A stretch of DNA of 64,000 bases from a virus. Positions 1-64,000 of the stretch are shown here, one piece after another (within the stretch, counting starts at the first letter, position 1; each line of letters begins with the position of its first letter). A program made the translations under genes and the position numbers. The notes below the pieces were generated by a model. It saw only the letters and a program-made list of their open reading frames with translations. It made no database searches and was not told the origin of the DNA. The stretch is taken from the IMG/VR virus record IMGVR_UViG_3300035126_000842, positions 32,001 through 96,000 of that record. One strand, given 5' to 3'.

Positions 1-366
1 ATAGATACTTCTCAATCTGTTAATGATACTCTTTTAGAAGTGTTTCTTGCAGAACTTAAGCACATTAATCAATGTGGTACTGAAGTAGATATTATGCAGT
101 GTGACGCTAAAGGTTATCCTGTAAGACCTATTAAAGAATATGTACTTGATAATCTTGTTAGAATAGAAGGTAGAGGAGGTACTGATTTTAATCCTCCTGT
201 AAACTATTACGCAGAAAATCAACCTAAATATCAAGCTCTTATTTATTTTACCGATGGTGAATGTAGTCCTCCTGACCTTTCACCAAATAATATACTCTGG
301 TTAATACCAGACTCTCACTCTTTAAACGATTTATTACCAGGAACTGTAAAACAAATTTCATTATGA
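1..366 (+). CDS. VWA-like (DUF2201-type) domain protein, 5'-partial
   Basis: Frame 1 is open from base 1 (IDTSQSVNDTLLEVFLAE, a DxSxS MIDAS-like motif). It continues into GRGGTDFNP and ALIYFTDG, and lies next to a MoxR ATPase. Confidence 0.85.
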   Translation: MDTSQSVNDTLLEVFLAELKHINQCGTEVDIMQCDAKGYPVRPIKEYVLDNLVRIEGRGGTDFNPPVNYYAENQPKYQALIYFTDGECSPPDLSPNNILWLIPDSHSLNDLLPGTVKQISL

Positions 367-1565
367 GAAAAGCAATTGACAAAACAGTAAAGATGAACAT
401 TACAGAAGTAAAGCAACTTCTAGAGTACATTATTGAAAACAATCTTAAATTACAAGAAATTGGTATAGACCCTATTTCTCTTAACATATCAGGTCCTTCC
501 GGTATAGGAAAGACATCATTAATTAAACAAACTTGTGATAAACTAGGTATTCATTCTGTAAAGAAGAATCTTGCTCAGATTGACGACTTAGGTGAGATTA
601 CTGGTTTTCCTATTAAAGAGTACGAAGTAACTAAAACCGAAGGTGATAAAACAAAAGTTCGCTGGGTACCAGAAGCTGTATTGACAACTGCTACTGATAA
701 AGGTTGGACTGCTACTACTAAAACTAGAATGGGTTATGCTAAACCAGAATGGTTAGTTTCTAATGAAAAGATGGTCCTTATTCTTGACGACTTTAATCGT
801 TGTCAGCCTCGTTTTATGCAAGCTATTATGGAAATTGTAGACAATCAAAGTTATTTCTCTTGGAAATTGCCTAAAGGTTCTACTATCGTTCTTAGTTCTA
901 ATCCTGACAACGGTGATTACAATGTTACTACCGAGGATACAGCACAAACTTCACGCTACTTTAGAGTTGATTGTAAGTTTGATGCTTATATCTGGGCTAA
1001 GTATGCAGAATCTATAGGTATTGATGAGCGTTGTATTAACTTCGTTTTGTTACATCCTGAGATGATCAATGATAATTGCAATGCTCGTATTGTAACTAAG
1101 TTCTTTAATTCTATTAGATTTATTAAAGACTTTTCAGATCCTTCATCTCTACTATTGATTCAATCTTTAGGTGAGATTTCTGTAGGTTCTGTGTTTGTAA
1201 CTACCTTCACTCAGTTTATTCACGATAAACTTGATAAGATGGTTACTCCTAAATACATCTTAGAAACTCAAGACTTTAATCTTGTTCAGTACAAAATTAA
1301 AGAGCTCGTAGGACAAGGTTCTAATACTAGACTTGACATTGCTGCTGTTCTTGCACACCGTCTTATAAATTATACTCTTGTATTATTTGATAAGAAAGAA
1401 TTCAAACCTGAGTTTTCTTTGAGAATAGGTGATATTATTGAACAAGATGAGTTACTACCCGCAGACTTGGTTTATCTTATTGCAAGAGAACTAGTAGGTG
1501 CTAATCGTAACCGTTTCTTGAATATTCTTACTAAACCTGCAGTTGCACAAAAAATTCTAATCTAA
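363..1565 (+). CDS. MoxR-like AAA+ ATPase
   Basis: Walker A GPSGIGKT, Walker B LILDDFNR, sensor SSNP. Overlaps the VWA gene by ATGA. Confidence 0.9.
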   Translation: MRKAIDKTVKMNITEVKQLLEYIIENNLKLQEIGIDPISLNISGPSGIGKTSLIKQTCDKLGIHSVKKNLAQIDDLGEITGFPIKEYEVTKTEGDKTKVRWVPEAVLTTATDKGWTATTKTRMGYAKPEWLVSNEKMVLILDDFNRCQPRFMQAIMEIVDNQSYFSWKLPKGSTIVLSSNPDNGDYNVTTEDTAQTSRYFRVDCKFDAYIWAKYAESIGIDERCINFVLLHPEMINDNCNARIVTKFFNSIRFIKDFSDPSSLLLIQSLGEISVGSVFVTTFTQFIHDKLDKMVTPKYILETQDFNLVQYKIKELVGQGSNTRLDIAAVLAHRLINYTLVLFDKKEFKPEFSLRIGDIIEQDELLPADLVYLIARELVGANRNRFLNILTKPAVAQKILI

Positions 1566-2419
1566 TGATCACCAAAAGCCTTTATAACAAAAAAGGTGAC
1601 AGTAAAACGGAGGAGTTCTTAGAACTCCTCCAAACTGCACCTCTTCAATATAAATCTATTAATTCTAAATACATAGCTTTTTATATGTATGAAGAAGATT
1701 ATAACAACTATTTTAATGATGACAGAACTCTTACACCTGATGATAAAGTTTTCTTTTATCCATATTTTCAGGGTGATAGTAATGGTTTAAATGTAGAGAA
1801 GAATCCTATAGATACGTATAAAAATAGTAAACATATAATCTTTCCTGTCAGTTTATTCTACACAGGTAAATATAAATCAAAATTTAGTGTTTTAAGTGTT
1901 AAGCACCTCAGTAAAAACATTTATATTTTTTCTAAAAACTGGGAAAAATATTTGCCTTTGATTATAGAGGGTAAGTTAAACCCAATATCTTTTGATAAAT
2001 ATTATCTGAAACCTAGTGTTAGAATTACAGAGGATATGATACCTACTTTAATATCTATGATCTGTAATGGAGGACCTAGTGATTTAGAAATAGTACAAAC
2101 AATTTTACTATCACTTATTACAAAGGATGCTACAAAGGAAGAAAAAATTCTTTTAGATTTATTAGGTACTGCTATATATTATAGAGGAACTAATTTTTTC
2201 AAAACTAGTAAAAATGTATCTAAAGAAGTAAATAATTTTGTAAATAATCATTTACAAAGTTCGTTTTTTGATGTCTATGCTTGTTATGATAAATCTAACA
2301 TGCTACCAAAAGAATTAATAGAAAAGTATATGCAACCTGTATATCAATATAAAATGGCAGAGTTAGCAAAATTATATTTTTCTATACCAATAAAAGTAGA
2401 AGTCACTAAAGTATTTTAA
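1565..2419 (+). CDS. Hypothetical protein (284 aa)
   Basis: Long ORF coupled to the MoxR stop. Shares an IxExxxxxLxSMxxxxxxSDxExxxT motif with the next gene. Confidence 0.7.
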   Translation: MITKSLYNKKGDSKTEEFLELLQTAPLQYKSINSKYIAFYMYEEDYNNYFNDDRTLTPDDKVFFYPYFQGDSNGLNVEKNPIDTYKNSKHIIFPVSLFYTGKYKSKFSVLSVKHLSKNIYIFSKNWEKYLPLIIEGKLNPISFDKYYLKPSVRITEDMIPTLISMICNGGPSDLEIVQTILLSLITKDATKEEKILLDLLGTAIYYRGTNFFKTSKNVSKEVNNFVNNHLQSSFFDVYACYDKSNMLPKELIEKYMQPVYQYKMAELAKLYFSIPIKVEVTKVF

Positions 2420-2421
2420 TT

Positions 2422-3333
2422 ATGGAAGAAGAAGTTTTATACGCAAGTAATGTAAGTTCTACACAAAAAGTTTATGATAAAGTCTATAGAGAAAACGCTT
2501 ATTCTATAAATCATGTAGACCATAAAGATAATATAGATATAAAGCAGGGTTCTAAATTTTATATTTCTAAAGAAACTGTTATTAGTAGGCATAATGTTAG
2601 AATGCTAACAGAAAAGTTTAATAGCAAAATTGTTAGAGATATAGAAAAAGCAGATTTTATACTAGTAGATGATAATGTTCTATATAAGAAAAGAGAATAT
2701 TTATATACAAATCATGATGATAAACTTATATCAAAAAGGTGGTTTAGAGCTTATAAAAATTCAAAATATGGTTTTGTTTATGAGAAAGATATTCTAGATA
2801 TTATCAAATATCCTTCTAAAATAGTTCACATTAATGTTATATCTAGTTTACTGTATGAAAATGTAGATTTGCCTATTATCGATGAAGAACAACATAAAGT
2901 TTTAGATTCGATGCTAAGTAGTACAAATAAAAGTGATGTTGAATTAGCTGTTACTTTAATGTGTAATTGTAATTTAGATAAATCAATTTCTTATATTTAT
3001 GGCTTATTATGTAACTATAAGTGGACAATAAGAAATTACCGTCTTCATACAAGTGTTAAGTTTCAAACATTAATGAGCTATTTAGGTGAAAAAGACATTC
3101 TTGATTTTGCAGAGGATAAGCTTTTCAAGTTATTAATTTCTAAAAACTTATTAACTAAATATCATCTAAATGCAATAATGGAAAATGTTAAACATTCCGT
3201 AAAAGATTTTATTAGTAGTAAATATGGTTCAGAGGATATAGTATTTACATTGTCAATTACAGACGAACTTAAAACACAAGTTTTAAAAAATGAAGTTAAC
3301 CCTGCTCAATTAAATTTATTTGATGGAAAGTAA
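2422..3333 (+). CDS. Hypothetical protein (303 aa)
   Basis: Long ORF in the operon, sharing the LxSM...SDxE motif with the upstream gene. Confidence 0.7.
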   Translation: MEEEVLYASNVSSTQKVYDKVYRENAYSINHVDHKDNIDIKQGSKFYISKETVISRHNVRMLTEKFNSKIVRDIEKADFILVDDNVLYKKREYLYTNHDDKLISKRWFRAYKNSKYGFVYEKDILDIIKYPSKIVHINVISSLLYENVDLPIIDEEQHKVLDSMLSSTNKSDVELAVTLMCNCNLDKSISYIYGLLCNYKWTIRNYRLHTSVKFQTLMSYLGEKDILDFAEDKLFKLLISKNLLTKYHLNAIMENVKHSVKDFISSKYGSEDIVFTLSITDELKTQVLKNEVNPAQLNLFDGK

Positions 3334-4288
3334 AAATGAATATCAGTTATTAGAGGAATTTATTCAATCCAAACCTAACTTAAGTTTTTCTGGTTTGAGT
3401 AAATATCATTATAGTCCATATCTTTTTTACAAGCACTATGTGCTTAATCAGAAAGAAGACATATCCGGTGATTTTATTACTAAAGGTAAATTACTACATT
3501 GTTTGGTTTTAGAACCAGAAAAGTTTGCGGAAAAGTTTAGTCTACTACCAAACAAACTACCTATTGATAATCACCAAGTTGTACTTAAAATGTTGTATTC
3601 TAGACATTTAGATGATCCTGAATTATTGATAGCTCCTTTAGGCGATTATCAGGATGAAATTGGTCAGATTATGGCTGAAATAGATTACTATTCTGCGATT
3701 AAGACAGATTCTGATAGAGGTAAGAAACTAATTCTTGATGTTAACGAAGAATACTGGAACTATTTACTTACAGCTCAATCTAAAGTAGCAGTAAGTCAGC
3801 AGGATTACAATGAAATTCTAGAAAAGACTCAACTGTTAAATCAAGATAAAGTTTGCAAGTGGTTATTAGAGTTTACTGAGTCTGAGAAAGAAGTAAGTAT
3901 TCCAAATGCTACTGAATTCTTTGGGCTTAGAGGTATAATAGATTGTATTAGAGTCAAGGAAAATGCTAAAACAGTATTTGTAAGTGACTTAAAAACAACT
4001 AGTAAACGCATTCAGGACTTTCCTGAAACTGTTGAGTATTATAATCTGTGGTTGCAAGCAGCTTTATATTATAAGTTTGCTAAACATTATTACCCGGATT
4101 ATAGTGTAACATTTACTTTTATAGTAGTTGATAGTTATGGTGTAGTTTATCCGTTTAAAGTATCTGAATCTACTATGGAGCAATGGTTAGAAAGAACTAA
4201 TGTCCTTATAGATCAGGTAAAACAAAGTTTTGCTGAACAAAATTTTAGACTACCTAAATCATATATAAATTATGAAATATTTTTATGA
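3320..4288 (+). CDS. PD-(D/E)xK exonuclease (RecE/ExoVIII-like, DUF3799-type)
   Basis: LSFSGLSKY, GKLLHCLVLEPEKF, RGIIDCI...SDLKTT, QAALY motifs. Confidence 0.8.
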   Translation: MMESKNEYQLLEEFIQSKPNLSFSGLSKYHYSPYLFYKHYVLNQKEDISGDFITKGKLLHCLVLEPEKFAEKFSLLPNKLPIDNHQVVLKMLYSRHLDDPELLIAPLGDYQDEIGQIMAEIDYYSAIKTDSDRGKKLILDVNEEYWNYLLTAQSKVAVSQQDYNEILEKTQLLNQDKVCKWLLEFTESEKEVSIPNATEFFGLRGIIDCIRVKENAKTVFVSDLKTTSKRIQDFPETVEYYNLWLQAALYYKFAKHYYPDYSVTFTFIVVDSYGVVYPFKVSESTMEQWLERTNVLIDQVKQSFAEQNFRLPKSYINYEIFL

Positions 4289-4809
4289 TTAAAGTTCTTA
4301 AGCAGTATGTGCAAAAATCGAAGGTATTTTTATTTCCTTTGATATGTCCTAAAAATGTAAATGATATTTTAGAGATTCAATGCTACCTTAGTAGGAAAGA
4401 TGTGTACAACATCGATGATTATCAGCTTACTGTTGTAGTAGATGGTAGTAAATATCCTGAAATACACCGTGATCTAGAAGGCAAGTATTTATTTACCTCT
4501 CCTCATTTTAAGCAATCTGAAATGCGCAGATTGGGTGAAAGTAAGTATCTTTACGTGTTCGACCTTACTGATATGAAAGAAGTCTGGAGTCTTGTGCTTA
4601 CAGGCAAATATTCTCAAATACCAGAAGGAATTAAAAAGGTTATACTGGGATATTACAAAGGTCAACCTACATATGAGTATGTGAATTCTTGGTTATATCC
4701 TGACAAATATTACAAGGATTATGCTGATGATTTAAAGGTTGATATAGCAATAGTAGGTCCTGAGTTATGTAACCTACCTGATTTAGAGAAAGAAATATAT
4801 ACATCATGA
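4285..4809 (+). CDS. Hypothetical protein (174 aa)
   Basis: ORF coupled by ATGA overlaps at both ends between the exonuclease and the polymerase. Confidence 0.7.
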   Translation: MIKVLKQYVQKSKVFLFPLICPKNVNDILEIQCYLSRKDVYNIDDYQLTVVVDGSKYPEIHRDLEGKYLFTSPHFKQSEMRRLGESKYLYVFDLTDMKEVWSLVLTGKYSQIPEGIKKVILGYYKGQPTYEYVNSWLYPDKYYKDYADDLKVDIAIVGPELCNLPDLEKEIYTS

Positions 4810-6794
4810 GATTTGTTTTTGACTGCGAGACTCTTATTAATTGCACAGCTTTTGTTTTTGAAGAAGCTGATGTAGATGAGCAAGCTAGTGTATATACCTA
4901 TGTTATACATGATCTAAGGAATGATTTAGAAGAGCTTTGTAATTTTCTAGATACTTTAATTGTAAACAAAGATTCTTTTGTTTCTTTTAATGGTATTGCC
5001 TTTGATTCTCAGATTATAGAATTCATCATTAGAAATAGAGAAGACTTACTTAATCTACCTGGTTCTCAAGTAGCATACAATATTTACCTTAAAGCTCAAG
5101 AAGCAATAAAGCGTTCTAATAATAAAGAGTTTGCTGAGTATGGTCCGTTTGAACTTAGTATTCCTCATATTGATGTTTTTAAGCAAGGACATTTTGACTC
5201 TGCAGCAAAGAGAGCTAGTCTAAAATATTTGCAGTTTACAACAGATTGGCATAACATTGAAGAAATGCCGATACATCATTCTACAGTAATTAATAGTCTT
5301 GATCAAATAGATCAGATTATTAGTTACTGTGGTAACGATGTTAGTTCTACTAAACATCTATACAAAATATTTACACCGCAGACTTCTCAAAGAGAAATCT
5401 TTAGTGAGAAATATAAAATGGATTTACTTAGTTCTTCTGAACCTAGTATTGCAAAGAAGATATTTTCTTATTACTTGGCACCTAAAATGCGAATGAATCC
5501 TAGAGATTTTAAATCTTTACGAACATATCGCGAAAGTATTCCAGTAAAAGATATTATTCTTCCTTATACTGAATTCAAAAGTGAAGAGTTTAAGAATCTT
5601 CTAGAGGCGTTTAAAGAATTAGTAATTGATCCTGAAAAAACTAAAGATGCTTTTAAGCATTGCATAAAGACTAAAGGTATTACTATTGATTATGGTTTAG
5701 GTGGTGTTCATGGTTCTAGACTTCCTGGTATTTACAAGTCAGATGCTAAGTACTCTCTTGAATCATTTGATGTAATAAGTTTTTATCCTAATCTTGCTAT
5801 TAAAAACAAATGGTCTCCTGCTCATATTCCGGTAGAGATTTTTTGTGAACAGTATGAATGGTTTTTTAAAGAACGCGTTAAAATACCTAAGAAAGATCCT
5901 GTAAATTATCTATTTAAGATTATTTTGAATAGTGCTTACGGTCTTACTAATGAGAGAAATAGTCCTTTCTACGATCCTCTAATGACAATGAGCATTACTA
6001 TTAATGGTCAGTTATCTCTAATGATGTTATTTGAGGATGTGTTGTTAAGTATTCCAGATGCAATTCCTGTATTGGTAAATACAGATGGTGCAGAATTCTT
6101 AATACCTCGTGATAAGATGGATGTTTACAAGGAATGTTGTAAACGTTGGGAAGAAAGAACTAGCTTATCTTTGGAATTTGATGCTTACAAAGAGCTAATT
6201 ATTAGAGATGTAAATAACTATATTGGTATTTTTAAAGAAAGAGAGTGTTCTTCTGAAGAGTATTCTAAGATTAAATCAAAAAGTATATTCCCTTGTAGAG
6301 AAGAGAGCGGTAAGTTTTATTACAGTCCTACAAAATGTAAGGGTATTGCATTTGAGTTTACAGACTTAGCGCTTCATAAGAATAAAAGCTTTCTTATTAA
6401 ACGTAAGGCTTTATACAATTATTTTGTTTTTGGTAAGTTACCAGAGCAAACGTTAAAAGCTAACAAAAATATTTTTGACTACTGTGGTGGTATTAAATCA
6501 TCCTCAGAGTGGAAATTAGTTGCATTGTGTAACGACCAAGGTTCTATTACAGAATCTCCTTTACAGAAAGTAACTAGATATTATATGAGCAAGAAGGGTT
6601 GTAAGATTATTAAAGTCAACAGTGTTGACGGACGTAAGATACAACAGCATTCTGGTAATGTATATCAAACAGTATATAATGTTCATGAAGAGCAAGACTG
6701 GGTAAACTATGGTATTAACGAAAAGTTTTATCTAGATGCTATTTATGAAGAGATAAGTAACATTGTAAAAAAATCAGAAAACACTTTATTTTAA
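4806..6794 (+). CDS. Family B DNA polymerase with 3'-5' exonuclease
   Basis: Exonuclease motifs FDCET, SFNGIAFD and YCGNDV. Polymerase motifs DVISFYPNL, KIILNSAYG and NTDG (a variant of YxDTDS). Confidence 0.9.
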   Translation: MRFVFDCETLINCTAFVFEEADVDEQASVYTYVIHDLRNDLEELCNFLDTLIVNKDSFVSFNGIAFDSQIIEFIIRNREDLLNLPGSQVAYNIYLKAQEAIKRSNNKEFAEYGPFELSIPHIDVFKQGHFDSAAKRASLKYLQFTTDWHNIEEMPIHHSTVINSLDQIDQIISYCGNDVSSTKHLYKIFTPQTSQREIFSEKYKMDLLSSSEPSIAKKIFSYYLAPKMRMNPRDFKSLRTYRESIPVKDIILPYTEFKSEEFKNLLEAFKELVIDPEKTKDAFKHCIKTKGITIDYGLGGVHGSRLPGIYKSDAKYSLESFDVISFYPNLAIKNKWSPAHIPVEIFCEQYEWFFKERVKIPKKDPVNYLFKIILNSAYGLTNERNSPFYDPLMTMSITINGQLSLMMLFEDVLLSIPDAIPVLVNTDGAEFLIPRDKMDVYKECCKRWEERTSLSLEFDAYKELIIRDVNNYIGIFKERECSSEEYSKIKSKSIFPCREESGKFYYSPTKCKGIAFEFTDLALHKNKSFLIKRKALYNYFVFGKLPEQTLKANKNIFDYCGGIKSSSEWKLVALCNDQGSITESPLQKVTRYYMSKKGCKIIKVNSVDGRKIQQHSGNVYQTVYNVHEEQDWVNYGINEKFYLDAIYEEISNIVKKSENTLF

Positions 6795-6798
6795 ATTT

Positions 6799-7890
6799 AT
6801 GCCTATTAAACTTAATCCCACAAACGAGAACTCTGTAATTACTAGTTCTATTCCGGTTTACGGTAACGGATACAATCCACCATCACACAAACAAGTTATT
6901 GAGGCTAGTAAGAAAATACTAGCCGACAATAACATTACTATTGCAACTGCAGAAGGTGAAGAATCAATTAAATTTATTGGTTCTAACAAGAATGAAATAG
7001 TAGCTGCTTATTTTGTGGTGGATGTACCGTCTAACGATACCTACCAACTAGTATTTAGCTGGGTTAATTCTTATGCCAGATCTATGCGCTTTAAGTGTGC
7101 TGTAGGTTGTAGGTTAAAGACTAATCCTGCTGTATATGTTAAACATTATTTTTCCGTAAAAAAGGGTGGTGATATTTCTGATATCATTAAACTCATGGAA
7201 AATGTAATACAAAATGCTTATTCCTACTATGACAACACAATAGCAGAAATAGAAGCTCTTTCTTTTAAATCAATTTCTAGGGAAGAAACTTGTTGTTTAT
7301 TGGGTAACATTTTCTTTAATAAGAATTTAGTTACACCACACCAGGCAAGTACAATACAGAAGTGGATGACAGAAACATTTAAGGATGTTTCTAATTGGAA
7401 ATTATCTGATGTTTACGAGATGCTTTCTTTGGTAACATATACTTACCATCCTAGGTTTTGGTTGTCTGCACATTCAGAATTGCATGAGTATTTGACTGAT
7501 AGCTTTGATTCTATCATACCTATAGAATCTACACTTAACTTTAATAATGTCAGTTCTTCTACTCCGGTAGTAGCAGAAACAGAAAATGATATTGAAGAAA
7601 AGTTAGATATAGTAGTAGAAGAAGAACCTGTTGTTCCAGAACCTGAAAAAGTTGAAACTACTTTTGAAGAAAACTTTGAGCAAGAATCCCGTAAAATAGA
7701 ATATGCTGTTGTAGAAGAAACTGTTGTTGCGGAAGAAGAAGAAGATGAAGAAGTTGTTTTAGAAGAAGTAAAACAAGAAGAAGAAGAGGAAGAGGAAGAG
7801 ACAATAGTATATGACAATGTTGATGACGATGATGACTTTGGTAATACGTCTTCGTCATCTACTGTTACAGACGACGATTTTATATGGTGA
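6799..7890 (+). CDS. DUF932-like protein with a long acidic C-terminal tail
   Basis: SHKQVI...NSYARSMRFKCAVG resembles the DUF932 family. The last ~110 aa are very E/D-rich and end in DDDFIW. Confidence 0.5.
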   Translation: MPIKLNPTNENSVITSSIPVYGNGYNPPSHKQVIEASKKILADNNITIATAEGEESIKFIGSNKNEIVAAYFVVDVPSNDTYQLVFSWVNSYARSMRFKCAVGCRLKTNPAVYVKHYFSVKKGGDISDIIKLMENVIQNAYSYYDNTIAEIEALSFKSISREETCCLLGNIFFNKNLVTPHQASTIQKWMTETFKDVSNWKLSDVYEMLSLVTYTYHPRFWLSAHSELHEYLTDSFDSIIPIESTLNFNNVSSSTPVVAETENDIEEKLDIVVEEEPVVPEPEKVETTFEENFEQESRKIEYAVVEETVVAEEEEDEEVVLEEVKQEEEEEEEETIVYDNVDDDDDFGNTSSSSTVTDDDFIW

Positions 7891-7896
7891 TCACAT

Positions 7897-7926
7897 AATA
7901 AAAGGGGTGTAAAAACCCCTTTTATT
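7897..7926. terminator. Intrinsic terminator hairpin, potentially bidirectional
   Basis: Perfect 12-bp inverted repeat AATAAAAGGGGT / ACCCCTTTTATT with a 6-nt loop, just after the stop at 7890. Confidence 0.75.
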
Positions 7927-7940
7927 TAACTCTTAGAAAA

Positions 7941-8309
7941 ATGAATATTTATCATAATGTTGAAAAAATGATTCAGGAGTGTGCTACAAAAAATCCTGAT
8001 TCAATGTATGTAGATGGACTTAGAGATTGCTATTATATTTTTAAGAAGTATTTTTACCACTCAGGTATCTATAATCAGCATTATTTACAACATGTTCTTG
8101 ATCAGTCTAATAATAAAATTGAACATCTTAAATATGAAAAATCAAATTTAGAATACGATTTGAAAATACAAAGAGAAACCTATACTAAAATAGTAGGTTT
8201 GTCTAAGTCTTCTATGGCTGATAATATAAAATCATTAGAAACAGAAGTCCGTCGACTTAAAAAACTGAATGATGATTTGTATAAACAACTTGTAAATAAT
8301 GACAAATGA
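7941..8309 (+). CDS. Hypothetical coiled-coil protein (122 aa)
   Basis: ORF with a heptad-like C-terminal half and an ATGA overlap with dcd. Confidence 0.65.
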   Translation: MNIYHNVEKMIQECATKNPDSMYVDGLRDCYYIFKKYFYHSGIYNQHYLQHVLDQSNNKIEHLKYEKSNLEYDLKIQRETYTKIVGLSKSSMADNIKSLETEVRRLKKLNDDLYKQLVNNDK

Positions 8310-8851
8310 TTCTTAGTGACTTAGAAATAGAAAGAAGACTACTAAGTAAACATCTTGGTATTAGCAATTTCAGAAAAGAGCATCTTAATCCTTGCAGTTA
8401 TGATGTTACTCTTAACCCTGAAATTGCTTTTTACCAAGACAAAACTTTTGATTGTAAAAAAGAGCATTTATTAGCAGAACCTATAATCTTAACAGATGAA
8501 GGTTACGAGTTACAACCTGGTGTTTTATATCTAGGGCACTGTAACGAATACTTAAAAATACCGTACAATTTAAAATCTACACTATCTGGTAAATCTAGTT
8601 TAGGTAGATTAGGTTTAATGATACATTTAACTGCAGGTTTTATAGACCCCGGTTTTGAAGGTTCTTTAGTTTTAGAACTGGCATGTATTCAACCTATTAA
8701 AATTTATCCGAATATGTTAATTGGTCAGATTGAGTTTGAAGAAGTAAGTGGTAATATTAAAAACGACTACTCACTAAAATCAAAATCTAAATACAATAAA
8801 CAAAAAGGAAATCAATCTAGTAAATATTATTTAAATTTTTATGGACATTAA
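8306..8851 (+). CDS. dcd: dCTP deaminase (trimeric dUTPase superfamily)
   Basis: NPCSYDVTL, GKSSLGRLGL, TAGFIDPGFEG, IGQIEF motifs. Confidence 0.9.
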   Translation: MILSDLEIERRLLSKHLGISNFRKEHLNPCSYDVTLNPEIAFYQDKTFDCKKEHLLAEPIILTDEGYELQPGVLYLGHCNEYLKIPYNLKSTLSGKSSLGRLGLMIHLTAGFIDPGFEGSLVLELACIQPIKIYPNMLIGQIEFEEVSGNIKNDYSLKSKSKYNKQKGNQSSKYYLNFYGH

Positions 8852-9239
8852 TGCATTAATCGAAAAAGCTCATTCAACAGCAAAAGAAAAAGGTTTCTGG
8901 GACAAAGAAAGAAACACAGGTGAGCTCCTTATGTTAATTGTTTCTGAATTAGCAGAAGCGCTAGAAGCAGACAGAAAACAAAGACACTGTACTTTAAACT
9001 CTACAGAATTAGAACTGGGTGTATTCTTAAGTCAAAATGTTAAGCACGAACAAAAGAAAGAAGCTTACATTGAGTACTACAATAATAACATTAAAGGAAC
9101 CTTTGAAGAGGAGATTGCAGATACCTTTATTCGTTTGTTTGATTTGGTAGGTGGTAAGAACATTAATATTACCGACCATATTATTTTGAAGATGAGATTT
9201 AATGAAACTCGCGAAAGATTACACGGAAAAAAATACTGA
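8841..9239 (+). CDS. MazG-like NTP pyrophosphohydrolase
   Basis: LMLIVSELAEALEADR ... EEEIADTFIRLFDL (ExxE...ExxD). Confidence 0.85.
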   Translation: MDINALIEKAHSTAKEKGFWDKERNTGELLMLIVSELAEALEADRKQRHCTLNSTELELGVFLSQNVKHEQKKEAYIEYYNNNIKGTFEEEIADTFIRLFDLVGGKNINITDHIILKMRFNETRERLHGKKY

Positions 9240-9240
9240 T

Positions 9241-10122
9241 ATGCAAAGAAAAACTATAATCAAGACAATTAAAAAAGAATTAGAATTGTGGTTGGACTCA
9301 ATTACAGATCCTGTTCTTAGAGATGATGTAAGAAAAAGTTTGTTAGTATCTGGAGGCTGTATAGCCTCCTTATACTTGCAAGAAAAAGTAAATGACTATG
9401 ATATCTATATCCAAGATATTGAAGTAGCAAAAAGACTTGCAGAATACTATGTAGGTAATGATACAAGAATGATAGTTCTTTCTGGTTCAGATAAAGAAGA
9501 ACTTGTTAAAAGTGTTGAAGGTAAGGATGATTCTGCATATGTAATCGCTGTTAAAAATCTTAAAGAAGATCAGGTAAAGATTTTCTTTGCAGAAAAAAAT
9601 GGTGGTTATGCCCCAGAGTATGATGAAGATACTGCTCCTAAATACCGTCCTGTATTTTATTCTCCTAACGCTATTAGTTTATCAGACGATATTCAGATTG
9701 TGTTAAGATTTACCGGTGATGCTGCAGCTATTCATAAGAATTTTGATTTTGTTCATGCTACTTCCTATTTTACTTACGATGAAGGTCTAGTAACTACGGT
9801 TGAAGTATTAGAATCTATTCTATCAAAAACTCTTAAGTATAGAGGTTCTTTATACCCTGTTACTTCTATTATACGCATTAAGAAGTTCATAAAACGCGGA
9901 TGGAATATCAGCGCTGGTGAAATGCTTAAGATTATGTTCCAGATATCAGAACTTAATTTAAGAGATCCTTATGTGTTAGAAGAACAACTTATTGGTGTTG
10001 ATATAGCATACTTCAGTAAACTAATAGAAATACTTTCTTCTACTAAGAAAGAAACGATAGATTCACACGCGTTAAACACTATCATAGATAAGGTGTTTAA
10101 CGAAAACGATTCTGACGAATAA
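9241..10122 (+). CDS. Putative nucleotidyltransferase-fold protein (293 aa)
   Basis: SGGCIASLYLQEKVNDYDIY fits the Pol-beta superfamily G[GS]...DxD motif, and NFDF occurs downstream. ATG 9241 is preferred over the track start at 9202 because it directly follows the upstream stop. Confidence 0.6.
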   Translation: MQRKTIIKTIKKELELWLDSITDPVLRDDVRKSLLVSGGCIASLYLQEKVNDYDIYIQDIEVAKRLAEYYVGNDTRMIVLSGSDKEELVKSVEGKDDSAYVIAVKNLKEDQVKIFFAEKNGGYAPEYDEDTAPKYRPVFYSPNAISLSDDIQIVLRFTGDAAAIHKNFDFVHATSYFTYDEGLVTTVEVLESILSKTLKYRGSLYPVTSIIRIKKFIKRGWNISAGEMLKIMFQISELNLRDPYVLEEQLIGVDIAYFSKLIEILSSTKKETIDSHALNTIIDKVFNENDSDE

Positions 10123-10127
10123 ACAGC

Positions 10128-10163
10128 TCCCCCTACCCCTAAAAAGGTAGGGGGATTTTTTTT
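10128..10163. terminator. Convergent intrinsic terminator between the replication and virion blocks
   Basis: 10-bp stem TCCCCCTACC / GGTAGGGGGA, 8-nt loop, then an 8-T run, lying between convergent stops at 10122 and 10166. Confidence 0.85.
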
Positions 10164-10165
10164 AC

Positions 10166-13100
10166 TTACAGGCGGCTAAATGATTCTTTGGTTTGTATGT
10201 CGAGAATAGCATCTGTTGTTGTTCCTGAGAAACCTAAAAACTTCAACCAAAGATTTGCAATTTTAGCAGAATCTTTCTGTTGCCATTCATACGGACCTAC
10301 TCTTTTATCATAAAATCCTCTCTCATCACCAACTGCTGCTAATATACCATAAGTAAGTGATTTTGAAATAAGATCAATACTAGGTTGTAATGTTGCCATT
10401 TTAACTTGGAATAGGCTAGTGTATGTTTGCAAACCCATACCTGGTAGTGGCATAAAAGTATTATGCTCTTGTTGGAAACCTAAAATAAGTTGTAACGCTT
10501 TATTAAAAGCATAACCATCTAAATGAAACTCACCTTCATCTGCTGTTCCAAAAAATGGTAGAGGTGCTGATTTCGCTCTTAATTTTTTGTAGCGGTCTTC
10601 GTCATCAGGATCATACTCAAATAGCATACGACTAGTTAACCATAACACCAGTGCTATCATTACATCAGTAAATGTTTTAATTAAATTCCTCTTTTCATAA
10701 GGAGTTAAAGTACTCCAGTAAATGTTGAAGTTAGGATTTTTAGTAAAAATATTTTTGAAGTAATTGGCTATAAATCTTAGTGATGTTATATAGTAACCTT
10801 CTTGAACATCACCTGTTGCATAATTAATTCTTGGTGAAAACGACCATGCATCAAAAAATGATTTTTCTTTATTGTATTTAAAACTAGAACCAAAACGATT
10901 CATAAACATCATGTAAAAGAACCGTTTCATACTAAGAACCTGGTTATAAATAACAAACTTATCACCGTAGCTTTTACCTAAAGCTGATGAATCACCATTA
11001 GTTAATGCAATTTGTTGATGAATTCTATTTTTTATGAGATTGAATTTTACACCACCAACGTCATAAGTTTGATCTATACCACTTCTAAGAGAAAGTTTAC
11101 CATCTTTAATTTCCCATGCTTCCATGTAAGGTATTTCTGACTCCACTCCATTTGTAACAATCTTAACCTTTTCATAGTACATTCTTTGTGCCCATAATTT
11201 AATAGCACCTTGTGTTTCTAACCAAGTTCTGGGAGCTAATACAAATGATTGCCAATCTGCAGCATCTTGAGTATATGATCTATTAAAACTTCTACCTATT
11301 CTTTGTTTTGAACTACCTTGTTTTGGGTCAAAAGCATCTACAAGCATTTGCTCGGCAGTATATGTACCGCCTTGATAAGCATGTGTAGTTTGACCAAACA
11401 TATATTTTATTGCCCATGCTTCACCCTGAGAATAACTTTTCTTATCAACACCATCTTGTGCAGCAAGGTTAATTATGTTTTGCATACCCATTTGCACTCG
11501 GTTTCTTATAGCTGATTCTGGAGTAGAAAGAAATACAGTAGAGGTAAATCTAGTTAAAGAATTTACAGCCTTAAGGAGCATATGATTGTCAGATAGAAAA
11601 CCTCTTGTATTTTCACCTTCAAATATAGTCCTATTAAAAGATTCTACCATTTGTCTTCTAATACTAGCTTCTTTTTTATTTTTAGCACCTGCGAAAATTG
11701 TCAGGTTGTTTTCAAGAAACGCGTATTTATTAATCTTGTCTACTTCTTTCAATACGTTTTCATCATCAGCTAGTACTTTTTCTAAACCTTTTGCAATAGG
11801 CATTATTTTGACTTTCTCTTTTACCTCTTCTATACTGTAGAAATATCTAAACATAGAATAAGGTATATCCATGCTTACTTTATCTAATTCAATAGGATAT
11901 TTACCTGCAACCGGTATCTTAGATAATTCATCACCAAAAAAGTCTAGGGATACTAGTTTAAGTCTAGTACGTTTTTCTTCTTCTGTTTCAGCACTTGTTA
12001 TATTAGAAAATCCTTCTTCTGCTTCATCACCTGTTTTACCATACAGTTTAGCTTTAACGCTAGATAAGAATGATGAAAATCCAGATCTTGTATGACCAGA
12101 TAAAGTTTTTTGAGCTGCTTCAAAGTTGCTTTCAAAAAAAGAAGGTACTTGAAAATTAAGTCTTCCTAATTTAGAAGTTTCTTTTTGCTGTTTAAAAGAC
12201 ATGCTTTTTATATACTCAAGTAAATCCCACAGAGGTCTATCTGTTCTTTTTAAATTATAGTAATCTGTATTTACATACTTAGTTAAGTCTGTCTCAGAAT
12301 TCATAAAAGATTGATATTCTGAGTCAGATAAGTCAGGAATATTTGTAAGAAATTCTTCAGTTATTTTTTTACCTTTTGATTCAGCATATAATACTTCTAT
12401 TGGTTTTGGCAACCATTCTCCAAAAGCATTTATTGTAACACCCATTATACGAGGAGTTTTCAATTCCTCTTTAATTGTTACTTTATGATAGTTTCTAGAA
12501 GGAAAGTTTGTACGGATTAATTCGCCTTTACTGTTTCTAAATTCAATCATGTCCTTATAATTATCATTTATTTTTTGCTCCATATGGACTCCATTTGGAA
12601 CATAAGCAAATGATACTTTACCTCCTTCTGATACCTCATATTTTGTATGATGATCATCTATAAACTTTTTGAAGTCTTTGTTTTTTAGCGCTTTGATAAA
12701 ATTGTTGTCAGTACTAATAAAAGCTATGTCTACATACTTGCCGTTATTAATATTCTGGATAGCTTCTTTTCTATATATTTCATAAGCAGCTGTTTTACCT
12801 TTATATTGTATATCATAGAATTTACTCCACTCACCATTTATATATTCTTGCTCTGCATTAGAAGGTTGTTTACTTCTGAATTCTTTAAGAGCTTCACTAA
12901 TGTTAATGTATTTTTCATACAAAGCAAAGTTAGTTTGCTTAAGAGATTTATTTGCAGGAGGTTCTTCTGATTCATATTCAAAATCTCCAGCATATAATTT
13001 TCTTACTGTGTGCAATAACTCTATATCTTTTTCTGAAATATTTTTAGGTAAACCTCTTTCAATGTCAATTTCAATGTTTATTCTAAATAATTCATTTTCT

Positions 13101-16100
13101 ACAGCATTTACTTTAGCGATTGCTTCAGGTGTCATCAAGTCAATTAGCATCATTTTAGATCTAGGATCTGAATATAAAATGCGTAATTCACTTAATGTTT
13201 TACCTAGTTCTGACCGTCTTGCATTTAGTTCTTTTAATTTACTTGTAAAACTGGCAGATTTATTATTTGTATTTTCTATGTTACTAAATATCTGCTGTAC
13301 TAATGCAAAATATTCATCTTTTCTTTTGATATAAGTATTTTCAGCTAACCACTGACTAAATTCAGGACTATTAGCACCTAGCAGTTGTTCGTTTAGTTTA
13401 TAAGCTTCAGCAAACTTTTCTATAGTTTCTTCTCTTTCTATTTCTAAAGTGTTTTCAGTAATAGTATAGAAGTTTTTATACTCTTTAGCATCTTCGTAAT
13501 CTTGCCCTTCTTTAAGTTCACCGTTTCTTTTTCTTAAACTAGTTACTTCATTTAACAATATATATTGTTGTTCTATATCTTCTTGATACTGAAGTATATT
13601 GTCTTTTGATTCGGGTGAATCTATTCCTTGTTCAACTTTTATAGCGAGTTGTAATGTAGAAATCTTATCTTCTATTGCAAGACGTTTGATAAATATTCTT
13701 TTACCCCAGTCTGTAGCAAGCATTTGTTTTCTAGTACTATGCCCTGATAGTACAGAACCAAAGAAATATTTATCCTTAAGTTCTGATATTTCTCTAGCTT
13801 TTTCAACTTCTAAATTTAAGTCTTTATTTCTACGGGCTTGCTCTTGTTCAGCTTCTAATCTTCTTAAATCATTAGTTGCTTTAGATACTAAAGTTGAATG
13901 TAAGAATTCATAATAGTCGCTTTTTTCTTCTAATTCTATTTCTCTACCTTCATCACCTTCTTCTACAGACTTAACTAATCGGGTACCTTTAGTAATAATC
14001 TGCCGGTATTTGTTAGAATAGTTATACTTAGTTATTCCTGCTTTAGATTGTAACTCATTAAGTTTTTCAAAGTAATTAGTATAAACACCAACCATGTTAG
14101 CTTCTACATTATTGTATGCATTTTTCACAATACTACCTAATGTTCCATATACAGGGTCTGAAGATTGTATAGCGGATAAAACATATCCCTCAAGAAAATT
14201 AGAGTCACCTGCTTTACCGCTTAATAAATCTTCCATCTTCTGTTCAGAAATCAGAAGTTGGTCGCGTGTTTTAATATAGTATGCTTTTCTACTTTCTAAC
14301 AGAGGGTTAGAACCCTTAGCAGCAATTTCCTCTTCAATTTTATTGATGGCATCATTATACAATGAAGTTATACTGTCATTAACAGTAGATACTGTCATAT
14401 ATATAACATCTTTTATGTTTTTAAACCGCTGATCTTTTAACTGCTTTTGTCCGTTTTGTGCATTGACTATTGTTTCATTAAGAGATTGTGCTATAGAATT
14501 TTTAGGATCTATGCTAACAATAATTTTATTTAAACTTCTAGCAAGTGTTTCAAAAGATTTTAACATGCTTTCAAGTTTGTCTATTAAAACTAGATTTTGT
14601 CTAAAATCATCGCTAGATGTTTTATCAATCAATACTGTTTTATCAGGTCCCGCTAAATTATTAACAAGAGCTTGCATTTCTAACATACTGCTCATTAAAC
14701 GATATGCTTTTTGGGCATCGTTCTTTTCTATGTTGAGTGCTTCCCTTATTTCATCTGCCAGCTCTAACTGTTCTTCTATAACATATTTTCTATCTAGAGC
14801 AATTTCCTGTTTAATCTTTTCGAGATTACCTGTTTCAGAATTAAATATGATTGCTGCCAAATCAGGATCAATCATACTGTTATTAGTAAAGTATTCAGCA
14901 TTAGAATTTACTAATGATGTTAATACTTTTAAAAAGTCTTCAAGATTTGATAGACCAAACTTTACATTCTCCGGGTTTTTTGCAGCTTCTTTATTGTAGA
15001 CAGTCGCATCTGATATTAACTTTGCTGTTTTTTCTATTTCCTCTTGTACTTTAGTTAAATACTCTACATAATCTTGTGTAGTAAAGAGCTCTGCGTTAAG
15101 GTTGAACTCGCTCATTTTTAGCATCTCAGCTAAATCTGATAACGAAGTATAGGGAGATAGTTTACTTATGTTAATTTTAGAACCAAATATTTTTCTGAAT
15201 AACTGCTTAAGAGCGTAAAAAATTTTGTTTACAAAGTTATACAGAATACCATCCTCTTTGTTTTCTAGAAGTCTTTCTCGTGCTACGTTTTCAAGAACTC
15301 TTGTAATGTATTCTCGTTTGTAAGCGTTTGTATCAAAAGAGTATGCATTGGGATCATTGTCGATTTCGTTTTGCAATCTCTTTTCTACACCAAGTTGATA
15401 TGTAGCATCTACAGATTTACTTTCTTCAAAAAGATTATCAAAAAGACCTGGGTTTTCTTCTTCGATAGATTTAACCAAAGGGTGTAGGAATTCGTGTATT
15501 AATGTTTCAGGTGTTACATTACCTGATATTATGTAAACGGTACCTTTGTAGAAGAAAGACACACCCTGTCCTGTATAAGGGTTTGCTGCAGATTTAGTTA
15601 TTTCTCTAGCGTCAGCATCAGATACTACTTGATAATTAATAGTAGGAAAAGCACGTTGTAAAGTATCTAACACAGAAGTTAAAAAGTTATTAGCTTGCGC
15701 TGAAACTAGCTTATCAATATCAGAAGTTTTCATATTCTCATATTTGAGTATAGCTTCTTCTTCTAAACTATTAGCATATCCCGGAGCAATATTATTAATA
15801 GACTTTCTTTCTTGTGCTGTAAAATCAGAAGCTACAAGAACTTTCATCATATCAGGACTAATATTTATTCCTATTGAATAAACATTATTAGATAGCTGAA
15901 CATTTGCTACTAAAGAATTCCATTTTTTATTAATAGAGTCAGCAATCTTTTCAGCTATTTTTTTATTATCAGTATTACTAGGTCCTGATATCTGATTAGT
16001 ACTTCCCCATTTTCTTATAGTATTTTGAAGGGTAACATCATCTGTATATTCTACAGCAGCTACACCATAACCATACTGTAACATTTGTTTTGTTACATTA

Positions 16101-16129
16101 TCTTTAAAATCATTAATAGTACAATTCAT
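10166..16129 (-). CDS. Giant virion cargo protein (1987 aa) with a zincin-like metallopeptidase motif
   Basis: IHEFLH (HExxH, H212, 15482-15496) and long helical regions. It is the last gene of the RNAP cargo cluster. Its only Cys is C3. Confidence 0.75.
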   Translation of the reverse strand: MNCTINDFKDNVTKQMLQYGYGVAAVEYTDDVTLQNTIRKWGSTNQISGPSNTDNKKIAEKIADSINKKWNSLVANVQLSNNVYSIGINISPDMMKVLVASDFTAQERKSINNIAPGYANSLEEEAILKYENMKTSDIDKLVSAQANNFLTSVLDTLQRAFPTINYQVVSDADAREITKSAANPYTGQGVSFFYKGTVYIISGNVTPETLIHEFLHPLVKSIEEENPGLFDNLFEESKSVDATYQLGVEKRLQNEIDNDPNAYSFDTNAYKREYITRVLENVARERLLENKEDGILYNFVNKIFYALKQLFRKIFGSKINISKLSPYTSLSDLAEMLKMSEFNLNAELFTTQDYVEYLTKVQEEIEKTAKLISDATVYNKEAAKNPENVKFGLSNLEDFLKVLTSLVNSNAEYFTNNSMIDPDLAAIIFNSETGNLEKIKQEIALDRKYVIEEQLELADEIREALNIEKNDAQKAYRLMSSMLEMQALVNNLAGPDKTVLIDKTSSDDFRQNLVLIDKLESMLKSFETLARSLNKIIVSIDPKNSIAQSLNETIVNAQNGQKQLKDQRFKNIKDVIYMTVSTVNDSITSLYNDAINKIEEEIAAKGSNPLLESRKAYYIKTRDQLLISEQKMEDLLSGKAGDSNFLEGYVLSAIQSSDPVYGTLGSIVKNAYNNVEANMVGVYTNYFEKLNELQSKAGITKYNYSNKYRQIITKGTRLVKSVEEGDEGREIELEEKSDYYEFLHSTLVSKATNDLRRLEAEQEQARRNKDLNLEVEKAREISELKDKYFFGSVLSGHSTRKQMLATDWGKRIFIKRLAIEDKISTLQLAIKVEQGIDSPESKDNILQYQEDIEQQYILLNEVTSLRKRNGELKEGQDYEDAKEYKNFYTITENTLEIEREETIEKFAEAYKLNEQLLGANSPEFSQWLAENTYIKRKDEYFALVQQIFSNIENTNNKSASFTSKLKELNARRSELGKTLSELRILYSDPRSKMMLIDLMTPEAIAKVNAVENELFRINIEIDIERGLPKNISEKDIELLHTVRKLYAGDFEYESEEPPANKSLKQTNFALYEKYINISEALKEFRSKQPSNAEQEYINGEWSKFYDIQYKGKTAAYEIYRKEAIQNINNGKYVDIAFISTDNNFIKALKNKDFKKFIDDHHTKYEVSEGGKVSFAYVPNGVHMEQKINDNYKDMIEFRNSKGELIRTNFPSRNYHKVTIKEELKTPRIMGVTINAFGEWLPKPIEVLYAESKGKKITEEFLTNIPDLSDSEYQSFMNSETDLTKYVNTDYYNLKRTDRPLWDLLEYIKSMSFKQQKETSKLGRLNFQVPSFFESNFEAAQKTLSGHTRSGFSSFLSSVKAKLYGKTGDEAEEGFSNITSAETEEEKRTRLKLVSLDFFGDELSKIPVAGKYPIELDKVSMDIPYSMFRYFYSIEEVKEKVKIMPIAKGLEKVLADDENVLKEVDKINKYAFLENNLTIFAGAKNKKEASIRRQMVESFNRTIFEGENTRGFLSDNHMLLKAVNSLTRFTSTVFLSTPESAIRNRVQMGMQNIINLAAQDGVDKKSYSQGEAWAIKYMFGQTTHAYQGGTYTAEQMLVDAFDPKQGSSKQRIGRSFNRSYTQDAADWQSFVLAPRTWLETQGAIKLWAQRMYYEKVKIVTNGVESEIPYMEAWEIKDGKLSLRSGIDQTYDVGGVKFNLIKNRIHQQIALTNGDSSALGKSYGDKFVIYNQVLSMKRFFYMMFMNRFGSSFKYNKEKSFFDAWSFSPRINYATGDVQEGYYITSLRFIANYFKNIFTKNPNFNIYWSTLTPYEKRNLIKTFTDVMIALVLWLTSRMLFEYDPDDEDRYKKLRAKSAPLPFFGTADEGEFHLDGYAFNKALQLILGFQQEHNTFMPLPGMGLQTYTSLFQVKMATLQPSIDLISKSLTYGILAAVGDERGFYDKRVGPYEWQQKDSAKIANLWLKFLGFSGTTTDAILDIQTKESFSRL

Positions 16130-16132
16130 ATT

Positions 16133-16993
16133 TTAGCAACTAGGAGGAACAGGAAACCCTGCAATAGGGTCAATCCCATTGTTAAAGTTATCATTTTTTC
16201 TTACATCTTGATTGTAGTCATCGAAATTTACTGTAGAAAGGTCGTAGTAACTTAGATCTATACCTACAAAACCCTCTTCTTGTAAAAAGTTGTAGAAAGA
16301 AGACATGTCAAAAACCTCATCCTCAGTATCTTTCAAAAACTCATAACCTGTAATGTTTGAATTATTTTGCAAATTATATTTGTTTACATAGTTTTTATAT
16401 AGTACAGGTTCTGTTTCTGGATTTATATATCCTTCTTGTAAACTAATTTTTTCAGGACCAAACGAATCACCAAACATATTTATACCCATTTCTTCATCTA
16501 ATCTAGCTCTTTTAACTAAATCTTCAAACTCTCTCTGTTTAGCAATTTGGTCGTAAGTCATTAACTCTTCTACTACAGGCGATGTTTCTTCTTTAACATC
16601 TACTACAGGTACTTCTTCAAATACATCTTCTTCTACTTTATTAACTGTTTGTGAATCACCAAACTGATTAATACTAGTTTGTCTAAGCATATTAGCATTA
16701 TATTGTTCAATATAACTTTGATAATAAGCATCTATTAAACTTGCAGGAGGTTTTATTTTAAGCTCATGTCCTCCTGTTACAGGATATCTACCTACAATAT
16801 CAGAATTATAGAGCTTGTTTATTTTAGCTGCTATTGCATTAGCTACTTTAAAAGCTTGACCTCTTGCTGAAAAATCACTATCCATAATGATAACACTATC
16901 AAAATTTAGAGATTTTACTCTTTTTGAAATCATAAGAGCTTTTATATCTCTTATTAATCCTTTACGGATATCTTCTTTAGCGCAAATATTCAT
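16133..16993 (-). CDS. Cargo-cluster protein (286 aa), acidic C-terminal half
   Basis: ATG at 16993 overlaps the upstream TGA (ATGA) and is preferred over TTG 17002. The N-terminus resembles that of the 1987-aa protein. Its only Cys are C4 and C286. Confidence 0.7.
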   Translation of the reverse strand: MNICAKEDIRKGLIRDIKALMISKRVKSLNFDSVIIMDSDFSARGQAFKVANAIAAKINKLYNSDIVGRYPVTGGHELKIKPPASLIDAYYQSYIEQYNANMLRQTSINQFGDSQTVNKVEEDVFEEVPVVDVKEETSPVVEELMTYDQIAKQREFEDLVKRARLDEEMGINMFGDSFGPEKISLQEGYINPETEPVLYKNYVNKYNLQNNSNITGYEFLKDTEDEVFDMSSFYNFLQEEGFVGIDLSYYDLSTVNFDDYNQDVRKNDNFNNGIDPIAGFPVPPSC

Positions 16994-17748
16994 ATTCCAC
17001 AACTATTAATGTCTGTTATATCTAAACTGGGTAATCCCGAAGGAGAAATTATAACCTTATTACCACCTACAAACTCTTTAAATTCTTCTATATCTTGTTT
17101 AGAGCCTAATATATGAATTTGTTCTGGTTCAAATACAGAAATTACTGTTTGTATAGGTATAGCGTAATTATCTCCTTCTATTCTGTTTATAACAGCATCT
17201 GTGTTTTTTAAACTTTCATCATATTTAGGAGCAAGTATATTTTGAGAAGTTTGTTTACCTATTTTATATAAAGCTTCCGAAAGAGGTCTATCCATATCAT
17301 CAATGAATTCACCACTTGTTTTTTCTCGAATAGGTTTACTAATATTTAATAAAACAGGTAATATATTTTTACCATATTTTTTACTAAACTCTTTATTAGT
17401 TGTAAAATTATATACTCCTTCAATACTATTTAAAGTATTAAATTTAGGTTTTGTAGGTTTAAACTTATCAAATTGAGCATTTGTGCCATGATAAACAATA
17501 TCTTTTACTTTACTATCGGGAAATATAGTAGAAAGATACTGCATATATTGAGCTTTAGTGCCAATACTTGCAAGTTCTGGTGAATCTTTAAATACACCAT
17601 CAATGGCTTCCATTTTTCTTTTAAATGAATCCATAACATCTTTATTTTTAATAATAGATGTAACAAACTCATTTTTATTATTAATAAAATATTCTTTGAA
17701 TTGTTTTTCAGAATACTGTTTTCCTTTATATGTTATAATACAACTCAT
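16990..17748 (-). CDS. ADP-ribosyltransferase-fold protein (ART-PolyVal-like)
   Basis: IVYHGT...FDKF...GVYNFTT...YG...LLNISKP...DAVI...VFEPEQI. Its only Cys are C3 and C250. Confidence 0.7.
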   Translation of the reverse strand: MSCIITYKGKQYSEKQFKEYFINNKNEFVTSIIKNKDVMDSFKRKMEAIDGVFKDSPELASIGTKAQYMQYLSTIFPDSKVKDIVYHGTNAQFDKFKPTKPKFNTLNSIEGVYNFTTNKEFSKKYGKNILPVLLNISKPIREKTSGEFIDDMDRPLSEALYKIGKQTSQNILAPKYDESLKNTDAVINRIEGDNYAIPIQTVISVFEPEQIHILGSKQDIEEFKEFVGGNKVIISPSGLPSLDITDINSCGI

Positions 17749-18425
17749 ACTTCTTTCCAGATTTTATTATTTTTGATTTTATATATAGTCATTTTAGCAA
17801 CATTATACTTGATTGCTAAATCTTTCACAGCTAAATCAGAGTTTCTAATTTCTTTAACGATGTCCCAGTTTAATTTAGATGAAGGATTACTCTCTCCTTT
17901 AACTCTCTCAGAAAGTTTGTTACTTCTATTTAAAGCAGCAAGTCTTAGATTTTCTCTATGTGTTTTAGAGAAAACTTTTTGTTTTCCTGATTCTGACATT
18001 TTTCTTTTAGTTTCATCAGATACATAATGAGATTTACCTACTTTAGATAAACTCAATAATTTCTTAGTTTCGTCAGATACAATTTTACCTTTTAGTTTTT
18101 TAGATATTTTTAGCTTTGTAGATTTTTTTGTGATTCTACCTTTAGCACTATACGCAAATTTTAAATGATTTAATAAATTTTTTGTATTATCTAAAAACCA
18201 TTGTTCTAGTTTAATACAATATTCTGGTGGGCAATAAGCAACTATAGCAGTGCTAAATACTTCTTTACCATGTTTATTATAAATGTTTTGAAGTCTTTTA
18301 TTGCTGTGAATATTTTTCTTCAAACAAAAAAAGTGGTCTTTTAATCTTTTTTTAAGATTAACAGAACTTCCTACATAGTTCTTATTTTTATAAGATATAA
18401 TATATACACCTGAATTTAATTGCAT
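17745..18425 (-). CDS. Free-standing GIY-YIG homing endonuclease with NUMOD3-like repeats and a C-terminal HTH
   Basis: SGVYIISYKNKNYVGSSVNLKKRLKDH, conserved LEQ, repeated VSDETK(K/R)xxSxS, and GESNPSSKLNWDIVKEIR. It overlaps both neighbouring genes. Confidence 0.85.
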   Translation of the reverse strand: MQLNSGVYIISYKNKNYVGSSVNLKKRLKDHFFCLKKNIHSNKRLQNIYNKHGKEVFSTAIVAYCPPEYCIKLEQWFLDNTKNLLNHLKFAYSAKGRITKKSTKLKISKKLKGKIVSDETKKLLSLSKVGKSHYVSDETKRKMSESGKQKVFSKTHRENLRLAALNRSNKLSERVKGESNPSSKLNWDIVKEIRNSDLAVKDLAIKYNVAKMTIYKIKNNKIWKEV

Positions 18426-19174
18426 TTTTTCTGAATTATATTTTCTTCTTTTAAAATCTTTTCAACTTGTTCATAATCTTGTAAATATACATCTAAAAAC
18501 TCAGAAAACAAAGAACTTGCTTGTTGTTTTTGTTGTGGGGTTATAGTTCCAATTTCATCAGAAGTTTTAATTCTAAAAGCTCTTTCTTGAGTTACAAAAC
18601 TGTCTGGATATTCTTTACTTGCTTTACCAACATCTCCTATTTTTTCAGCATATCCTTTTTTAACTAATGAGTTTAATAATTGTATTTCTTGACTACTATT
18701 TTGATAATCAGAGTATAAATTACTTTTGTAGTCTTTCTTAGCTAAATCTGCCATTAAAGTATGAACTATTTGTCCATAACCTTTATTCTGATATTCTTCA
18801 TTAATTTCAATAGATAGTCCTAATTGTCCTTTTTCTCCATTGTTTACAAACTTAACTCTACCTATTTTTTTATTATTAAGCTGGATAAACATCCAACCAA
18901 TACTTGTTTCTTCTGATAGTGTTATCCCTTTAGTATCAAATGTAAATTTATTAAACCTTAAAGCTTCATATACAGCATTAGCTAACTCTAGATTAGATTC
19001 AAATAAATCTTCTACTCCTGGTTTTATACCAGTAGATGTTTCTGAAGTAGGAGTAAACCCAGTATCTTCAGTATCTACATACCCTTTTGCTAGATAGTAT
19101 GCTACAGCATCTTTAAAACCTACTTGTTCTACAAGAGATTTAAACTCTTCTGAATTTTTATTTATACAAAACAT
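18416..19174 (-). CDS. GNAT-family acetyltransferase-like cargo protein
   Basis: IGRVKF...SIEINEEYQNKGYGQ (GNAT motif A QxxGxG) ...LLNSLVKKGYA. Its only Cys are C3 and C251. Confidence 0.65.
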   Translation of the reverse strand: MFCINKNSEEFKSLVEQVGFKDAVAYYLAKGYVDTEDTGFTPTSETSTGIKPGVEDLFESNLELANAVYEALRFNKFTFDTKGITLSEETSIGWMFIQLNNKKIGRVKFVNNGEKGQLGLSIEINEEYQNKGYGQIVHTLMADLAKKDYKSNLYSDYQNSSQEIQLLNSLVKKGYAEKIGDVGKASKEYPDSFVTQERAFRIKTSDEIGTITPQQKQQASSLFSEFLDVYLQDYEQVEKILKEENIIQKKCN

Positions 19175-19175
19175 A

Positions 19176-22100
19176 TTAACAATTTCTTATAATTTCTAAA
19201 ACTTTATTCAATTCATTCTCGTTTATGTTTGCTTTGTCAATAGTTTCTCTGACTACAACTTTAGCTACAAGATTAGGAGGTAAAAATTGCTTATTTATTT
19301 TACCAAATTTTTGATACAAAACAAAGGCGTTTATGTATAATAATCCTGTAAGTATCTTTTCTATTTCAGGATCTCGATTAGTTATAGAATCATATACAAG
19401 AACATTTTTTATTCTTGCTTCATCTTGAATGCTTTTAGTTTCTATAATATTATTACCAAATACATAACGAATGTTAAAATTAACATCTTTTGGTATCTGA
19501 TCATATTTCTCAGAGATACTATCGTAGAATTTTTTATAGAGCTCGTTTTTAACAGTTGCAAAATTTTCACCTTTAGCTACTCTACCTTGTATTGTATTAT
19601 GTACAGACTTAGCTAAACTATAATCAGGAATATAAACTTCTAATTCTGTTTTTGATTCTAGAGTTTGAGTAGTAGGTTTTGCAGTTACAGTAGGTGTAGC
19701 AGATACGTTTTGATATGCCTGTTTTAAAGCATTCATAAACATATTTTTTGGATTTTTACTAGACCATCTACCAGTTCCCATAGTATGAGTAGATTTATCT
19801 AAAAACGCTAAACCTCCTCTTTCTGTAATTTGTGTAACTAGATTAGGATATTGTTTTAACTTATCAGTTATTAATCCTATCATAAGTTTCATATCATAAG
19901 CATCTCCTTCTGTTCCTTTAGGAATGCCTTTTGACATTGCATTGTTTGATTTATACCAAGCTTCTACTGATTGACCATAAGCATCAGCATAAGTTTTTAG
20001 TCCTTTATCTATTGCCCACTTAACCGCTAAATCATTACTATCTAATTTAACAGAGTCAGGGTTTTTTAAAGATTTATCTGTAGGGATTATATCAAATTTA
20101 GATTTACCATTTGTAGCAAAATGTACATTAGTTAAATCATTTCCTAATCCTGTTTGCTTAGAATTAATTTCAATACCTTCACTTACAGTAGGTGTAGTAG
20201 GTTGATTCCAATTATACTCATTTATAAGATAATCTAAAGCTGTAGCATGAGTAGCATATCCTTTTTCTTGATAATATATAATAGGTCTATTTTTCAGTTT
20301 ACCGTTTTTAATATCATCAATAATAGCTTGCCTATATTCAGGTGTAGCTTCAGTAACACCCATGTTATCTCCAGTAATCATCCAGTGTATAAATCGTTTA
20401 GTAGATTTTATACCTTGTTCATCGCGGGTACCTGTTTCAGCTTGCCAGTCAAAAGGATTACCTATTGTTAATGCAGGTTCTCCACTAAGCCTACCTTTAT
20501 AGTTTTGCAAGAAAGTATTTGTTTTTTTACCTCTATATGCAATTATAAGGTTATCTCCAAACCAAGCTCTTGCTTCTGGTACCACTTCACTCCAAAATGT
20601 TTTTGCACTATACTTTACATCAGATAAATCTCCTTGACCTGCTATCTCTACATTAGTAGATTTTGTTTTTTTATCTTTATTAATCTTATCATATATAGTT
20701 CTAGCAGTTTCGGGTTGAGTACTTACCGCAGTTTGTGTAGTATCTGTAGTAGAAGTAGAAACAGATTTTGCAACAAACAGAGTAGATTTAGTAGTCTTAA
20801 TATTTCTGTAAGGAACTACATCTAAAGTGTTTTTAGTTTCGCTTTCTTGTTCAGGTACAACGTATATATAACCAGGTTTTTTATGATTATTAGCAGCAAC
20901 TACATCTGATTCTATAGATTTAAGTAGTTTTTCTAACTCTGGTTTACTCATAGCTACAGTTGCTAAGTTTTTCAACAGACTTTCATTTACAAACAACTGT
21001 TGTACTTTACTAGAAGTAGAGCTAGTATTATTTTGCATAACTGAAAATAATCCTACCCCAGTTAAAATATCACTTAGGACCATGTTATCAAAACTATTGG
21101 ATAAAGTTCTTTTAGTAGGATCAATAAGTGTTTGTATTTGTTTTCTATAGTATTCAAGATTGTCTTTAATACCTACGATTTCAATTTGTAAAGTATCGGA
21201 GTTATCTTTGATTTTAGTATTTAGATTATTTAATACAGGGTATGCTTGTAACAAAACGTTAGCATAAGCAACTTTAATTTGATTAATAAAGTAACCTATG
21301 TTTGTTGAAGTTTGAGATATACTTTTAGTACTTAATACTGATACAGGCATAGAACTAATAGTAGCCATATCTCGTAAGAACAACTGATAAGCATACTGCG
21401 ATTTACTCAAGTTAGGTTTTTTACTTTTTATATCTTTATAGGTAGCATCTTCTTCTATATTTTTATAAACCTGTTTGTAATAAGTAGAATTTTTAAAGTC
21501 GTTAAAAGGATATTTGTTTTTTGCTATCTCATACTCAATAAGATATTTTTCTAGTCTTTTAGTACCTTTAAGAATTCTATAATCTGGCTTAACTATATTG
21601 TAAGCAACATAATAGTCAGATGAATCTAAATCTGAACTAGTACCTGCTGCAAAAAGAGCAATATTTAGTCTATTAACATAAAGAGATTTTTCTACAACAT
21701 TGTTTGCTTCATCAGTAACTTCAATAACTTTTACTGCAGATGTAAGTAATATATTAAAATCGTTTTTAAGTACAGATGTTTGTACAGCATTATTATCTGC
21801 ATCAAACTCAGTACTTGCTATTACGTTAAAACCTTTATATACATCGTTCTTATAACGAGAATTTAAAAGTTTTTGAAGCATTACAGATCTAATGATGTTA
21901 GAATAAAGTTTTATTGCAGTTTTAGTGTCTTTAAAAGGCATCTGTGATTCATAGATTTTATCTTGATAGTGGTTTCTATAGATAAAATCAACAACTTGTA
22001 TCATAGATGGAGACAAGGATTCTAATAAAGTTTTAGGTAGACTTCCGGTATTAATATAAAAAGATGATCTTACACTATTTCTTTTTATAGAAAGCAATGA

Positions 22101-25100
22101 TTCTTTTGTAAACTCAGGCATTGTAGAGTATAGTTCTTGAAACTTTCTATCAAAAAGAATAAAGTCAAGTATAGATGCAAATCTTTGACGGTCAGGGCGT
22201 AAAGCAAATGAAAGTTTATTAATAGTTGAATCAAACATTTGGTTTAAAGCTAGATAATGTATTAACCCTATTGCCTGATTTAAAACATTTGTATTGTAAT
22301 CAGAGTTACCTATGTAATGGGCAGCATTAAAATCTAGAGATTCATATACTAATTTAGACTCTTCAGCAAATACGTTATTAAGTTTTACTATACTTGTCTT
22401 TGTAAACTTTTGCCCTAGAATAGTATTAACTTTATTTTTGATTTCACTGCTGTAGTTTGATTGTTCTACTAATTTTCTGAATTCATTAGGTTGTATAATA
22501 CTTTTAAATTTATCTACTGTAGATGGAGATTTAGTATTATTTAATATTCTACCAAAAAATGGTAACAAAGGGGTTTTGGCTATTTCTGTGTATCTAACAT
22601 ACAGGTTTACCATAGGATTTAGTAGGAAAATAGATACTGGTTCTTCGTTAACACCTGCTCCCGTTAAACCTAATTGAAAAGATGCTGTATTTTTTCTAAT
22701 ACCCAAACGTAACAACCAAGGGTCTTTTTCTACGTCAACGGAAGCTTGAATCTTTTGCCCTGTGTAATCACCTTTGTCTTTACCATTTAAGTTAGTAAGA
22801 GCAGAATAATCTAAAGCATCTATTTCTACAGTAACGTTATCTGAATCTACTATTACATCAATTTCATGTTTAGTAGTTTTATAGTTGAAAGGTATTTTTA
22901 CTACTGTTACCGAGCCGTTTTTACCTATTATAGCATTAGGCATTTGTAGATTTGACTCAGCCATTTCATTAAGCATTGATGAAAATACGGCAATAATACC
23001 TAGACTTTTTTTACCGGCACTATTATAATCAAGCTTAAGTAATGATTGAAAAGGGTCTGTAATGTAACTATAGTTAGTTGCTATAGGAAACTCTGATAGC
23101 GTTATGTTATCATTACGTTTAGATATTTCTTTTAAGTTTTCATCTGTAGTAGGAAGAATGAGATACGGCAACAGTTCTTCAATAAGAAGCAATGAAGCTA
23201 CATTTTTGTTTATTCTATTGCCTAAAGCACCTGCTATGTTTTTGTAGTAGTAAACTTCTTTCTGATACTCTTCTGCTACTTTAAGCATTTGCTTTTCAGC
23301 TTCGGTTAAAGTATCTTCTTTAGTTTCTAATTCAGATTTATTTGTAAATATATCAGCGATTTTCTGATTGATATCTTCAATTTTTTTCTCAATAGACTCT
23401 AAAGTTTCATCACCTTCTAGCGTTAACTCATCATATTCAGCAAGAGCTTCTTGATTGTTATTAACTACTTTACGATATTGTTTTGCTTTATTAGCACTGG
23501 CTAATTCAGCTACATTTTGCATTCCAGTTCTTTTTAAGTCTGTAGTTACAGCACTTAATATTTTTCTTAATAGTTTATAGTAAGCAGCAGATCTTTCTTC
23601 TTCTACTTTGAGTTTACTATTAAGTTCTTTTATTTTAGCTTTGCTTTCATTGTAGCTTAGTGAATACTTGAGTATATTACCTTCTTCGTCAAAGCTAGGA
23701 TAAAGAAGTGTCAGTTTATCAACGTCAAAGTCACCACCTGATTTAGCTACTATTTCTGAAGGGAGTACAATTATATTACTTGCAATAGGGTCTAAAAATT
23801 CTTCAATTTCTAAAACCTCCATAGAAGGGTGAGCATGCACCGGAATTCTATCACCTGTAATGATAAACTTGTCCATATGCAATTTCTTCCATTCAGGTTT
23901 TGCCATCATCTCATTTAGTCGCGGTATTGTACCAATAGAATTACCGTCAGTGTGAGTAAGATTTAAAAGTTTGTAAAAATCACCCTGCATTGAGATTTTA
24001 ACTTGCGCAGGAAGAATTGTACCATCTTTTGCTTTTCTATATGATTTTAATTTGTTGCTGTAACGGACTTTGTCTTTAAGTACTCTTTTAAGTAGAGGGT
24101 CTGTCTCTACAAATTCCCAACCGGTATTTGCAACCTGAATCAAAGGTTCACCAGGAAACTTTTGCTGAATAATATTTTTCTCAATAATGTTTGCTATAAT
24201 GTTATCTAATATTACAGCTAAACCAGAACCTAAATAATCGTATGCAAAAGCTCCATCAATAACAGCGATCATATCTGTTTCATCTTCTGTTATATAACCT
24301 TTTTTCTTTAATAGTTCTTTGATGTAGCCTGCAAATTTTTCCATCCCTTTTTTATCAGGGTTTTTTAAATCTATTTGCAATGTAGCAGATAGTTTGTCCT
24401 TAAACATCTGTGTAGCATCTGCAATAGATTGTTTATACTCTTCTACTAAAGGTCCATACTTTTTAAATTCAGATTTAAGTTTACCATTTTCAAAGAACAA
24501 ATCTAATATCTTAGTTCTTTTCTGACTAGATACCAAAGACTTACCTTTAAATACAGGAGCAATATAAAGCTGGTCTTTAAAAAATGTAGTATTTATAAAG
24601 TTTTTGACAAAAGGTTTATCTGTTAAGTTACCTTCGTTGTCATAGAAAAGGTTAGATGTTTTATCAAAGAAGAAACTATTTTTAGAACCAGATACATAAG
24701 TTAATAATCCTATCTTTTCATTAAGCATTTTATTGTAGATAAGATTAAGATACCTTTGCTTTTGTTCTTCCCCTATTTTAGGATTAAGAACAGGTGGTAT
24801 TAATGGTACTATGTTAAACTTAAGCGTAAACGCTTGTATGTTTTTGTAAACGTTATCTTTTTTATACTTGGCAGGTCCCGCAAACTGATACTTTAATGAA
24901 GGAAAGAATTCACTAATATTCAAAGGTAATGTTTCTCCTCGCATTATTTTGTTATAATACAACTCTTTAGTATTGTCCCAATTACCTGAACTTAATGATA
25001 GCATTCTATAAGTAGGCAGTAAGACTACACCTTGCGCATCTGCTTCTTTCATATCAGAATACGGTTTTGTTCTTTTTTCTGCTACTTTAACATCTTCTAT

Positions 25101-28100
25101 TATACTTTTAATTGCTTCCTCGTATTCATTATAATTTTCTGATGTTACTTTAACATCTTCCAAAATAGCAACAGGTAGTTCTTGCATATTTATAATTTCA
25201 CTGCTGCTGTCACTAAAATCAAAAATGCTTTTTATTAAGTTTAAATAATCAGGATCTGAATAAACTGGATTTCCTCCTGAACCCCAAAGAGCATTTCTTT
25301 TACTAAATTCATCTTTGTCTAAGTTATAATTTGCTAAATCACCATAAATAAATATATTAGATTCAATATTAAATAAAGTCATGTTCATGTAAGAATGCTT
25401 GTATAGTCTTTGACCATCAGCTTCTACTTCAATACCAAGAGTTTTATTTATTGAAGCATCTATATTTGTTAAAACGGTAGGATCAATTTTTGCAAAACTA
25501 TTAATACCTGCTGTTATTCTAGAGTCGTGTTCTACTTTTATAGCGGCTTTAATAGCATCTGCTTGTGTACCTTGCAGTTTTTGTTTTACTGATGTAATAA
25601 CGTTTTCAACATTATCATTTCTTTTTGAATCATAAACTTCTTTTATTAATGATTCTACAAGGTTTGTAGTTTCAGAATCGATATAATCAAAAAACAAATA
25701 TTTTTTACCAAACTTACTAAACATTTCTACATTGTCATGCTCTCCTTGTTTTGTTTGATATACACGGATAGCTTCCGCTATAAAATAGTTATACAGTTGA
25801 TTGTAGAATACATTTTCAGCTTGAACATCTGCTGTAGCGTAACTTATAAAAGGTACCTTATCAATACTCATATAGTGTTGAGTACTTTTACCTGCATGCT
25901 GATACATTCTATAAGCATTATGAATACGAAGATTAATCATTGCTTCAATATTAGCAGTGAATACATTGTTGTCGTTTTCTGTAATACCTGTATTAGTATC
26001 GTTAGCAATACCAGACGCTTTAAACAATCTAAACTTTTTACCCTGTTGGTACACTAACTTATTAAGTAATGAGTCTGCCCAAAACGGATTTTCGTTAGGA
26101 GATTGATTGATACTTTCTTTTAGATTTTCATCGTTGTATAATTGTACATATCTCATCATGGATGACTGCAACGAAAATTCATTTTCGATATCACCGCTAG
26201 GATTAGTGTACATGTTATCGTTAGTAGTAATCTCAATCTGATTAGCAGCAGCAAATATCTTCTCTACTAAAGTTAATTGCTTTAAGTCTTTTATAGTAGG
26301 ATCTCCCTTTTTAAGCAAATTAACAATATTATCGACACTAGATAATTTGTTTCTATTATTGAACAGAACCATGTTTAATGCATTTAATCCATCAATAATT
26401 GTAGAATCTTTTAACATATCTTTTATTAAAGTATCAGGATATTCAATACTACTGTTTAGGATACCTAATAATTTCAGATAGTTAACTATTTTATATATGT
26501 TGTCTTGGTATGTAAATACAACCGTGCTTTTATACTGTGAAGATGTAGGGTCGTACAGCTTTTTATTTTCAGGGTGCGCAAAAAACTTTGCAGCATTAAA
26601 CTTTAATTCAGAACCTACTTGTTCTAAACCGTATCTATTTTGTTCTTCCACAGATAGTTTTGAAACAAAGTCTGTGTATTCTATTTCTCTCTTATTCCAA
26701 AAACTAATAAACTCTGTATTGCCTATATATGATTCTAAAATATATTGTTTCTTTTTAGAGTCATACGATACATTTGCTATAATAGGAAGTACTTTTTCTC
26801 TAGATAAACTTTTTAATAATGAGTTAAATGTAAAGAAGTGTTCTTTTACGTGCTCATAAAATGCAGGGTATGCTTTGGCTTTTTCTTCTATAACATTCTC
26901 TGCATTTTGTATATTTAGCTGTTGCCATTTTTCTAGAGTGTTACCTCCTATTATTCCATATACACTTGCATAAAATAACTTATCTGTTATTGAACTACCA
27001 TTTTGCGCATAAGCTTTAATAATTTCAGGTATGCTTAAAGGATCTAATCTACCAACTAATCCTGGTGTAGATATTAACTTAGTAATTGCAATGTTTGCAT
27101 TATCTAAGGTTAAAGGTAAACCCGCAGAATCTCTTTCTACATAATGAGAACCTAATACAATATCACCGTTTCCTGCAACACTATATTTGTTTTTAGAAAA
27201 CAACTCGTAAAATTCTCCTTTAGTAAGAATAGATTCAGCACCGGAAAGCATATTTACTTTATAGAAAAGGTCTCCTACTTTTTTAATACCTTCTGTTAGC
27301 GCATCGTTTATATACAAAGTATTATCCTTCAGCACTTTTATCTTAGGCATTTTTGTAAACATGAACTTTAAGTAAGGGGAAAAGTCATTATGTACCGAAG
27401 TGCTATTGTTACCTTTATCAGAATACTGACCATCATCTTTAGAAAGAAAATCTTCATCTTCATCTTGATAGATTTCATTGATGAATTCGTTCTCTTCTAT
27501 ATAATACTTAATAATACCTTGGTTTTCTGTTCTGCTTTTTAATTTTGTTACATCACCTAAATTTTGCAGAGCAATTCCAAAAAGCTTTACTGTTGACTCA
27601 TATGATTTTTTTAAGTCTTCGTTAGTAGTTTGCTCTACTAAGGATTTAAAAAGATTATATCTACTTTGCAGTCCTCGTGATATAAGCTGATAAACTGATT
27701 CTATGTTATCTACTTTAAATAGAAGTCTAACACTACCTAATATTTTATCTTGAGCACCTGCTTGCATTAGCATTGGTGTTATACCGGCACTAAATATAAT
27801 AGAGTCAATAGTCTTTTGTAGTAAAAGCGTTTCTTCACTAGTAAACTTATATCTAGTTTTTTTATCACCAACACCTACTATTGTTTTTTGCAAGATATTA
27901 GTTGAACCTTGATTGATATCATATCTGTAGGCTTCAAGTTTTTTAATATCTCCTGTGTATAAAGTATTAAAAATTTCTCGTATAGCAGGGTTATCAAAGG
28001 CATTTATATTATTATCTAAAGCAGTAGTTTTACTAAATAGAGAATCAAGAAGTTTTTTGATTGCTTTAAAAATTGCTTTTATTGCTTTAGTAACTACAGA

Positions 28101-30401
28101 GTTACTTTCATCTATTGCAAATAATCTATACTGATCTGCTAAAAATTCCATTGCTTCCTCATAGGTATCTATTTCAGAAGCGGGTTTTGTTATTTGTTTA
28201 TTCTTATAGTAGTATGTAACTCTACCTTTTATCTTTTTTACTTCTTCAAAAAGCTGTTGCTTTTGTTCTGGAGTAAACCACATTTCAGTAAACTCATGCC
28301 ATGCTTCATGATATAAGTCAGTATATTGTGATCCATTATATAGTGTAACACCTGCTTTACTCCAAGTAGCAAAAGCTCCTGAATTTACTATATCAAAAAG
28401 TTTTTGCAATGGTACATTTTTGGTTACAGGATTACTGTTAAACCATTCTAATGCTTTTTGATTAAGCTTATCTGTAGATAAGTTTGCAATGTTTTTAGAC
28501 ATCCATAGTACATCTCCTAAATCTTCTTCTGCTACAAATTCATCTTTTTGAGTACTAAATGGTTCAGTAAAATTTATTGCTAGTATAGGATTCAATATAG
28601 GCAATGTATCACTACCTTCTGATACAGTAACCGGTAGTTTATAATATTGTGCTATGTAGTCTGCACTATTTATTTTTGTTAATGTAAGAATTTTATTATC
28701 ACCATCTTGAACTATTGATGGAATTTCAATTTCTTGTTCATTAGGATTAAGCAAATAATTTTGCTCTAGACTTTGCCGTAAAGCTTGCTTAAAACCTTCT
28801 TTGTTATTAAGTTTTCTGTATTCTGTATAAGTCCTATCTGTTGGATTATAAATCTGTACATACCAATTTGACTCATAAGACTTTAGATTATGTTTTGCTG
28901 ATGCAGTTTTAAAGGTTATTTCTTTAAAATAAAAAGATTCAAATATTCTTTGTTTTTCTTCGGTGGTTAATGGTACCCCTTGATATAGTATTTCATCATT
29001 ACTCATTAACTCTACTAATGCATCTACAATAGGAAGTAAACGCTCGTTTTTCCTTTCTGTAGGAGACCCTAGTTTATTATTACCTAAGAAAATTGTAATG
29101 TCAAATTTATCATTTATGACCAAGCGAGCATTCTGTTTTACTCCAGAAACTTTAGCTGGGTTATAACTAACTGATGTTATACCACTTAAAAGCTCTCTCA
29201 AATCATTTGTAATATAGGTATCTCCTTTTTCTTCTAACTGGGATAGTTTAGAGATGTATCTTAAATAACCTATTCTACTATTTATATCATCTATTTTTAT
29301 TAAGTTACTTTCAGGATTTACTAAAATTTTGTCTTTAATAAAACGAGCAATATTTCTTGTAGTAGAAAGCAGATTATTTACATAGTCCTTTTTTTCGTTT
29401 TCTATTATTTCTATACTATTTTCTAACTCAATTATTCTATCAGCATTTCTTTCTGTTTCAAGATTTTCCTTGAGTGTATTTAAAGTATTGACTTTATACT
29501 TATTAGGATTTAAAACCATTCCTCTTTTTAAGAGTAAGTCTAATAGTACACTGTCTGTACTACCGTCCATATATTTATCTATGTTGTTTATTACTTCGTC
29601 TGGAATACGAGAGTAAGAAGCTATATAATAGCTACCACTAGAATCAATAACTCCATCATCATTAATAAACACAGGTTCCCCTTTAGCATCTGTTATAAGA
29701 AAGATATATTTGTTTCCTTTAGGATTACCATAAATTTTAGAAGAATCTACATCTTTTATATTATAAAGCCTGATGTAAAGGTTATTTAAAACAGGATCTT
29801 TATCTGAAATAGTTTTGAGAGTATTACTTAAAAAGTAATCAATAAACTTTCTAAAAGCTTTTACACCGTTGCTTTGAATTACATTTTTTGATAAATCGCT
29901 GTTGTCATAAAACTCAGAATCAGTTGGTTGAAATAACAAAGCAATGTTCATTGTATTAATTTCAAACAAAGATTCTTCGTAATCTCTATCATCAACAGTA
30001 GTAATACTTATTGGAGTTATAACAGGATCTACAGTAGGTTTAAGATTAAGATACTCAAGTACTTTGCCCTTAGAAGAATCAGTTGCTATATTCCAAGGTA
30101 TATTTCCAAGCTGTTCAACAATATACTCTGGAAAATACTTTGCATTTTTTTTATTTCTTGCTGTATTAACTAAAGCTACGGCACCTACTAAAGTAGCAAG
30201 TAAAGCTTTTTCATACTTTTGAGACGGTTCATCTACTATATCCGTAACTTGTTTATAGTAATCTTGAATAAAACTTTTAAGGTTTAACTCTTGATTTGGC
30301 TCTAAACTATCAAAAGCTTTTTTATAAGATAAGACGAAATGATTTTCAAAATTCTCTAAATCTTCCGTTGTAATGTTGCAAGAAGTAGCTGATATATTCA
30401 T
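19176..30401 (-). CDS. Virion-packaged RNA polymerase polyprotein (3741 aa): zincin-like domain, two-barrel RNAP core, C-terminal DUF4326-like and NADAR-like modules
   Basis: SGGDFDVDKL (DFDVD at 23718-23732, D2224), preceded by GDRIP and EADAQG, matches the DFDxD motif of crAss-like virion RNAPs such as phi14:2 gp66. YHEAWH at 28296-28310. Its only Cys are C8 and C3741. Confidence 0.88.
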   Translation of the reverse strand: MNISATSCNITTEDLENFENHFVLSYKKAFDSLEPNQELNLKSFIQDYYKQVTDIVDEPSQKYEKALLATLVGAVALVNTARNKKNAKYFPEYIVEQLGNIPWNIATDSSKGKVLEYLNLKPTVDPVITPISITTVDDRDYEESLFEINTMNIALLFQPTDSEFYDNSDLSKNVIQSNGVKAFRKFIDYFLSNTLKTISDKDPVLNNLYIRLYNIKDVDSSKIYGNPKGNKYIFLITDAKGEPVFINDDGVIDSSGSYYIASYSRIPDEVINNIDKYMDGSTDSVLLDLLLKRGMVLNPNKYKVNTLNTLKENLETERNADRIIELENSIEIIENEKKDYVNNLLSTTRNIARFIKDKILVNPESNLIKIDDINSRIGYLRYISKLSQLEEKGDTYITNDLRELLSGITSVSYNPAKVSGVKQNARLVINDKFDITIFLGNNKLGSPTERKNERLLPIVDALVELMSNDEILYQGVPLTTEEKQRIFESFYFKEITFKTASAKHNLKSYESNWYVQIYNPTDRTYTEYRKLNNKEGFKQALRQSLEQNYLLNPNEQEIEIPSIVQDGDNKILTLTKINSADYIAQYYKLPVTVSEGSDTLPILNPILAINFTEPFSTQKDEFVAEEDLGDVLWMSKNIANLSTDKLNQKALEWFNSNPVTKNVPLQKLFDIVNSGAFATWSKAGVTLYNGSQYTDLYHEAWHEFTEMWFTPEQKQQLFEEVKKIKGRVTYYYKNKQITKPASEIDTYEEAMEFLADQYRLFAIDESNSVVTKAIKAIFKAIKKLLDSLFSKTTALDNNINAFDNPAIREIFNTLYTGDIKKLEAYRYDINQGSTNILQKTIVGVGDKKTRYKFTSEETLLLQKTIDSIIFSAGITPMLMQAGAQDKILGSVRLLFKVDNIESVYQLISRGLQSRYNLFKSLVEQTTNEDLKKSYESTVKLFGIALQNLGDVTKLKSRTENQGIIKYYIEENEFINEIYQDEDEDFLSKDDGQYSDKGNNSTSVHNDFSPYLKFMFTKMPKIKVLKDNTLYINDALTEGIKKVGDLFYKVNMLSGAESILTKGEFYELFSKNKYSVAGNGDIVLGSHYVERDSAGLPLTLDNANIAITKLISTPGLVGRLDPLSIPEIIKAYAQNGSSITDKLFYASVYGIIGGNTLEKWQQLNIQNAENVIEEKAKAYPAFYEHVKEHFFTFNSLLKSLSREKVLPIIANVSYDSKKKQYILESYIGNTEFISFWNKREIEYTDFVSKLSVEEQNRYGLEQVGSELKFNAAKFFAHPENKKLYDPTSSQYKSTVVFTYQDNIYKIVNYLKLLGILNSSIEYPDTLIKDMLKDSTIIDGLNALNMVLFNNRNKLSSVDNIVNLLKKGDPTIKDLKQLTLVEKIFAAANQIEITTNDNMYTNPSGDIENEFSLQSSMMRYVQLYNDENLKESINQSPNENPFWADSLLNKLVYQQGKKFRLFKASGIANDTNTGITENDNNVFTANIEAMINLRIHNAYRMYQHAGKSTQHYMSIDKVPFISYATADVQAENVFYNQLYNYFIAEAIRVYQTKQGEHDNVEMFSKFGKKYLFFDYIDSETTNLVESLIKEVYDSKRNDNVENVITSVKQKLQGTQADAIKAAIKVEHDSRITAGINSFAKIDPTVLTNIDASINKTLGIEVEADGQRLYKHSYMNMTLFNIESNIFIYGDLANYNLDKDEFSKRNALWGSGGNPVYSDPDYLNLIKSIFDFSDSSSEIINMQELPVAILEDVKVTSENYNEYEEAIKSIIEDVKVAEKRTKPYSDMKEADAQGVVLLPTYRMLSLSSGNWDNTKELYYNKIMRGETLPLNISEFFPSLKYQFAGPAKYKKDNVYKNIQAFTLKFNIVPLIPPVLNPKIGEEQKQRYLNLIYNKMLNEKIGLLTYVSGSKNSFFFDKTSNLFYDNEGNLTDKPFVKNFINTTFFKDQLYIAPVFKGKSLVSSQKRTKILDLFFENGKLKSEFKKYGPLVEEYKQSIADATQMFKDKLSATLQIDLKNPDKKGMEKFAGYIKELLKKKGYITEDETDMIAVIDGAFAYDYLGSGLAVILDNIIANIIEKNIIQQKFPGEPLIQVANTGWEFVETDPLLKRVLKDKVRYSNKLKSYRKAKDGTILPAQVKISMQGDFYKLLNLTHTDGNSIGTIPRLNEMMAKPEWKKLHMDKFIITGDRIPVHAHPSMEVLEIEEFLDPIASNIIVLPSEIVAKSGGDFDVDKLTLLYPSFDEEGNILKYSLSYNESKAKIKELNSKLKVEEERSAAYYKLLRKILSAVTTDLKRTGMQNVAELASANKAKQYRKVVNNNQEALAEYDELTLEGDETLESIEKKIEDINQKIADIFTNKSELETKEDTLTEAEKQMLKVAEEYQKEVYYYKNIAGALGNRINKNVASLLLIEELLPYLILPTTDENLKEISKRNDNITLSEFPIATNYSYITDPFQSLLKLDYNSAGKKSLGIIAVFSSMLNEMAESNLQMPNAIIGKNGSVTVVKIPFNYKTTKHEIDVIVDSDNVTVEIDALDYSALTNLNGKDKGDYTGQKIQASVDVEKDPWLLRLGIRKNTASFQLGLTGAGVNEEPVSIFLLNPMVNLYVRYTEIAKTPLLPFFGRILNNTKSPSTVDKFKSIIQPNEFRKLVEQSNYSSEIKNKVNTILGQKFTKTSIVKLNNVFAEESKLVYESLDFNAAHYIGNSDYNTNVLNQAIGLIHYLALNQMFDSTINKLSFALRPDRQRFASILDFILFDRKFQELYSTMPEFTKESLLSIKRNSVRSSFYINTGSLPKTLLESLSPSMIQVVDFIYRNHYQDKIYESQMPFKDTKTAIKLYSNIIRSVMLQKLLNSRYKNDVYKGFNVIASTEFDADNNAVQTSVLKNDFNILLTSAVKVIEVTDEANNVVEKSLYVNRLNIALFAAGTSSDLDSSDYYVAYNIVKPDYRILKGTKRLEKYLIEYEIAKNKYPFNDFKNSTYYKQVYKNIEEDATYKDIKSKKPNLSKSQYAYQLFLRDMATISSMPVSVLSTKSISQTSTNIGYFINQIKVAYANVLLQAYPVLNNLNTKIKDNSDTLQIEIVGIKDNLEYYRKQIQTLIDPTKRTLSNSFDNMVLSDILTGVGLFSVMQNNTSSTSSKVQQLFVNESLLKNLATVAMSKPELEKLLKSIESDVVAANNHKKPGYIYVVPEQESETKNTLDVVPYRNIKTTKSTLFVAKSVSTSTTDTTQTAVSTQPETARTIYDKINKDKKTKSTNVEIAGQGDLSDVKYSAKTFWSEVVPEARAWFGDNLIIAYRGKKTNTFLQNYKGRLSGEPALTIGNPFDWQAETGTRDEQGIKSTKRFIHWMITGDNMGVTEATPEYRQAIIDDIKNGKLKNRPIIYYQEKGYATHATALDYLINEYNWNQPTTPTVSEGIEINSKQTGLGNDLTNVHFATNGKSKFDIIPTDKSLKNPDSVKLDSNDLAVKWAIDKGLKTYADAYGQSVEAWYKSNNAMSKGIPKGTEGDAYDMKLMIGLITDKLKQYPNLVTQITERGGLAFLDKSTHTMGTGRWSSKNPKNMFMNALKQAYQNVSATPTVTAKPTTQTLESKTELEVYIPDYSLAKSVHNTIQGRVAKGENFATVKNELYKKFYDSISEKYDQIPKDVNFNIRYVFGNNIIETKSIQDEARIKNVLVYDSITNRDPEIEKILTGLLYINAFVLYQKFGKINKQFLPPNLVAKVVVRETIDKANINENELNKVLEIIRNC
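19685..20197. repeat. 15-bp exact direct repeat (TTACAGTAGGTGTAG) flanking the NADAR-like module
   Basis: Copies at 19685-19699 and 20183-20197, both encoding TPTV linkers. Confidence 0.8.
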
Positions 30402-30421
30402 ATTGTAAATATAGTAAAATT

Positions 30422-33400
30422 TTAAGATTTAGGGTTATTAGGAGTACATGGTTTGTTAAATATAGCCTTAGCATCAACTTCAGGTAAGTTGTCCATATCT
30501 TTACCAGACCCAGACGGTGTATCAATTTTTTCTCCTTCACCTGCAGATTCTTGTTTAAATGATAAGATCTTATTTTTGTTCTTAGAAACAGAATCTACAA
30601 AACTAGATATTGATTGTGATTTAAGCTGAGGCTCTGCACCTATTGCAGAAAATACAAAGTAATTTAAATTATCACCAACAATTTTTTCAAGTACAATAAA
30701 GTTTGTTAAAGGATTATTTAAATCAGTAATCGATACTGTTCCTAAACTAACATTAGCTAAGGTATTTATTACTTTTCGCAGAAACTGATTTTTATCCGAA
30801 ACAGTAGTCCTTTCAGAATTGTAAAAACTTTCAAAGTAATTAAAAAGCTCGGTTGCTTTTGTATCAAGGTTATCTCTTAAGCTACTAAATTCTGAATAAA
30901 AAGGAGATTCTTTAGTTAATATTTTACTGAAAAGCTCAATGATTTCGTTTGAATTTAAACTACTAACATTAACACCACTTAATTCAGTTATAAGATTGGT
31001 TAGCAAAGATTCATCAAAAATAATTCTATTAAAGAGATTCATTTTTAATCTGTAAAAAGCAGCTTCTGCTTCTACTACATCAGCACCTTTAAGTAAAACA
31101 TCGCTAAAAGTTTGTCCTTCAGTTAATACTATGACTTTTTTATCAAATTCATTTTCAGCTGCTATATACTTAGCAACATCAGTCTCACCTGTTAAAATTC
31201 TATTACGTAATATATCACTACGTTGTTCACTTAAAACTGCAATATCAGCGTCTTTAATAAATCTTTTACTGCCTGTTACGTAAATTTTATTTGTATTTTT
31301 TTCATTTTTTCCTTGATTTATTTGATTTAAAACAGGATTGTACACTAAACTATCTAGATTTTCATAACCTACTTTTTTATTAAAAGCATTGATTATAGCA
31401 AATATATTTTCATTTGTAAACTCCAAATCACCCGCAAAATTTTTTGTTTTATTTATTTCAGCAAGTCTGTTTAGCAATAAATCATCTACATCTATAAGAG
31501 TGTATTTTCTTTCACTTTCAGGACGACTATTGTATTCTTGTACTAACCGTGTTTTTCCTATACCAGGAGTACCGTATATAAGTTTACCTACAAAAAACTC
31601 AAGGAAATCTTCTGTGGGTTTTATTATATTGTCTAATAAGTTTTTGTTTTTATCAAAAACAGATTTACTTATACCAAACCTAGCAACAAACATTTCTTTT
31701 TGCTCAGGAGATGTTGCTGTTTTGTATAAAGAAACCGCCTGTCTATTATCTTCATTAAGAAGTGTATTGTACCAATACTCAAATAAACCTGGGTTTGCAT
31801 TAAAGAAATTATTAGAAAGCGTTGTTATCTCAGAAGGTTTACTTACAGAACCTTTTGTGTTGTTAAATACAAATACAGGAATTCCATTCACAGAAGTTAC
31901 TGTTACAGAACCAACCTGTTTATTGTCTTTGTATATAGGATAAGTAGTATCAAGTTTTATAGATGACACATTTCCTATACTAGACGTATTAGTTTGTGTA
32001 GCAGTTTCTGTAGCAACTGGTTCTTTTAAAGCAGCTAATTGTTTATAAGCATCACTATCTTTTCTACCAACTTTTTCAAGAGCTTGCATAGCTTGCTCTT
32101 TAGTCATTTCTCCTTTATTAACAGCATCTACATATTTTGCATCAGATATAGCGTTGATTCTATCGATATTTATTGGTAATTCTTTTTCAAGCTTATCAAG
32201 ACTTTTTTGTCTATCATCAATATTAAATTGATAAGTGCCATCTAAAGCTTCAAGTCCATTAGGATTATCTATTAATTTTTGTTTAAACGTTTCAATTCCT
32301 TTTAAATTAGTTCGTTTAGAAACATCATACTGTCTTTGATTTTCTTTTAACTCTTCCTGTCTTGTTTTTTCTATATCATCTATCTTAGCATCTACATTTG
32401 TCCCCGTAGGAGTTTCTTTTAAAGCAGCTAGTTCTCTTTCTAATTTAGCAATAGTTTCTTTTTGATCTTTTACAATTCTTTCTTGAGCATCTTTATTTGG
32501 ATAATTTGGAGATTCATATATTTGTAAACTTTGTTTAGCTTGATCTAACTTATACTCTAAATTTTCTTTTTTGTATAAGTCAAGGTAATTTTTAATATCA
32601 CCTTCCATAAATTTATCCTGCTGATCAAGTCCCTTTACTTTATCTGCTGCTTCTAGTAAATCTATAAGTTCTTTTGGAGCATATTTTTCAACAACTTCTT
32701 TTCTCTTTTCAGGACTTAATACAAGAGCATTTCCTGTTTTTGGATCAGATGCTTGAAACTCTCCATTAGATTGTTTTGGAAAAATAGACCACTGTCCTTT
32801 TTCAAAAAAAGCTAGAATATCAAAATTATCGCCTTTTAAAATTACTCTAAAATAAGCAGCTCCTTGAGCAGGCTCAAATAATCCTTTTACATTTTGTAAT
32901 CCAAATTTTTTTCTTTTAGCTTCTATATCAGAAACAGGAGCTGGTTTTTCTTTCTTAGGTTTAGCAGTCCGTTTTTGAGTTTCCTCTTTTTCTTTTTTAG
33001 CATCTTCTAATCTAGCTTCTGTTTTTTGAGCACTAGGTTTAGCAGTTGGGGTAGGTGCTTTTTTAGTTTCTGGTGCGCGTTGTTCTCTTGTAGGTTTACT
33101 AGGTGCAGCTTTCTCTAACTTAATTTTATATAAATCAGGATATAATACTGCAAGTAAATTGTTAAGGTACCGTATTTGGTTGTTGTATTTTTGAACAACA
33201 TTATACAAGTCATCAAGACGTTCTTTTTCTTTTTGTTTAGCTCCTTCTACAATTTCTATAGAATCTAGATTATTTTCTATAGCTTTTTCAAGTTCGTCAG
33301 CTTGTTTCCTTAATTTGTCGTATTCTGTTGTAGCAGAAGAATCCTCCGCATCGATTAACTTTCTTAGTTCTTCAGTGTTTAACCGTTTGAAGTTAGTATT

Positions 33401-36400
33401 CTTTTTAAATATTTCTAAGTCGTTAATAGCTTTAGTTGTAATTCTAACATACTCTTTAAGATAGAATACTGATTGTTTTATTGCTTTAACTAAACTAGCT
33501 ATTATTTTTTCTAGAACTGATTTCTTTTTGTTAATAGTTTCTATTTTTTCTTCTATCTCTTCAAAGCTCAAAGTTTCAAAGTTTTTGTTAGCTATCATAT
33601 TTCTATAATAGTTAATTTGATCAGATAGATCTTTATCTATTTTTTTAAGTTGTTCTAAGTCTTCTTTAAGATATTTAATCCTATTAGCTATATCGTTAAA
33701 CAACTGCTTTTCAGTTCTAAACTGTTTTTTATATTCTTCTATACTTAAAGTTATGTTTTGTCCTCTCTTTGACTTTCTAGCAGAATTTGATGATATTGCC
33801 TCTTCAAGAGTTTTAATAGTATTAAGTATTTTTTTAACTTCTTCAAAACCTAATTCAGAAGTTTCATCTAAAAGCTCATTTAAATATTCTAGTGTGTTTT
33901 CAACATTTGTAATACTTTGTTCACCTCTTTCTTTTCTTTTTTCAAGAATGCCTATTGTATTATTAATAAGTTCTATTCTTTCTTCTAAAGAAAGAAGGGA
34001 TGCATCAACAGGTTTTTTAACTTCTTCTTCAGAAACTTCTTCTTTTTTCTTTTCTTCTTCTGCTAAACCTTCTTCTGATTTTATTTCTTCTTCTGCTTTG
34101 GGTATAGGGGGTTGTTTTCTACCTACTTTAAGAGCTAATCGTTTTGTACCACTGCTTGAGTCTACAGAAGCTTCTATCTTAGTATAAGCTTTAGTTTTAT
34201 TACTATCCTGTATAGTTAAAGGTAATATAAACAAACCTGTTACTTTTATACCGGTTCTTTGTTCTAATAAATCAGCATAACTGTTCAACTGATTTTCGTC
34301 AGAATCTCTGTAGAAGAAAATGCTTTTTACATCAAAGTAAGGTTTTATTCCGTTTTCTTCTATACTTAAAAAGTTAGTTATTATTTCTCCTACTTCAGGA
34401 TCATCACGCAAATTTTTATCTTTGGAAACTATTTTGTTTTGGTTTTCTATTATTTTTTCTTTTACTAAATCGTATTTATCACCAGCTATTTTTTTAAGAG
34501 CTGCTTCCATAGCATACGCTTTTCTTCTATCAGAACTAGAAGTTTTAAGATCTATTAGTAAAGCTTCACCTTTATCATTTATTGCAAGAATATCTGGAGT
34601 TCCTGCTACAAATTGTCCGTCTATCTTTCCCCACAGCGTAGGTATATCAGCTCTAAGAGTATAACCTTGTGCTTCAATATTAGATATGAAATTTTCTAGA
34701 ACAGATCTGAGAGTATCTAAATTAGCATCAGTGAATTCAAAAGCTTCAGGATTTTCTTTTTGTAATTGACTATACGCTTCTTTAAACTTTTCTTTACTTA
34801 TAGTTTTATCACCGATAAGAGTTCTTAATAAACCATCTATTATGTTACCTCGGTGACTAAACTTTTCAGTTGCAAATTCTTTAGTTCTATATAAACTAGT
34901 TACACGTATCCACTCTAAAGTACCGTCTATAGGATTACCCTCTTCATCAACTTGTACATAATATGACCTTTTAGTATCAGGGTCTTTTACTATTTTAAAC
35001 TTAGCATTATTTAATAACTCCAATGCTTCTTCTATTTCTTCTTTTGTAGTAGGAGTAGATGCTGCATTTTCTATGTTTTGAGCTAGCTTATCAAATTTAT
35101 CTATTGCGCTAACAAAAGAAAATCTTAGCGGACTATTAAAAATAGATTTAGCAAGTGCCTCTACAGCTTCATCAGATAATCCAGAATTTGATTTACGTAT
35201 CTTATCTTTGATTCGCTCAAAATCTTTTTTATCCTTACTTAATTGTTCTGCAGCTTTCTTTTTCTTTTCTTTAAGCTTTTCGGTTTCTTTATCTACTTTA
35301 GATAAAGCTACCTTTTTATCATAAAAAGCATTAAGCAGTTCATCATATTCGTCAGATAAACGATCTACAGGAATAACAGAATCTGTTACGTCTGCACTAG
35401 GTTTTATAAAATCAACACTACCATCTTCATATTCATTTATAAATACACCATACGTGCTGAACATAAAATTGTAAAGAGCATTGTGCTCTAACAAACTAAC
35501 CCCTCTGTTAACCATATTAGCAACAAAGCTAGCATCGTTTAATATTTTCTCTAGATAATCAGTAGTATCATTTACTGTTGTAGCAAAACCTTGAGGATCT
35601 TGTAAAACTGAAATTATACTAGTAAGTAATTCGTTTTCAGATTCTAAGGAAATATAATCTAAAATGTAATTAAGAGATTCGTTTATATTTTCAGTTTTGA
35701 CTACAGAACTTTTTCTTTCAGGATTTTTATTTAGTAGATCTATGTAAAGTTTATAGTCATTAAGTAAATTCTGTCTTTCTTCATCCGTAAATTCAGTATT
35801 AGATTTAATTTTAGTTCTAAACGAATCAAACTTTTTAGCTAACTCTTGTAAAGCTGCTATCTTTTGTTTAAGATAATTTTCTTTTACTTTAGCCTTTTCT
35901 CTATCTTCAGGTGTAGTGGTAGGAGAACTTTGTGTAGATTTAGCTAGTTCAATTTCTTGTATAAGCTGATCTATTTTGTATCCATTTAATCTAAAAGAAT
36001 CTACTAATACTAAAACATCATCAGAATCTATTTCTCCAAATTCAGGGAGCATAGTCATCATAGATTCTAACATTTTGCTTTTTCTAGCTGTACCATCCAT
36101 TATAGTATCTTCAGCCATTATAAGCATTTTTCTTACTGTTTCAATCGCATTCTTTTTTGCCAGTAGTTTTGCATACATGGGGTCTTTTTTATCAACCCCT
36201 TTTAAACTTACAGGATTAACAAAATTATATTTATCATGTAGTTTTTTAATAGACTCTGCTCCAGAAATAGCTTTTGCAATATCAGATCTTAGTTGTGGAA
36301 CTTCAGTAATGTCTTTACCAAAAGCTTCAGCTAATGATTTATCATCTAATTCAAGTTGACTTCTATAATCATCAACAAGATTATTATAGAATCCTCCTTT

Positions 36401-38227
36401 AATAGCATTAGAAACATGTTCAAATATAGATAATCTTTGCGCGTCTTTTGATAATTTAACATTACCTGTTTGACTAGCAGCATTCATTGTTTTGTTAGCA
36501 GCACTTTGTTGAGCAGCATTTACAGCATTAGGATTAAGTATGTCTGCATAACCTCTACCTAAATCTAAAAAGTTTTTATCAAGAAAATTAGCAGATTCTT
36601 CAAATCCTAATTTTAGTTTTTCTTTTTCCTCTTGATATGCTTTAAATTTTTCAGGATCGTAAATTCTTTGACCTGCTGTTAATCCTAAGTTTGCTAGCTT
36701 ACCCATTCCCCCCATTAAACCGCCCGTTAAGAAACCACTAAAGAAAGTTTCTAAACCTTGTGCTGTAAATTGTTCTCCTAACCCTAGTGCGACAGATTCT
36801 TTAAGCAGCATGTGCTGGTCTATCATAGGATTTTCAAATAGCTTGGTGTAATAATTTATAACACCGGCACTGGTAGCTTCCTGTAAATTTTCTTGAATTG
36901 CTTCTGCAAAGTTGTACCTGGTATAATTAAGAAATGATTTTCCTATTTCAGTAGGTCTAAGACCTGCTGATACTTTTTGCAAAGGAGTACTAAGATATTT
37001 ATAACCTTGTCCTTTTATTTTAGAAATACTACCAAACTGATTAACTTCATCTAATGCACTTAATAAACCTGTACCTTTAGGTAATTGTTTTATGATATTA
37101 TCTAATCCTACTTTATTAGAAAAGAAAATAAGAGGTAGATTTATCATCGTAGTAGCAAAAGCTGCATTTTCAGCAGCTGCTCTAATACCTGCAATTTTTT
37201 CTTCTGTAGGGTATTGTCCTGTAGCATCATACTCTTTTCTTATTCCGTCTTCAACCATTTGATTGATAACAAGACCTCCTTCCATTTGAGCTTCATTAAG
37301 AACTCTAGCAGCTGCTCTTACATCCGCGTAAAAAGCACCAAAAGAAGTAGCTGTTTTACCAAGAGCATTTAATCCTTTAAAAGTTTCAGGATAATTTTTT
37401 AGTAAAGTTGCAGTATTTGAAAGAGGGTTAAAAAAATTAGCTACCGGACCATCTAAAGCTTTACCTATTTTACTAAAATCATATATGCTTTTAACTTCAT
37501 CAGCATTTCTTGCTAATTTAAAAATAGTCTCGTTTGCATTAAATACTTTGTTTATATTTCTAACAAACTTACCAACATTAAGAGCTGTACCTGTAGCTAA
37601 TAAACCAGCGCCAGGAGCAAGACCTATTCCTGAACTACTTAATAATCCAGCAGTTGCTGCAATAACAGCTTCTTCTATAATAGCACTACCTGCAATACCA
37701 AGAGTAATACCTGTATTAAGTAAAAAGTTATTAGTAAATGCACCAAACCCACCACTAGTGTCATATCCTAATTTCATCATTCTGGATATAGAACCAGCTG
37801 ATTCTTCGTCATAGTTTAAAGGATCAAATAAATCTAAAGTAGAAATGAAAGGTTTATTAGAAGCAAACGATTCCATTGCTATATGACCCATTGCTTTAGC
37901 AGATCTCCCTAAATTTGACATCCAAGAACTATTCTCATTATATAGTCTATCGTTATCTCTCCAAGGTGAATAACCTAATCTGCTAAAATTAGGGTGCATA
38001 TAGTACCTTTCAAATGTAAGATTCATTTGAGAATCACCATATACTGAAGGAACACCTCCTGATGTAGAAACCAAAGACGGTGTAGTCTTAATGTTTTCTT
38101 TTAACATCTGAGCTGCAACATCTCCATTAAAAGTAGTATTCTGTGGAGCGCCCGTTACATTACCAAATTGATAAGCGCTATATATAGCAGAATCTATATC
38201 TTTTTGTAAATCGCTAAAATTATCCAT
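30422..38227 (-). CDS. Giant polyvalent virion cargo protein (2601 aa): hydrophobic N-terminal segments, PD-(D/E)xK nuclease, P-loop kinase-like domain
   Basis: G/A-rich hydrophobic stretch near residues 170-220. AGTPDILAINDKGEALLIDLKTS...QLNSY at about 34240-34920. IYGTPGIGKT...LIDVDD at about 31100-31590. Its only Cys is C2594. Confidence 0.75.
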   Translation of the reverse strand: MDNFSDLQKDIDSAIYSAYQFGNVTGAPQNTTFNGDVAAQMLKENIKTTPSLVSTSGGVPSVYGDSQMNLTFERYYMHPNFSRLGYSPWRDNDRLYNENSSWMSNLGRSAKAMGHIAMESFASNKPFISTLDLFDPLNYDEESAGSISRMMKLGYDTSGGFGAFTNNFLLNTGITLGIAGSAIIEEAVIAATAGLLSSSGIGLAPGAGLLATGTALNVGKFVRNINKVFNANETIFKLARNADEVKSIYDFSKIGKALDGPVANFFNPLSNTATLLKNYPETFKGLNALGKTATSFGAFYADVRAAARVLNEAQMEGGLVINQMVEDGIRKEYDATGQYPTEEKIAGIRAAAENAAFATTMINLPLIFFSNKVGLDNIIKQLPKGTGLLSALDEVNQFGSISKIKGQGYKYLSTPLQKVSAGLRPTEIGKSFLNYTRYNFAEAIQENLQEATSAGVINYYTKLFENPMIDQHMLLKESVALGLGEQFTAQGLETFFSGFLTGGLMGGMGKLANLGLTAGQRIYDPEKFKAYQEEKEKLKLGFEESANFLDKNFLDLGRGYADILNPNAVNAAQQSAANKTMNAASQTGNVKLSKDAQRLSIFEHVSNAIKGGFYNNLVDDYRSQLELDDKSLAEAFGKDITEVPQLRSDIAKAISGAESIKKLHDKYNFVNPVSLKGVDKKDPMYAKLLAKKNAIETVRKMLIMAEDTIMDGTARKSKMLESMMTMLPEFGEIDSDDVLVLVDSFRLNGYKIDQLIQEIELAKSTQSSPTTTPEDREKAKVKENYLKQKIAALQELAKKFDSFRTKIKSNTEFTDEERQNLLNDYKLYIDLLNKNPERKSSVVKTENINESLNYILDYISLESENELLTSIISVLQDPQGFATTVNDTTDYLEKILNDASFVANMVNRGVSLLEHNALYNFMFSTYGVFINEYEDGSVDFIKPSADVTDSVIPVDRLSDEYDELLNAFYDKKVALSKVDKETEKLKEKKKKAAEQLSKDKKDFERIKDKIRKSNSGLSDEAVEALAKSIFNSPLRFSFVSAIDKFDKLAQNIENAASTPTTKEEIEEALELLNNAKFKIVKDPDTKRSYYVQVDEEGNPIDGTLEWIRVTSLYRTKEFATEKFSHRGNIIDGLLRTLIGDKTISKEKFKEAYSQLQKENPEAFEFTDANLDTLRSVLENFISNIEAQGYTLRADIPTLWGKIDGQFVAGTPDILAINDKGEALLIDLKTSSSDRRKAYAMEAALKKIAGDKYDLVKEKIIENQNKIVSKDKNLRDDPEVGEIITNFLSIEENGIKPYFDVKSIFFYRDSDENQLNSYADLLEQRTGIKVTGLFILPLTIQDSNKTKAYTKIEASVDSSSGTKRLALKVGRKQPPIPKAEEEIKSEEGLAEEEKKKEEVSEEEVKKPVDASLLSLEERIELINNTIGILEKRKERGEQSITNVENTLEYLNELLDETSELGFEEVKKILNTIKTLEEAISSNSARKSKRGQNITLSIEEYKKQFRTEKQLFNDIANRIKYLKEDLEQLKKIDKDLSDQINYYRNMIANKNFETLSFEEIEEKIETINKKKSVLEKIIASLVKAIKQSVFYLKEYVRITTKAINDLEIFKKNTNFKRLNTEELRKLIDAEDSSATTEYDKLRKQADELEKAIENNLDSIEIVEGAKQKEKERLDDLYNVVQKYNNQIRYLNNLLAVLYPDLYKIKLEKAAPSKPTREQRAPETKKAPTPTAKPSAQKTEARLEDAKKEKEETQKRTAKPKKEKPAPVSDIEAKRKKFGLQNVKGLFEPAQGAAYFRVILKGDNFDILAFFEKGQWSIFPKQSNGEFQASDPKTGNALVLSPEKRKEVVEKYAPKELIDLLEAADKVKGLDQQDKFMEGDIKNYLDLYKKENLEYKLDQAKQSLQIYESPNYPNKDAQERIVKDQKETIAKLERELAALKETPTGTNVDAKIDDIEKTRQEELKENQRQYDVSKRTNLKGIETFKQKLIDNPNGLEALDGTYQFNIDDRQKSLDKLEKELPINIDRINAISDAKYVDAVNKGEMTKEQAMQALEKVGRKDSDAYKQLAALKEPVATETATQTNTSSIGNVSSIKLDTTYPIYKDNKQVGSVTVTSVNGIPVFVFNNTKGSVSKPSEITTLSNNFFNANPGLFEYWYNTLLNEDNRQAVSLYKTATSPEQKEMFVARFGISKSVFDKNKNLLDNIIKPTEDFLEFFVGKLIYGTPGIGKTRLVQEYNSRPESERKYTLIDVDDLLLNRLAEINKTKNFAGDLEFTNENIFAIINAFNKKVGYENLDSLVYNPVLNQINQGKNEKNTNKIYVTGSKRFIKDADIAVLSEQRSDILRNRILTGETDVAKYIAAENEFDKKVIVLTEGQTFSDVLLKGADVVEAEAAFYRLKMNLFNRIIFDESLLTNLITELSGVNVSSLNSNEIIELFSKILTKESPFYSEFSSLRDNLDTKATELFNYFESFYNSERTTVSDKNQFLRKVINTLANVSLGTVSITDLNNPLTNFIVLEKIVGDNLNYFVFSAIGAEPQLKSQSISSFVDSVSKNKNKILSFKQESAGEGEKIDTPSGSGKDMDNLPEVDAKAIFNKPCTPNNPKS
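32021..32430. repeat. 17-bp exact direct repeat (TTCTTTTAAAGCAGCTA) encoding LAALKE
   Basis: Copies at 32021-32037 and 32414-32430. A companion TTCTATATCA (DIE) occurs at 32369-32378 and 32921-32930. Confidence 0.75.
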
Positions 38228-41112
38228 TATTTAATTCTTAGTAAATTATACAATTCTGTTTTTGAAACAAAGTCTGTTTGTAAATTTTGATTCTCGTTTG
38301 CTACTTTATTATTTTTAGTAGCTATTCCTGTAGAAATACTTTTAACACCCTGTAATATATATTCTTCAGGATCACTACTTCCTATTGGTATGTAACTGTT
38401 ACCTTTAAAAACTCCATTAAAGTTTAGATAACTATAGATCTGACCATCTTCTGCTCTAAAAAGATTTAATTCATAGCTATCTCCCGAAATAGGATCTTCA
38501 ACAGTTTGAGTTATTTTTCCCCCTCCTTTGAGTACAGTATTTGCTGCATTAAAATTAGAAGTAGCATTTACAAAACTACTCCTATCTGAATTTTTATCTA
38601 CTTCTACAATAATTTGAGAAACTTCTTTTACGTTTTTACCTGTCGTTTTTGCTATTGCTTCTGCTGTAGTAGGAGCAATATTTATTTTATAAAGTACTTT
38701 AGAATCATCATATTCTTTTTTGTATGTAAGATTTTCGCTTCTTTCAATACTATTGATTTGCAGTACATTACTTTTTTGAGGATTTGAAAAACCTGCTTTT
38801 AATTGAGCTATAACATCGGCACCAACTTCAAGTTCTTCATATTTATTTCCATCGGGATAATAAAACTTTATTTTACTTCCGGGTTCATTAGTAGCTACAT
38901 TATATAAACTTTCGAGCATAGAAAGAGTAGTTTTTTTCTCAGGTGTCGTATCCGTACTACTAACTGTTGTAGGAATACCTATAGCAGGGTAAGATATTAC
39001 AGGATTGCCTAATTGATCTAATTTCAAATCAGCACCTATTATTTTAGGTTTAGTCGTTGAAGAATTATATGCTTTTGATTTAGCTCTAGTTAAAATATCT
39101 TGTAGTTCTAATAAAGTACCTAACTTTTTATTGAACATTTTTGTAGAACTAATTTTTTCAAAAAGAGGTGTTAATACTAAACCTAACGGATTTGTCATTT
39201 CTGCACTACTAGAAGTAGAGGGTGTTTCTTTTATTATTAACTCCTTTAAAGCATCTTCATTAATACCTTTGCTTCCGTCTTCTGATGAAAATAATTTTTT
39301 TATTTCTGCTTGACTAAAGATATTACTGGACGCTATAGTTTGCATTAATTCAGTAAATTCTGGATTCGTCATCAATCTTGCATAAACTAAAATTCTATTA
39401 TTATTAAAAGCACTTATTGCTTCTTTAGAAGCAGTTTCATTTAAATCTATTGAAGTTTTTAATGCTGTTAATTGTCCTTGAATATTAGGAACTGTTGTAG
39501 AAGCTGTTTTAGCCATAGCATCACTTACACTTCTGTACAACATAGTTAATGTAGAAACTTTACCTTTAGGTCCATCTTGCAATGTTTTAGGATCTAAATT
39601 TTGTAACTCTTCCATGTTATATACAGCACCATCTTGTTTTTTAAACAACTTAGCCCTATCTGCAGGACTTAAATTTTGATATAGTGTTATAAGATATTCT
39701 TTTTGTCCTTTTTGAGCTTGAGTAGCATAAGCGAGCGCTTGATCTCTATTATGTTTTTCTATTTCATCTATAGGTCTTGTAGCACTTTCACCTTGATTCA
39801 TAAGTTGTACTCCTCCTTCAGGAGTAACACCAGGTATATTTGCAGCATTTTCAAGGTTAAATTTAAACTGCTCTTTAGCCATATCCATGCGAGCTCTAAG
39901 TATGATATTATCTTTATCATTTTGATCTCTCATTTTTTCTATAGCAACATCATAATTAAACTTTTGCTCATTTACTGCAAAAGGGTTAGCGTCTATATCA
40001 ACTTCTTTTTTAAGTGCACTATAAGATTTAGCAAAAGACCTTATTTGATTGCTTAATAAAAGTGAAGATACTTGGTTATCAATTTGAGCAGCGTTTGCAT
40101 TTTCTTTAAATGATTCAAATTCTTGTTGTCTTTCTAAAATACTTTCTTTATTAGATTCAAGCATTTCAATTATTTGACTAAATTGTTCAATTCGTTGCAT
40201 TGTTCTACTGCCTTTTGGTACTTTACCACCAGACGCATCAACAAGTTGTTTAGCTTGAAACTGTATTTTTTCTATAGAAGTATTAATGTTTTTTAAATCT
40301 TCAGCGGTTGATTTATCTATACTTGTTAAAATTTCTTCATTATATTTTATATCAGCTTCTGCTCTAGGTAGTCCTGAACTTCTTATAAATCTTTCTCTTT
40401 GAACAGAAGCTTTATTTCTCATGTACTCTTGCACTTGAGGATCTGAAGCAATAGCATTATGTAAAATACTATTAAGATGTGCTTGTACTTCATCTCCCAT
40501 TTTAGTTTTTACAATCCATTGTCCTTGAACTTCAGTAACTTTAGCACTAGGTTCTATTTCTTTTATAAGATCAGTAAGTCTTTTAGGTATTTTAGGATCA
40601 TATACGTATCTTATAGGATTAGCTTTAAGCGCTTCTTCAGGAGTCATGTTCTTAAAATTTTCTAACCAATAATTTATAGCTTCTTCACTCTCTGGGTTGT
40701 AACCATCATTACATTTTTTAGGATCAGCACACTCTCTTGCGTCATATCCTTTTTGTAATTCTGCAGCTGCAATTTTAGTTGCAGCTACATCTTTTAAAAA
40801 AAGTTGGTTATTAATAAGCGGGTCAAATATTCTTTCTGCTACTGAAACATTTTGAGGTTTGCTAAGATCTACAGTAGAAATCTGCTTTATTGCTTTATCA
40901 GCAGCTTTCATAAAAGCTTTTCTAGTTTCTTTAGTATCATCTCTAGAAAGCTTTGCGTTTAATAAACTATCTTGTATGCTTTTTATTTTAGCATAATTAG
41001 CATCGTACTGTGATTGTTTAATTTTAAGAGTCTGTTGAATTAACCCTAAATCTGGTATATCGTTCTGAAACTGAGGTATATAATCAGTTACGCCAGGAAT
41101 AAAAGTAGCCAT
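38227..41112 (-). CDS. Putative virion cargo protein (961 aa)
   Basis: Lies between the C1-like cargo gene and the giant cargo genes, as in crAss-like phages. Mostly helical, with a single Cys pair ECADPKKC. Confidence 0.6.
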   Translation of the reverse strand: MATFIPGVTDYIPQFQNDIPDLGLIQQTLKIKQSQYDANYAKIKSIQDSLLNAKLSRDDTKETRKAFMKAADKAIKQISTVDLSKPQNVSVAERIFDPLINNQLFLKDVAATKIAAAELQKGYDARECADPKKCNDGYNPESEEAINYWLENFKNMTPEEALKANPIRYVYDPKIPKRLTDLIKEIEPSAKVTEVQGQWIVKTKMGDEVQAHLNSILHNAIASDPQVQEYMRNKASVQRERFIRSSGLPRAEADIKYNEEILTSIDKSTAEDLKNINTSIEKIQFQAKQLVDASGGKVPKGSRTMQRIEQFSQIIEMLESNKESILERQQEFESFKENANAAQIDNQVSSLLLSNQIRSFAKSYSALKKEVDIDANPFAVNEQKFNYDVAIEKMRDQNDKDNIILRARMDMAKEQFKFNLENAANIPGVTPEGGVQLMNQGESATRPIDEIEKHNRDQALAYATQAQKGQKEYLITLYQNLSPADRAKLFKKQDGAVYNMEELQNLDPKTLQDGPKGKVSTLTMLYRSVSDAMAKTASTTVPNIQGQLTALKTSIDLNETASKEAISAFNNNRILVYARLMTNPEFTELMQTIASSNIFSQAEIKKLFSSEDGSKGINEDALKELIIKETPSTSSSAEMTNPLGLVLTPLFEKISSTKMFNKKLGTLLELQDILTRAKSKAYNSSTTKPKIIGADLKLDQLGNPVISYPAIGIPTTVSSTDTTPEKKTTLSMLESLYNVATNEPGSKIKFYYPDGNKYEELEVGADVIAQLKAGFSNPQKSNVLQINSIERSENLTYKKEYDDSKVLYKINIAPTTAEAIAKTTGKNVKEVSQIIVEVDKNSDRSSFVNATSNFNAANTVLKGGGKITQTVEDPISGDSYELNLFRAEDGQIYSYLNFNGVFKGNSYIPIGSSDPEEYILQGVKSISTGIATKNNKVANENQNLQTDFVSKTELYNLLRIK

Positions 41113-41139
41113 ATTAGTATGAATATTTCACACTAATAT
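41111..41139 (-). promoter_or_regulatory. Hairpin overlapping the start codon of the 961-aa gene
   Basis: The minus-strand RNA AUAUUAGUGUGAA-AUA-UUCAUACUAAUAU|G forms a 13-bp stem with one G-U pair and includes the A and U of the AUG. Confidence 0.4.
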
Positions 41140-41182
41140 AGCTATTTTAACATTACAAGTTTAATAAATTTTTAAAATTTAT

Positions 41183-43573
41183 CTATTGTCTACTACCAGG
41201 TAAACCTGCTTGTTGTCTCCAACCAGCACCTCCTCGTCTAGGTACATAACCAAGTTGATTACGACTTGCTATACGTGATTCAATATCACGTATGCTTAAT
41301 TCTTTTTCATACCTCTCTAATTCATCAGGACTCATGTTTGCAGTGTTTTTTCTTGTAAAACCTGTTTCTGTTGAAGCTTCTTCATTACCAGGTTGTCCTG
41401 TAAACCGAATATTATTTGCTCTAGTACTAAACATAAAACTTGGATCTTGAGCGTTTAACAAGTTTACATTACCCTGATTAGTATAAGCTTGAGAAAGTTT
41501 ATTAGTAAATACATTTCTCTTTTGAGCTCTAGTATTAGCTTTTTGTTGTAGGTAAGTAGCTAAATCTACATCATATTGTCTATCAGCCATTTGACGCATT
41601 CTGTCATAGTTACCTAACATTTGAGCATTAAACCCTTGTGTTTGATTTAAAGTACCTATGTTTCTTTGATTAACACCACTTATTATATTAGCGGTATCAC
41701 CTGCTGCTAAACCTTGCATGTAAGATGCTGCAGATGAAGGGTTTCTACCAAATGCTTTTATAGCGTCTGTAGCTCTAGCAGCACCTTCTTGTCTATTAGC
41801 AATAGCGCGAGTAGGGTCTTCTAATACAGGATTAATAGTTCTAGGACCAGCAACTCTTTGATATGTAGGACCTACATCTGTATTATCAAATAAAGAAAAG
41901 GCAGAACCATATAAGTCTACCACATCTGATTTAAAGAAAGGTTGACTAGGATATTGAGAGTAATCGTAGGTTTGCTTTTCTTGCTCTTTTCCAGCAACTG
42001 TCGTTGGTACATACTCACCTTTAGCATCACCACCACCTTCTCCTCCTGGAAATACTCTTTCTTTTTGTATATTTACACAATTCCCATTTATTTCCATGTG
42101 ACCTGGAGGACAATTAGAAGAAGCAGGAGTTGCATTTGGTGTAGGAGTAGATTGAGGGGCAGGTTGTGCTGTTTTAAGAACTTCTGTTTTTCTTATAGTA
42201 GGCATTTTACCGTATTTATGTAAATCTTTAGCTGCGGCTTCCATTGCTACTGGATCATTTGCAATACCTGCTTCTTTAGCTAATCTATGAAAAGTACTAA
42301 ATTTTCCTTGATTTTGTAGAATATCAGCTGGTGTAAAATTAGTTTTTTGGTCAGTAGGTACTTTATAACCAGGAGTATCTTTGTATGCATAATTAGAATC
42401 TTCAGCATAGGGATTATAACCTTCTGAAAATTTATCTACAGGTCTTGCATCTACAGGTGGTTTAAAAGGTTTTCCTACTTGAGCTTTATGTAAATATCCA
42501 CCAATTTTCTTTTTATTTAATGAATCTAAACCTGTTAATTTATTTATAGCATCAAAATAATATTGATTAGTATTTTGATTTGAACCTTGAAAGTTTAATA
42601 CTGGTTTTTTATCAGGCATGTTTTGACCTGTATTATAATAAAAAGATTCAGTAAGAGGATTACCTCCTCTATCAATATTTTTCATATATACATATGAGGT
42701 ATCATTAGGTAAACCATTATTATATGTGTTTATAATTCTAGCACCTTGTTCAAAAAAAGCTCCGTCATTGTCTACCGTAGGAAAAGAATTGCGTAGTTCA
42801 GTGTTTGACCCGTGATGTATATAGCTATTATCTGCTATTGGTGATGTATATATAGGTTGTTCAGTACTAGTTTTTTTAGCAGTTTTTATTTGCTTTCCTG
42901 TTTGTGCTTTAGAAAGGTACCCACCATACCTGTACTGTTCTTCATTTATATCATCTTGGTCTGTTGCAAGCTGACTAGTATTTATACCCTTCTTCTCTAA
43001 GTAGGGAAAAGCAAATTTAGGTACATTACCACCCTTTAAATAAACTTCTTGAATAATAGCTAGTTTAGATAGTTTATCACGGTTATTATTAATCATTAAT
43101 TCTGCTGTCTCTTTTTCAAGAGTGTCAGTATCCTTATCTAAAAGTTTAGCATTGTAATCGTTTAGCTGGTATCTTTTTGAAAGAGCAGCAGGTGTATAAG
43201 AACCTTTAGATTTACCAAAGATTTTTAACAAATCTGGATTATTAATTCTCATTTTCTTTGTGTCTGAGAAAATAAAAGACTCAGGTAAATTTAAAGGTAC
43301 ACCCGGACCATCTGCGTGACGAGGACCTTGTATATTATAGAATTCATCAAGACCGTCTTTTTGGAAATCACCAACTACAGTTTCTCCACCTTCTGCTTCT
43401 ACATTAGCTTCTTCTCTAGGTACCGAAGTAAGAGTTTTTCTTACAGGAGAAGAAGTCTTATCTGATAGCAAACTAGCAGTATAACCATTTTTATTTTTGG
43501 TACTCCACCCTTCTGATATGGGTCTACCATAACCAGCTTCAGGAAGTTTAGTAATTTTTACACGTCTCATCAT
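41183..43573 (-). CDS. Putative virion cargo protein (796 aa), crAss C1-like
   Basis: NVEAEGGE...GPRHADGPGV...FIFSD motif typical of crAss-like cargo proteins, two GGYLxKAQ motifs, and one CPPG...C pair. Confidence 0.65.
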   Translation of the reverse strand: MMRRVKITKLPEAGYGRPISEGWSTKNKNGYTASLLSDKTSSPVRKTLTSVPREEANVEAEGGETVVGDFQKDGLDEFYNIQGPRHADGPGVPLNLPESFIFSDTKKMRINNPDLLKIFGKSKGSYTPAALSKRYQLNDYNAKLLDKDTDTLEKETAELMINNNRDKLSKLAIIQEVYLKGGNVPKFAFPYLEKKGINTSQLATDQDDINEEQYRYGGYLSKAQTGKQIKTAKKTSTEQPIYTSPIADNSYIHHGSNTELRNSFPTVDNDGAFFEQGARIINTYNNGLPNDTSYVYMKNIDRGGNPLTESFYYNTGQNMPDKKPVLNFQGSNQNTNQYYFDAINKLTGLDSLNKKKIGGYLHKAQVGKPFKPPVDARPVDKFSEGYNPYAEDSNYAYKDTPGYKVPTDQKTNFTPADILQNQGKFSTFHRLAKEAGIANDPVAMEAAAKDLHKYGKMPTIRKTEVLKTAQPAPQSTPTPNATPASSNCPPGHMEINGNCVNIQKERVFPGGEGGGDAKGEYVPTTVAGKEQEKQTYDYSQYPSQPFFKSDVVDLYGSAFSLFDNTDVGPTYQRVAGPRTINPVLEDPTRAIANRQEGAARATDAIKAFGRNPSSAASYMQGLAAGDTANIISGVNQRNIGTLNQTQGFNAQMLGNYDRMRQMADRQYDVDLATYLQQKANTRAQKRNVFTNKLSQAYTNQGNVNLLNAQDPSFMFSTRANNIRFTGQPGNEEASTETGFTRKNTANMSPDELERYEKELSIRDIESRIASRNQLGYVPRRGGAGWRQQAGLPGSRQ

Positions 43574-45225
43574 AATCTAAAAATACAAAATTAATCTATA
43601 AACTCCAATTCTCCACCTGCTGCTAAAAACTCATAAATTTCATCGTCGGTCATATCTACCTCACCACCAAACTGCATACTCCCTGTTCCTACTGAAAACT
43701 TATCAAAGTAACCTAAACGATTCGGTTGTAAGAATCCTTGATTAGTAGTCCAATCTCCTCTGCTCATACTTTGACCAGGTTCTTTATAGTTTCTTTGAAA
43801 CTGACTGTAGTCTGGAGTTTTTTCTAATAAGTTATTAAGAGCTTTAGTACCTAATAATATGTTATCAGCATTAGCTCCTTTCCACATTCTGCTAGCAAAA
43901 GCTCCTGCTTTTTGACCAAAAGAAGGTTTATCTGCAGCACCAGAATCTAATTTAATACCTTGCTTGCTTTGAGCAGAAGAACTTCCACTACCATCACCTC
44001 CTCCGTACATACTACCGTCACCTTGTGGTGCTGCGTAAGATTGATTATCTAACCAATTTCTATATTGACCACTAAAAGCAGTAGATTCTAAAGGTTTATT
44101 TATACCAAATATATCTTCATCTAACTGAGAATTAGCTGTCGCATACATACCTGAACCTATATTAGTTCTTGGTGCTTTACGACCATAAGTAATCATGTCT
44201 GATTCAACAGGATTGTTAGGATCAAAAGGGTCTGCAAATTGTGCTTTAGGAAGGTAACCTCCATATTTCTTTTTGGTTGATTTACTATTTTTCATTTGAT
44301 AAGCTTTTAATGCTTTTTGAGTTTCAGCTCCTAATACTCTATCAAAACTACCGTCTTCTTTAATTGAATTAGGTAATTTATAACCTATTTTAGATAAAGC
44401 ATTTTGTAATGCAAATACAATTTTTTCAGAAGCTTCTGTTCCAATTAAATCAGGTGAAGATATTATACCTATTAGATTGTTAGCTTGATTTAAAACTTGC
44501 TCTGGTTTATTGAAAGAAATAGGTCTTAACCTAACACCTAAATCGTAATAGTCGTCATAAGTTCTACCTGTTACATCTATTGTTGGGTATTTTTCTTTTA
44601 TTTTAAAAACAGCTCCTACAGGTGTTTGTATTCCTTTACTTCTAGGTATTCCAAAAGCATCACACACATTATCCGCACAATTATTTGTAAATAAATTCCA
44701 ATCAGAAGGTTTAAATTCAGTTTCACCAGCAAGCCACCCAAATTCTCCCATAGGTAATGACATGGCTTTATTGTAAATCTTATTCTGGTCTGCTCCATAA
44801 ACATAATATGAACGCTCTCCTTCTCTTTTTGCTCTCCCTATACCAAATGGGTAATTACCAGCTTTACTATAATCTATAGATGCCGATTCAGGATCGTTTG
44901 TAACAGAAACAGAAACATGACCAGGTATATATTTACCAAACATAGGATATAAATTAACCTGTGACGGATGATTCTGCTCAATAGAATGTACAGGTTTTCC
45001 TTTTACACCATATGCACCAACTTCTTGTCTTGGAGTTCCTGCATATTTAGTATTATATCTTTTACCTTTATACATAAATTCTTGTTCTCCTGCTTTTTTC
45101 GCAGCAGAATAAGCTGTATTAAAATCACCTTTATCAGAATAATCTGCTACATCCCAATTATAAGGATTTGCCCATGAGGGTATAAAGTTTCCTATAGATT
45201 GAGCTTTAGGTAAATAACCTCCGTA
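42479..45225 (-). repeat. Four dispersed copies of a GGYLxKAQ-coding motif
   Basis: Copies at 42479-42505 (IGGYLHKAQ), 42902-42928 (YGGYLSKAQ), 44239-44265 and 45199-45225 (both YGGYLPKAQ). Confidence 0.85.
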
Positions 45226-46335
45226 TTTTTTTTTATTTTTCTTTTGCCAATTTTCAAATGCAATTTTAGTATCTGTTCCCCAAATTCCATCATATGTTCC
45301 ATCTTTTTTAAGAGAAGAGGACATATCATAACCTTGTTCACTTAAAGCTTTTTGTAAAATTCTTATATTATGTTGATTTTCATACGGACTAAAAGCTTTA
45401 TTTTTGTATTTTTCTAAAACTTGTTGTCTTGCATATGCAAAATCTGCAGAATTTTCAAAATCATAATCTCTAAATAAAATTCTTTGTTTTAAAGGAAATC
45501 CTTGTGATTCATGTACATATTCAATGCTTTTAGGATCCTTGTACATTTTCTCATCATATCCAACCCAGTCATTTAATGTTTTATCATAAAAAACATTATT
45601 TCTTTTAAGATCCTCGTTTAGTTTATTTAGAAACCCTTCTGACCCCCAATCTTTTGACTGTCTAGAATGTAATAATTCTTCTATATAATCATCTATAAGA
45701 TTTGCAGTATCTATTTTTGTTACGTTAGGATCTTGATTAAGACCAAAAATATACATTTTATTATCTTCATTAGAATAATTAGCTCTTCCATAATCTCCAC
45801 TTCCATGATTTTGCGATTCAGAAGATTCTATTGAAACAAGTGGATTACCATATCTATAATGTAAATTTAAAACATCTTTATATCTTGTTTCAGGATCACC
45901 GTATGTTTTTCTATGCCCTTTTATATTACCAGGAGTTATATTTTTTTCTTGATTTATAAAATAATTTTTTAAATAGTTTTTGAAAAAATCAGGTGATTTT
46001 TGTTCAGCAATTTCCCAAGGTTCTAGTTTTTTACCACTATCTTTTACAGCAAAACGTTTACCGTTCCACATAAACTCATTTGCTCCTTCTTTTTTTGCAC
46101 CAGCATATGCTTTATTAAAATCTTTCTCATGACTATAATCAGATACTCCCCAGTTTAATGGGTTAGTCATCATTGCGCGACGATTCTGTATTTGTTTATA
46201 TTTAGCATCGTCTATTCCATAAAAAGCTCTACCTGCAGCTACTAATGCATTATTAAATTGTTGCAATAAAGAAACATCCTCTTCTTTTTTAGATCCTGCT
46301 ATTTGATACTTACGCAAATAACCTTTTCTTTTCAT
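43591..46335 (-). CDS. Modular cargo protein (914 aa): two tandem units, each ending in a peptidoglycan-binding domain; the second carries a permuted papain-like peptidase
   Basis: Duplicated NPxNWxVxDYS...FNxAYxxAKK...F and LQxALSxxGY...DG...GxxT (PG_binding_1-like). GHVSV...WNLFTNNCAD gives His-before-Cys catalytic order. Unit 1 has EELLHSRQ. Confidence 0.7.
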   Translation of the reverse strand: MKRKGYLRKYQIAGSKKEEDVSLLQQFNNALVAAGRAFYGIDDAKYKQIQNRRAMMTNPLNWGVSDYSHEKDFNKAYAGAKKEGANEFMWNGKRFAVKDSGKKLEPWEIAEQKSPDFFKNYLKNYFINQEKNITPGNIKGHRKTYGDPETRYKDVLNLHYRYGNPLVSIESSESQNHGSGDYGRANYSNEDNKMYIFGLNQDPNVTKIDTANLIDDYIEELLHSRQSKDWGSEGFLNKLNEDLKRNNVFYDKTLNDWVGYDEKMYKDPKSIEYVHESQGFPLKQRILFRDYDFENSADFAYARQQVLEKYKNKAFSPYENQHNIRILQKALSEQGYDMSSSLKKDGTYDGIWGTDTKIAFENWQKKNKKKYGGYLPKAQSIGNFIPSWANPYNWDVADYSDKGDFNTAYSAAKKAGEQEFMYKGKRYNTKYAGTPRQEVGAYGVKGKPVHSIEQNHPSQVNLYPMFGKYIPGHVSVSVTNDPESASIDYSKAGNYPFGIGRAKREGERSYYVYGADQNKIYNKAMSLPMGEFGWLAGETEFKPSDWNLFTNNCADNVCDAFGIPRSKGIQTPVGAVFKIKEKYPTIDVTGRTYDDYYDLGVRLRPISFNKPEQVLNQANNLIGIISSPDLIGTEASEKIVFALQNALSKIGYKLPNSIKEDGSFDRVLGAETQKALKAYQMKNSKSTKKKYGGYLPKAQFADPFDPNNPVESDMITYGRKAPRTNIGSGMYATANSQLDEDIFGINKPLESTAFSGQYRNWLDNQSYAAPQGDGSMYGGGDGSGSSSAQSKQGIKLDSGAADKPSFGQKAGAFASRMWKGANADNILLGTKALNNLLEKTPDYSQFQRNYKEPGQSMSRGDWTTNQGFLQPNRLGYFDKFSVGTGSMQFGGEVDMTDDEIYEFLAAGGELEFID

Positions 46336-46336
46336 A

Positions 46337-47065
46337 TTAGTACAATTCCATTAAGTCTTGTTCATCTAACTGACCACCAAACTCTTTAGCAAAGTTTTCT
46401 TCGCTTTTATTTTTTTCCTCATATGTGAGAACAAAATTTTTACAAAATTTATATATCTCATCATTCGTAAAATCGCTTTTCATTTGGTTTATAGCCATAC
46501 ATACTAATTGTGTATTATTTTCTGTATATCCTTCGTTTGGATTTATTCTATCCACACTTAAATTAGTTGGAGTTCTTCCTGCATTTAATTCAAAAGTCAT
46601 ATCTAAATTTGATAAGGCACATTTTCCTTTTTGTTTTATATATAAATCATGAAGAAATGCTTTACTTATAGAAAATTCTATATTAGATTTCAAAGATCTA
46701 TCTACAGCACCTCTGTATCTACTAGTTAAAATTTTATCTAATTTTTTATCTTCAGAAAAAGAAGCATTTAATTTATGTTGTCGTATTTTATTACAATTAT
46801 TGCATATATACCTTCTATAATTTCTTGTAGCATTTAAAGTGTTATTTGGTGTAAAAACAACTTCATCTTTGTAGTCAGCACATTTATGACACAATAACTT
46901 GCCTTCAAACCACTCAGGTTTTAATTTAATAGAATCTTCGCATGTTCTACAAACCATGTGAAAAACCTCTTTGCTATGTATTCTAGAAGAACGATAGTTT
47001 TTTCTGTTTTCTGGCAAATTGACAGAACACTGATGACATATTTTATATGTAGTTGTTCCTTTCAT
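46337..47065 (-). CDS. Putative HNH/His-Me finger homing endonuclease with Cys-rich N-terminal zinc fingers
   Basis: Four CxxC pairs, then QKGKCALS...LSVDRINPNEGYTENNTQLVCMAINQMK. Confidence 0.75.
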   Translation of the reverse strand: MKGTTTYKICHQCSVNLPENRKNYRSSRIHSKEVFHMVCRTCEDSIKLKPEWFEGKLLCHKCADYKDEVVFTPNNTLNATRNYRRYICNNCNKIRQHKLNASFSEDKKLDKILTSRYRGAVDRSLKSNIEFSISKAFLHDLYIKQKGKCALSNLDMTFELNAGRTPTNLSVDRINPNEGYTENNTQLVCMAINQMKSDFTNDEIYKFCKNFVLTYEEKNKSEENFAKEFGGQLDEQDLMELY

Positions 47066-47070
47066 AATAC

Positions 47071-47883
47071 TTAATCTTCTACGTATATATCTCCACCAAA
47101 TTCATTTTTCCATTTACTTGCTTGCCTAGCAAAGTTTGCTTTACGAACCATCGCGGTAGAATACTTATCTTTATTTCTAAGAATATGACGCGCTGCTTCT
47201 TGAACACTCATACCCATTTTAGTAGCTTGAGCTTTGAATGTACCTTTTTTACGAGGGTCAATATGAATACCACCTTGCTTCATTTGATTCATACCACCCA
47301 TTTCAAATAATGCTACAGGGTGCTGATAACCATTAGGTTCCATCATAGGGTGATTCATATAACCACCATAGTACCAAGAACCACCTTGCGCCATCATTGC
47401 TTGTTGTTCAGGTGGCATCATCTGCTGTTGCATACCTTGTTGAGGCATACCCTGTTGTTGTTGCATAGCTTCTTGAACAACCTGCGCCATTTGTTGTATA
47501 GCTTGTTGCTGTTGTTCAGGACTTAATTGCTGAAGTCTCTGCATAATTTCTTGGGGATCTACACCTTGTATCTCAGCAAACATTTGAATAATCTGCATTA
47601 TTTGATCTTGCTCAGTACTCCCACCTTCTTGATATCTACTACCACCCATTCTCATCTGTTGCCCTTGACCTTGCTGTACTACTTGCATCATCTGCTGAAT
47701 AGCTTGCTGTTGTTCTTTTGAAGATAATCCTTGCAGTTGTTGAATTATTTCTTCAGGATCAACACCTTGCATGTCTGCGAACATTTGAATTACTTGCATA
47801 ATTTGGTCTTGTTCTGCAGAACCACCTTCTTGCATTTTTACATTACCACCGCACTTATAACAGGGTTTTGACGACTTTTTCAT
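47071..47883 (-). CDS. Gln/Met/Gly-rich repeat protein (270 aa) with multiple xxGG motifs
   Basis: Two ~60-aa repeats QEGGSxEQDQIMQxIQMFAxxQGVDP, nine xxGG motifs, and a basic C-terminal module GGIHIDPRKKGTF...KANFA. Confidence 0.75.
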   Translation of the reverse strand: MKKSSKPCYKCGGNVKMQEGGSAEQDQIMQVIQMFADMQGVDPEEIIQQLQGLSSKEQQQAIQQMMQVVQQGQGQQMRMGGSRYQEGGSTEQDQIMQIIQMFAEIQGVDPQEIMQRLQQLSPEQQQQAIQQMAQVVQEAMQQQQGMPQQGMQQQMMPPEQQAMMAQGGSWYYGGYMNHPMMEPNGYQHPVALFEMGGMNQMKQGGIHIDPRKKGTFKAQATKMGMSVQEAARHILRNKDKYSTAMVRKANFARQASKWKNEFGGDIYVED

Positions 47884-47912
47884 ATAACTATAGTTTATCT
47901 AATTTACGAAAT

Positions 47913-50900
47913 TTATTTAGAAAATGGAACTTCATCTACATAATTTACACCAAGATACAAATATTCTTCACCTGGTAGCATTAAATTTGCTTTTCCATTA
48001 TCTCCAATTGCTAAAACAGGATAGTTAATTCCTTCCATTGTAATTCTGTTAGAAGGAATTCTAGTTGTTTTACCAGGAAATTTTCTTTGTCCTTCAGGGT
48101 GTTCAATAGGAGTTTTACCTCCGTCTTGCCAAGTACCAAATCTTTTATGCCAGTACAAAGGACTAAACTGATCTTTAGCTTTAGCAGAATTTTTACCACC
48201 CATTCTGTCCCAGAATCTTTCTCTTCTTTCTTCTGAACCATGCTGGGTGTAATCTTTCATCCCTTTATAACCACCGTGCACTATTTTATATTTGTTGCCT
48301 TTTTTAGCAAGTACCATCCATTTTTTACCAGGACGATTAGATTTGCGTTTTGCACCCACTTTAGTAAAACCTTGGTTTTTGTATCTATCAGGAATACCAC
48401 CTTCTCTAAGAACTTTAATATCTTCTATTTGATTGATGTCTTCTTCTTCGTAATCACCTAGTTCTGATAATCTATCAATCGCTTCTTCTACTAAAGAATC
48501 TACTACCTCTTCTGAATAACCAGTATCTACTAAAGAACCTGCTAACATATCAGGGTCTTCCCCATCAGCTATCATGGAAGCTATCTGAGCTAATAGATTA
48601 TCAGTTTCTTTATCGTATATATTACCGCCCATTTGTTCTTTAGAAATAGGATTATTTTGAGTATCTCTAGTCGGTTCAAACTCCTCCATTCTATCTCCTT
48701 CTACATAAGCTCTACCTTTATTATAACCTATTGTGTTTTCAGGGTCGCTATCTAATCTTGTATCACCAGAAGCTATGTATATTTCATTACCTGAAGAGTT
48801 AAGTGCTGTATATGGTTTACCAGCTAATCTTCTTTTTTCTTGTTTTTTATCCATTCCATAATAAAATTTCTGAGGAGGGTTTCTTGCAGGTTTTTGTATA
48901 GGAATATCTAAAGGTACAAATTCTCTTTCTGGTTTATCATAAGATATTTGAGTTATATTTCTTAATGGCATTTTTTTAAGCTTTGGCATTAATGGTTTTT
49001 GAAAAATAGGTTTATAATAAGTGGTACTTTCAGTTGTTGTTGGATTTCCTACAGGTTGCCCGTATATTGTACCATATGAATTACTTCCAATTGGTACCAT
49101 AGTTCTTCCTTGTTCGATAATTTTTTCTTCCCAAGATGTTGGTTTTATTCCATCTACTGAAAAGTTAGGATCTTTTTTTGTTTTCCAATACTCGTTTAAT
49201 TTAACATTTGGTCTAGCATACATGTTATTTAAATAATATTTTCGATTAAGTCTATCCTTATAATCTTTACTTTCCATAATATCCTCTAATACTTTTACTT
49301 TTCCTTTATAAAACTCTTCAGATAAGCTTTCAGGAACTCTTCCTTTAATTCTTAAAGAGTCTTTAGAAGTTTTTCTTTCTGTTTCTAAACCATACTTTTT
49401 AGCAAATTCTTTAACAAATAAATCTTCATTATCAAATGCTTGTTGAGTGTATTTCTTAACTGCTTCATCGTGTTGAGTATATTCTTCAAATTCATTAGGG
49501 AATGTATTTTTGTCTATAATTAATTCATATTCTGGTTGTTCTTCATTATTATATTGATTATATAATTTTAGTTTTTTGTGATATTCTACCCAAGGGTCTA
49601 TCTCTGATGAAGACCCACCATCTCGTTTTTTTGCTCTATTTTTGCGTTGTTTTGCTAAAATAGATTCAATACCGTTTGTTACAATTAAAGGCGCTTCATC
49701 AGAATATACTTGATCTAAATATTCTTCTACTAACTTAGCAAACATTTTGTCATCGAAGTCTTTGTAATCAAAACCAATGTAATTGTCTCCTACGTCATAA
49801 CCTCTTTCTGTTCCATACCCTCTGTATTTCTTTCTAAAAAAATTCTTTACTTGTTCAATGTTTTCCTCTGTAAGATATTCTCTGGGTATTTCATCTAAAT
49901 CTCTAAAGAATATATTTTTTATATGCTCGTTTCTTTTAGTTTCGTCTTTTATTCTATAAGGGTAATTAGAACCTTTGTAATACATGTCTATTAGATTCTC
50001 ACCACCAGCTTGTTTTTTAGGTACATACTGTAATCTACCATCTTCTCTTTGTGTAAGTAATAGATCTTTTGTATAGGGACTAAGTTGACTTGCTAGCGCT
50101 TCATAAACAACAGAAGGGTGGTTTTTACTCTTTAACACTATACCATCTTTACCTACGCTAAATCCATGATACAAACCATCATCTTGTAACGGAAAAAACT
50201 CTGTGTCTTTTACTTCTTTAAATGAATTAGGTTTTCCTGCAGCTTCCCACATGCCATACAAATCATAGTATGAGTAGTCTCCATATTTAAAGTTATCATC
50301 TCTTAAATTATTAGGAAGCGTTTTATTAAAAGCTGTAAACTTAGTCCAGTCTTCAGGATTCTCTCCTCCTTCTCGATATTTAGGTCCTTTCTCGTTTTTA
50401 AAATGAGTTTCGTAAGACCTATCTATACCGACAGGGTTTTTCTTACCCATATAAGATACTCCTTCTTGTAGTGCGTTTATAGCTAAGTCACCCCAAAAAG
50501 GTGCTGGTGATTTTAATCCTTCTAAAGCAATGTTAACTGTTCTTGCATAATCGCTAGGATTATTTTCTAGTATTTGAGTTGTTGCATTATAAGCGGGACC
50601 TACTACATTAACTTGGTCAGCTAAAGTTTGTTTAAGTATATTTCCGGCAGGTGTATTAAGAAGTTTAGTTAACCAGTTTTCAGTTTCTCCTCCTCCTTGA
50701 TACATATACTCTTTATCTTGATATGGTACTCCTGTTGTTGAAGTAGGAAAAAAACCACCCATTTCTTTCTTCTCATTTCTAATCTTTCTTTCCTGTTTTA
50801 ACATTTCAGCGGTAGGTTTTTTACCAGAACCTGCATTATCACGAATGTTGTCCCAAAGTCCTCTACGAGAATAACTACCATCTTTTCTTCTTATCATACC

Positions 50901-53606
50901 ACCATTTTTTTGTTTTTGCTTAACAGCAGAGTTTACATTATGGCGAAGATAATCACCCATAGGGTAACTCTGTTTAGTATAGTTACTAGGATTAAGTATA
51001 TTTAGTTTAACAGCATTATTTGAATGATTGAAATACTGTACAGAATTGTTACGTAAAATGTTATTTTCTCTTTGAGCAATTAAATTAGTAACTAATTCAG
51101 AAAACTCTTTAGGACTATATTCTAGTACACCATGTGACATAAAAGGCTTACCAAAAAATTTTTCTAGTTTTACGTTACCTGGAACCAAATCCCATATATC
51201 ATTATATTCCATTACATTGTTGTAAAATCGCTGATTGTAACCACCCATTATATTAGTAGTGGTAAAATCACTTTCTTTAGTTTGAAGACTGTTATCTAAA
51301 GCATCTATTTTTTTCTTTTCTTCTTTCAATAATTTTAAATCTTGCACTGATGCATATTTAGGATTATAATAAAACCAAGGAGCTAAATCAGCAATGTTAG
51401 GTAAGTCATTTAACAATCTATTTTCATTATTAATCGAAAATATTTCAAGATTTTTTAATTGTTCGGGAGTATAAGCAGGATGATTAATAGGAGCAGTTTC
51501 AGCAATTCTAAACGTATTATATTTTTGAGGAAGTCCACTATACAATCGCCATGCATCATATCTATTAGTTGATACCAATGGATTTTTAGTATCTATTGAC
51601 ATTATAACTTTGCTTATGTCATCTGTTAAAATTTTTGAATTTGTTTTACCTAAAATTATTTTTTGGGGTATTTGAAGAATTCTTTTTGTAGCATTATCAT
51701 AACTATAAGGTACAACATACTCAGTCAATAATTCGGATACTATAGGCAAATAACCTTTTCTTTGTTTACTTGTTATGCCTAATTTTTCCATTTGTTCTTT
51801 TGCAATTTCAAACTGAGTTAATCCTTTTTGCAAACCCTCTTTTTCTATTTGTAATAATGCGTTATCTATTTTATTAAAATAGGATGACGCTTGTTTTGCA
51901 CCTTTAAAACCTGCACCTAAAAAAGGTACTGCTTCAAGAGCATTCATTCCAGCACTTAAATAATTACCTTCTGAAATATCACTAGGTATGTTAGCTAATC
52001 CTTCTATAGTAAGAAGAGGATTAACCGCGTCACCAATAGGGTCTATAGATATTAAACCCCCACCTTGAGGTTCTCTCCAACCTTGATTTTGAGATTGCTC
52101 ATACTGTTGTTGAACTATACGTTGTCGTTCTTTTTCTGTTTGATATGTATTATCAAAATCTTCTTCTATCTCTACTTTAACGGGTAGTGATTTTTGAGTA
52201 GTAACACCAGCAGCAGTTGCGGTAGATTTTGCTACACTTCTATTAGAACCTGCATAACCAGCAGGTCCTTTCCAGGAACCTTTATCTTGATATTTTGGTA
52301 ATGAGCCACCATTTTTGTATTTACCTCTCCAACCTATTTTGTAATCTTGTAATAAATCATCTATATATTTTTTAAACTCCAAATTTTGTTCGGGAGTTAA
52401 ATTTTTATAATCCATAAAAGGAAAGCTTTCGTCTACATCAAACATTTTAGAACCTCTTTTACCCATAACGTTTGTACTTCCTTTATACATAGCCATAGGT
52501 CTTTCGTAAGAAAGAACAGGATTAAAATCAAAACGTCGAAATCCTTTAGATAAATCATCAAAATTATTTTCTGGATGAAAATATTTATTAAACCAATTTT
52601 GATAATTACCTGTAGAATAATCTCTAGGTGATGTCATTCTTATTTGGTAGTTTCCATAATAATTAGGAGTAGAAGATAAATATAAACCTCCTAAATATCT
52701 ATTGTCTGGTAATCCTGATGTATAACCATATTGTTCCATAGGAACATGAGAAGCTTGATATTTTGCAATGGATAGAGGATCGTTAAAATCAACTCCTGCA
52801 TTTTTCATGTTTTCAAATTCAGAAATTTCATTATAATAATGAGGTCTAGACATATCAAACGAAATCCCTGTATTGTCTTGAATACCTTTACCATCTTTAG
52901 GTACACTTCCTTTAACACCTCTAAATCTAGTTGCTTCTCTGTTCAAAGCAAACTGTGTTAGCTTATTTGTTTTGTCTGTACTTCTAGCAGCATAATTAAC
53001 ATCACCTAAATTAAAATCTTTTCCTATTAAGCCTTCTTTTTGTAAACCTTTAATAAATTGTCTTCTTTTTAAAAATCCTTTAGCATCTTCTAATTTTGTA
53101 GGATCTATTTTTATAGAATTAGAAGTAGTACTGCTAAAATCAAATAGTTCTTTAGCATCAACATTACTATTAGTTATGTGTGGGAATCTAGTTCTTTTTA
53201 ATCCTCTAAATGCTGAACCTGCAAAAGGAAGTGCTTCTAATGCATTCATTCCTGCTCCAAAATAATCACCTTCTAAAATCTGACCTGGTATAGAAGCAAT
53301 AGATTCAGCAACTAATAAAGGATTTACAGCATCTCCTATAGGATCTATAGATATCATAGCTCCTGAAGCAGAAGGATCAGTCCAAGGATTCATTCTTCTT
53401 TGCAAGTATGCTATTTCATCAGCTTTTTTTTGCTCAGGAGTTCTACTATCAATATATTGCATTCCTTCTGTTTGAGGTACAGTGTTTACATAAACACCTG
53501 CAGCTTCTACCTTTGTTACGGCAGGTTTATTTACATTGGACTTACCAACATAACCACTAGGACCTATCCATTGCGTACCTTTTTGAGCTTTAAGTAATTT
53601 TTTCAT
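47913..53606 (-). CDS. Modular cargo polyprotein (1897 aa) built of about 11 modules separated by xxGG motifs
   Basis: Internal duplication of ISIDPIGDAVNPLL...AGMNALEAxPFxG, ten boundary GG motifs, and no Cys found. Confidence 0.75.
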   Translation of the reverse strand: MKKLLKAQKGTQWIGPSGYVGKSNVNKPAVTKVEAAGVYVNTVPQTEGMQYIDSRTPEQKKADEIAYLQRRMNPWTDPSASGAMISIDPIGDAVNPLLVAESIASIPGQILEGDYFGAGMNALEALPFAGSAFRGLKRTRFPHITNSNVDAKELFDFSSTTSNSIKIDPTKLEDAKGFLKRRQFIKGLQKEGLIGKDFNLGDVNYAARSTDKTNKLTQFALNREATRFRGVKGSVPKDGKGIQDNTGISFDMSRPHYYNEISEFENMKNAGVDFNDPLSIAKYQASHVPMEQYGYTSGLPDNRYLGGLYLSSTPNYYGNYQIRMTSPRDYSTGNYQNWFNKYFHPENNFDDLSKGFRRFDFNPVLSYERPMAMYKGSTNVMGKRGSKMFDVDESFPFMDYKNLTPEQNLEFKKYIDDLLQDYKIGWRGKYKNGGSLPKYQDKGSWKGPAGYAGSNRSVAKSTATAAGVTTQKSLPVKVEIEEDFDNTYQTEKERQRIVQQQYEQSQNQGWREPQGGGLISIDPIGDAVNPLLTIEGLANIPSDISEGNYLSAGMNALEAVPFLGAGFKGAKQASSYFNKIDNALLQIEKEGLQKGLTQFEIAKEQMEKLGITSKQRKGYLPIVSELLTEYVVPYSYDNATKRILQIPQKIILGKTNSKILTDDISKVIMSIDTKNPLVSTNRYDAWRLYSGLPQKYNTFRIAETAPINHPAYTPEQLKNLEIFSINNENRLLNDLPNIADLAPWFYYNPKYASVQDLKLLKEEKKKIDALDNSLQTKESDFTTTNIMGGYNQRFYNNVMEYNDIWDLVPGNVKLEKFFGKPFMSHGVLEYSPKEFSELVTNLIAQRENNILRNNSVQYFNHSNNAVKLNILNPSNYTKQSYPMGDYLRHNVNSAVKQKQKNGGMIRRKDGSYSRRGLWDNIRDNAGSGKKPTAEMLKQERKIRNEKKEMGGFFPTSTTGVPYQDKEYMYQGGGETENWLTKLLNTPAGNILKQTLADQVNVVGPAYNATTQILENNPSDYARTVNIALEGLKSPAPFWGDLAINALQEGVSYMGKKNPVGIDRSYETHFKNEKGPKYREGGENPEDWTKFTAFNKTLPNNLRDDNFKYGDYSYYDLYGMWEAAGKPNSFKEVKDTEFFPLQDDGLYHGFSVGKDGIVLKSKNHPSVVYEALASQLSPYTKDLLLTQREDGRLQYVPKKQAGGENLIDMYYKGSNYPYRIKDETKRNEHIKNIFFRDLDEIPREYLTEENIEQVKNFFRKKYRGYGTERGYDVGDNYIGFDYKDFDDKMFAKLVEEYLDQVYSDEAPLIVTNGIESILAKQRKNRAKKRDGGSSSEIDPWVEYHKKLKLYNQYNNEEQPEYELIIDKNTFPNEFEEYTQHDEAVKKYTQQAFDNEDLFVKEFAKKYGLETERKTSKDSLRIKGRVPESLSEEFYKGKVKVLEDIMESKDYKDRLNRKYYLNNMYARPNVKLNEYWKTKKDPNFSVDGIKPTSWEEKIIEQGRTMVPIGSNSYGTIYGQPVGNPTTTESTTYYKPIFQKPLMPKLKKMPLRNITQISYDKPEREFVPLDIPIQKPARNPPQKFYYGMDKKQEKRRLAGKPYTALNSSGNEIYIASGDTRLDSDPENTIGYNKGRAYVEGDRMEEFEPTRDTQNNPISKEQMGGNIYDKETDNLLAQIASMIADGEDPDMLAGSLVDTGYSEEVVDSLVEEAIDRLSELGDYEEEDINQIEDIKVLREGGIPDRYKNQGFTKVGAKRKSNRPGKKWMVLAKKGNKYKIVHGGYKGMKDYTQHGSEERRERFWDRMGGKNSAKAKDQFSPLYWHKRFGTWQDGGKTPIEHPEGQRKFPGKTTRIPSNRITMEGINYPVLAIGDNGKANLMLPGEEYLYLGVNYVDEVPFSK

Positions 53607-56600
53607 CGCGGTGAAATAGTAGATTTGGTATTGAATATCTTAAATACAAAGTTAACAGCTCCTGAGATAGTTTTACGTAAAAATACTTTCTGAAAGTAAT
53701 TTCTTAATCTTTTTTGCTGAAACTCTGGTTTATTGTAATTTATTGCTGCAGGGTTTAGTTGTTTTTTATAACCGTCTTTTCCTACTAACCATATAGGAGA
53801 AGTAATACCTGTATTCTCTCCTCTATTGTTTATTATGTCGTAGAATTGATTAAACCTGTATTTGTTTTCTTCTTTAGATACTAAGATGTTTATAGAGCTA
53901 CCTGCTGTAGTAGGATAAGACGCTGCTAAATAAGGATTTTGTCTAGGGTAAGGTACTAGATTTAATAAACCCGAACATTGCTCTTTATTGGATACAACCG
54001 CTTGATCAAAATTTCCATCTAGTTGAGTGTAACTAACATCTGGTGAATCCGTATAGACAACCGCGTCTAAGTAATATTCAAAAGAATCTATAATAGAAAC
54101 TTGTTTAGTATTTATAGGTACTTCTACTTCAAAAGGATAATCAGTACCATAGAAGTTACAGAAACTATCAAATCTTACATTATGCTTCCAGAAGTCTTTA
54201 CCATTGATAGCAGTAAATTTAGTGCGGGAAGATAAAGTGTAATTAGGATGCCAGTCGTGGAAAGAAACCCAGAAATTCTGTTTAGGGTCATAACTAACAG
54301 TCCATGATACATCTATAAAGTAAGGAGAATTTAAAGAAATGTTTCTTAATTTTCTACCAGGTAATTGCTTGCTTACTAATGTAAACTTACCTCTACCTGT
54401 ATAGAAATAATCCCATAGAGTCTTGTATTGAGGATTAATTACATAATCACGTTTTGTAAAATACAGAATAGAAGATTCGTGGTCATAACTAATAAAAGAT
54501 CCTATTCCTACTGCAAGATTATTAGTATCAGGAAAGTTAGGAAAATCTTCTAGTATTTTATAACCCATGTAGTTATTAAACCACCACTTTAATCCTTTTG
54601 CTGTTATATCTTCTAAAGCACCCTGTCCTGCTACTCTATATATTTTTTTCAGAGAATTAGACATTAAGAATACTCCAGCAGGACAGTTTATAACACCAAA
54701 AGTATCTATACAAGCACCTTCCATAAAAGAACGATCGCTAGATGATATATTTTGTAGAGCTTGTTCAAACAAACCACCATCTCCTAAAGTAACTTTAGTA
54801 CCAAGATCTGTTTGTAAAGAATCAGAACCTTGAATCATTACAGGTGATCTATCATTAAAAACAATCATAGAACCGTTTTTGTTAATGTTTTTAATATTAA
54901 CAATACCACCTGAAAGTATTTTAAAGTTATCAGGAAGATAAACTCTCCAAGGATCTGATACAGAACCGTTGTCAGGAAGTGAATACACTACCATACTAGG
55001 ATCGTATGTAAAACAATCTAGGTATGTAATAGGATCATATGTTCTAGGTTGAATATTACCCCAAGAAATTTTATCAAAAAATATTTTACTATGACTTAGT
55101 GAGAAATCATATCTGTATTGTTCTCTTTCAGTTATTACATCAGGGTTAAATAATTTATCAAGGTCTGTGTAATTGTATGGGTGATAGTGTCTATATCTAT
55201 CTTCATCTAACCAATCGCGTAAGTCAACGTTTATTTCACTTTCTACAAAAAAATCACGAACACCAGAGTAGAAGAGATACATAAAAGCATTCTTTACTCC
55301 TAATCGTAATTTTCTAAAATTAAGAGGGTTAAATGTACAGTTTTGACCATCTTGATCTAGGTTACTAAAATCAGAAGGTACTACACCCTCTTGATCTGGT
55401 TGTATTGGTATTGTAGGTCCTGCTGGATTAGAAGTAAATACAGATGAAGCCAAGCCTCCTAAACTACTCATTAAACCTTTAAAAAAATCGTTTAAATCGT
55501 AACTTTCAGTATTCATCCAGAATCTAGGTCTAAAAACAGTAGCGTTATATTTTCTATAATCTATTTCATACCCGTCAGGTCTATTCTGTAACCAATTTCT
55601 AAAAAAGAAGAAAGGATTTTTTTCTGTGTGTCTTCCTATATAAATATCACCACCAAATAACGGACCTGTACTAGAAACCCAAGTATTGTTTGTGTTGGGA
55701 GAATCAATATAATGTGAACTAATAGGTATTTGATTTATAGTATCTAACTGACCATATTGGTTTACTATTCTGTTCACTAAAGCTCCGTAAATAGTAGCAG
55801 AGTTTTTTCCAGTAACAGGCAATCCGTTAATATGATCTTTTCCGTAAGGTGTATTTGCATCACCTAACGTAAATCTGCTAGTATCATCAGAAGGTGAAAG
55901 TAATCCTGTATGATCAAACGATAACGATTGCGTTTCTACAAATACAAATTTGTTTCTTAAAGTATTATCTATTCTAAGATTACCAGCATTAAATACACCA
56001 GAACCTATATAACCACTATTAAATACCTTTCTTCTGCTTATAAAAAGATTATCATAATCTTTATATAAACAATGAGACCTTTGTTGATATGCAAATTGTC
56101 TATATGGTACCAGTTTAAGTAATAGTTCTAAGAATTCATCAGTAGCTTCAGACCATGAGTTTAATAGTATTGGCAATTGATAAAAAGCTTTAAGTGGAAA
56201 AGGCATTCCTTCATAACGACTGTCATTAAATGTTACAGTAGTTGTAGGTAGTTCAAAAGCATTAGTTGTAGTAGCTAGCCCTAATGTTCTATTTATAAAA
56301 TTTCTTAAAGTACCGCTTGATGTAAGTGCTACAGGAGGCGGAACTATAGTAGGTTGTACATATGTAGCAGAAGAAGTATTAATACTAGCTGTAAAATTAG
56401 CTAATATTCTAAATATTTCAGGAGCAATTGTATTTTGGATATCATTGTTTAATATATCAGTGAAATATGTAGTCAACTGTGTTGCTTGAGCAGCTGTTAA
56501 AGGTCCTGTAGGAAAAGTAGTACCACCATTTAATAATTCAGGACCTTTAGTTTTAGGTAAAGTCATAGTAGATATAGTAGGTTCACTAGATGCTTTTTTG

Positions 56601-58630
56601 ACACCTAAAACTAAACCTGCTATCATAGATAAAAAGAAACTTAAATCTGATGGTAGTTTATGTCTGGGATGATTTTCAACAGGACTAAATATAGCTCTAT
56701 CTAATTCACCTCTTACAATACCATATTTTTTTGCTTCATATGGAGCTAGATACGGTTCTTTAAATTGTGTATCAGGAGAGTGGAAACTATAATGTTCTGT
56801 TCTAGTAAATGTAGCACGATCTGTTTTCCCTTCTGCATCACAGTTGCCTTTTTTATAAGCTGGATTAGGAGGTTGATTAGCAGGTTGTAATAATTTTTCT
56901 GTAGGACCTACTTGATTATAAGGAAAGTTCTGTATAGCATCGTTACCTTGAACCAAAAGATTATTAAATATACCTTTTGCTACAATAGTTTTATTTCCTT
57001 CACGCGATCCTCTTAATATTTCATAACCTACAATACCTGGTACATCTATTAGAACAGAAGGATTAGTAGGGTTGGGCATTTGAGGTTTTGCAATATTATA
57101 AAACCTAACACCCATTATTCTAATTTGTCTTCCGTCATTACTATGATGCCACGAGTTTCCAGTTCGTCTAGATGGAAATTTATGATGTCTGATATAATCA
57201 TTACATAAACTACCGTATCTGACAGAGTCGTTTGGATATCGTTCAGAAGATTGCCAATACGACATTTCACCTTCTTCAATTATTTGACCTTCATATTTAG
57301 AAGCGGTATCTATATGTTGATAAGAAGTGTTAGTAGTAACAATAGATGTATCTTCACCTTGCCAATTAAAAGCAAAATCAAAGTTATTACCTGTACCTGG
57401 AGGAATAATACCTAAATCTGTTTGAACAGGAGCTCTACCTGGAATATGATATGACTCACTTCTTTCTCCTGTATCATATAAAAATCTAATAAAAAATGGA
57501 TAGACTTCATCTGACATGTAACCAGTTACAGCTCCCCCGTTTTTGTAAAAATTAGATTCTACTTCCCATATTACATATTTAGATCTAATATTATTAGCTG
57601 TAGGTTGATAGTTAAAACTATATCTAGTTCTAGGACCTACTCTAAGCATATAATCACCTACCGTATAAGTAGCATCTGATTTTTCATAAACAGGTCTGCG
57701 AACAGGAAGATTAGAAAGTGGTACCGTAAGCAAAGAATCAGGTATAATACTTATTCCTATTGTAGCTTCTTGACTAGGAGCAGCACCGTTGCTAGTAGCA
57801 TAAAAACCAAAACTTTTAGCTATTGTATTTCCTGCAATAGTGTAAACAATGACTAATTCAAACTCACTGAAGTACTCAGTATCAAGATTAGTTACACTTA
57901 CTTCTATAGCACCACCTATTCCTACATGATTAAATATAGGTTGAGGATTAGTAATAGCATAATAATCACCAAATCTTTGTTGATTAATAGTGTATGCTAC
58001 GCATGCTTGATAAGAACCGTTTATTAACTCACCTCCATATGTAGCTTTTCTAATATCTACTTTAGGTATTTTGATTTTTGGGGTAAGTCTTATTTGATCA
58101 CAATCTAATTGTAAGGGTAGAATGTTAGTGCATATACTACAACCTGTAGGACTAGGAGTACATATTTGTTTGTATGGAATACTAGTAGGAGATAGATATC
58201 TAGTAGGATTTCTACCATCGTCCCAATAAAAAAATCTATGACAATCAAATGAATCTTTAACACCACCTGACCTAATAGGATTAGAAGAAGAAAAATTTAA
58301 ACAAGGATCGTTTACTATTTTAGTATAAGTGCAAGTAGATTCCGTATATAGTCCTATTTCATGGTTATTAGAATCATCAGTAGAAAAGATAATCCACTCG
58401 TCGTCATTAAAAAATAAATAACCTATTACAGGAAAAGGAGCACTTGTACAAAATAAAGTAGAAGATTCATTAGATATAGTAGCCATATCACCCTGTAATG
58501 TATTTACAGCAGCATTTCTAGCATGTGACCAAGCACCTTCTGGTAAGAAAGAATCATTAAGGTCTTTCATCATACCTTTTACAAAAGTATTGCTCTCACC
58601 TTGTTTTAAATTTTGAAAGTTCTCTGCCAT
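53603..58630 (-). CDS. Tail muzzle / 'stabilization' protein (1675 aa), crAss-like
   Basis: N-terminal NTFVKGMMKDLNDSF...WSHARNA...NE, beta-rich repeats, C-terminal WVSFHDWHP...KEENKYRFN. It sits directly after the ring genes and before the cargo genes. Confidence 0.75.
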   Translation of the reverse strand: MAENFQNLKQGESNTFVKGMMKDLNDSFLPEGAWSHARNAAVNTLQGDMATISNESSTLFCTSAPFPVIGYLFFNDDEWIIFSTDDSNNHEIGLYTESTCTYTKIVNDPCLNFSSSNPIRSGGVKDSFDCHRFFYWDDGRNPTRYLSPTSIPYKQICTPSPTGCSICTNILPLQLDCDQIRLTPKIKIPKVDIRKATYGGELINGSYQACVAYTINQQRFGDYYAITNPQPIFNHVGIGGAIEVSVTNLDTEYFSEFELVIVYTIAGNTIAKSFGFYATSNGAAPSQEATIGISIIPDSLLTVPLSNLPVRRPVYEKSDATYTVGDYMLRVGPRTRYSFNYQPTANNIRSKYVIWEVESNFYKNGGAVTGYMSDEVYPFFIRFLYDTGERSESYHIPGRAPVQTDLGIIPPGTGNNFDFAFNWQGEDTSIVTTNTSYQHIDTASKYEGQIIEEGEMSYWQSSERYPNDSVRYGSLCNDYIRHHKFPSRRTGNSWHHSNDGRQIRIMGVRFYNIAKPQMPNPTNPSVLIDVPGIVGYEILRGSREGNKTIVAKGIFNNLLVQGNDAIQNFPYNQVGPTEKLLQPANQPPNPAYKKGNCDAEGKTDRATFTRTEHYSFHSPDTQFKEPYLAPYEAKKYGIVRGELDRAIFSPVENHPRHKLPSDLSFFLSMIAGLVLGVKKASSEPTISTMTLPKTKGPELLNGGTTFPTGPLTAAQATQLTTYFTDILNNDIQNTIAPEIFRILANFTASINTSSATYVQPTIVPPPVALTSSGTLRNFINRTLGLATTTNAFELPTTTVTFNDSRYEGMPFPLKAFYQLPILLNSWSEATDEFLELLLKLVPYRQFAYQQRSHCLYKDYDNLFISRRKVFNSGYIGSGVFNAGNLRIDNTLRNKFVFVETQSLSFDHTGLLSPSDDTSRFTLGDANTPYGKDHINGLPVTGKNSATIYGALVNRIVNQYGQLDTINQIPISSHYIDSPNTNNTWVSSTGPLFGGDIYIGRHTEKNPFFFFRNWLQNRPDGYEIDYRKYNATVFRPRFWMNTESYDLNDFFKGLMSSLGGLASSVFTSNPAGPTIPIQPDQEGVVPSDFSNLDQDGQNCTFNPLNFRKLRLGVKNAFMYLFYSGVRDFFVESEINVDLRDWLDEDRYRHYHPYNYTDLDKLFNPDVITEREQYRYDFSLSHSKIFFDKISWGNIQPRTYDPITYLDCFTYDPSMVVYSLPDNGSVSDPWRVYLPDNFKILSGGIVNIKNINKNGSMIVFNDRSPVMIQGSDSLQTDLGTKVTLGDGGLFEQALQNISSSDRSFMEGACIDTFGVINCPAGVFLMSNSLKKIYRVAGQGALEDITAKGLKWWFNNYMGYKILEDFPNFPDTNNLAVGIGSFISYDHESSILYFTKRDYVINPQYKTLWDYFYTGRGKFTLVSKQLPGRKLRNISLNSPYFIDVSWTVSYDPKQNFWVSFHDWHPNYTLSSRTKFTAINGKDFWKHNVRFDSFCNFYGTDYPFEVEVPINTKQVSIIDSFEYYLDAVVYTDSPDVSYTQLDGNFDQAVVSNKEQCSGLLNLVPYPRQNPYLAASYPTTAGSSINILVSKEENKYRFNQFYDIINNRGENTGITSPIWLVGKDGYKKQLNPAAINYNKPEFQQKRLRNYFQKVFLRKTISGAVNFVFKIFNTKSTISPR

Positions 58631-59856
58631 TAGTTAATTATATCGTAAAATCTTCTATACATAATATCACGCGCTTGTTTCCAAACTCTTTTCATTTCAG
58701 AGAAATTAGGAGTCCTTACAATACTTAACGCATTAATTCTTGATATTCTAAGTTTTGCTACAATAAGTTGAATCTTTCCTTCTAATCCTGTTTCACCATT
58801 CATTAAAAGGTTCTCAAGAATTCTTTCTTTAAGAGCATATTCGTAGTATTCTGTAATCATAGGATGGTCTAAAACTAGTAAGTTACCATTATCATCTTGC
58901 ATAAGCGCTTGATAGTTAATGTAAATAGTACCGTTTTCAAAACCAGCGTTTATAAAACCATCTTTAATTTCAGCATGAGCTCCTGACCTAATTCTAGTAT
59001 TAGGACAATCGCAATCTATTTGTCTACCCGGTTTAAGATATATAGGCATAAACTCGGTGTAAGTTCTAGTAGTGTATTTTACCTTTTGAATTAACTGATA
59101 ATAATCACCACATTTATTCATACACGCATCTTGTGGCATACAAAAAGGAGAATCATTAGGTTCTTTTTCTACAGGAGTTACATTTTGTATAGGGTCTCCA
59201 CAATTAGGTGCTGTATTATTGTATTGATTATGTCTTTGTTTACATGCAGCACAATCCGAATGTTTTTGTAAAACTGGATAAGTGTGCCAATTTCCTGAAA
59301 AAAATTGAGGTGGTGCAGCACTAGGAATTGATTGAAAACCACAACATCCTAATTCTATACACATACCTCTATTAGTGTCATATTGAATATAAACAGTATC
59401 ATTTGGAGTTAATGGCACATAACTAATTAAACCAAATCCATAATCTCTTCCTAGACTTGTACCAAAACAATCTGTAGCACATAAAGAAGCTGAATCAGGA
59501 CCATAGTCTATATAATAATAATAAATTTTAGGTTGTTTACATTCAGGCGGAGTAAGAACAACATCTTCAATATGAGTACCAGAAGGTACCATTTCTTCTA
59601 CAGTATATTTACCACATAAGTATGCGTAGTTTAATATTTGAAAATCAGAAGGTAATCTACCCTTGTAATTACAAATATCAATAACTGCTTCTTTTTCTCT
59701 TGTTATTTGAATTCCTAAATCATAATTAACCCTACCTGCAACTCTAATAAGTTGTTGAGGGTCAATCATATTTTCAAGGTTGTATTGTTGAAAATCAACA
59801 TTTACATCCGCCATTAACTCATCAAAAGTTTTATACTGTAGTTCTACTGTTTTCAT
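58630..59856 (-). CDS. Tail ring (tubular) protein with a Cys-rich insertion
   Basis: EAVIDICNYKGRLPSDF...IKDGFINAGFENGTIYINYQ...VLDHP...YYEYALK resembles crAss-like ring proteins. Confidence 0.65.
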   Translation of the reverse strand: MKTVELQYKTFDELMADVNVDFQQYNLENMIDPQQLIRVAGRVNYDLGIQITREKEAVIDICNYKGRLPSDFQILNYAYLCGKYTVEEMVPSGTHIEDVVLTPPECKQPKIYYYYIDYGPDSASLCATDCFGTSLGRDYGFGLISYVPLTPNDTVYIQYDTNRGMCIELGCCGFQSIPSAAPPQFFSGNWHTYPVLQKHSDCAACKQRHNQYNNTAPNCGDPIQNVTPVEKEPNDSPFCMPQDACMNKCGDYYQLIQKVKYTTRTYTEFMPIYLKPGRQIDCDCPNTRIRSGAHAEIKDGFINAGFENGTIYINYQALMQDDNGNLLVLDHPMITEYYEYALKERILENLLMNGETGLEGKIQLIVAKLRISRINALSIVRTPNFSEMKRVWKQARDIMYRRFYDIIN

Positions 59857-60512
59857 TGTCTTGTATTATCTTGTTTATCAATCATAGGATCTGCAGGTAA
59901 CTGTTCCATAACAGCAAGATCTTGCTTAAATCCGTTTTCAATTTCTGAATACAAATAGGGTGGTACACGGGAAATAGTTTGTTGCATATTTCTACAACCA
60001 TCTTGGACACCTAAATCTATTTCAAACAAAGCTTCAATAAGTATTGCATCCCAATCGATATTAGGAAAATAAAGATACCCATCTATATACCAAGCATATT
60101 TGTTTGTATTAAACTTAAAGCTTTTGCTTTTAGTCATTTCTACATAAATAGAAGGTGCTGTAAAAGTAAAAGAAGTACCTCTATCTATTGATGTAACATT
60201 TCTAAACAAAGGACCGTATGCACCATCTATTACTTTTGGTAGTTTATCTTTAGTTCTTCTTATTGTACAACCAGATTGTATTCCAACACAACATGCTTCT
60301 ACTTTATCAACTTCTATAAGTTCTACACAAGGAAGTACCTGAAACACCGTTTGGTATTTCATAATACGGTTTAGATTATCCTGTCTTCTTATATACAGAT
60401 ATGCGTATTTTAGAAAAATAGAATACAAATCTCTGTCAGTTAAAAAACTATCAGGACTTATTGCTTTTGCTATTTTTCTAAGACGTGCTACTATTACTCC
60501 AATTGTATCCAT
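59853..60512 (-). CDS. Tail ring (tubular) protein
   Basis: VELIEVDKVEACC...RTKDKLP...YAWYIDGYLYFPNI...ALFE resembles crAss-like ring proteins. Confidence 0.65.
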   Translation of the reverse strand: MDTIGVIVARLRKIAKAISPDSFLTDRDLYSIFLKYAYLYIRRQDNLNRIMKYQTVFQVLPCVELIEVDKVEACCVGIQSGCTIRRTKDKLPKVIDGAYGPLFRNVTSIDRGTSFTFTAPSIYVEMTKSKSFKFNTNKYAWYIDGYLYFPNIDWDAILIEALFEIDLGVQDGCRNMQQTISRVPPYLYSEIENGFKQDLAVMEQLPADPMIDKQDNTRQ

Positions 60513-61081
60513 TACATTTCAAATTCGTTGTAATTTTTAAGAGGATCTTCTACATTCTCTATAATAGAAATATACGGTTTTTTACTGTCAATATCAAAGA
60601 TTTTATCATTCATTTTATTTCTTTTAAAAAAATTCATATAAAACATAAAATCTTCTTTATACTTTTCTTTTATTATATTCATTTTAGGTCTGATAAAAGA
60701 AAACTGCCAGATAGAAGAATCAATAATACCGGCTTTGTCTAAGTTATGATCAAACGCAATTACTCCTATTTTTTCACCAATACTAAGTATATAATTTAGA
60801 TACTTAAATCCTTCTTTGGGTTGGTCTTTAGTTATTATGTATAGCTTACCTATGTTTTTAGGTAAATAGACACCGTTTCTATTATTTAGAAGTTCGTTAA
60901 AAATTTCATCGTGAAAGGTGTCAATAATAATACCTACATCTCTTTTTCGAAATGTAGGTATTTGTTTTTTATAGTGCAACCAGAGTTTAGTTGTACTAAA
61001 CTGTTTACCTCTAGGGTAATAATAATTGGGATTGTATCTAGGGGCTGTTAATAGCGCAGTGACAATTTTTGTTTTTTTCAT
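60512..61081 (-). CDS. HU/IHF-like DNA-binding protein (putative)
   Basis: Basic protein with IIDTFHDEIFNELL...GVYLPKNIGKLYI, at the position where crAss-like phages carry an IHF-like gene. Confidence 0.45.
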   Translation of the reverse strand: MKKTKIVTALLTAPRYNPNYYYPRGKQFSTTKLWLHYKKQIPTFRKRDVGIIIDTFHDEIFNELLNNRNGVYLPKNIGKLYIITKDQPKEGFKYLNYILSIGEKIGVIAFDHNLDKAGIIDSSIWQFSFIRPKMNIIKEKYKEDFMFYMNFFKRNKMNDKIFDIDSKKPYISIIENVEDPLKNYNEFEM

Positions 61082-61096
61082 AGCTCAAAAGAGCTA
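61081..61096 (-). promoter_or_regulatory. Short hairpin ending on the A of the start codon of the HU/IHF-like gene
   Basis: TAGCTC-AAAA-GAGCTA, a perfect 6-bp stem. On the minus strand its last base is the A of the AUG at 61081. Confidence 0.35.
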
Positions 61097-61101
61097 CTAA
61101 T

Positions 61102-61653
61102 TTACAAAAGTCCTGGGGTAGTAACAAGAATAGTAACAGAATCACAAGTAGTTACAGGTGAAGAATCACATATTGATCCTACTGAAACTTCATAATCTGT
61201 AGAAGGAGCTAGTCCTGTTATCATAGCTGCTGTAGTAGAAGAAGAATAATCTTGTTGAAATACAGGTGCTCCCCCAGTAGTAGCTTTAACACGGTAACCT
61301 GTTGCTGTTGGATTATCAACCCAAACTACAGTCAAACTAGTTTGTGTAGCATCAGATACTACAACTCCCAAAGGACTTTGACAATTAGGAGCATTCTGTA
61401 CACAAGTAGGATTTGTTTGTAATAATACAAGCGCTTGATACGCTTCTACAGCACTAGACCCTGTGTTTATAGGTGTTTCTAATAAACTTTGGTAAGGAAC
61501 AACAGTAGTTGTAGGATAGACAACACCGTTAGCAGGATAGTATTGAGAAGGTGCTATACCTCCGTTTGCTGCAGATAATTCATGATAACCCTCAGGAGTT
61601 ACTCCAGGTACATCATTACAATTACAGGGTTTATTATTACACTTACAAGCCAT
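61102..61653 (-). CDS. Cys-rich structural protein with a fibronectin type III-like domain
   Basis: SPLGVVVSDATQTSLTVVW...GYRV...ITGLAPSTDYEVSVGSIC is an FN3 pattern. N-terminus MACKCNNKPCNC. Confidence 0.7.
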   Translation of the reverse strand: MACKCNNKPCNCNDVPGVTPEGYHELSAANGGIAPSQYYPANGVVYPTTTVVPYQSLLETPINTGSSAVEAYQALVLLQTNPTCVQNAPNCQSPLGVVVSDATQTSLTVVWVDNPTATGYRVKATTGGAPVFQQDYSSSTTAAMITGLAPSTDYEVSVGSICDSSPVTTCDSVTILVTTPGLL

Positions 61654-61654
61654 A

Positions 61655-63085
61655 TCAAGTTCCGGGTAATGTTTCTACTACTACAGTAGGACAATTTGTA
61701 TTAATTCCTGCTGATACATTTACAATATTCATTATCAGGTCGTAAGATACTTCAGAAGATAATCCTGTAATACTACCTGTAATAGTTCCTCCTGCTACAT
61801 TAGAATGTGTTACTGAAGTAACTAGTACAGAAGGACTGCCTGTAATATATACAGAAATTACATAAGTCATTCCTGCAGAACCAGTAAATGAATATCCTAT
61901 ATTATCAACTCCTGCTGTGTAAACTACTTCAGGACAAACTGCAGGATTTTGAATGCCTAAACAAAGTGATTTTTCACAAGTAATTCCTTTAGCAGCATTT
62001 ACAAAACAAGAATTGACGCTAACATTATAATTAGAAGCAGGTGCTAAAGGTGTACTGCCAATAAGAATAACATAAGGAGTTAAAGTACCTGCGTAAGATT
62101 GAATAGGTATTTTTACATTCATACTATTACCTAAACTATCGGAAATAGTAAAGGTTGCACCCAATGGATCACATGCTGTAAATCCTGATGGTATTACTAC
62201 AGAATCAAAATAAAACTCAATTTGCGTACCTGAAGCATCAACTGTAGAACTAATAGCCCAAACAAAATCAGAACATTCTGTGTTGCAACAATTAAGTTTA
62301 ATGTCTTTAATAGCAGCTCTCATATCACAAAGAGTCAACCATAAATTATTAATTGATTCAGATAAGTTATTAGGACTTGTTTCCCATCCTGGAATAGCAC
62401 TCATAGTACCATTTGTGGAAAGAGATGTATCAGTATTTAGATTTAAACACTGTCGTGAAATAGCAGTAACAATTTCGTTATTAGAACCCAATAACTGCTG
62501 CATACTACAAAAATCTTCTTCTAATGCAGATAATACTTCACTAATAGGTGTAGCAACTGCAGGAAGTACGCATACAGGAATTATTTCAGGTTCAACAAAA
62601 ATAGGTGCTGGAGCATCTTCTAGTTCTGTAATTCTGTCTTCGTGATTTGCTAAAGTAGGATTAATCTCATCTTCTATTACAGTTGCAGAACCAGCACTAT
62701 TATTAGCAATAGCAGCGATAACATCTTCTAAACTTTCTCCTTCTTCTGTAATGACTGTAGCATCCCAAGCACAAGTTTTAACATCAGTACAAGTAAAAGT
62801 AGGAGTTGGTTCAGGAGGAGTTGCATTTTGCAATTCGCAAACAGCTTCTGCTATTAATTCTAAAGCATCCTCTAAATTTACAGTATGTGCTGGATTAAGA
62901 CATAAAGTATATTCTTTTTGAGTAAACTCACAGAGAATTGTACCTAAACCAAATATAACATCACCTACACTATCACCTACACAAATTTCAAAACAATCTA
63001 AGTTCTGATTATTGTAGATAACACACTCCGAAGAAACGGGATTGCAACTTAAACTTTTATTAGAGGAGTTAGTAGGTCTTGCCAT
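61655..63085 (-). CDS. Cys-rich putative tail fibre/spike protein (476 aa)
   Basis: N-terminal CNPVSSECV..., a coiled-coil NHEDRITELE, and C-terminal Ig/FN3-like beta domains (ITGLSSEVSYDL). Confidence 0.6.
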   Translation of the reverse strand: MARPTNSSNKSLSCNPVSSECVIYNNQNLDCFEICVGDSVGDVIFGLGTILCEFTQKEYTLCLNPAHTVNLEDALELIAEAVCELQNATPPEPTPTFTCTDVKTCAWDATVITEEGESLEDVIAAIANNSAGSATVIEDEINPTLANHEDRITELEDAPAPIFVEPEIIPVCVLPAVATPISEVLSALEEDFCSMQQLLGSNNEIVTAISRQCLNLNTDTSLSTNGTMSAIPGWETSPNNLSESINNLWLTLCDMRAAIKDIKLNCCNTECSDFVWAISSTVDASGTQIEFYFDSVVIPSGFTACDPLGATFTISDSLGNSMNVKIPIQSYAGTLTPYVILIGSTPLAPASNYNVSVNSCFVNAAKGITCEKSLCLGIQNPAVCPEVVYTAGVDNIGYSFTGSAGMTYVISVYITGSPSVLVTSVTHSNVAGGTITGSITGLSSEVSYDLIMNIVNVSAGINTNCPTVVVETLPGT

Positions 63086-63100
63086 ATACTTAATATAATA

Positions 63101-63340
63101 TTATTTACAACATTCTCCAAATGAAACTGGAAATATAGTAACAGTATCGTTAGTTAAAATCAATTCGGTATCAACATCTTGAATAAGACTAAACTCTGCA
63201 AGCTTATGTCTTACATCAAGTTTGTTAAAGTTTTCTTTACAGCAAGTCTCTATACCAAATTTCATTTCTTTAAATTTGTTATACATGTAATCTGCAAAGT
63301 CACATTTTATTTCTTCTATTTCACATAAAGTACAACTCAT
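63101..63340 (-). CDS. Small Cys-rich structural-region protein (79 aa)
   Basis: ATG 63340 overlaps the upstream TGA (ATGA) and is preferred over TTG 63379. MSCTLC...FGIETCC...ECCK. Confidence 0.65.
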   Translation of the reverse strand: MSCTLCEIEEIKCDFADYMYNKFKEMKFGIETCCKENFNKLDVRHKLAEFSLIQDVDTELILTNDTVTIFPVSFGECCK

Positions 63341-63456
63341 TTTCCTTGGGATATAGCTAATGAAAGACAATTTGTGCAAACTTGGGTTCCTTTAGGAGTC
63401 TTTCTAAGTTTACAACTACAACCTAAAGATGCTTTACAATTAGGACACATACTCAT
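63337..63456 (-). CDS. 39-aa Cys-rich microprotein missed by the ORF track
   Basis: MSMCPNCKASLGCSCKLRKTPKGTQVCTNCLSLAISQGK. It fills the gap exactly, starting 1 nt after the upstream stop and overlapping the next gene by ATGA. Confidence 0.75.
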   Translation of the reverse strand: MSMCPNCKASLGCSCKLRKTPKGTQVCTNCLSLAISQGK

Positions 63457-63457
63457 A

Positions 63458-64000
63458 TTATTTACAAGATTTACAAGTAAAACGATCTAATAATTTATTT
63501 GCATACTGAAACATCATACTTCCAGCTTCGCGTTTATGACAAATTTCAACTTTTGCTACAGCAGCTTTCATCATATTTTCAATAAGTCTCAATTTTGCTA
63601 AATCTTCTTCTAATTCTGCAGATGGCATACAACCTACATTATCAATCTTACAATATGCTTTTTGTAAGTTATTAAGAAACTTAGTTATTCTAAGATGATT
63701 GTATTCTACAAACACTTGAGTATTAGGATTTATACTATACTTAACAACATATACACCATCTGGAAATTCAGGGTAATCTGTAATAGGGGTAGGTGCAGGT
63801 AATAAACCTGCATCGTAAGCAGAAAGATTTTCTATAAAAGGAAATGTAGTAGGAACAATAACACCTGGTGTAGTGTATCCTGGACCCAACACAGTTAAAA
63901 TAGGATTGGTTACAGGAGTAACTGTGTAATTACTAGCATCTGCAATTCTCATTACAGAAGGGTTCATTGTTTGAATAAAATCTAAAGCTAACTGTGACAT
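63458..64000 (-). CDS. Putative virion structural protein (180 aa)
   Basis: ORF heading the tail block in this window: PDGVYVVKYSINPN...EYNHLRIT...AKVEICH. The start may lie at or beyond the window edge. Confidence 0.6.
   Translation of the reverse strand: MSQLALDFIQTMNPSVMRIADASNYTVTPVTNPILTVLGPGYTTPGVIVPTTFPFIENLSAYDAGLLPAPTPITDYPEFPDGVYVVKYSINPNTQVFVEYNHLRITKFLNNLQKAYCKIDNVGCMPSAELEEDLAKLRLIENMMKAAVAKVEICHKREAGSMMFQYANKLLDRFTCKSCK

Follow-up and report, generated by a model that had tools for sequence, protein, structure and literature searches.

Facing terminal cysteines in the putative cargo block of a crass-like phage and a proposed disulfide-linked protein chain

Six neighbouring proteins encoded on the minus strand of a viral window (64,000 nucleotides, positions 32,001 to 96,000 of the IMG/VR record IMGVR_UViG_3300035126_000842) contain just 10 cysteines in a total of 9119 aa and 1036 kDa, and each of these residues sits at one of the 10 protein ends that face a neighbour, leaving the two outer ends and all the interiors free of cysteine. 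This sequence rule is conserved among relatives, covaries with the fusion and fission of the genes involved and is accompanied by modular end-peptides. The six proteins probably make up the cargo that a crass-like phage packs into its virion and injects, and what is new is the six-member chain itself, with small GNAT and ART links that come from a modular family.

Ten cysteines at ten facing ends

The first chain member, protein A (30422..38227, 2601 aa; this and the following coordinates on the minus strand), has C2594 as its sole cysteine (codon 30446-30448), 7 residues before the C-terminus (...NKPCTPNNPKS). It is followed by protein B, a virion RNA polymerase homologue of 3741 aa (19176..30401) with C8 (codon 30378-30380) and C3741 (codon 19179-19181; ...IIRNC) only. 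Between B and the last member there are three small links: a GNAT-fold protein of 252 aa (18416..19174) with C3 (19166-19168) and C251 (18422-18424; ...QKKCN), an ART-PolyVal protein also of 252 aa (16990..17748) with C3 (17740-17742) and C250 (16999-17001; ...INSCGI), and a 286-aa protein with no assigned fold (16133..16993), which shows C4 (16982-16984) and C286 as its last residue (16136-16138; ...PPSC), and whose length is counted from an ATG, the longest ORF starting at a TTG and reaching 289 aa. Protein C, the last member (10166..16129, 1987 aa), keeps C3 as its sole cysteine (codon 16121-16123).

A preliminary description of this DNA had already given the cysteine counts and positions of the six proteins, and every figure was reproduced on recount, including the lack of an N-terminal cysteine in the first protein and of a C-terminal one in the last, and its estimate of ~1 MDa agrees with the summed mass given above. 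The same holds for the GIY-YIG/NUMOD3 homing endonuclease (17745..18425, minus strand, 226 aa), which has three internal cysteines (C34, C65 and C70) and no terminal ones. This protein is not a chain member, and its gene is inserted exactly at the junction between the GNAT and ART links, where its start codon (ATG, 18423-18425) shares nucleotides with the codon for Cys251 in the GNAT protein. For a 662-aa ORF of the plus strand (4806-6794), described as PolB, the count of 14 cysteines stands but the identity is not confirmed, with Pfam giving only a weak RNase_H_2 match.

Cysteine makes up 1.20% of the remaining ORFs of the window (142 residues in 11,873 aa). From this frequency, the probability of finding no cysteine across the 9023 internal positions of the six proteins is ~1e-47, and the probability that all 10 fall within the 80 junction-facing terminal positions is 1.5e-21, which rules out chance as the source of the pattern. 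The overhang beyond the junction cysteine is only 0-9 residues, and the cysteine codons are located 0-9 codons before the stop or 2-7 codons after the start, in varied sequence contexts.

Relationship to the Crassvirales polymerase block and conservation of the rule

The RNA polymerase block of Crassvirales, as found in phages phi14:2 and crAss001, resembles the window in its homologous protein B with a DFDxD motif, its homologous protein C and the same terminal cysteines, but it comprises three members instead of six, the window having the GNAT, ART and 286-aa links besides, and its protein B being 3741 aa long. In protein B, a homologue of two-barrel virion RNA polymerases, the catalytic-motif sequence GGDFDVDKL at residue 2224 aligns with GSDFDIDKM at residue 1361 of phi14:2 gp66, and BLAST gave E=1e-5 to gp66 and 1.4e-8 to crAss001 gp50. 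BLAST matches of protein C were weak (E=3e-4 to gp49, 8.5e-4 to gp65), with stronger links through the relatives L002 and L003, and protein A had no direct match to gp47 or gp67. Residues 589-855 of protein B, in turn, resemble residues 2051-2311 of gp47 (BLAST E=4e-4), which suggests a shift of the border between A and B. In the chain model discussed below, B and C correspond to gp66 and gp65 of phi14:2 and to gp50 and gp49 of crAss001, and A would correspond to gp67 and gp47.

Presence of this block in the virion and its ejection into the host are known for phi14:2 (bioRxiv 10.1101/2020.03.07.982082) and crAss001 (PMC10172136) only; in the latter, gp47, gp49 and gp50 were detected by virion mass spectrometry, which covers reduced and non-reduced samples, and disulfides are present elsewhere in the virion. 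Cysteines or disulfides of the block proteins are unmentioned in both papers. PDB sequence searches with proteins B and C gave no match, PHROGs had no family for A, C, a 961-aa protein, the GNAT link or the 286-aa link, and Pfam had none for protein B or the 286-aa link. This last protein does not resemble the additional N-terminal stretch of protein C in L003, and IMG/VR single-protein scans with it or with the N-terminus of B retrieved no relatives. A tblastn search of GenBank phages with the last 1500 aa of B was likewise negative.

Across 74 distinct IMG/VR loci, facing cysteines occur on both sides of 135/135 junctions, a C-terminal cysteine is found in 0/26 complete last proteins and an N-terminal one in 1/19 complete first proteins, and internal cysteines amount to 27 in 475,542 aa (0.0057%). 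As a control, 0/15 neighbouring pairs of non-chain genes showed facing cysteines. The rule is also obeyed in the nine named crass-like phages compared (9/9), and for these loci and phages the count of cysteine positions proposed in the preliminary description came out in its favour. In phi14:2, gp67 has a cysteine as its last residue only, gp66 has C3 and C2179, and gp65 has C3 only, and in crAss001 we find C2339 in gp47, C5 and C2404 in gp50, and C5 in gp49. Distant homologues of protein B (P0002-P0005, 24-57% identity) keep exactly two cysteines each, both terminal, and among their neighbours the first protein has its cysteine at the C-end only and the last at the N-end only. The protein A homologues of loci L001, L002 and L003 (1549, 1184 and 1718 aa, respectively) have one C-terminal cysteine each, and protein C of the window is homologous, along ~1800 aa, to the protein C of the same loci (2024, 1910 and 2407 aa). 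The earlier idea of gene order as the determinant does not hold, since the gene of the first protein has the other orientation in crAss001 (gp47), DAC15 and IAS, and its product keeps to the rule all the same.

Fused genes follow the same logic. In crAssphage LMMB and Rudgehvirus, where B and C are fused, cysteines are found at the C-end of A and the N-end of BC, with none at the C-end of BC, and in Fpv1 and cr50_1, where A and B are fused, only at the C-end of AB and the N-end of C; in the four cases, the cysteine pair is absent wherever the modules are fused. The A+B and B+C variants therefore exclude an arrangement in which A is bonded to C and B closes on itself. In the relative L001, protein C carries the ART domain as an N-terminal fusion, and the domain border has no cysteine. 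New members can also be found, as had been anticipated for effector genes: extra links in L027, L050, L073 and L074 carry both terminal cysteines, and so do 73/120 free-standing ART homologues. Some exceptions exist. The protein preceding the ART link in L097 and L100 lacks a C-terminal cysteine and shows an internal C...CxxC cluster instead, several internal cysteines occur in gut crassviruses, and Intestiviridae encode, two genes upstream of A, a protein whose single cysteine lies at the C-terminus without a partner, namely the 861-aa protein of LMMB (C860), crAss002 gp30 and Rudgehvirus gene49.

Small links with modular ends

The ART link matched ART-PolyVal (PF18760) along residues 84-211 with 51.1 bits over a cut-off of 31.2 (E=3e-13), together with weak fold matches to ARTs of the diphtheria-toxin and PARP types, and its AF2 model predicts Cys3 just ahead of a beta-hairpin and Cys250 within a disordered tail. 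For the GNAT link, Acetyltransf_1 reached 18.4 bits, under the Pfam cut-off of 20.7, and the AF2 model (pLDDT 65.5) gave fold matches to GNAT enzymes, PA3270 and SpeG among them (E 6e-4 to 6e-3). The C-terminal 45 aa of this link form a conserved module (ITPQQKQQA...EKILKEENIIQKKCN), predicted as helical in the AF2 model, which is common to proteins with unrelated cores at 80-100% identity, and the ART link starts with a conserved module of ~88 aa (MSCIITYKGKQYSE...). The whole link family is modular, with an N-end (MSCIITYKG...) and a C-end (...KIIDKxC) conserved around varied cores, which include GNAT, ART and kinase-like ones. A C-end of the form (K/N)(I/K)I(D/Q/E)(K/R)xC is followed by an N-end M(S/A)C(I/K/Q)I(I/T)Y in 12/12 cases, and the orthologous last protein adopts the N-end that fits the C-end before it. 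Polyvalent proteins and polymorphic effector cassettes with ART-PolyVal (PF18760) share with these links the delivery by mobile elements and the presence of varied enzymatic cores between conserved flanks, but the modules of the window are separate small proteins with a cysteine at both ends, not domains of a single polypeptide.

GIY-YIG endonucleases of the same family occur at the same type of junction in L098, L101 and L102, and the coding sequence flanking the endonuclease junctions is highly conserved. Part of the adaptor matching could come from the targets of homing endonucleases, or from flanks that were co-converted, and not from docking. The adaptors carry many synonymous changes, and therefore selection on the protein is indicated. 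A docking code, in which the C-end ...KIIDKxC would be recognised by the N-end MSCIITYKG..., and ...ILKxNC by M.CPN..., is a tentative proposal that we see as somewhat unlikely; such a code would fix the succession of the cargo, an enzyme gaining both adaptors would become a disulfide-linked injectable link, and junction-specific GIY-YIG endonucleases would spread and shuffle links between phages. Complex prediction for the GNAT and ART links gave weak evidence only, with an ipSAE of 0.58 (0.58, 0.56 and 0.64 among the runs), a best control of 0.00 and no interface returned. The mark set for such scores was reached by 58/80 solved complexes and 2/110 mismatched pairs, and with values at or below 0.60 by only 7 of the same 80 and by both passing mismatched pairs; these counts apply roughly, since the prediction used alignments made here. 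The runs had at least 63% of the contacts in common and a partner pLDDT of at least 78.

A proposed disulfide chain and its alternatives

A precedent for bonded facing cysteines comes from cyanophage A4 (Anabaena phage A-4L), where cryo-EM of the virion revealed a disulfide between Cys1715 of gp27 and Cys5 of gp26 (PNAS 2025, PMC12002296). The genes of gp27 (1717 aa, the upstream one) and gp26 (1114 aa) are adjacent, and residues 1715 and 5 are the sole cysteines of each protein. As in our block, these are large ejection proteins from neighbouring genes, with facing terminal cysteines and otherwise cysteine-free. The A4 case differs in being a single junction, described as a ring stabiliser and as neither rule nor chain, without RNA polymerase or small enzyme links, its bond acting as the staple of a symmetric ring and not as a thread. 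Searches with A4 gp26-29 gave no significant similarity to the block (best BLAST for gp26/gp27 E=0.67, best overall gp29 with E=0.058), nor did phmmer with gp29, gp28 and gp27 find any match, and therefore the analogy is one of signature only. We regard a disulfide as the likeliest chemistry by analogy, because the same signature corresponds to a disulfide seen by cryo-EM in A4. The preliminary description knew of no such system, which is no longer so with one A4 junction published, though it still applies to Crassvirales, for which literature searches on cysteines or disulfides of the cargo, and on disulfides between ejection proteins, gave no such description.

Schitoviridae have a virion RNA polymerase of the single-subunit T7-like kind. 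This giant packaged enzyme, termed N4-like, and its partner ejection proteins also have cysteine strongly suppressed, the ejection proteins N4 gp50-52 and DEV gp71-73 being essentially cysteine-free, ends included, which has been attributed to passage through the periplasm (PMC11445570). Without cysteines there are no junction pairs, in contrast to the 10 terminal cysteines of the window block.

The linear chain model, where facing terminal cysteines would be joined by disulfides, with ordered threading and reductive release, has in our opinion about an even chance of being right. The end peptides would dock non-covalently before bonding, and, in the particle, the C-terminal-side cysteine of each member would bond the N-terminal-side cysteine of the next. 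We place the closure of the disulfide after the particle departs the reducing cytoplasm, because no phage oxidase was found. The result would be a single linear hetero-chain of ~1 MDa that may keep the make-up and the order of the cargo constant during packing and tail exit, and the purging of internal cysteines would avoid wrong cross-links. Once in the host cytoplasm the bonds would be reduced and the chain would fall apart.

A search of the 122,313-bp genome for thioredoxin folds gave no protein, and one for Erv1/ALR was uninformative, as control genomes gave no match either. The lack of a thioredoxin-fold match was counted against the chain model as regards how and when the bond would form, especially for phages of anaerobic habitats. 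Split inteins or trans-splicing were also considered and rejected: N-terminal cysteines at positions 3-8 leave no room for a C-intein (~35 aa, with a final Asn ahead of a +1 Cys), the C-terminal cysteines lie at the very end and do not head a 100-aa module, and no Pfam intein family is present.

Junction disulfides could also be staples of a static and symmetric inner-capsid body, an A4-like pre-ejectosome above the portal in which neighbouring ejection proteins are kept as a ring or stack, with no thread and no role in exit order. The A4 bond stabilises a pentameric ring through a C-terminal helix that sits in a cleft of the partner (PMC12002296), and the C-module of the GNAT link is predicted helical. 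We nevertheless find this reading rather unlikely: chains of 5-6 members with small soluble enzymes (GNAT, ART and kinase-like cores) suit a symmetric scaffold poorly, the short overhangs and the strict lack of outer-end cysteines fit a linear polymer, and gp47, gp49 and gp50 do not appear as an ordered body in the maps of crAss001 (PMC10172136). A greater departure from the chain model would be that the cysteines are not bonded to each other, and work as a packaging or sorting tag, as sites of covalent modification, or as anchors to DNA or some other component of the virion. The unpaired cysteine of Intestiviridae upstream of A and Cys3 of the ART link in L097 and L100, which has no C-terminal partner, point in this direction, but it is improbable, as it leaves unexplained why terminal cysteines number twice the junctions, why the outer ends are bare and why both cysteines are lost together on fusion, and the same signature is a disulfide in the A4 structure.

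A metal bridge (Zn, Fe or Cu) between the two junction cysteines in place of a disulfide, an alternative already raised in the preliminary description, is a very remote prospect. Although cysteines are common metal ligands and a bridge of this kind would also release upon unfolding, there are only two of them per junction, with no conserved His, Asp or additional Cys near the ends, their distance to the terminus is variable, and A4 has a disulfide. Lastly, the pattern may be thought a by-product of nucleotide-level features of the junctions, such as translational coupling or homing-endonuclease targets, or of chance in cysteine-poor proteins, given that some junctions are the exact site of a GIY-YIG endonuclease, with highly conserved flanks, and that cysteine depletion of ejected proteins was already known for N4 and DEV (PMC11445570). 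However, the spacing and context of the cysteine codons vary, the rule is kept at many endonuclease-free junctions and with A on the opposite strand, Schitoviridae ejection proteins lack even terminal cysteines, and the synonymous changes in the adaptors indicate selection at the protein level. With chance excluded by the probabilities computed above, this explanation is close to refuted already.

Crassviruses are the most abundant human-gut phages, and their narrow tail has to let ~1 MDa of protein through, the polymerase with which infection starts among it. In the crAss001 work, order was proposed to be 'likely controlled by packing and interactions' (PMC10172136). A covalent and redox-cleavable tether, if true, would be a concrete and testable answer to crassvirus cargo delivery, and would explain both the extreme cysteine depletion of the cargo proteins and the evolutionary tolerance to splitting and fusing their giant genes. 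It would also give a simple sequence rule by which injected effectors can be found, as small proteins that are encoded beside the polymerase and have one cysteine per end. Moreover, the modular build of the links and their conserved ends hint at a natural plug-in system by which enzymes would be delivered into bacteria.

Cysteine placement in the cargo block and its relatives

Seven minus-strand ORFs between positions 10166 and 38227 of the window encode three giant cargo proteins (A, B and C), three small proteins between B and C that we call links, and an inserted GIY-YIG endonuclease. The six non-endonuclease proteins comprise 9119 aa and 1036 kDa with 10 Cys in total, and their translation reproduces exactly the counts of the preliminary description: C2594 in A (2601 aa), C8 and C3741 in B (3741 aa), C3 and C251 in the GNAT link (252 aa), C3 and C250 in the ART (ART-PolyVal) link (252 aa), C4 and C286 in the 286-aa link, and C3 in C (1987 aa). 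The endonuclease, between the GNAT and ART links, indeed carries three internal and no terminal Cys. Reckoned from the 1.20% Cys of the window's other ORFs, the probability of zero internal Cys in the six proteins is ~1e-47, and that of the observed placement of the ten Cys ~1.5e-21. The source record is a 122,313-bp IMG/VR virus rated complete by CheckV.

The motif GGDFDVDKL at B residue 2224, aligned to the catalytic DFDxD of phi14:2 gp66, and a match to crAss001 gp50 mark B as a virion RNA polymerase homologue. For C, the match to gp65/gp49 is weak and that to its environmental orthologues strong.

Elsewhere in the window, Cys-rich proteins contrast sharply with the cargo block (46337-47065 and 61102-63340, minus strand): four CxxC pairs in a 242-aa protein, and 8, 22 and 7 Cys in proteins of 183, 476 and 79 aa, respectively. 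The big proteins encoded upstream of the chain are likewise poor in Cys (38227-41112, 41183-43573, 43591-46335 and 47913-53606, all minus strand). Three have exactly two near-spaced Cys each (961 aa, C128/C134; 796 aa, C488/C499; 914 aa, C553/C558, which carries PG_binding_1), and the 1897-aa protein has none. Three relatives (L001-L003) keep C128/C134 of the 961-aa protein as well as its N-terminus, MAT(Y/F)..GVTD, and a protein of another, L075, has the same N-terminus.

The window thus follows a simple rule: Cys face each other at every junction, where the C-end of one chain member meets the N-end of the next, the outer ends have none, and internal Cys are absent. Exactly two Cys, at positions 3-8 and at most 5 residues from the end, are present in each of four distant B homologues (3506-3867 aa, 24-57% identity). 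Their contigs encode an upstream protein whose one Cys is at the C-end and a downstream protein with one at the N-end, in one case with a single internal Cys besides. A profile search of IMG/VR with the conserved centre of B returned 80 loci at 26-34% identity, 74 of them distinct. The preliminary description had proposed to examine Cys positions in the polymerase clusters of relatives, and in these 74 loci a Cys lies within 10 residues of the end on both sides at 135 of 135 junctions, the N-side one at position 3 (n=90), 4 (n=42) or 5 (n=3) and the C-side one 0-2 residues from the end at 106. The further proposal that the first gene carries only a C-terminal and the last only an N-terminal Cys held for the last proteins (C-terminal Cys in 0 of 26 complete ones) and met one exception among the first (N-terminal Cys in 1 of 19). 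Internal Cys amount to 27 in 475,542 aa. Four loci (L027, L050, L073, L074) have an extra in-chain protein, each with both terminal Cys, and facing Cys sought in adjacent gene pairs outside the chains occurred in 0 of 15.

Cultured phages and fused modules

Cultured crass-like phages also have the rule, which seems to have escaped notice in them. In phi14:2 the Cys are confined to the last residue of gp67, to C3 and C2179 of gp66 and to C3 of gp65; crAss001 has C2339 in gp47, C5/C1334/C2404 in gp50 and C5 in gp49. Since crAss001 gp47 is encoded on the opposite strand, gene order does not set the rule. DAC15 and IAS virus show a like pattern with a few more internal Cys. In crAss002, gp33 is an apparent exception (L009:17088-17190), with its first Cys at 35 as annotated. 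An ATG AGT TGT (MSC) at 17185 would give the N-end found in crAssphage LMMB and Rudgehvirus, and because it comes 97 nt after the annotated start and follows a terminator-like hairpin, that start is probably wrong, 97 nt too far upstream.

Fusions are informative in this regard. In crAssphage LMMB and Rudgehvirus, where B and C are fused, A keeps its C-terminal Cys and the fusion has C3 but no C-terminal Cys; in Fpv1 and cr50_1, where A and B are fused, the fusion has Cys only at its C-terminus and C has C3. L001 has its ART domain joined to the N-terminus of C without a Cys at the border, whereas the window's ART link is separate and has both. The junction pair is missing wherever modules are fused, and these variants show that the C-end of A goes with the N-end of B, and the C-end of B with the N-end of the next member. 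The fusions rule out a scheme with a self-closed B and an A-C pair.

Other changes of layout were also seen. The A|B border seems to have moved between lineages, because B residues 589-855 (about 27837-28637, minus strand) resemble crAss001 gp47 residues 2051-2311, close to the C-terminus of that phage's protein A. C is in two pieces in L087:15518-21744 (422 and 1506 aa, 440-nt gap), as is IAS virus B in L012:15812-24794 (837 and 2159 aa, ambiguous bases nearby), which may reflect insertions, frameshifts or sequence errors. In Intestiviridae, a lone Cys with no obvious partner lies 1-10 residues from the C-terminus of the protein encoded two genes upstream of A (the 861-aa protein of crAssphage LMMB, L007:5576-8161; crAss002 gp30, L009:6393-8066; Rudgehvirus gene49, L014:5950-8223).

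Links with matched ends and junction endonucleases

Searches with the ART and GNAT links uncovered a large family of small proteins of the same build. Among 120 ART homologues (138-441 aa), 73 have a Cys at position 3-4 and another at most 3 residues from the end, usually without internal Cys; they have in common an N-terminal module of ~88 aa that is strongly conserved (MSCIITYKGxKYSEEQFKEYF...), and they use a few C-end types (...NNKIDRKC, ...GKIDRVC, ...FVTKC and others). A natural control is provided by 37 ART-core homologues of ~219 aa (P0009-P0034 and others), which lack both the N-module and the two Cys; they lie on cellular-looking contigs, at least two of the proteins being assigned by their sources to (Candidatus) Nomurabacteria or Paceibacterota, and may be the source, or a sink, of the phage link. 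The GNAT link ends in a 45-residue stretch (ITPQQKQQA...EKILKEENIIQKKCN) that is found again, 80-100% identical, on proteins whose cores are unrelated; these cores include Zeta-toxin/AAA_33-like, other GNAT and ART types, but most are of unknown family. The adaptors differ by many synonymous codons: one comparison over 45 codons gives 8 synonymous differences and 10 amino-acid changes, and others give 6-18 synonymous differences over 80 codons. Recent transfer alone therefore does not account for adaptor conservation.

Eight link-bearing contigs (L096-L103) have the window's order of B, link(s) and C, and their ends are matched. All 12 instances of the C-end (K/N)(I/K)I(D/Q/E)(K/R)xC, the window's GNAT-to-ART junction among them, precede the N-end M(S/A)C(I/K/Q)I(I/T)Y. 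C-ends ...ILK(N/K)NC, ...KDNC and ...IIRNC are followed by M.C(P/I)N..., twice within the single chain of L099. Orthologous C proteins switch their N-end to suit the preceding C-end: MACIITY (L096, L098, L100) or MSCQIIY (L103) after the former type, MTCPNIN after the latter in L099, and other N-ends elsewhere. The C proteins of L096:12844-, L098:11775- and L103:11375- start with the ART-link N-adaptor and continue directly into ...KQDIEGFK.FV, the motif ending the ART core, and look as if an ART link minus its core had been fused to C. In L097:5014-9822 and L100:7615-9336, the chain proteins before the ART link have the N-terminal but not the C-terminal Cys, end in ...GKFY(R/K)YVPKK and carry a C...CxxC cluster inside the protein, 140-220 residues before the end; they either break the rule or represent another kind of joint.

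Homing endonucleases typically target conserved, functionally constrained sequence. GIY-YIG/NUMOD3 ORFs, which do not follow the Cys rule, sit exactly at link junctions, often two per chain (L096, L098, L100, L102, L103). The window's copy (17745-18425, minus strand), whose ATG shares bases with the Cys251 codon of the GNAT link upstream, is of the same family as those of L098, L101 and L102; with the copies of L096, L098 and L100-L103 it makes up a family specialised for cargo-link junctions. L099 has the same junction type without endonuclease, possibly an empty target site. Flank co-conversion or target-site ascertainment could account for part of the association between C-ends and N-ends.

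Probable disulfide linkage and its alternatives

The best-supported explanation of a facing Cys pair is an inter-protein disulfide in the particle. Such bonds would join A, B, the GNAT, ART and 286-aa links and C head to tail, and because the overhangs are very short (0-9 residues) the product would approach a single linear polymer, suited to passage with partial unfolding through a constricted tail, as the tail constrictions of crAss001 require (PMC10172136). The purge of internal Cys would prevent wrong links, and the reducing cytoplasm would release the parts. AF2 models from family alignments, of moderate confidence, place Cys3 of the ART link (pLDDT 75.6) immediately before a beta-hairpin (residues 4-13) and its last 20 residues, with Cys250, in a disordered tail; the GNAT link (pLDDT 65.5) has a GNAT-like core, a C-module of two helices (213-243) and 7 disordered last residues, including Cys251. 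A predicted GNAT+ART complex scored ipSAE 0.58 (runs 0.58, 0.56, 0.64), the best of three controls 0.00; the runs had at least 63% of their contacts in common, and the partner's pLDDT was 78 or more. Of 80 solved complexes 58 passed the mark, as did 2 of 110 mismatched pairs; both of the latter and only 7 of the former lay at 0.60 or under. These counts apply only roughly to GNAT+ART, for which our own alignments were used. The prediction, which returned no interface and does not inform on the termini, lends weak support to a GNAT+ART complex.

For one junction this chemistry is already published structurally: in cyanophage A4 (Anabaena phage A-4L), cryo-EM revealed a disulfide between gp27 Cys1715 and gp26 Cys5 that stabilises the gp27 C-terminal helix inserted into gp26 in the pre-ejectosome (PMC12002296). 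These are the sole Cys of gp27 (1717 aa) and gp26 (1114 aa) in the A-4L genome, where the genes are adjacent. The facing signature is that of the crass block, although no sequence similarity is detectable between the two sets of proteins. A Cys-mediated link at the junctions is in our opinion likely, and that link is probably a disulfide, as in A4; metal bridging of the junction Cys, individual modification of each of them and artefacts at the nucleotide level are all unlikely. The rule has exceptions, namely the L097/L100 links without C-terminal Cys, the unpaired C-terminal Cys of Intestiviridae and the internal Cys of gut crassviruses. On an ordered train released by reduction our judgement is evenly poised, the main rival being a static staple like that of A4.

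Suppression of Cys in ejected proteins is known for N4 and DEV, whose ejected proteins have none, and passage through the periplasm was the suggested reason (PMC11445570). The crAss001 atlas, which analysed reduced and non-reduced samples, describes tail and portal-vertex disulfides and places gp47, gp49 and gp50 in virions, mentioning no cysteine of these three (PMC10172136), and cysteines and disulfides alike go unmentioned in the phi14:2 polymerase paper (bioRxiv 10.1101/2020.03.07.982082); a full-text literature search found nothing on crassvirus cargo cysteines. The initial claim that no such system had been described therefore gives way to A4 for a single junction (PMC12002296) and stands for the Crassvirales rule and multi-link chains, which, like matched-end plug-in enzyme links and junction-targeting endonucleases, are new with respect to searchable papers. 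The window's own addition is the six-member chain together with its adaptor family.
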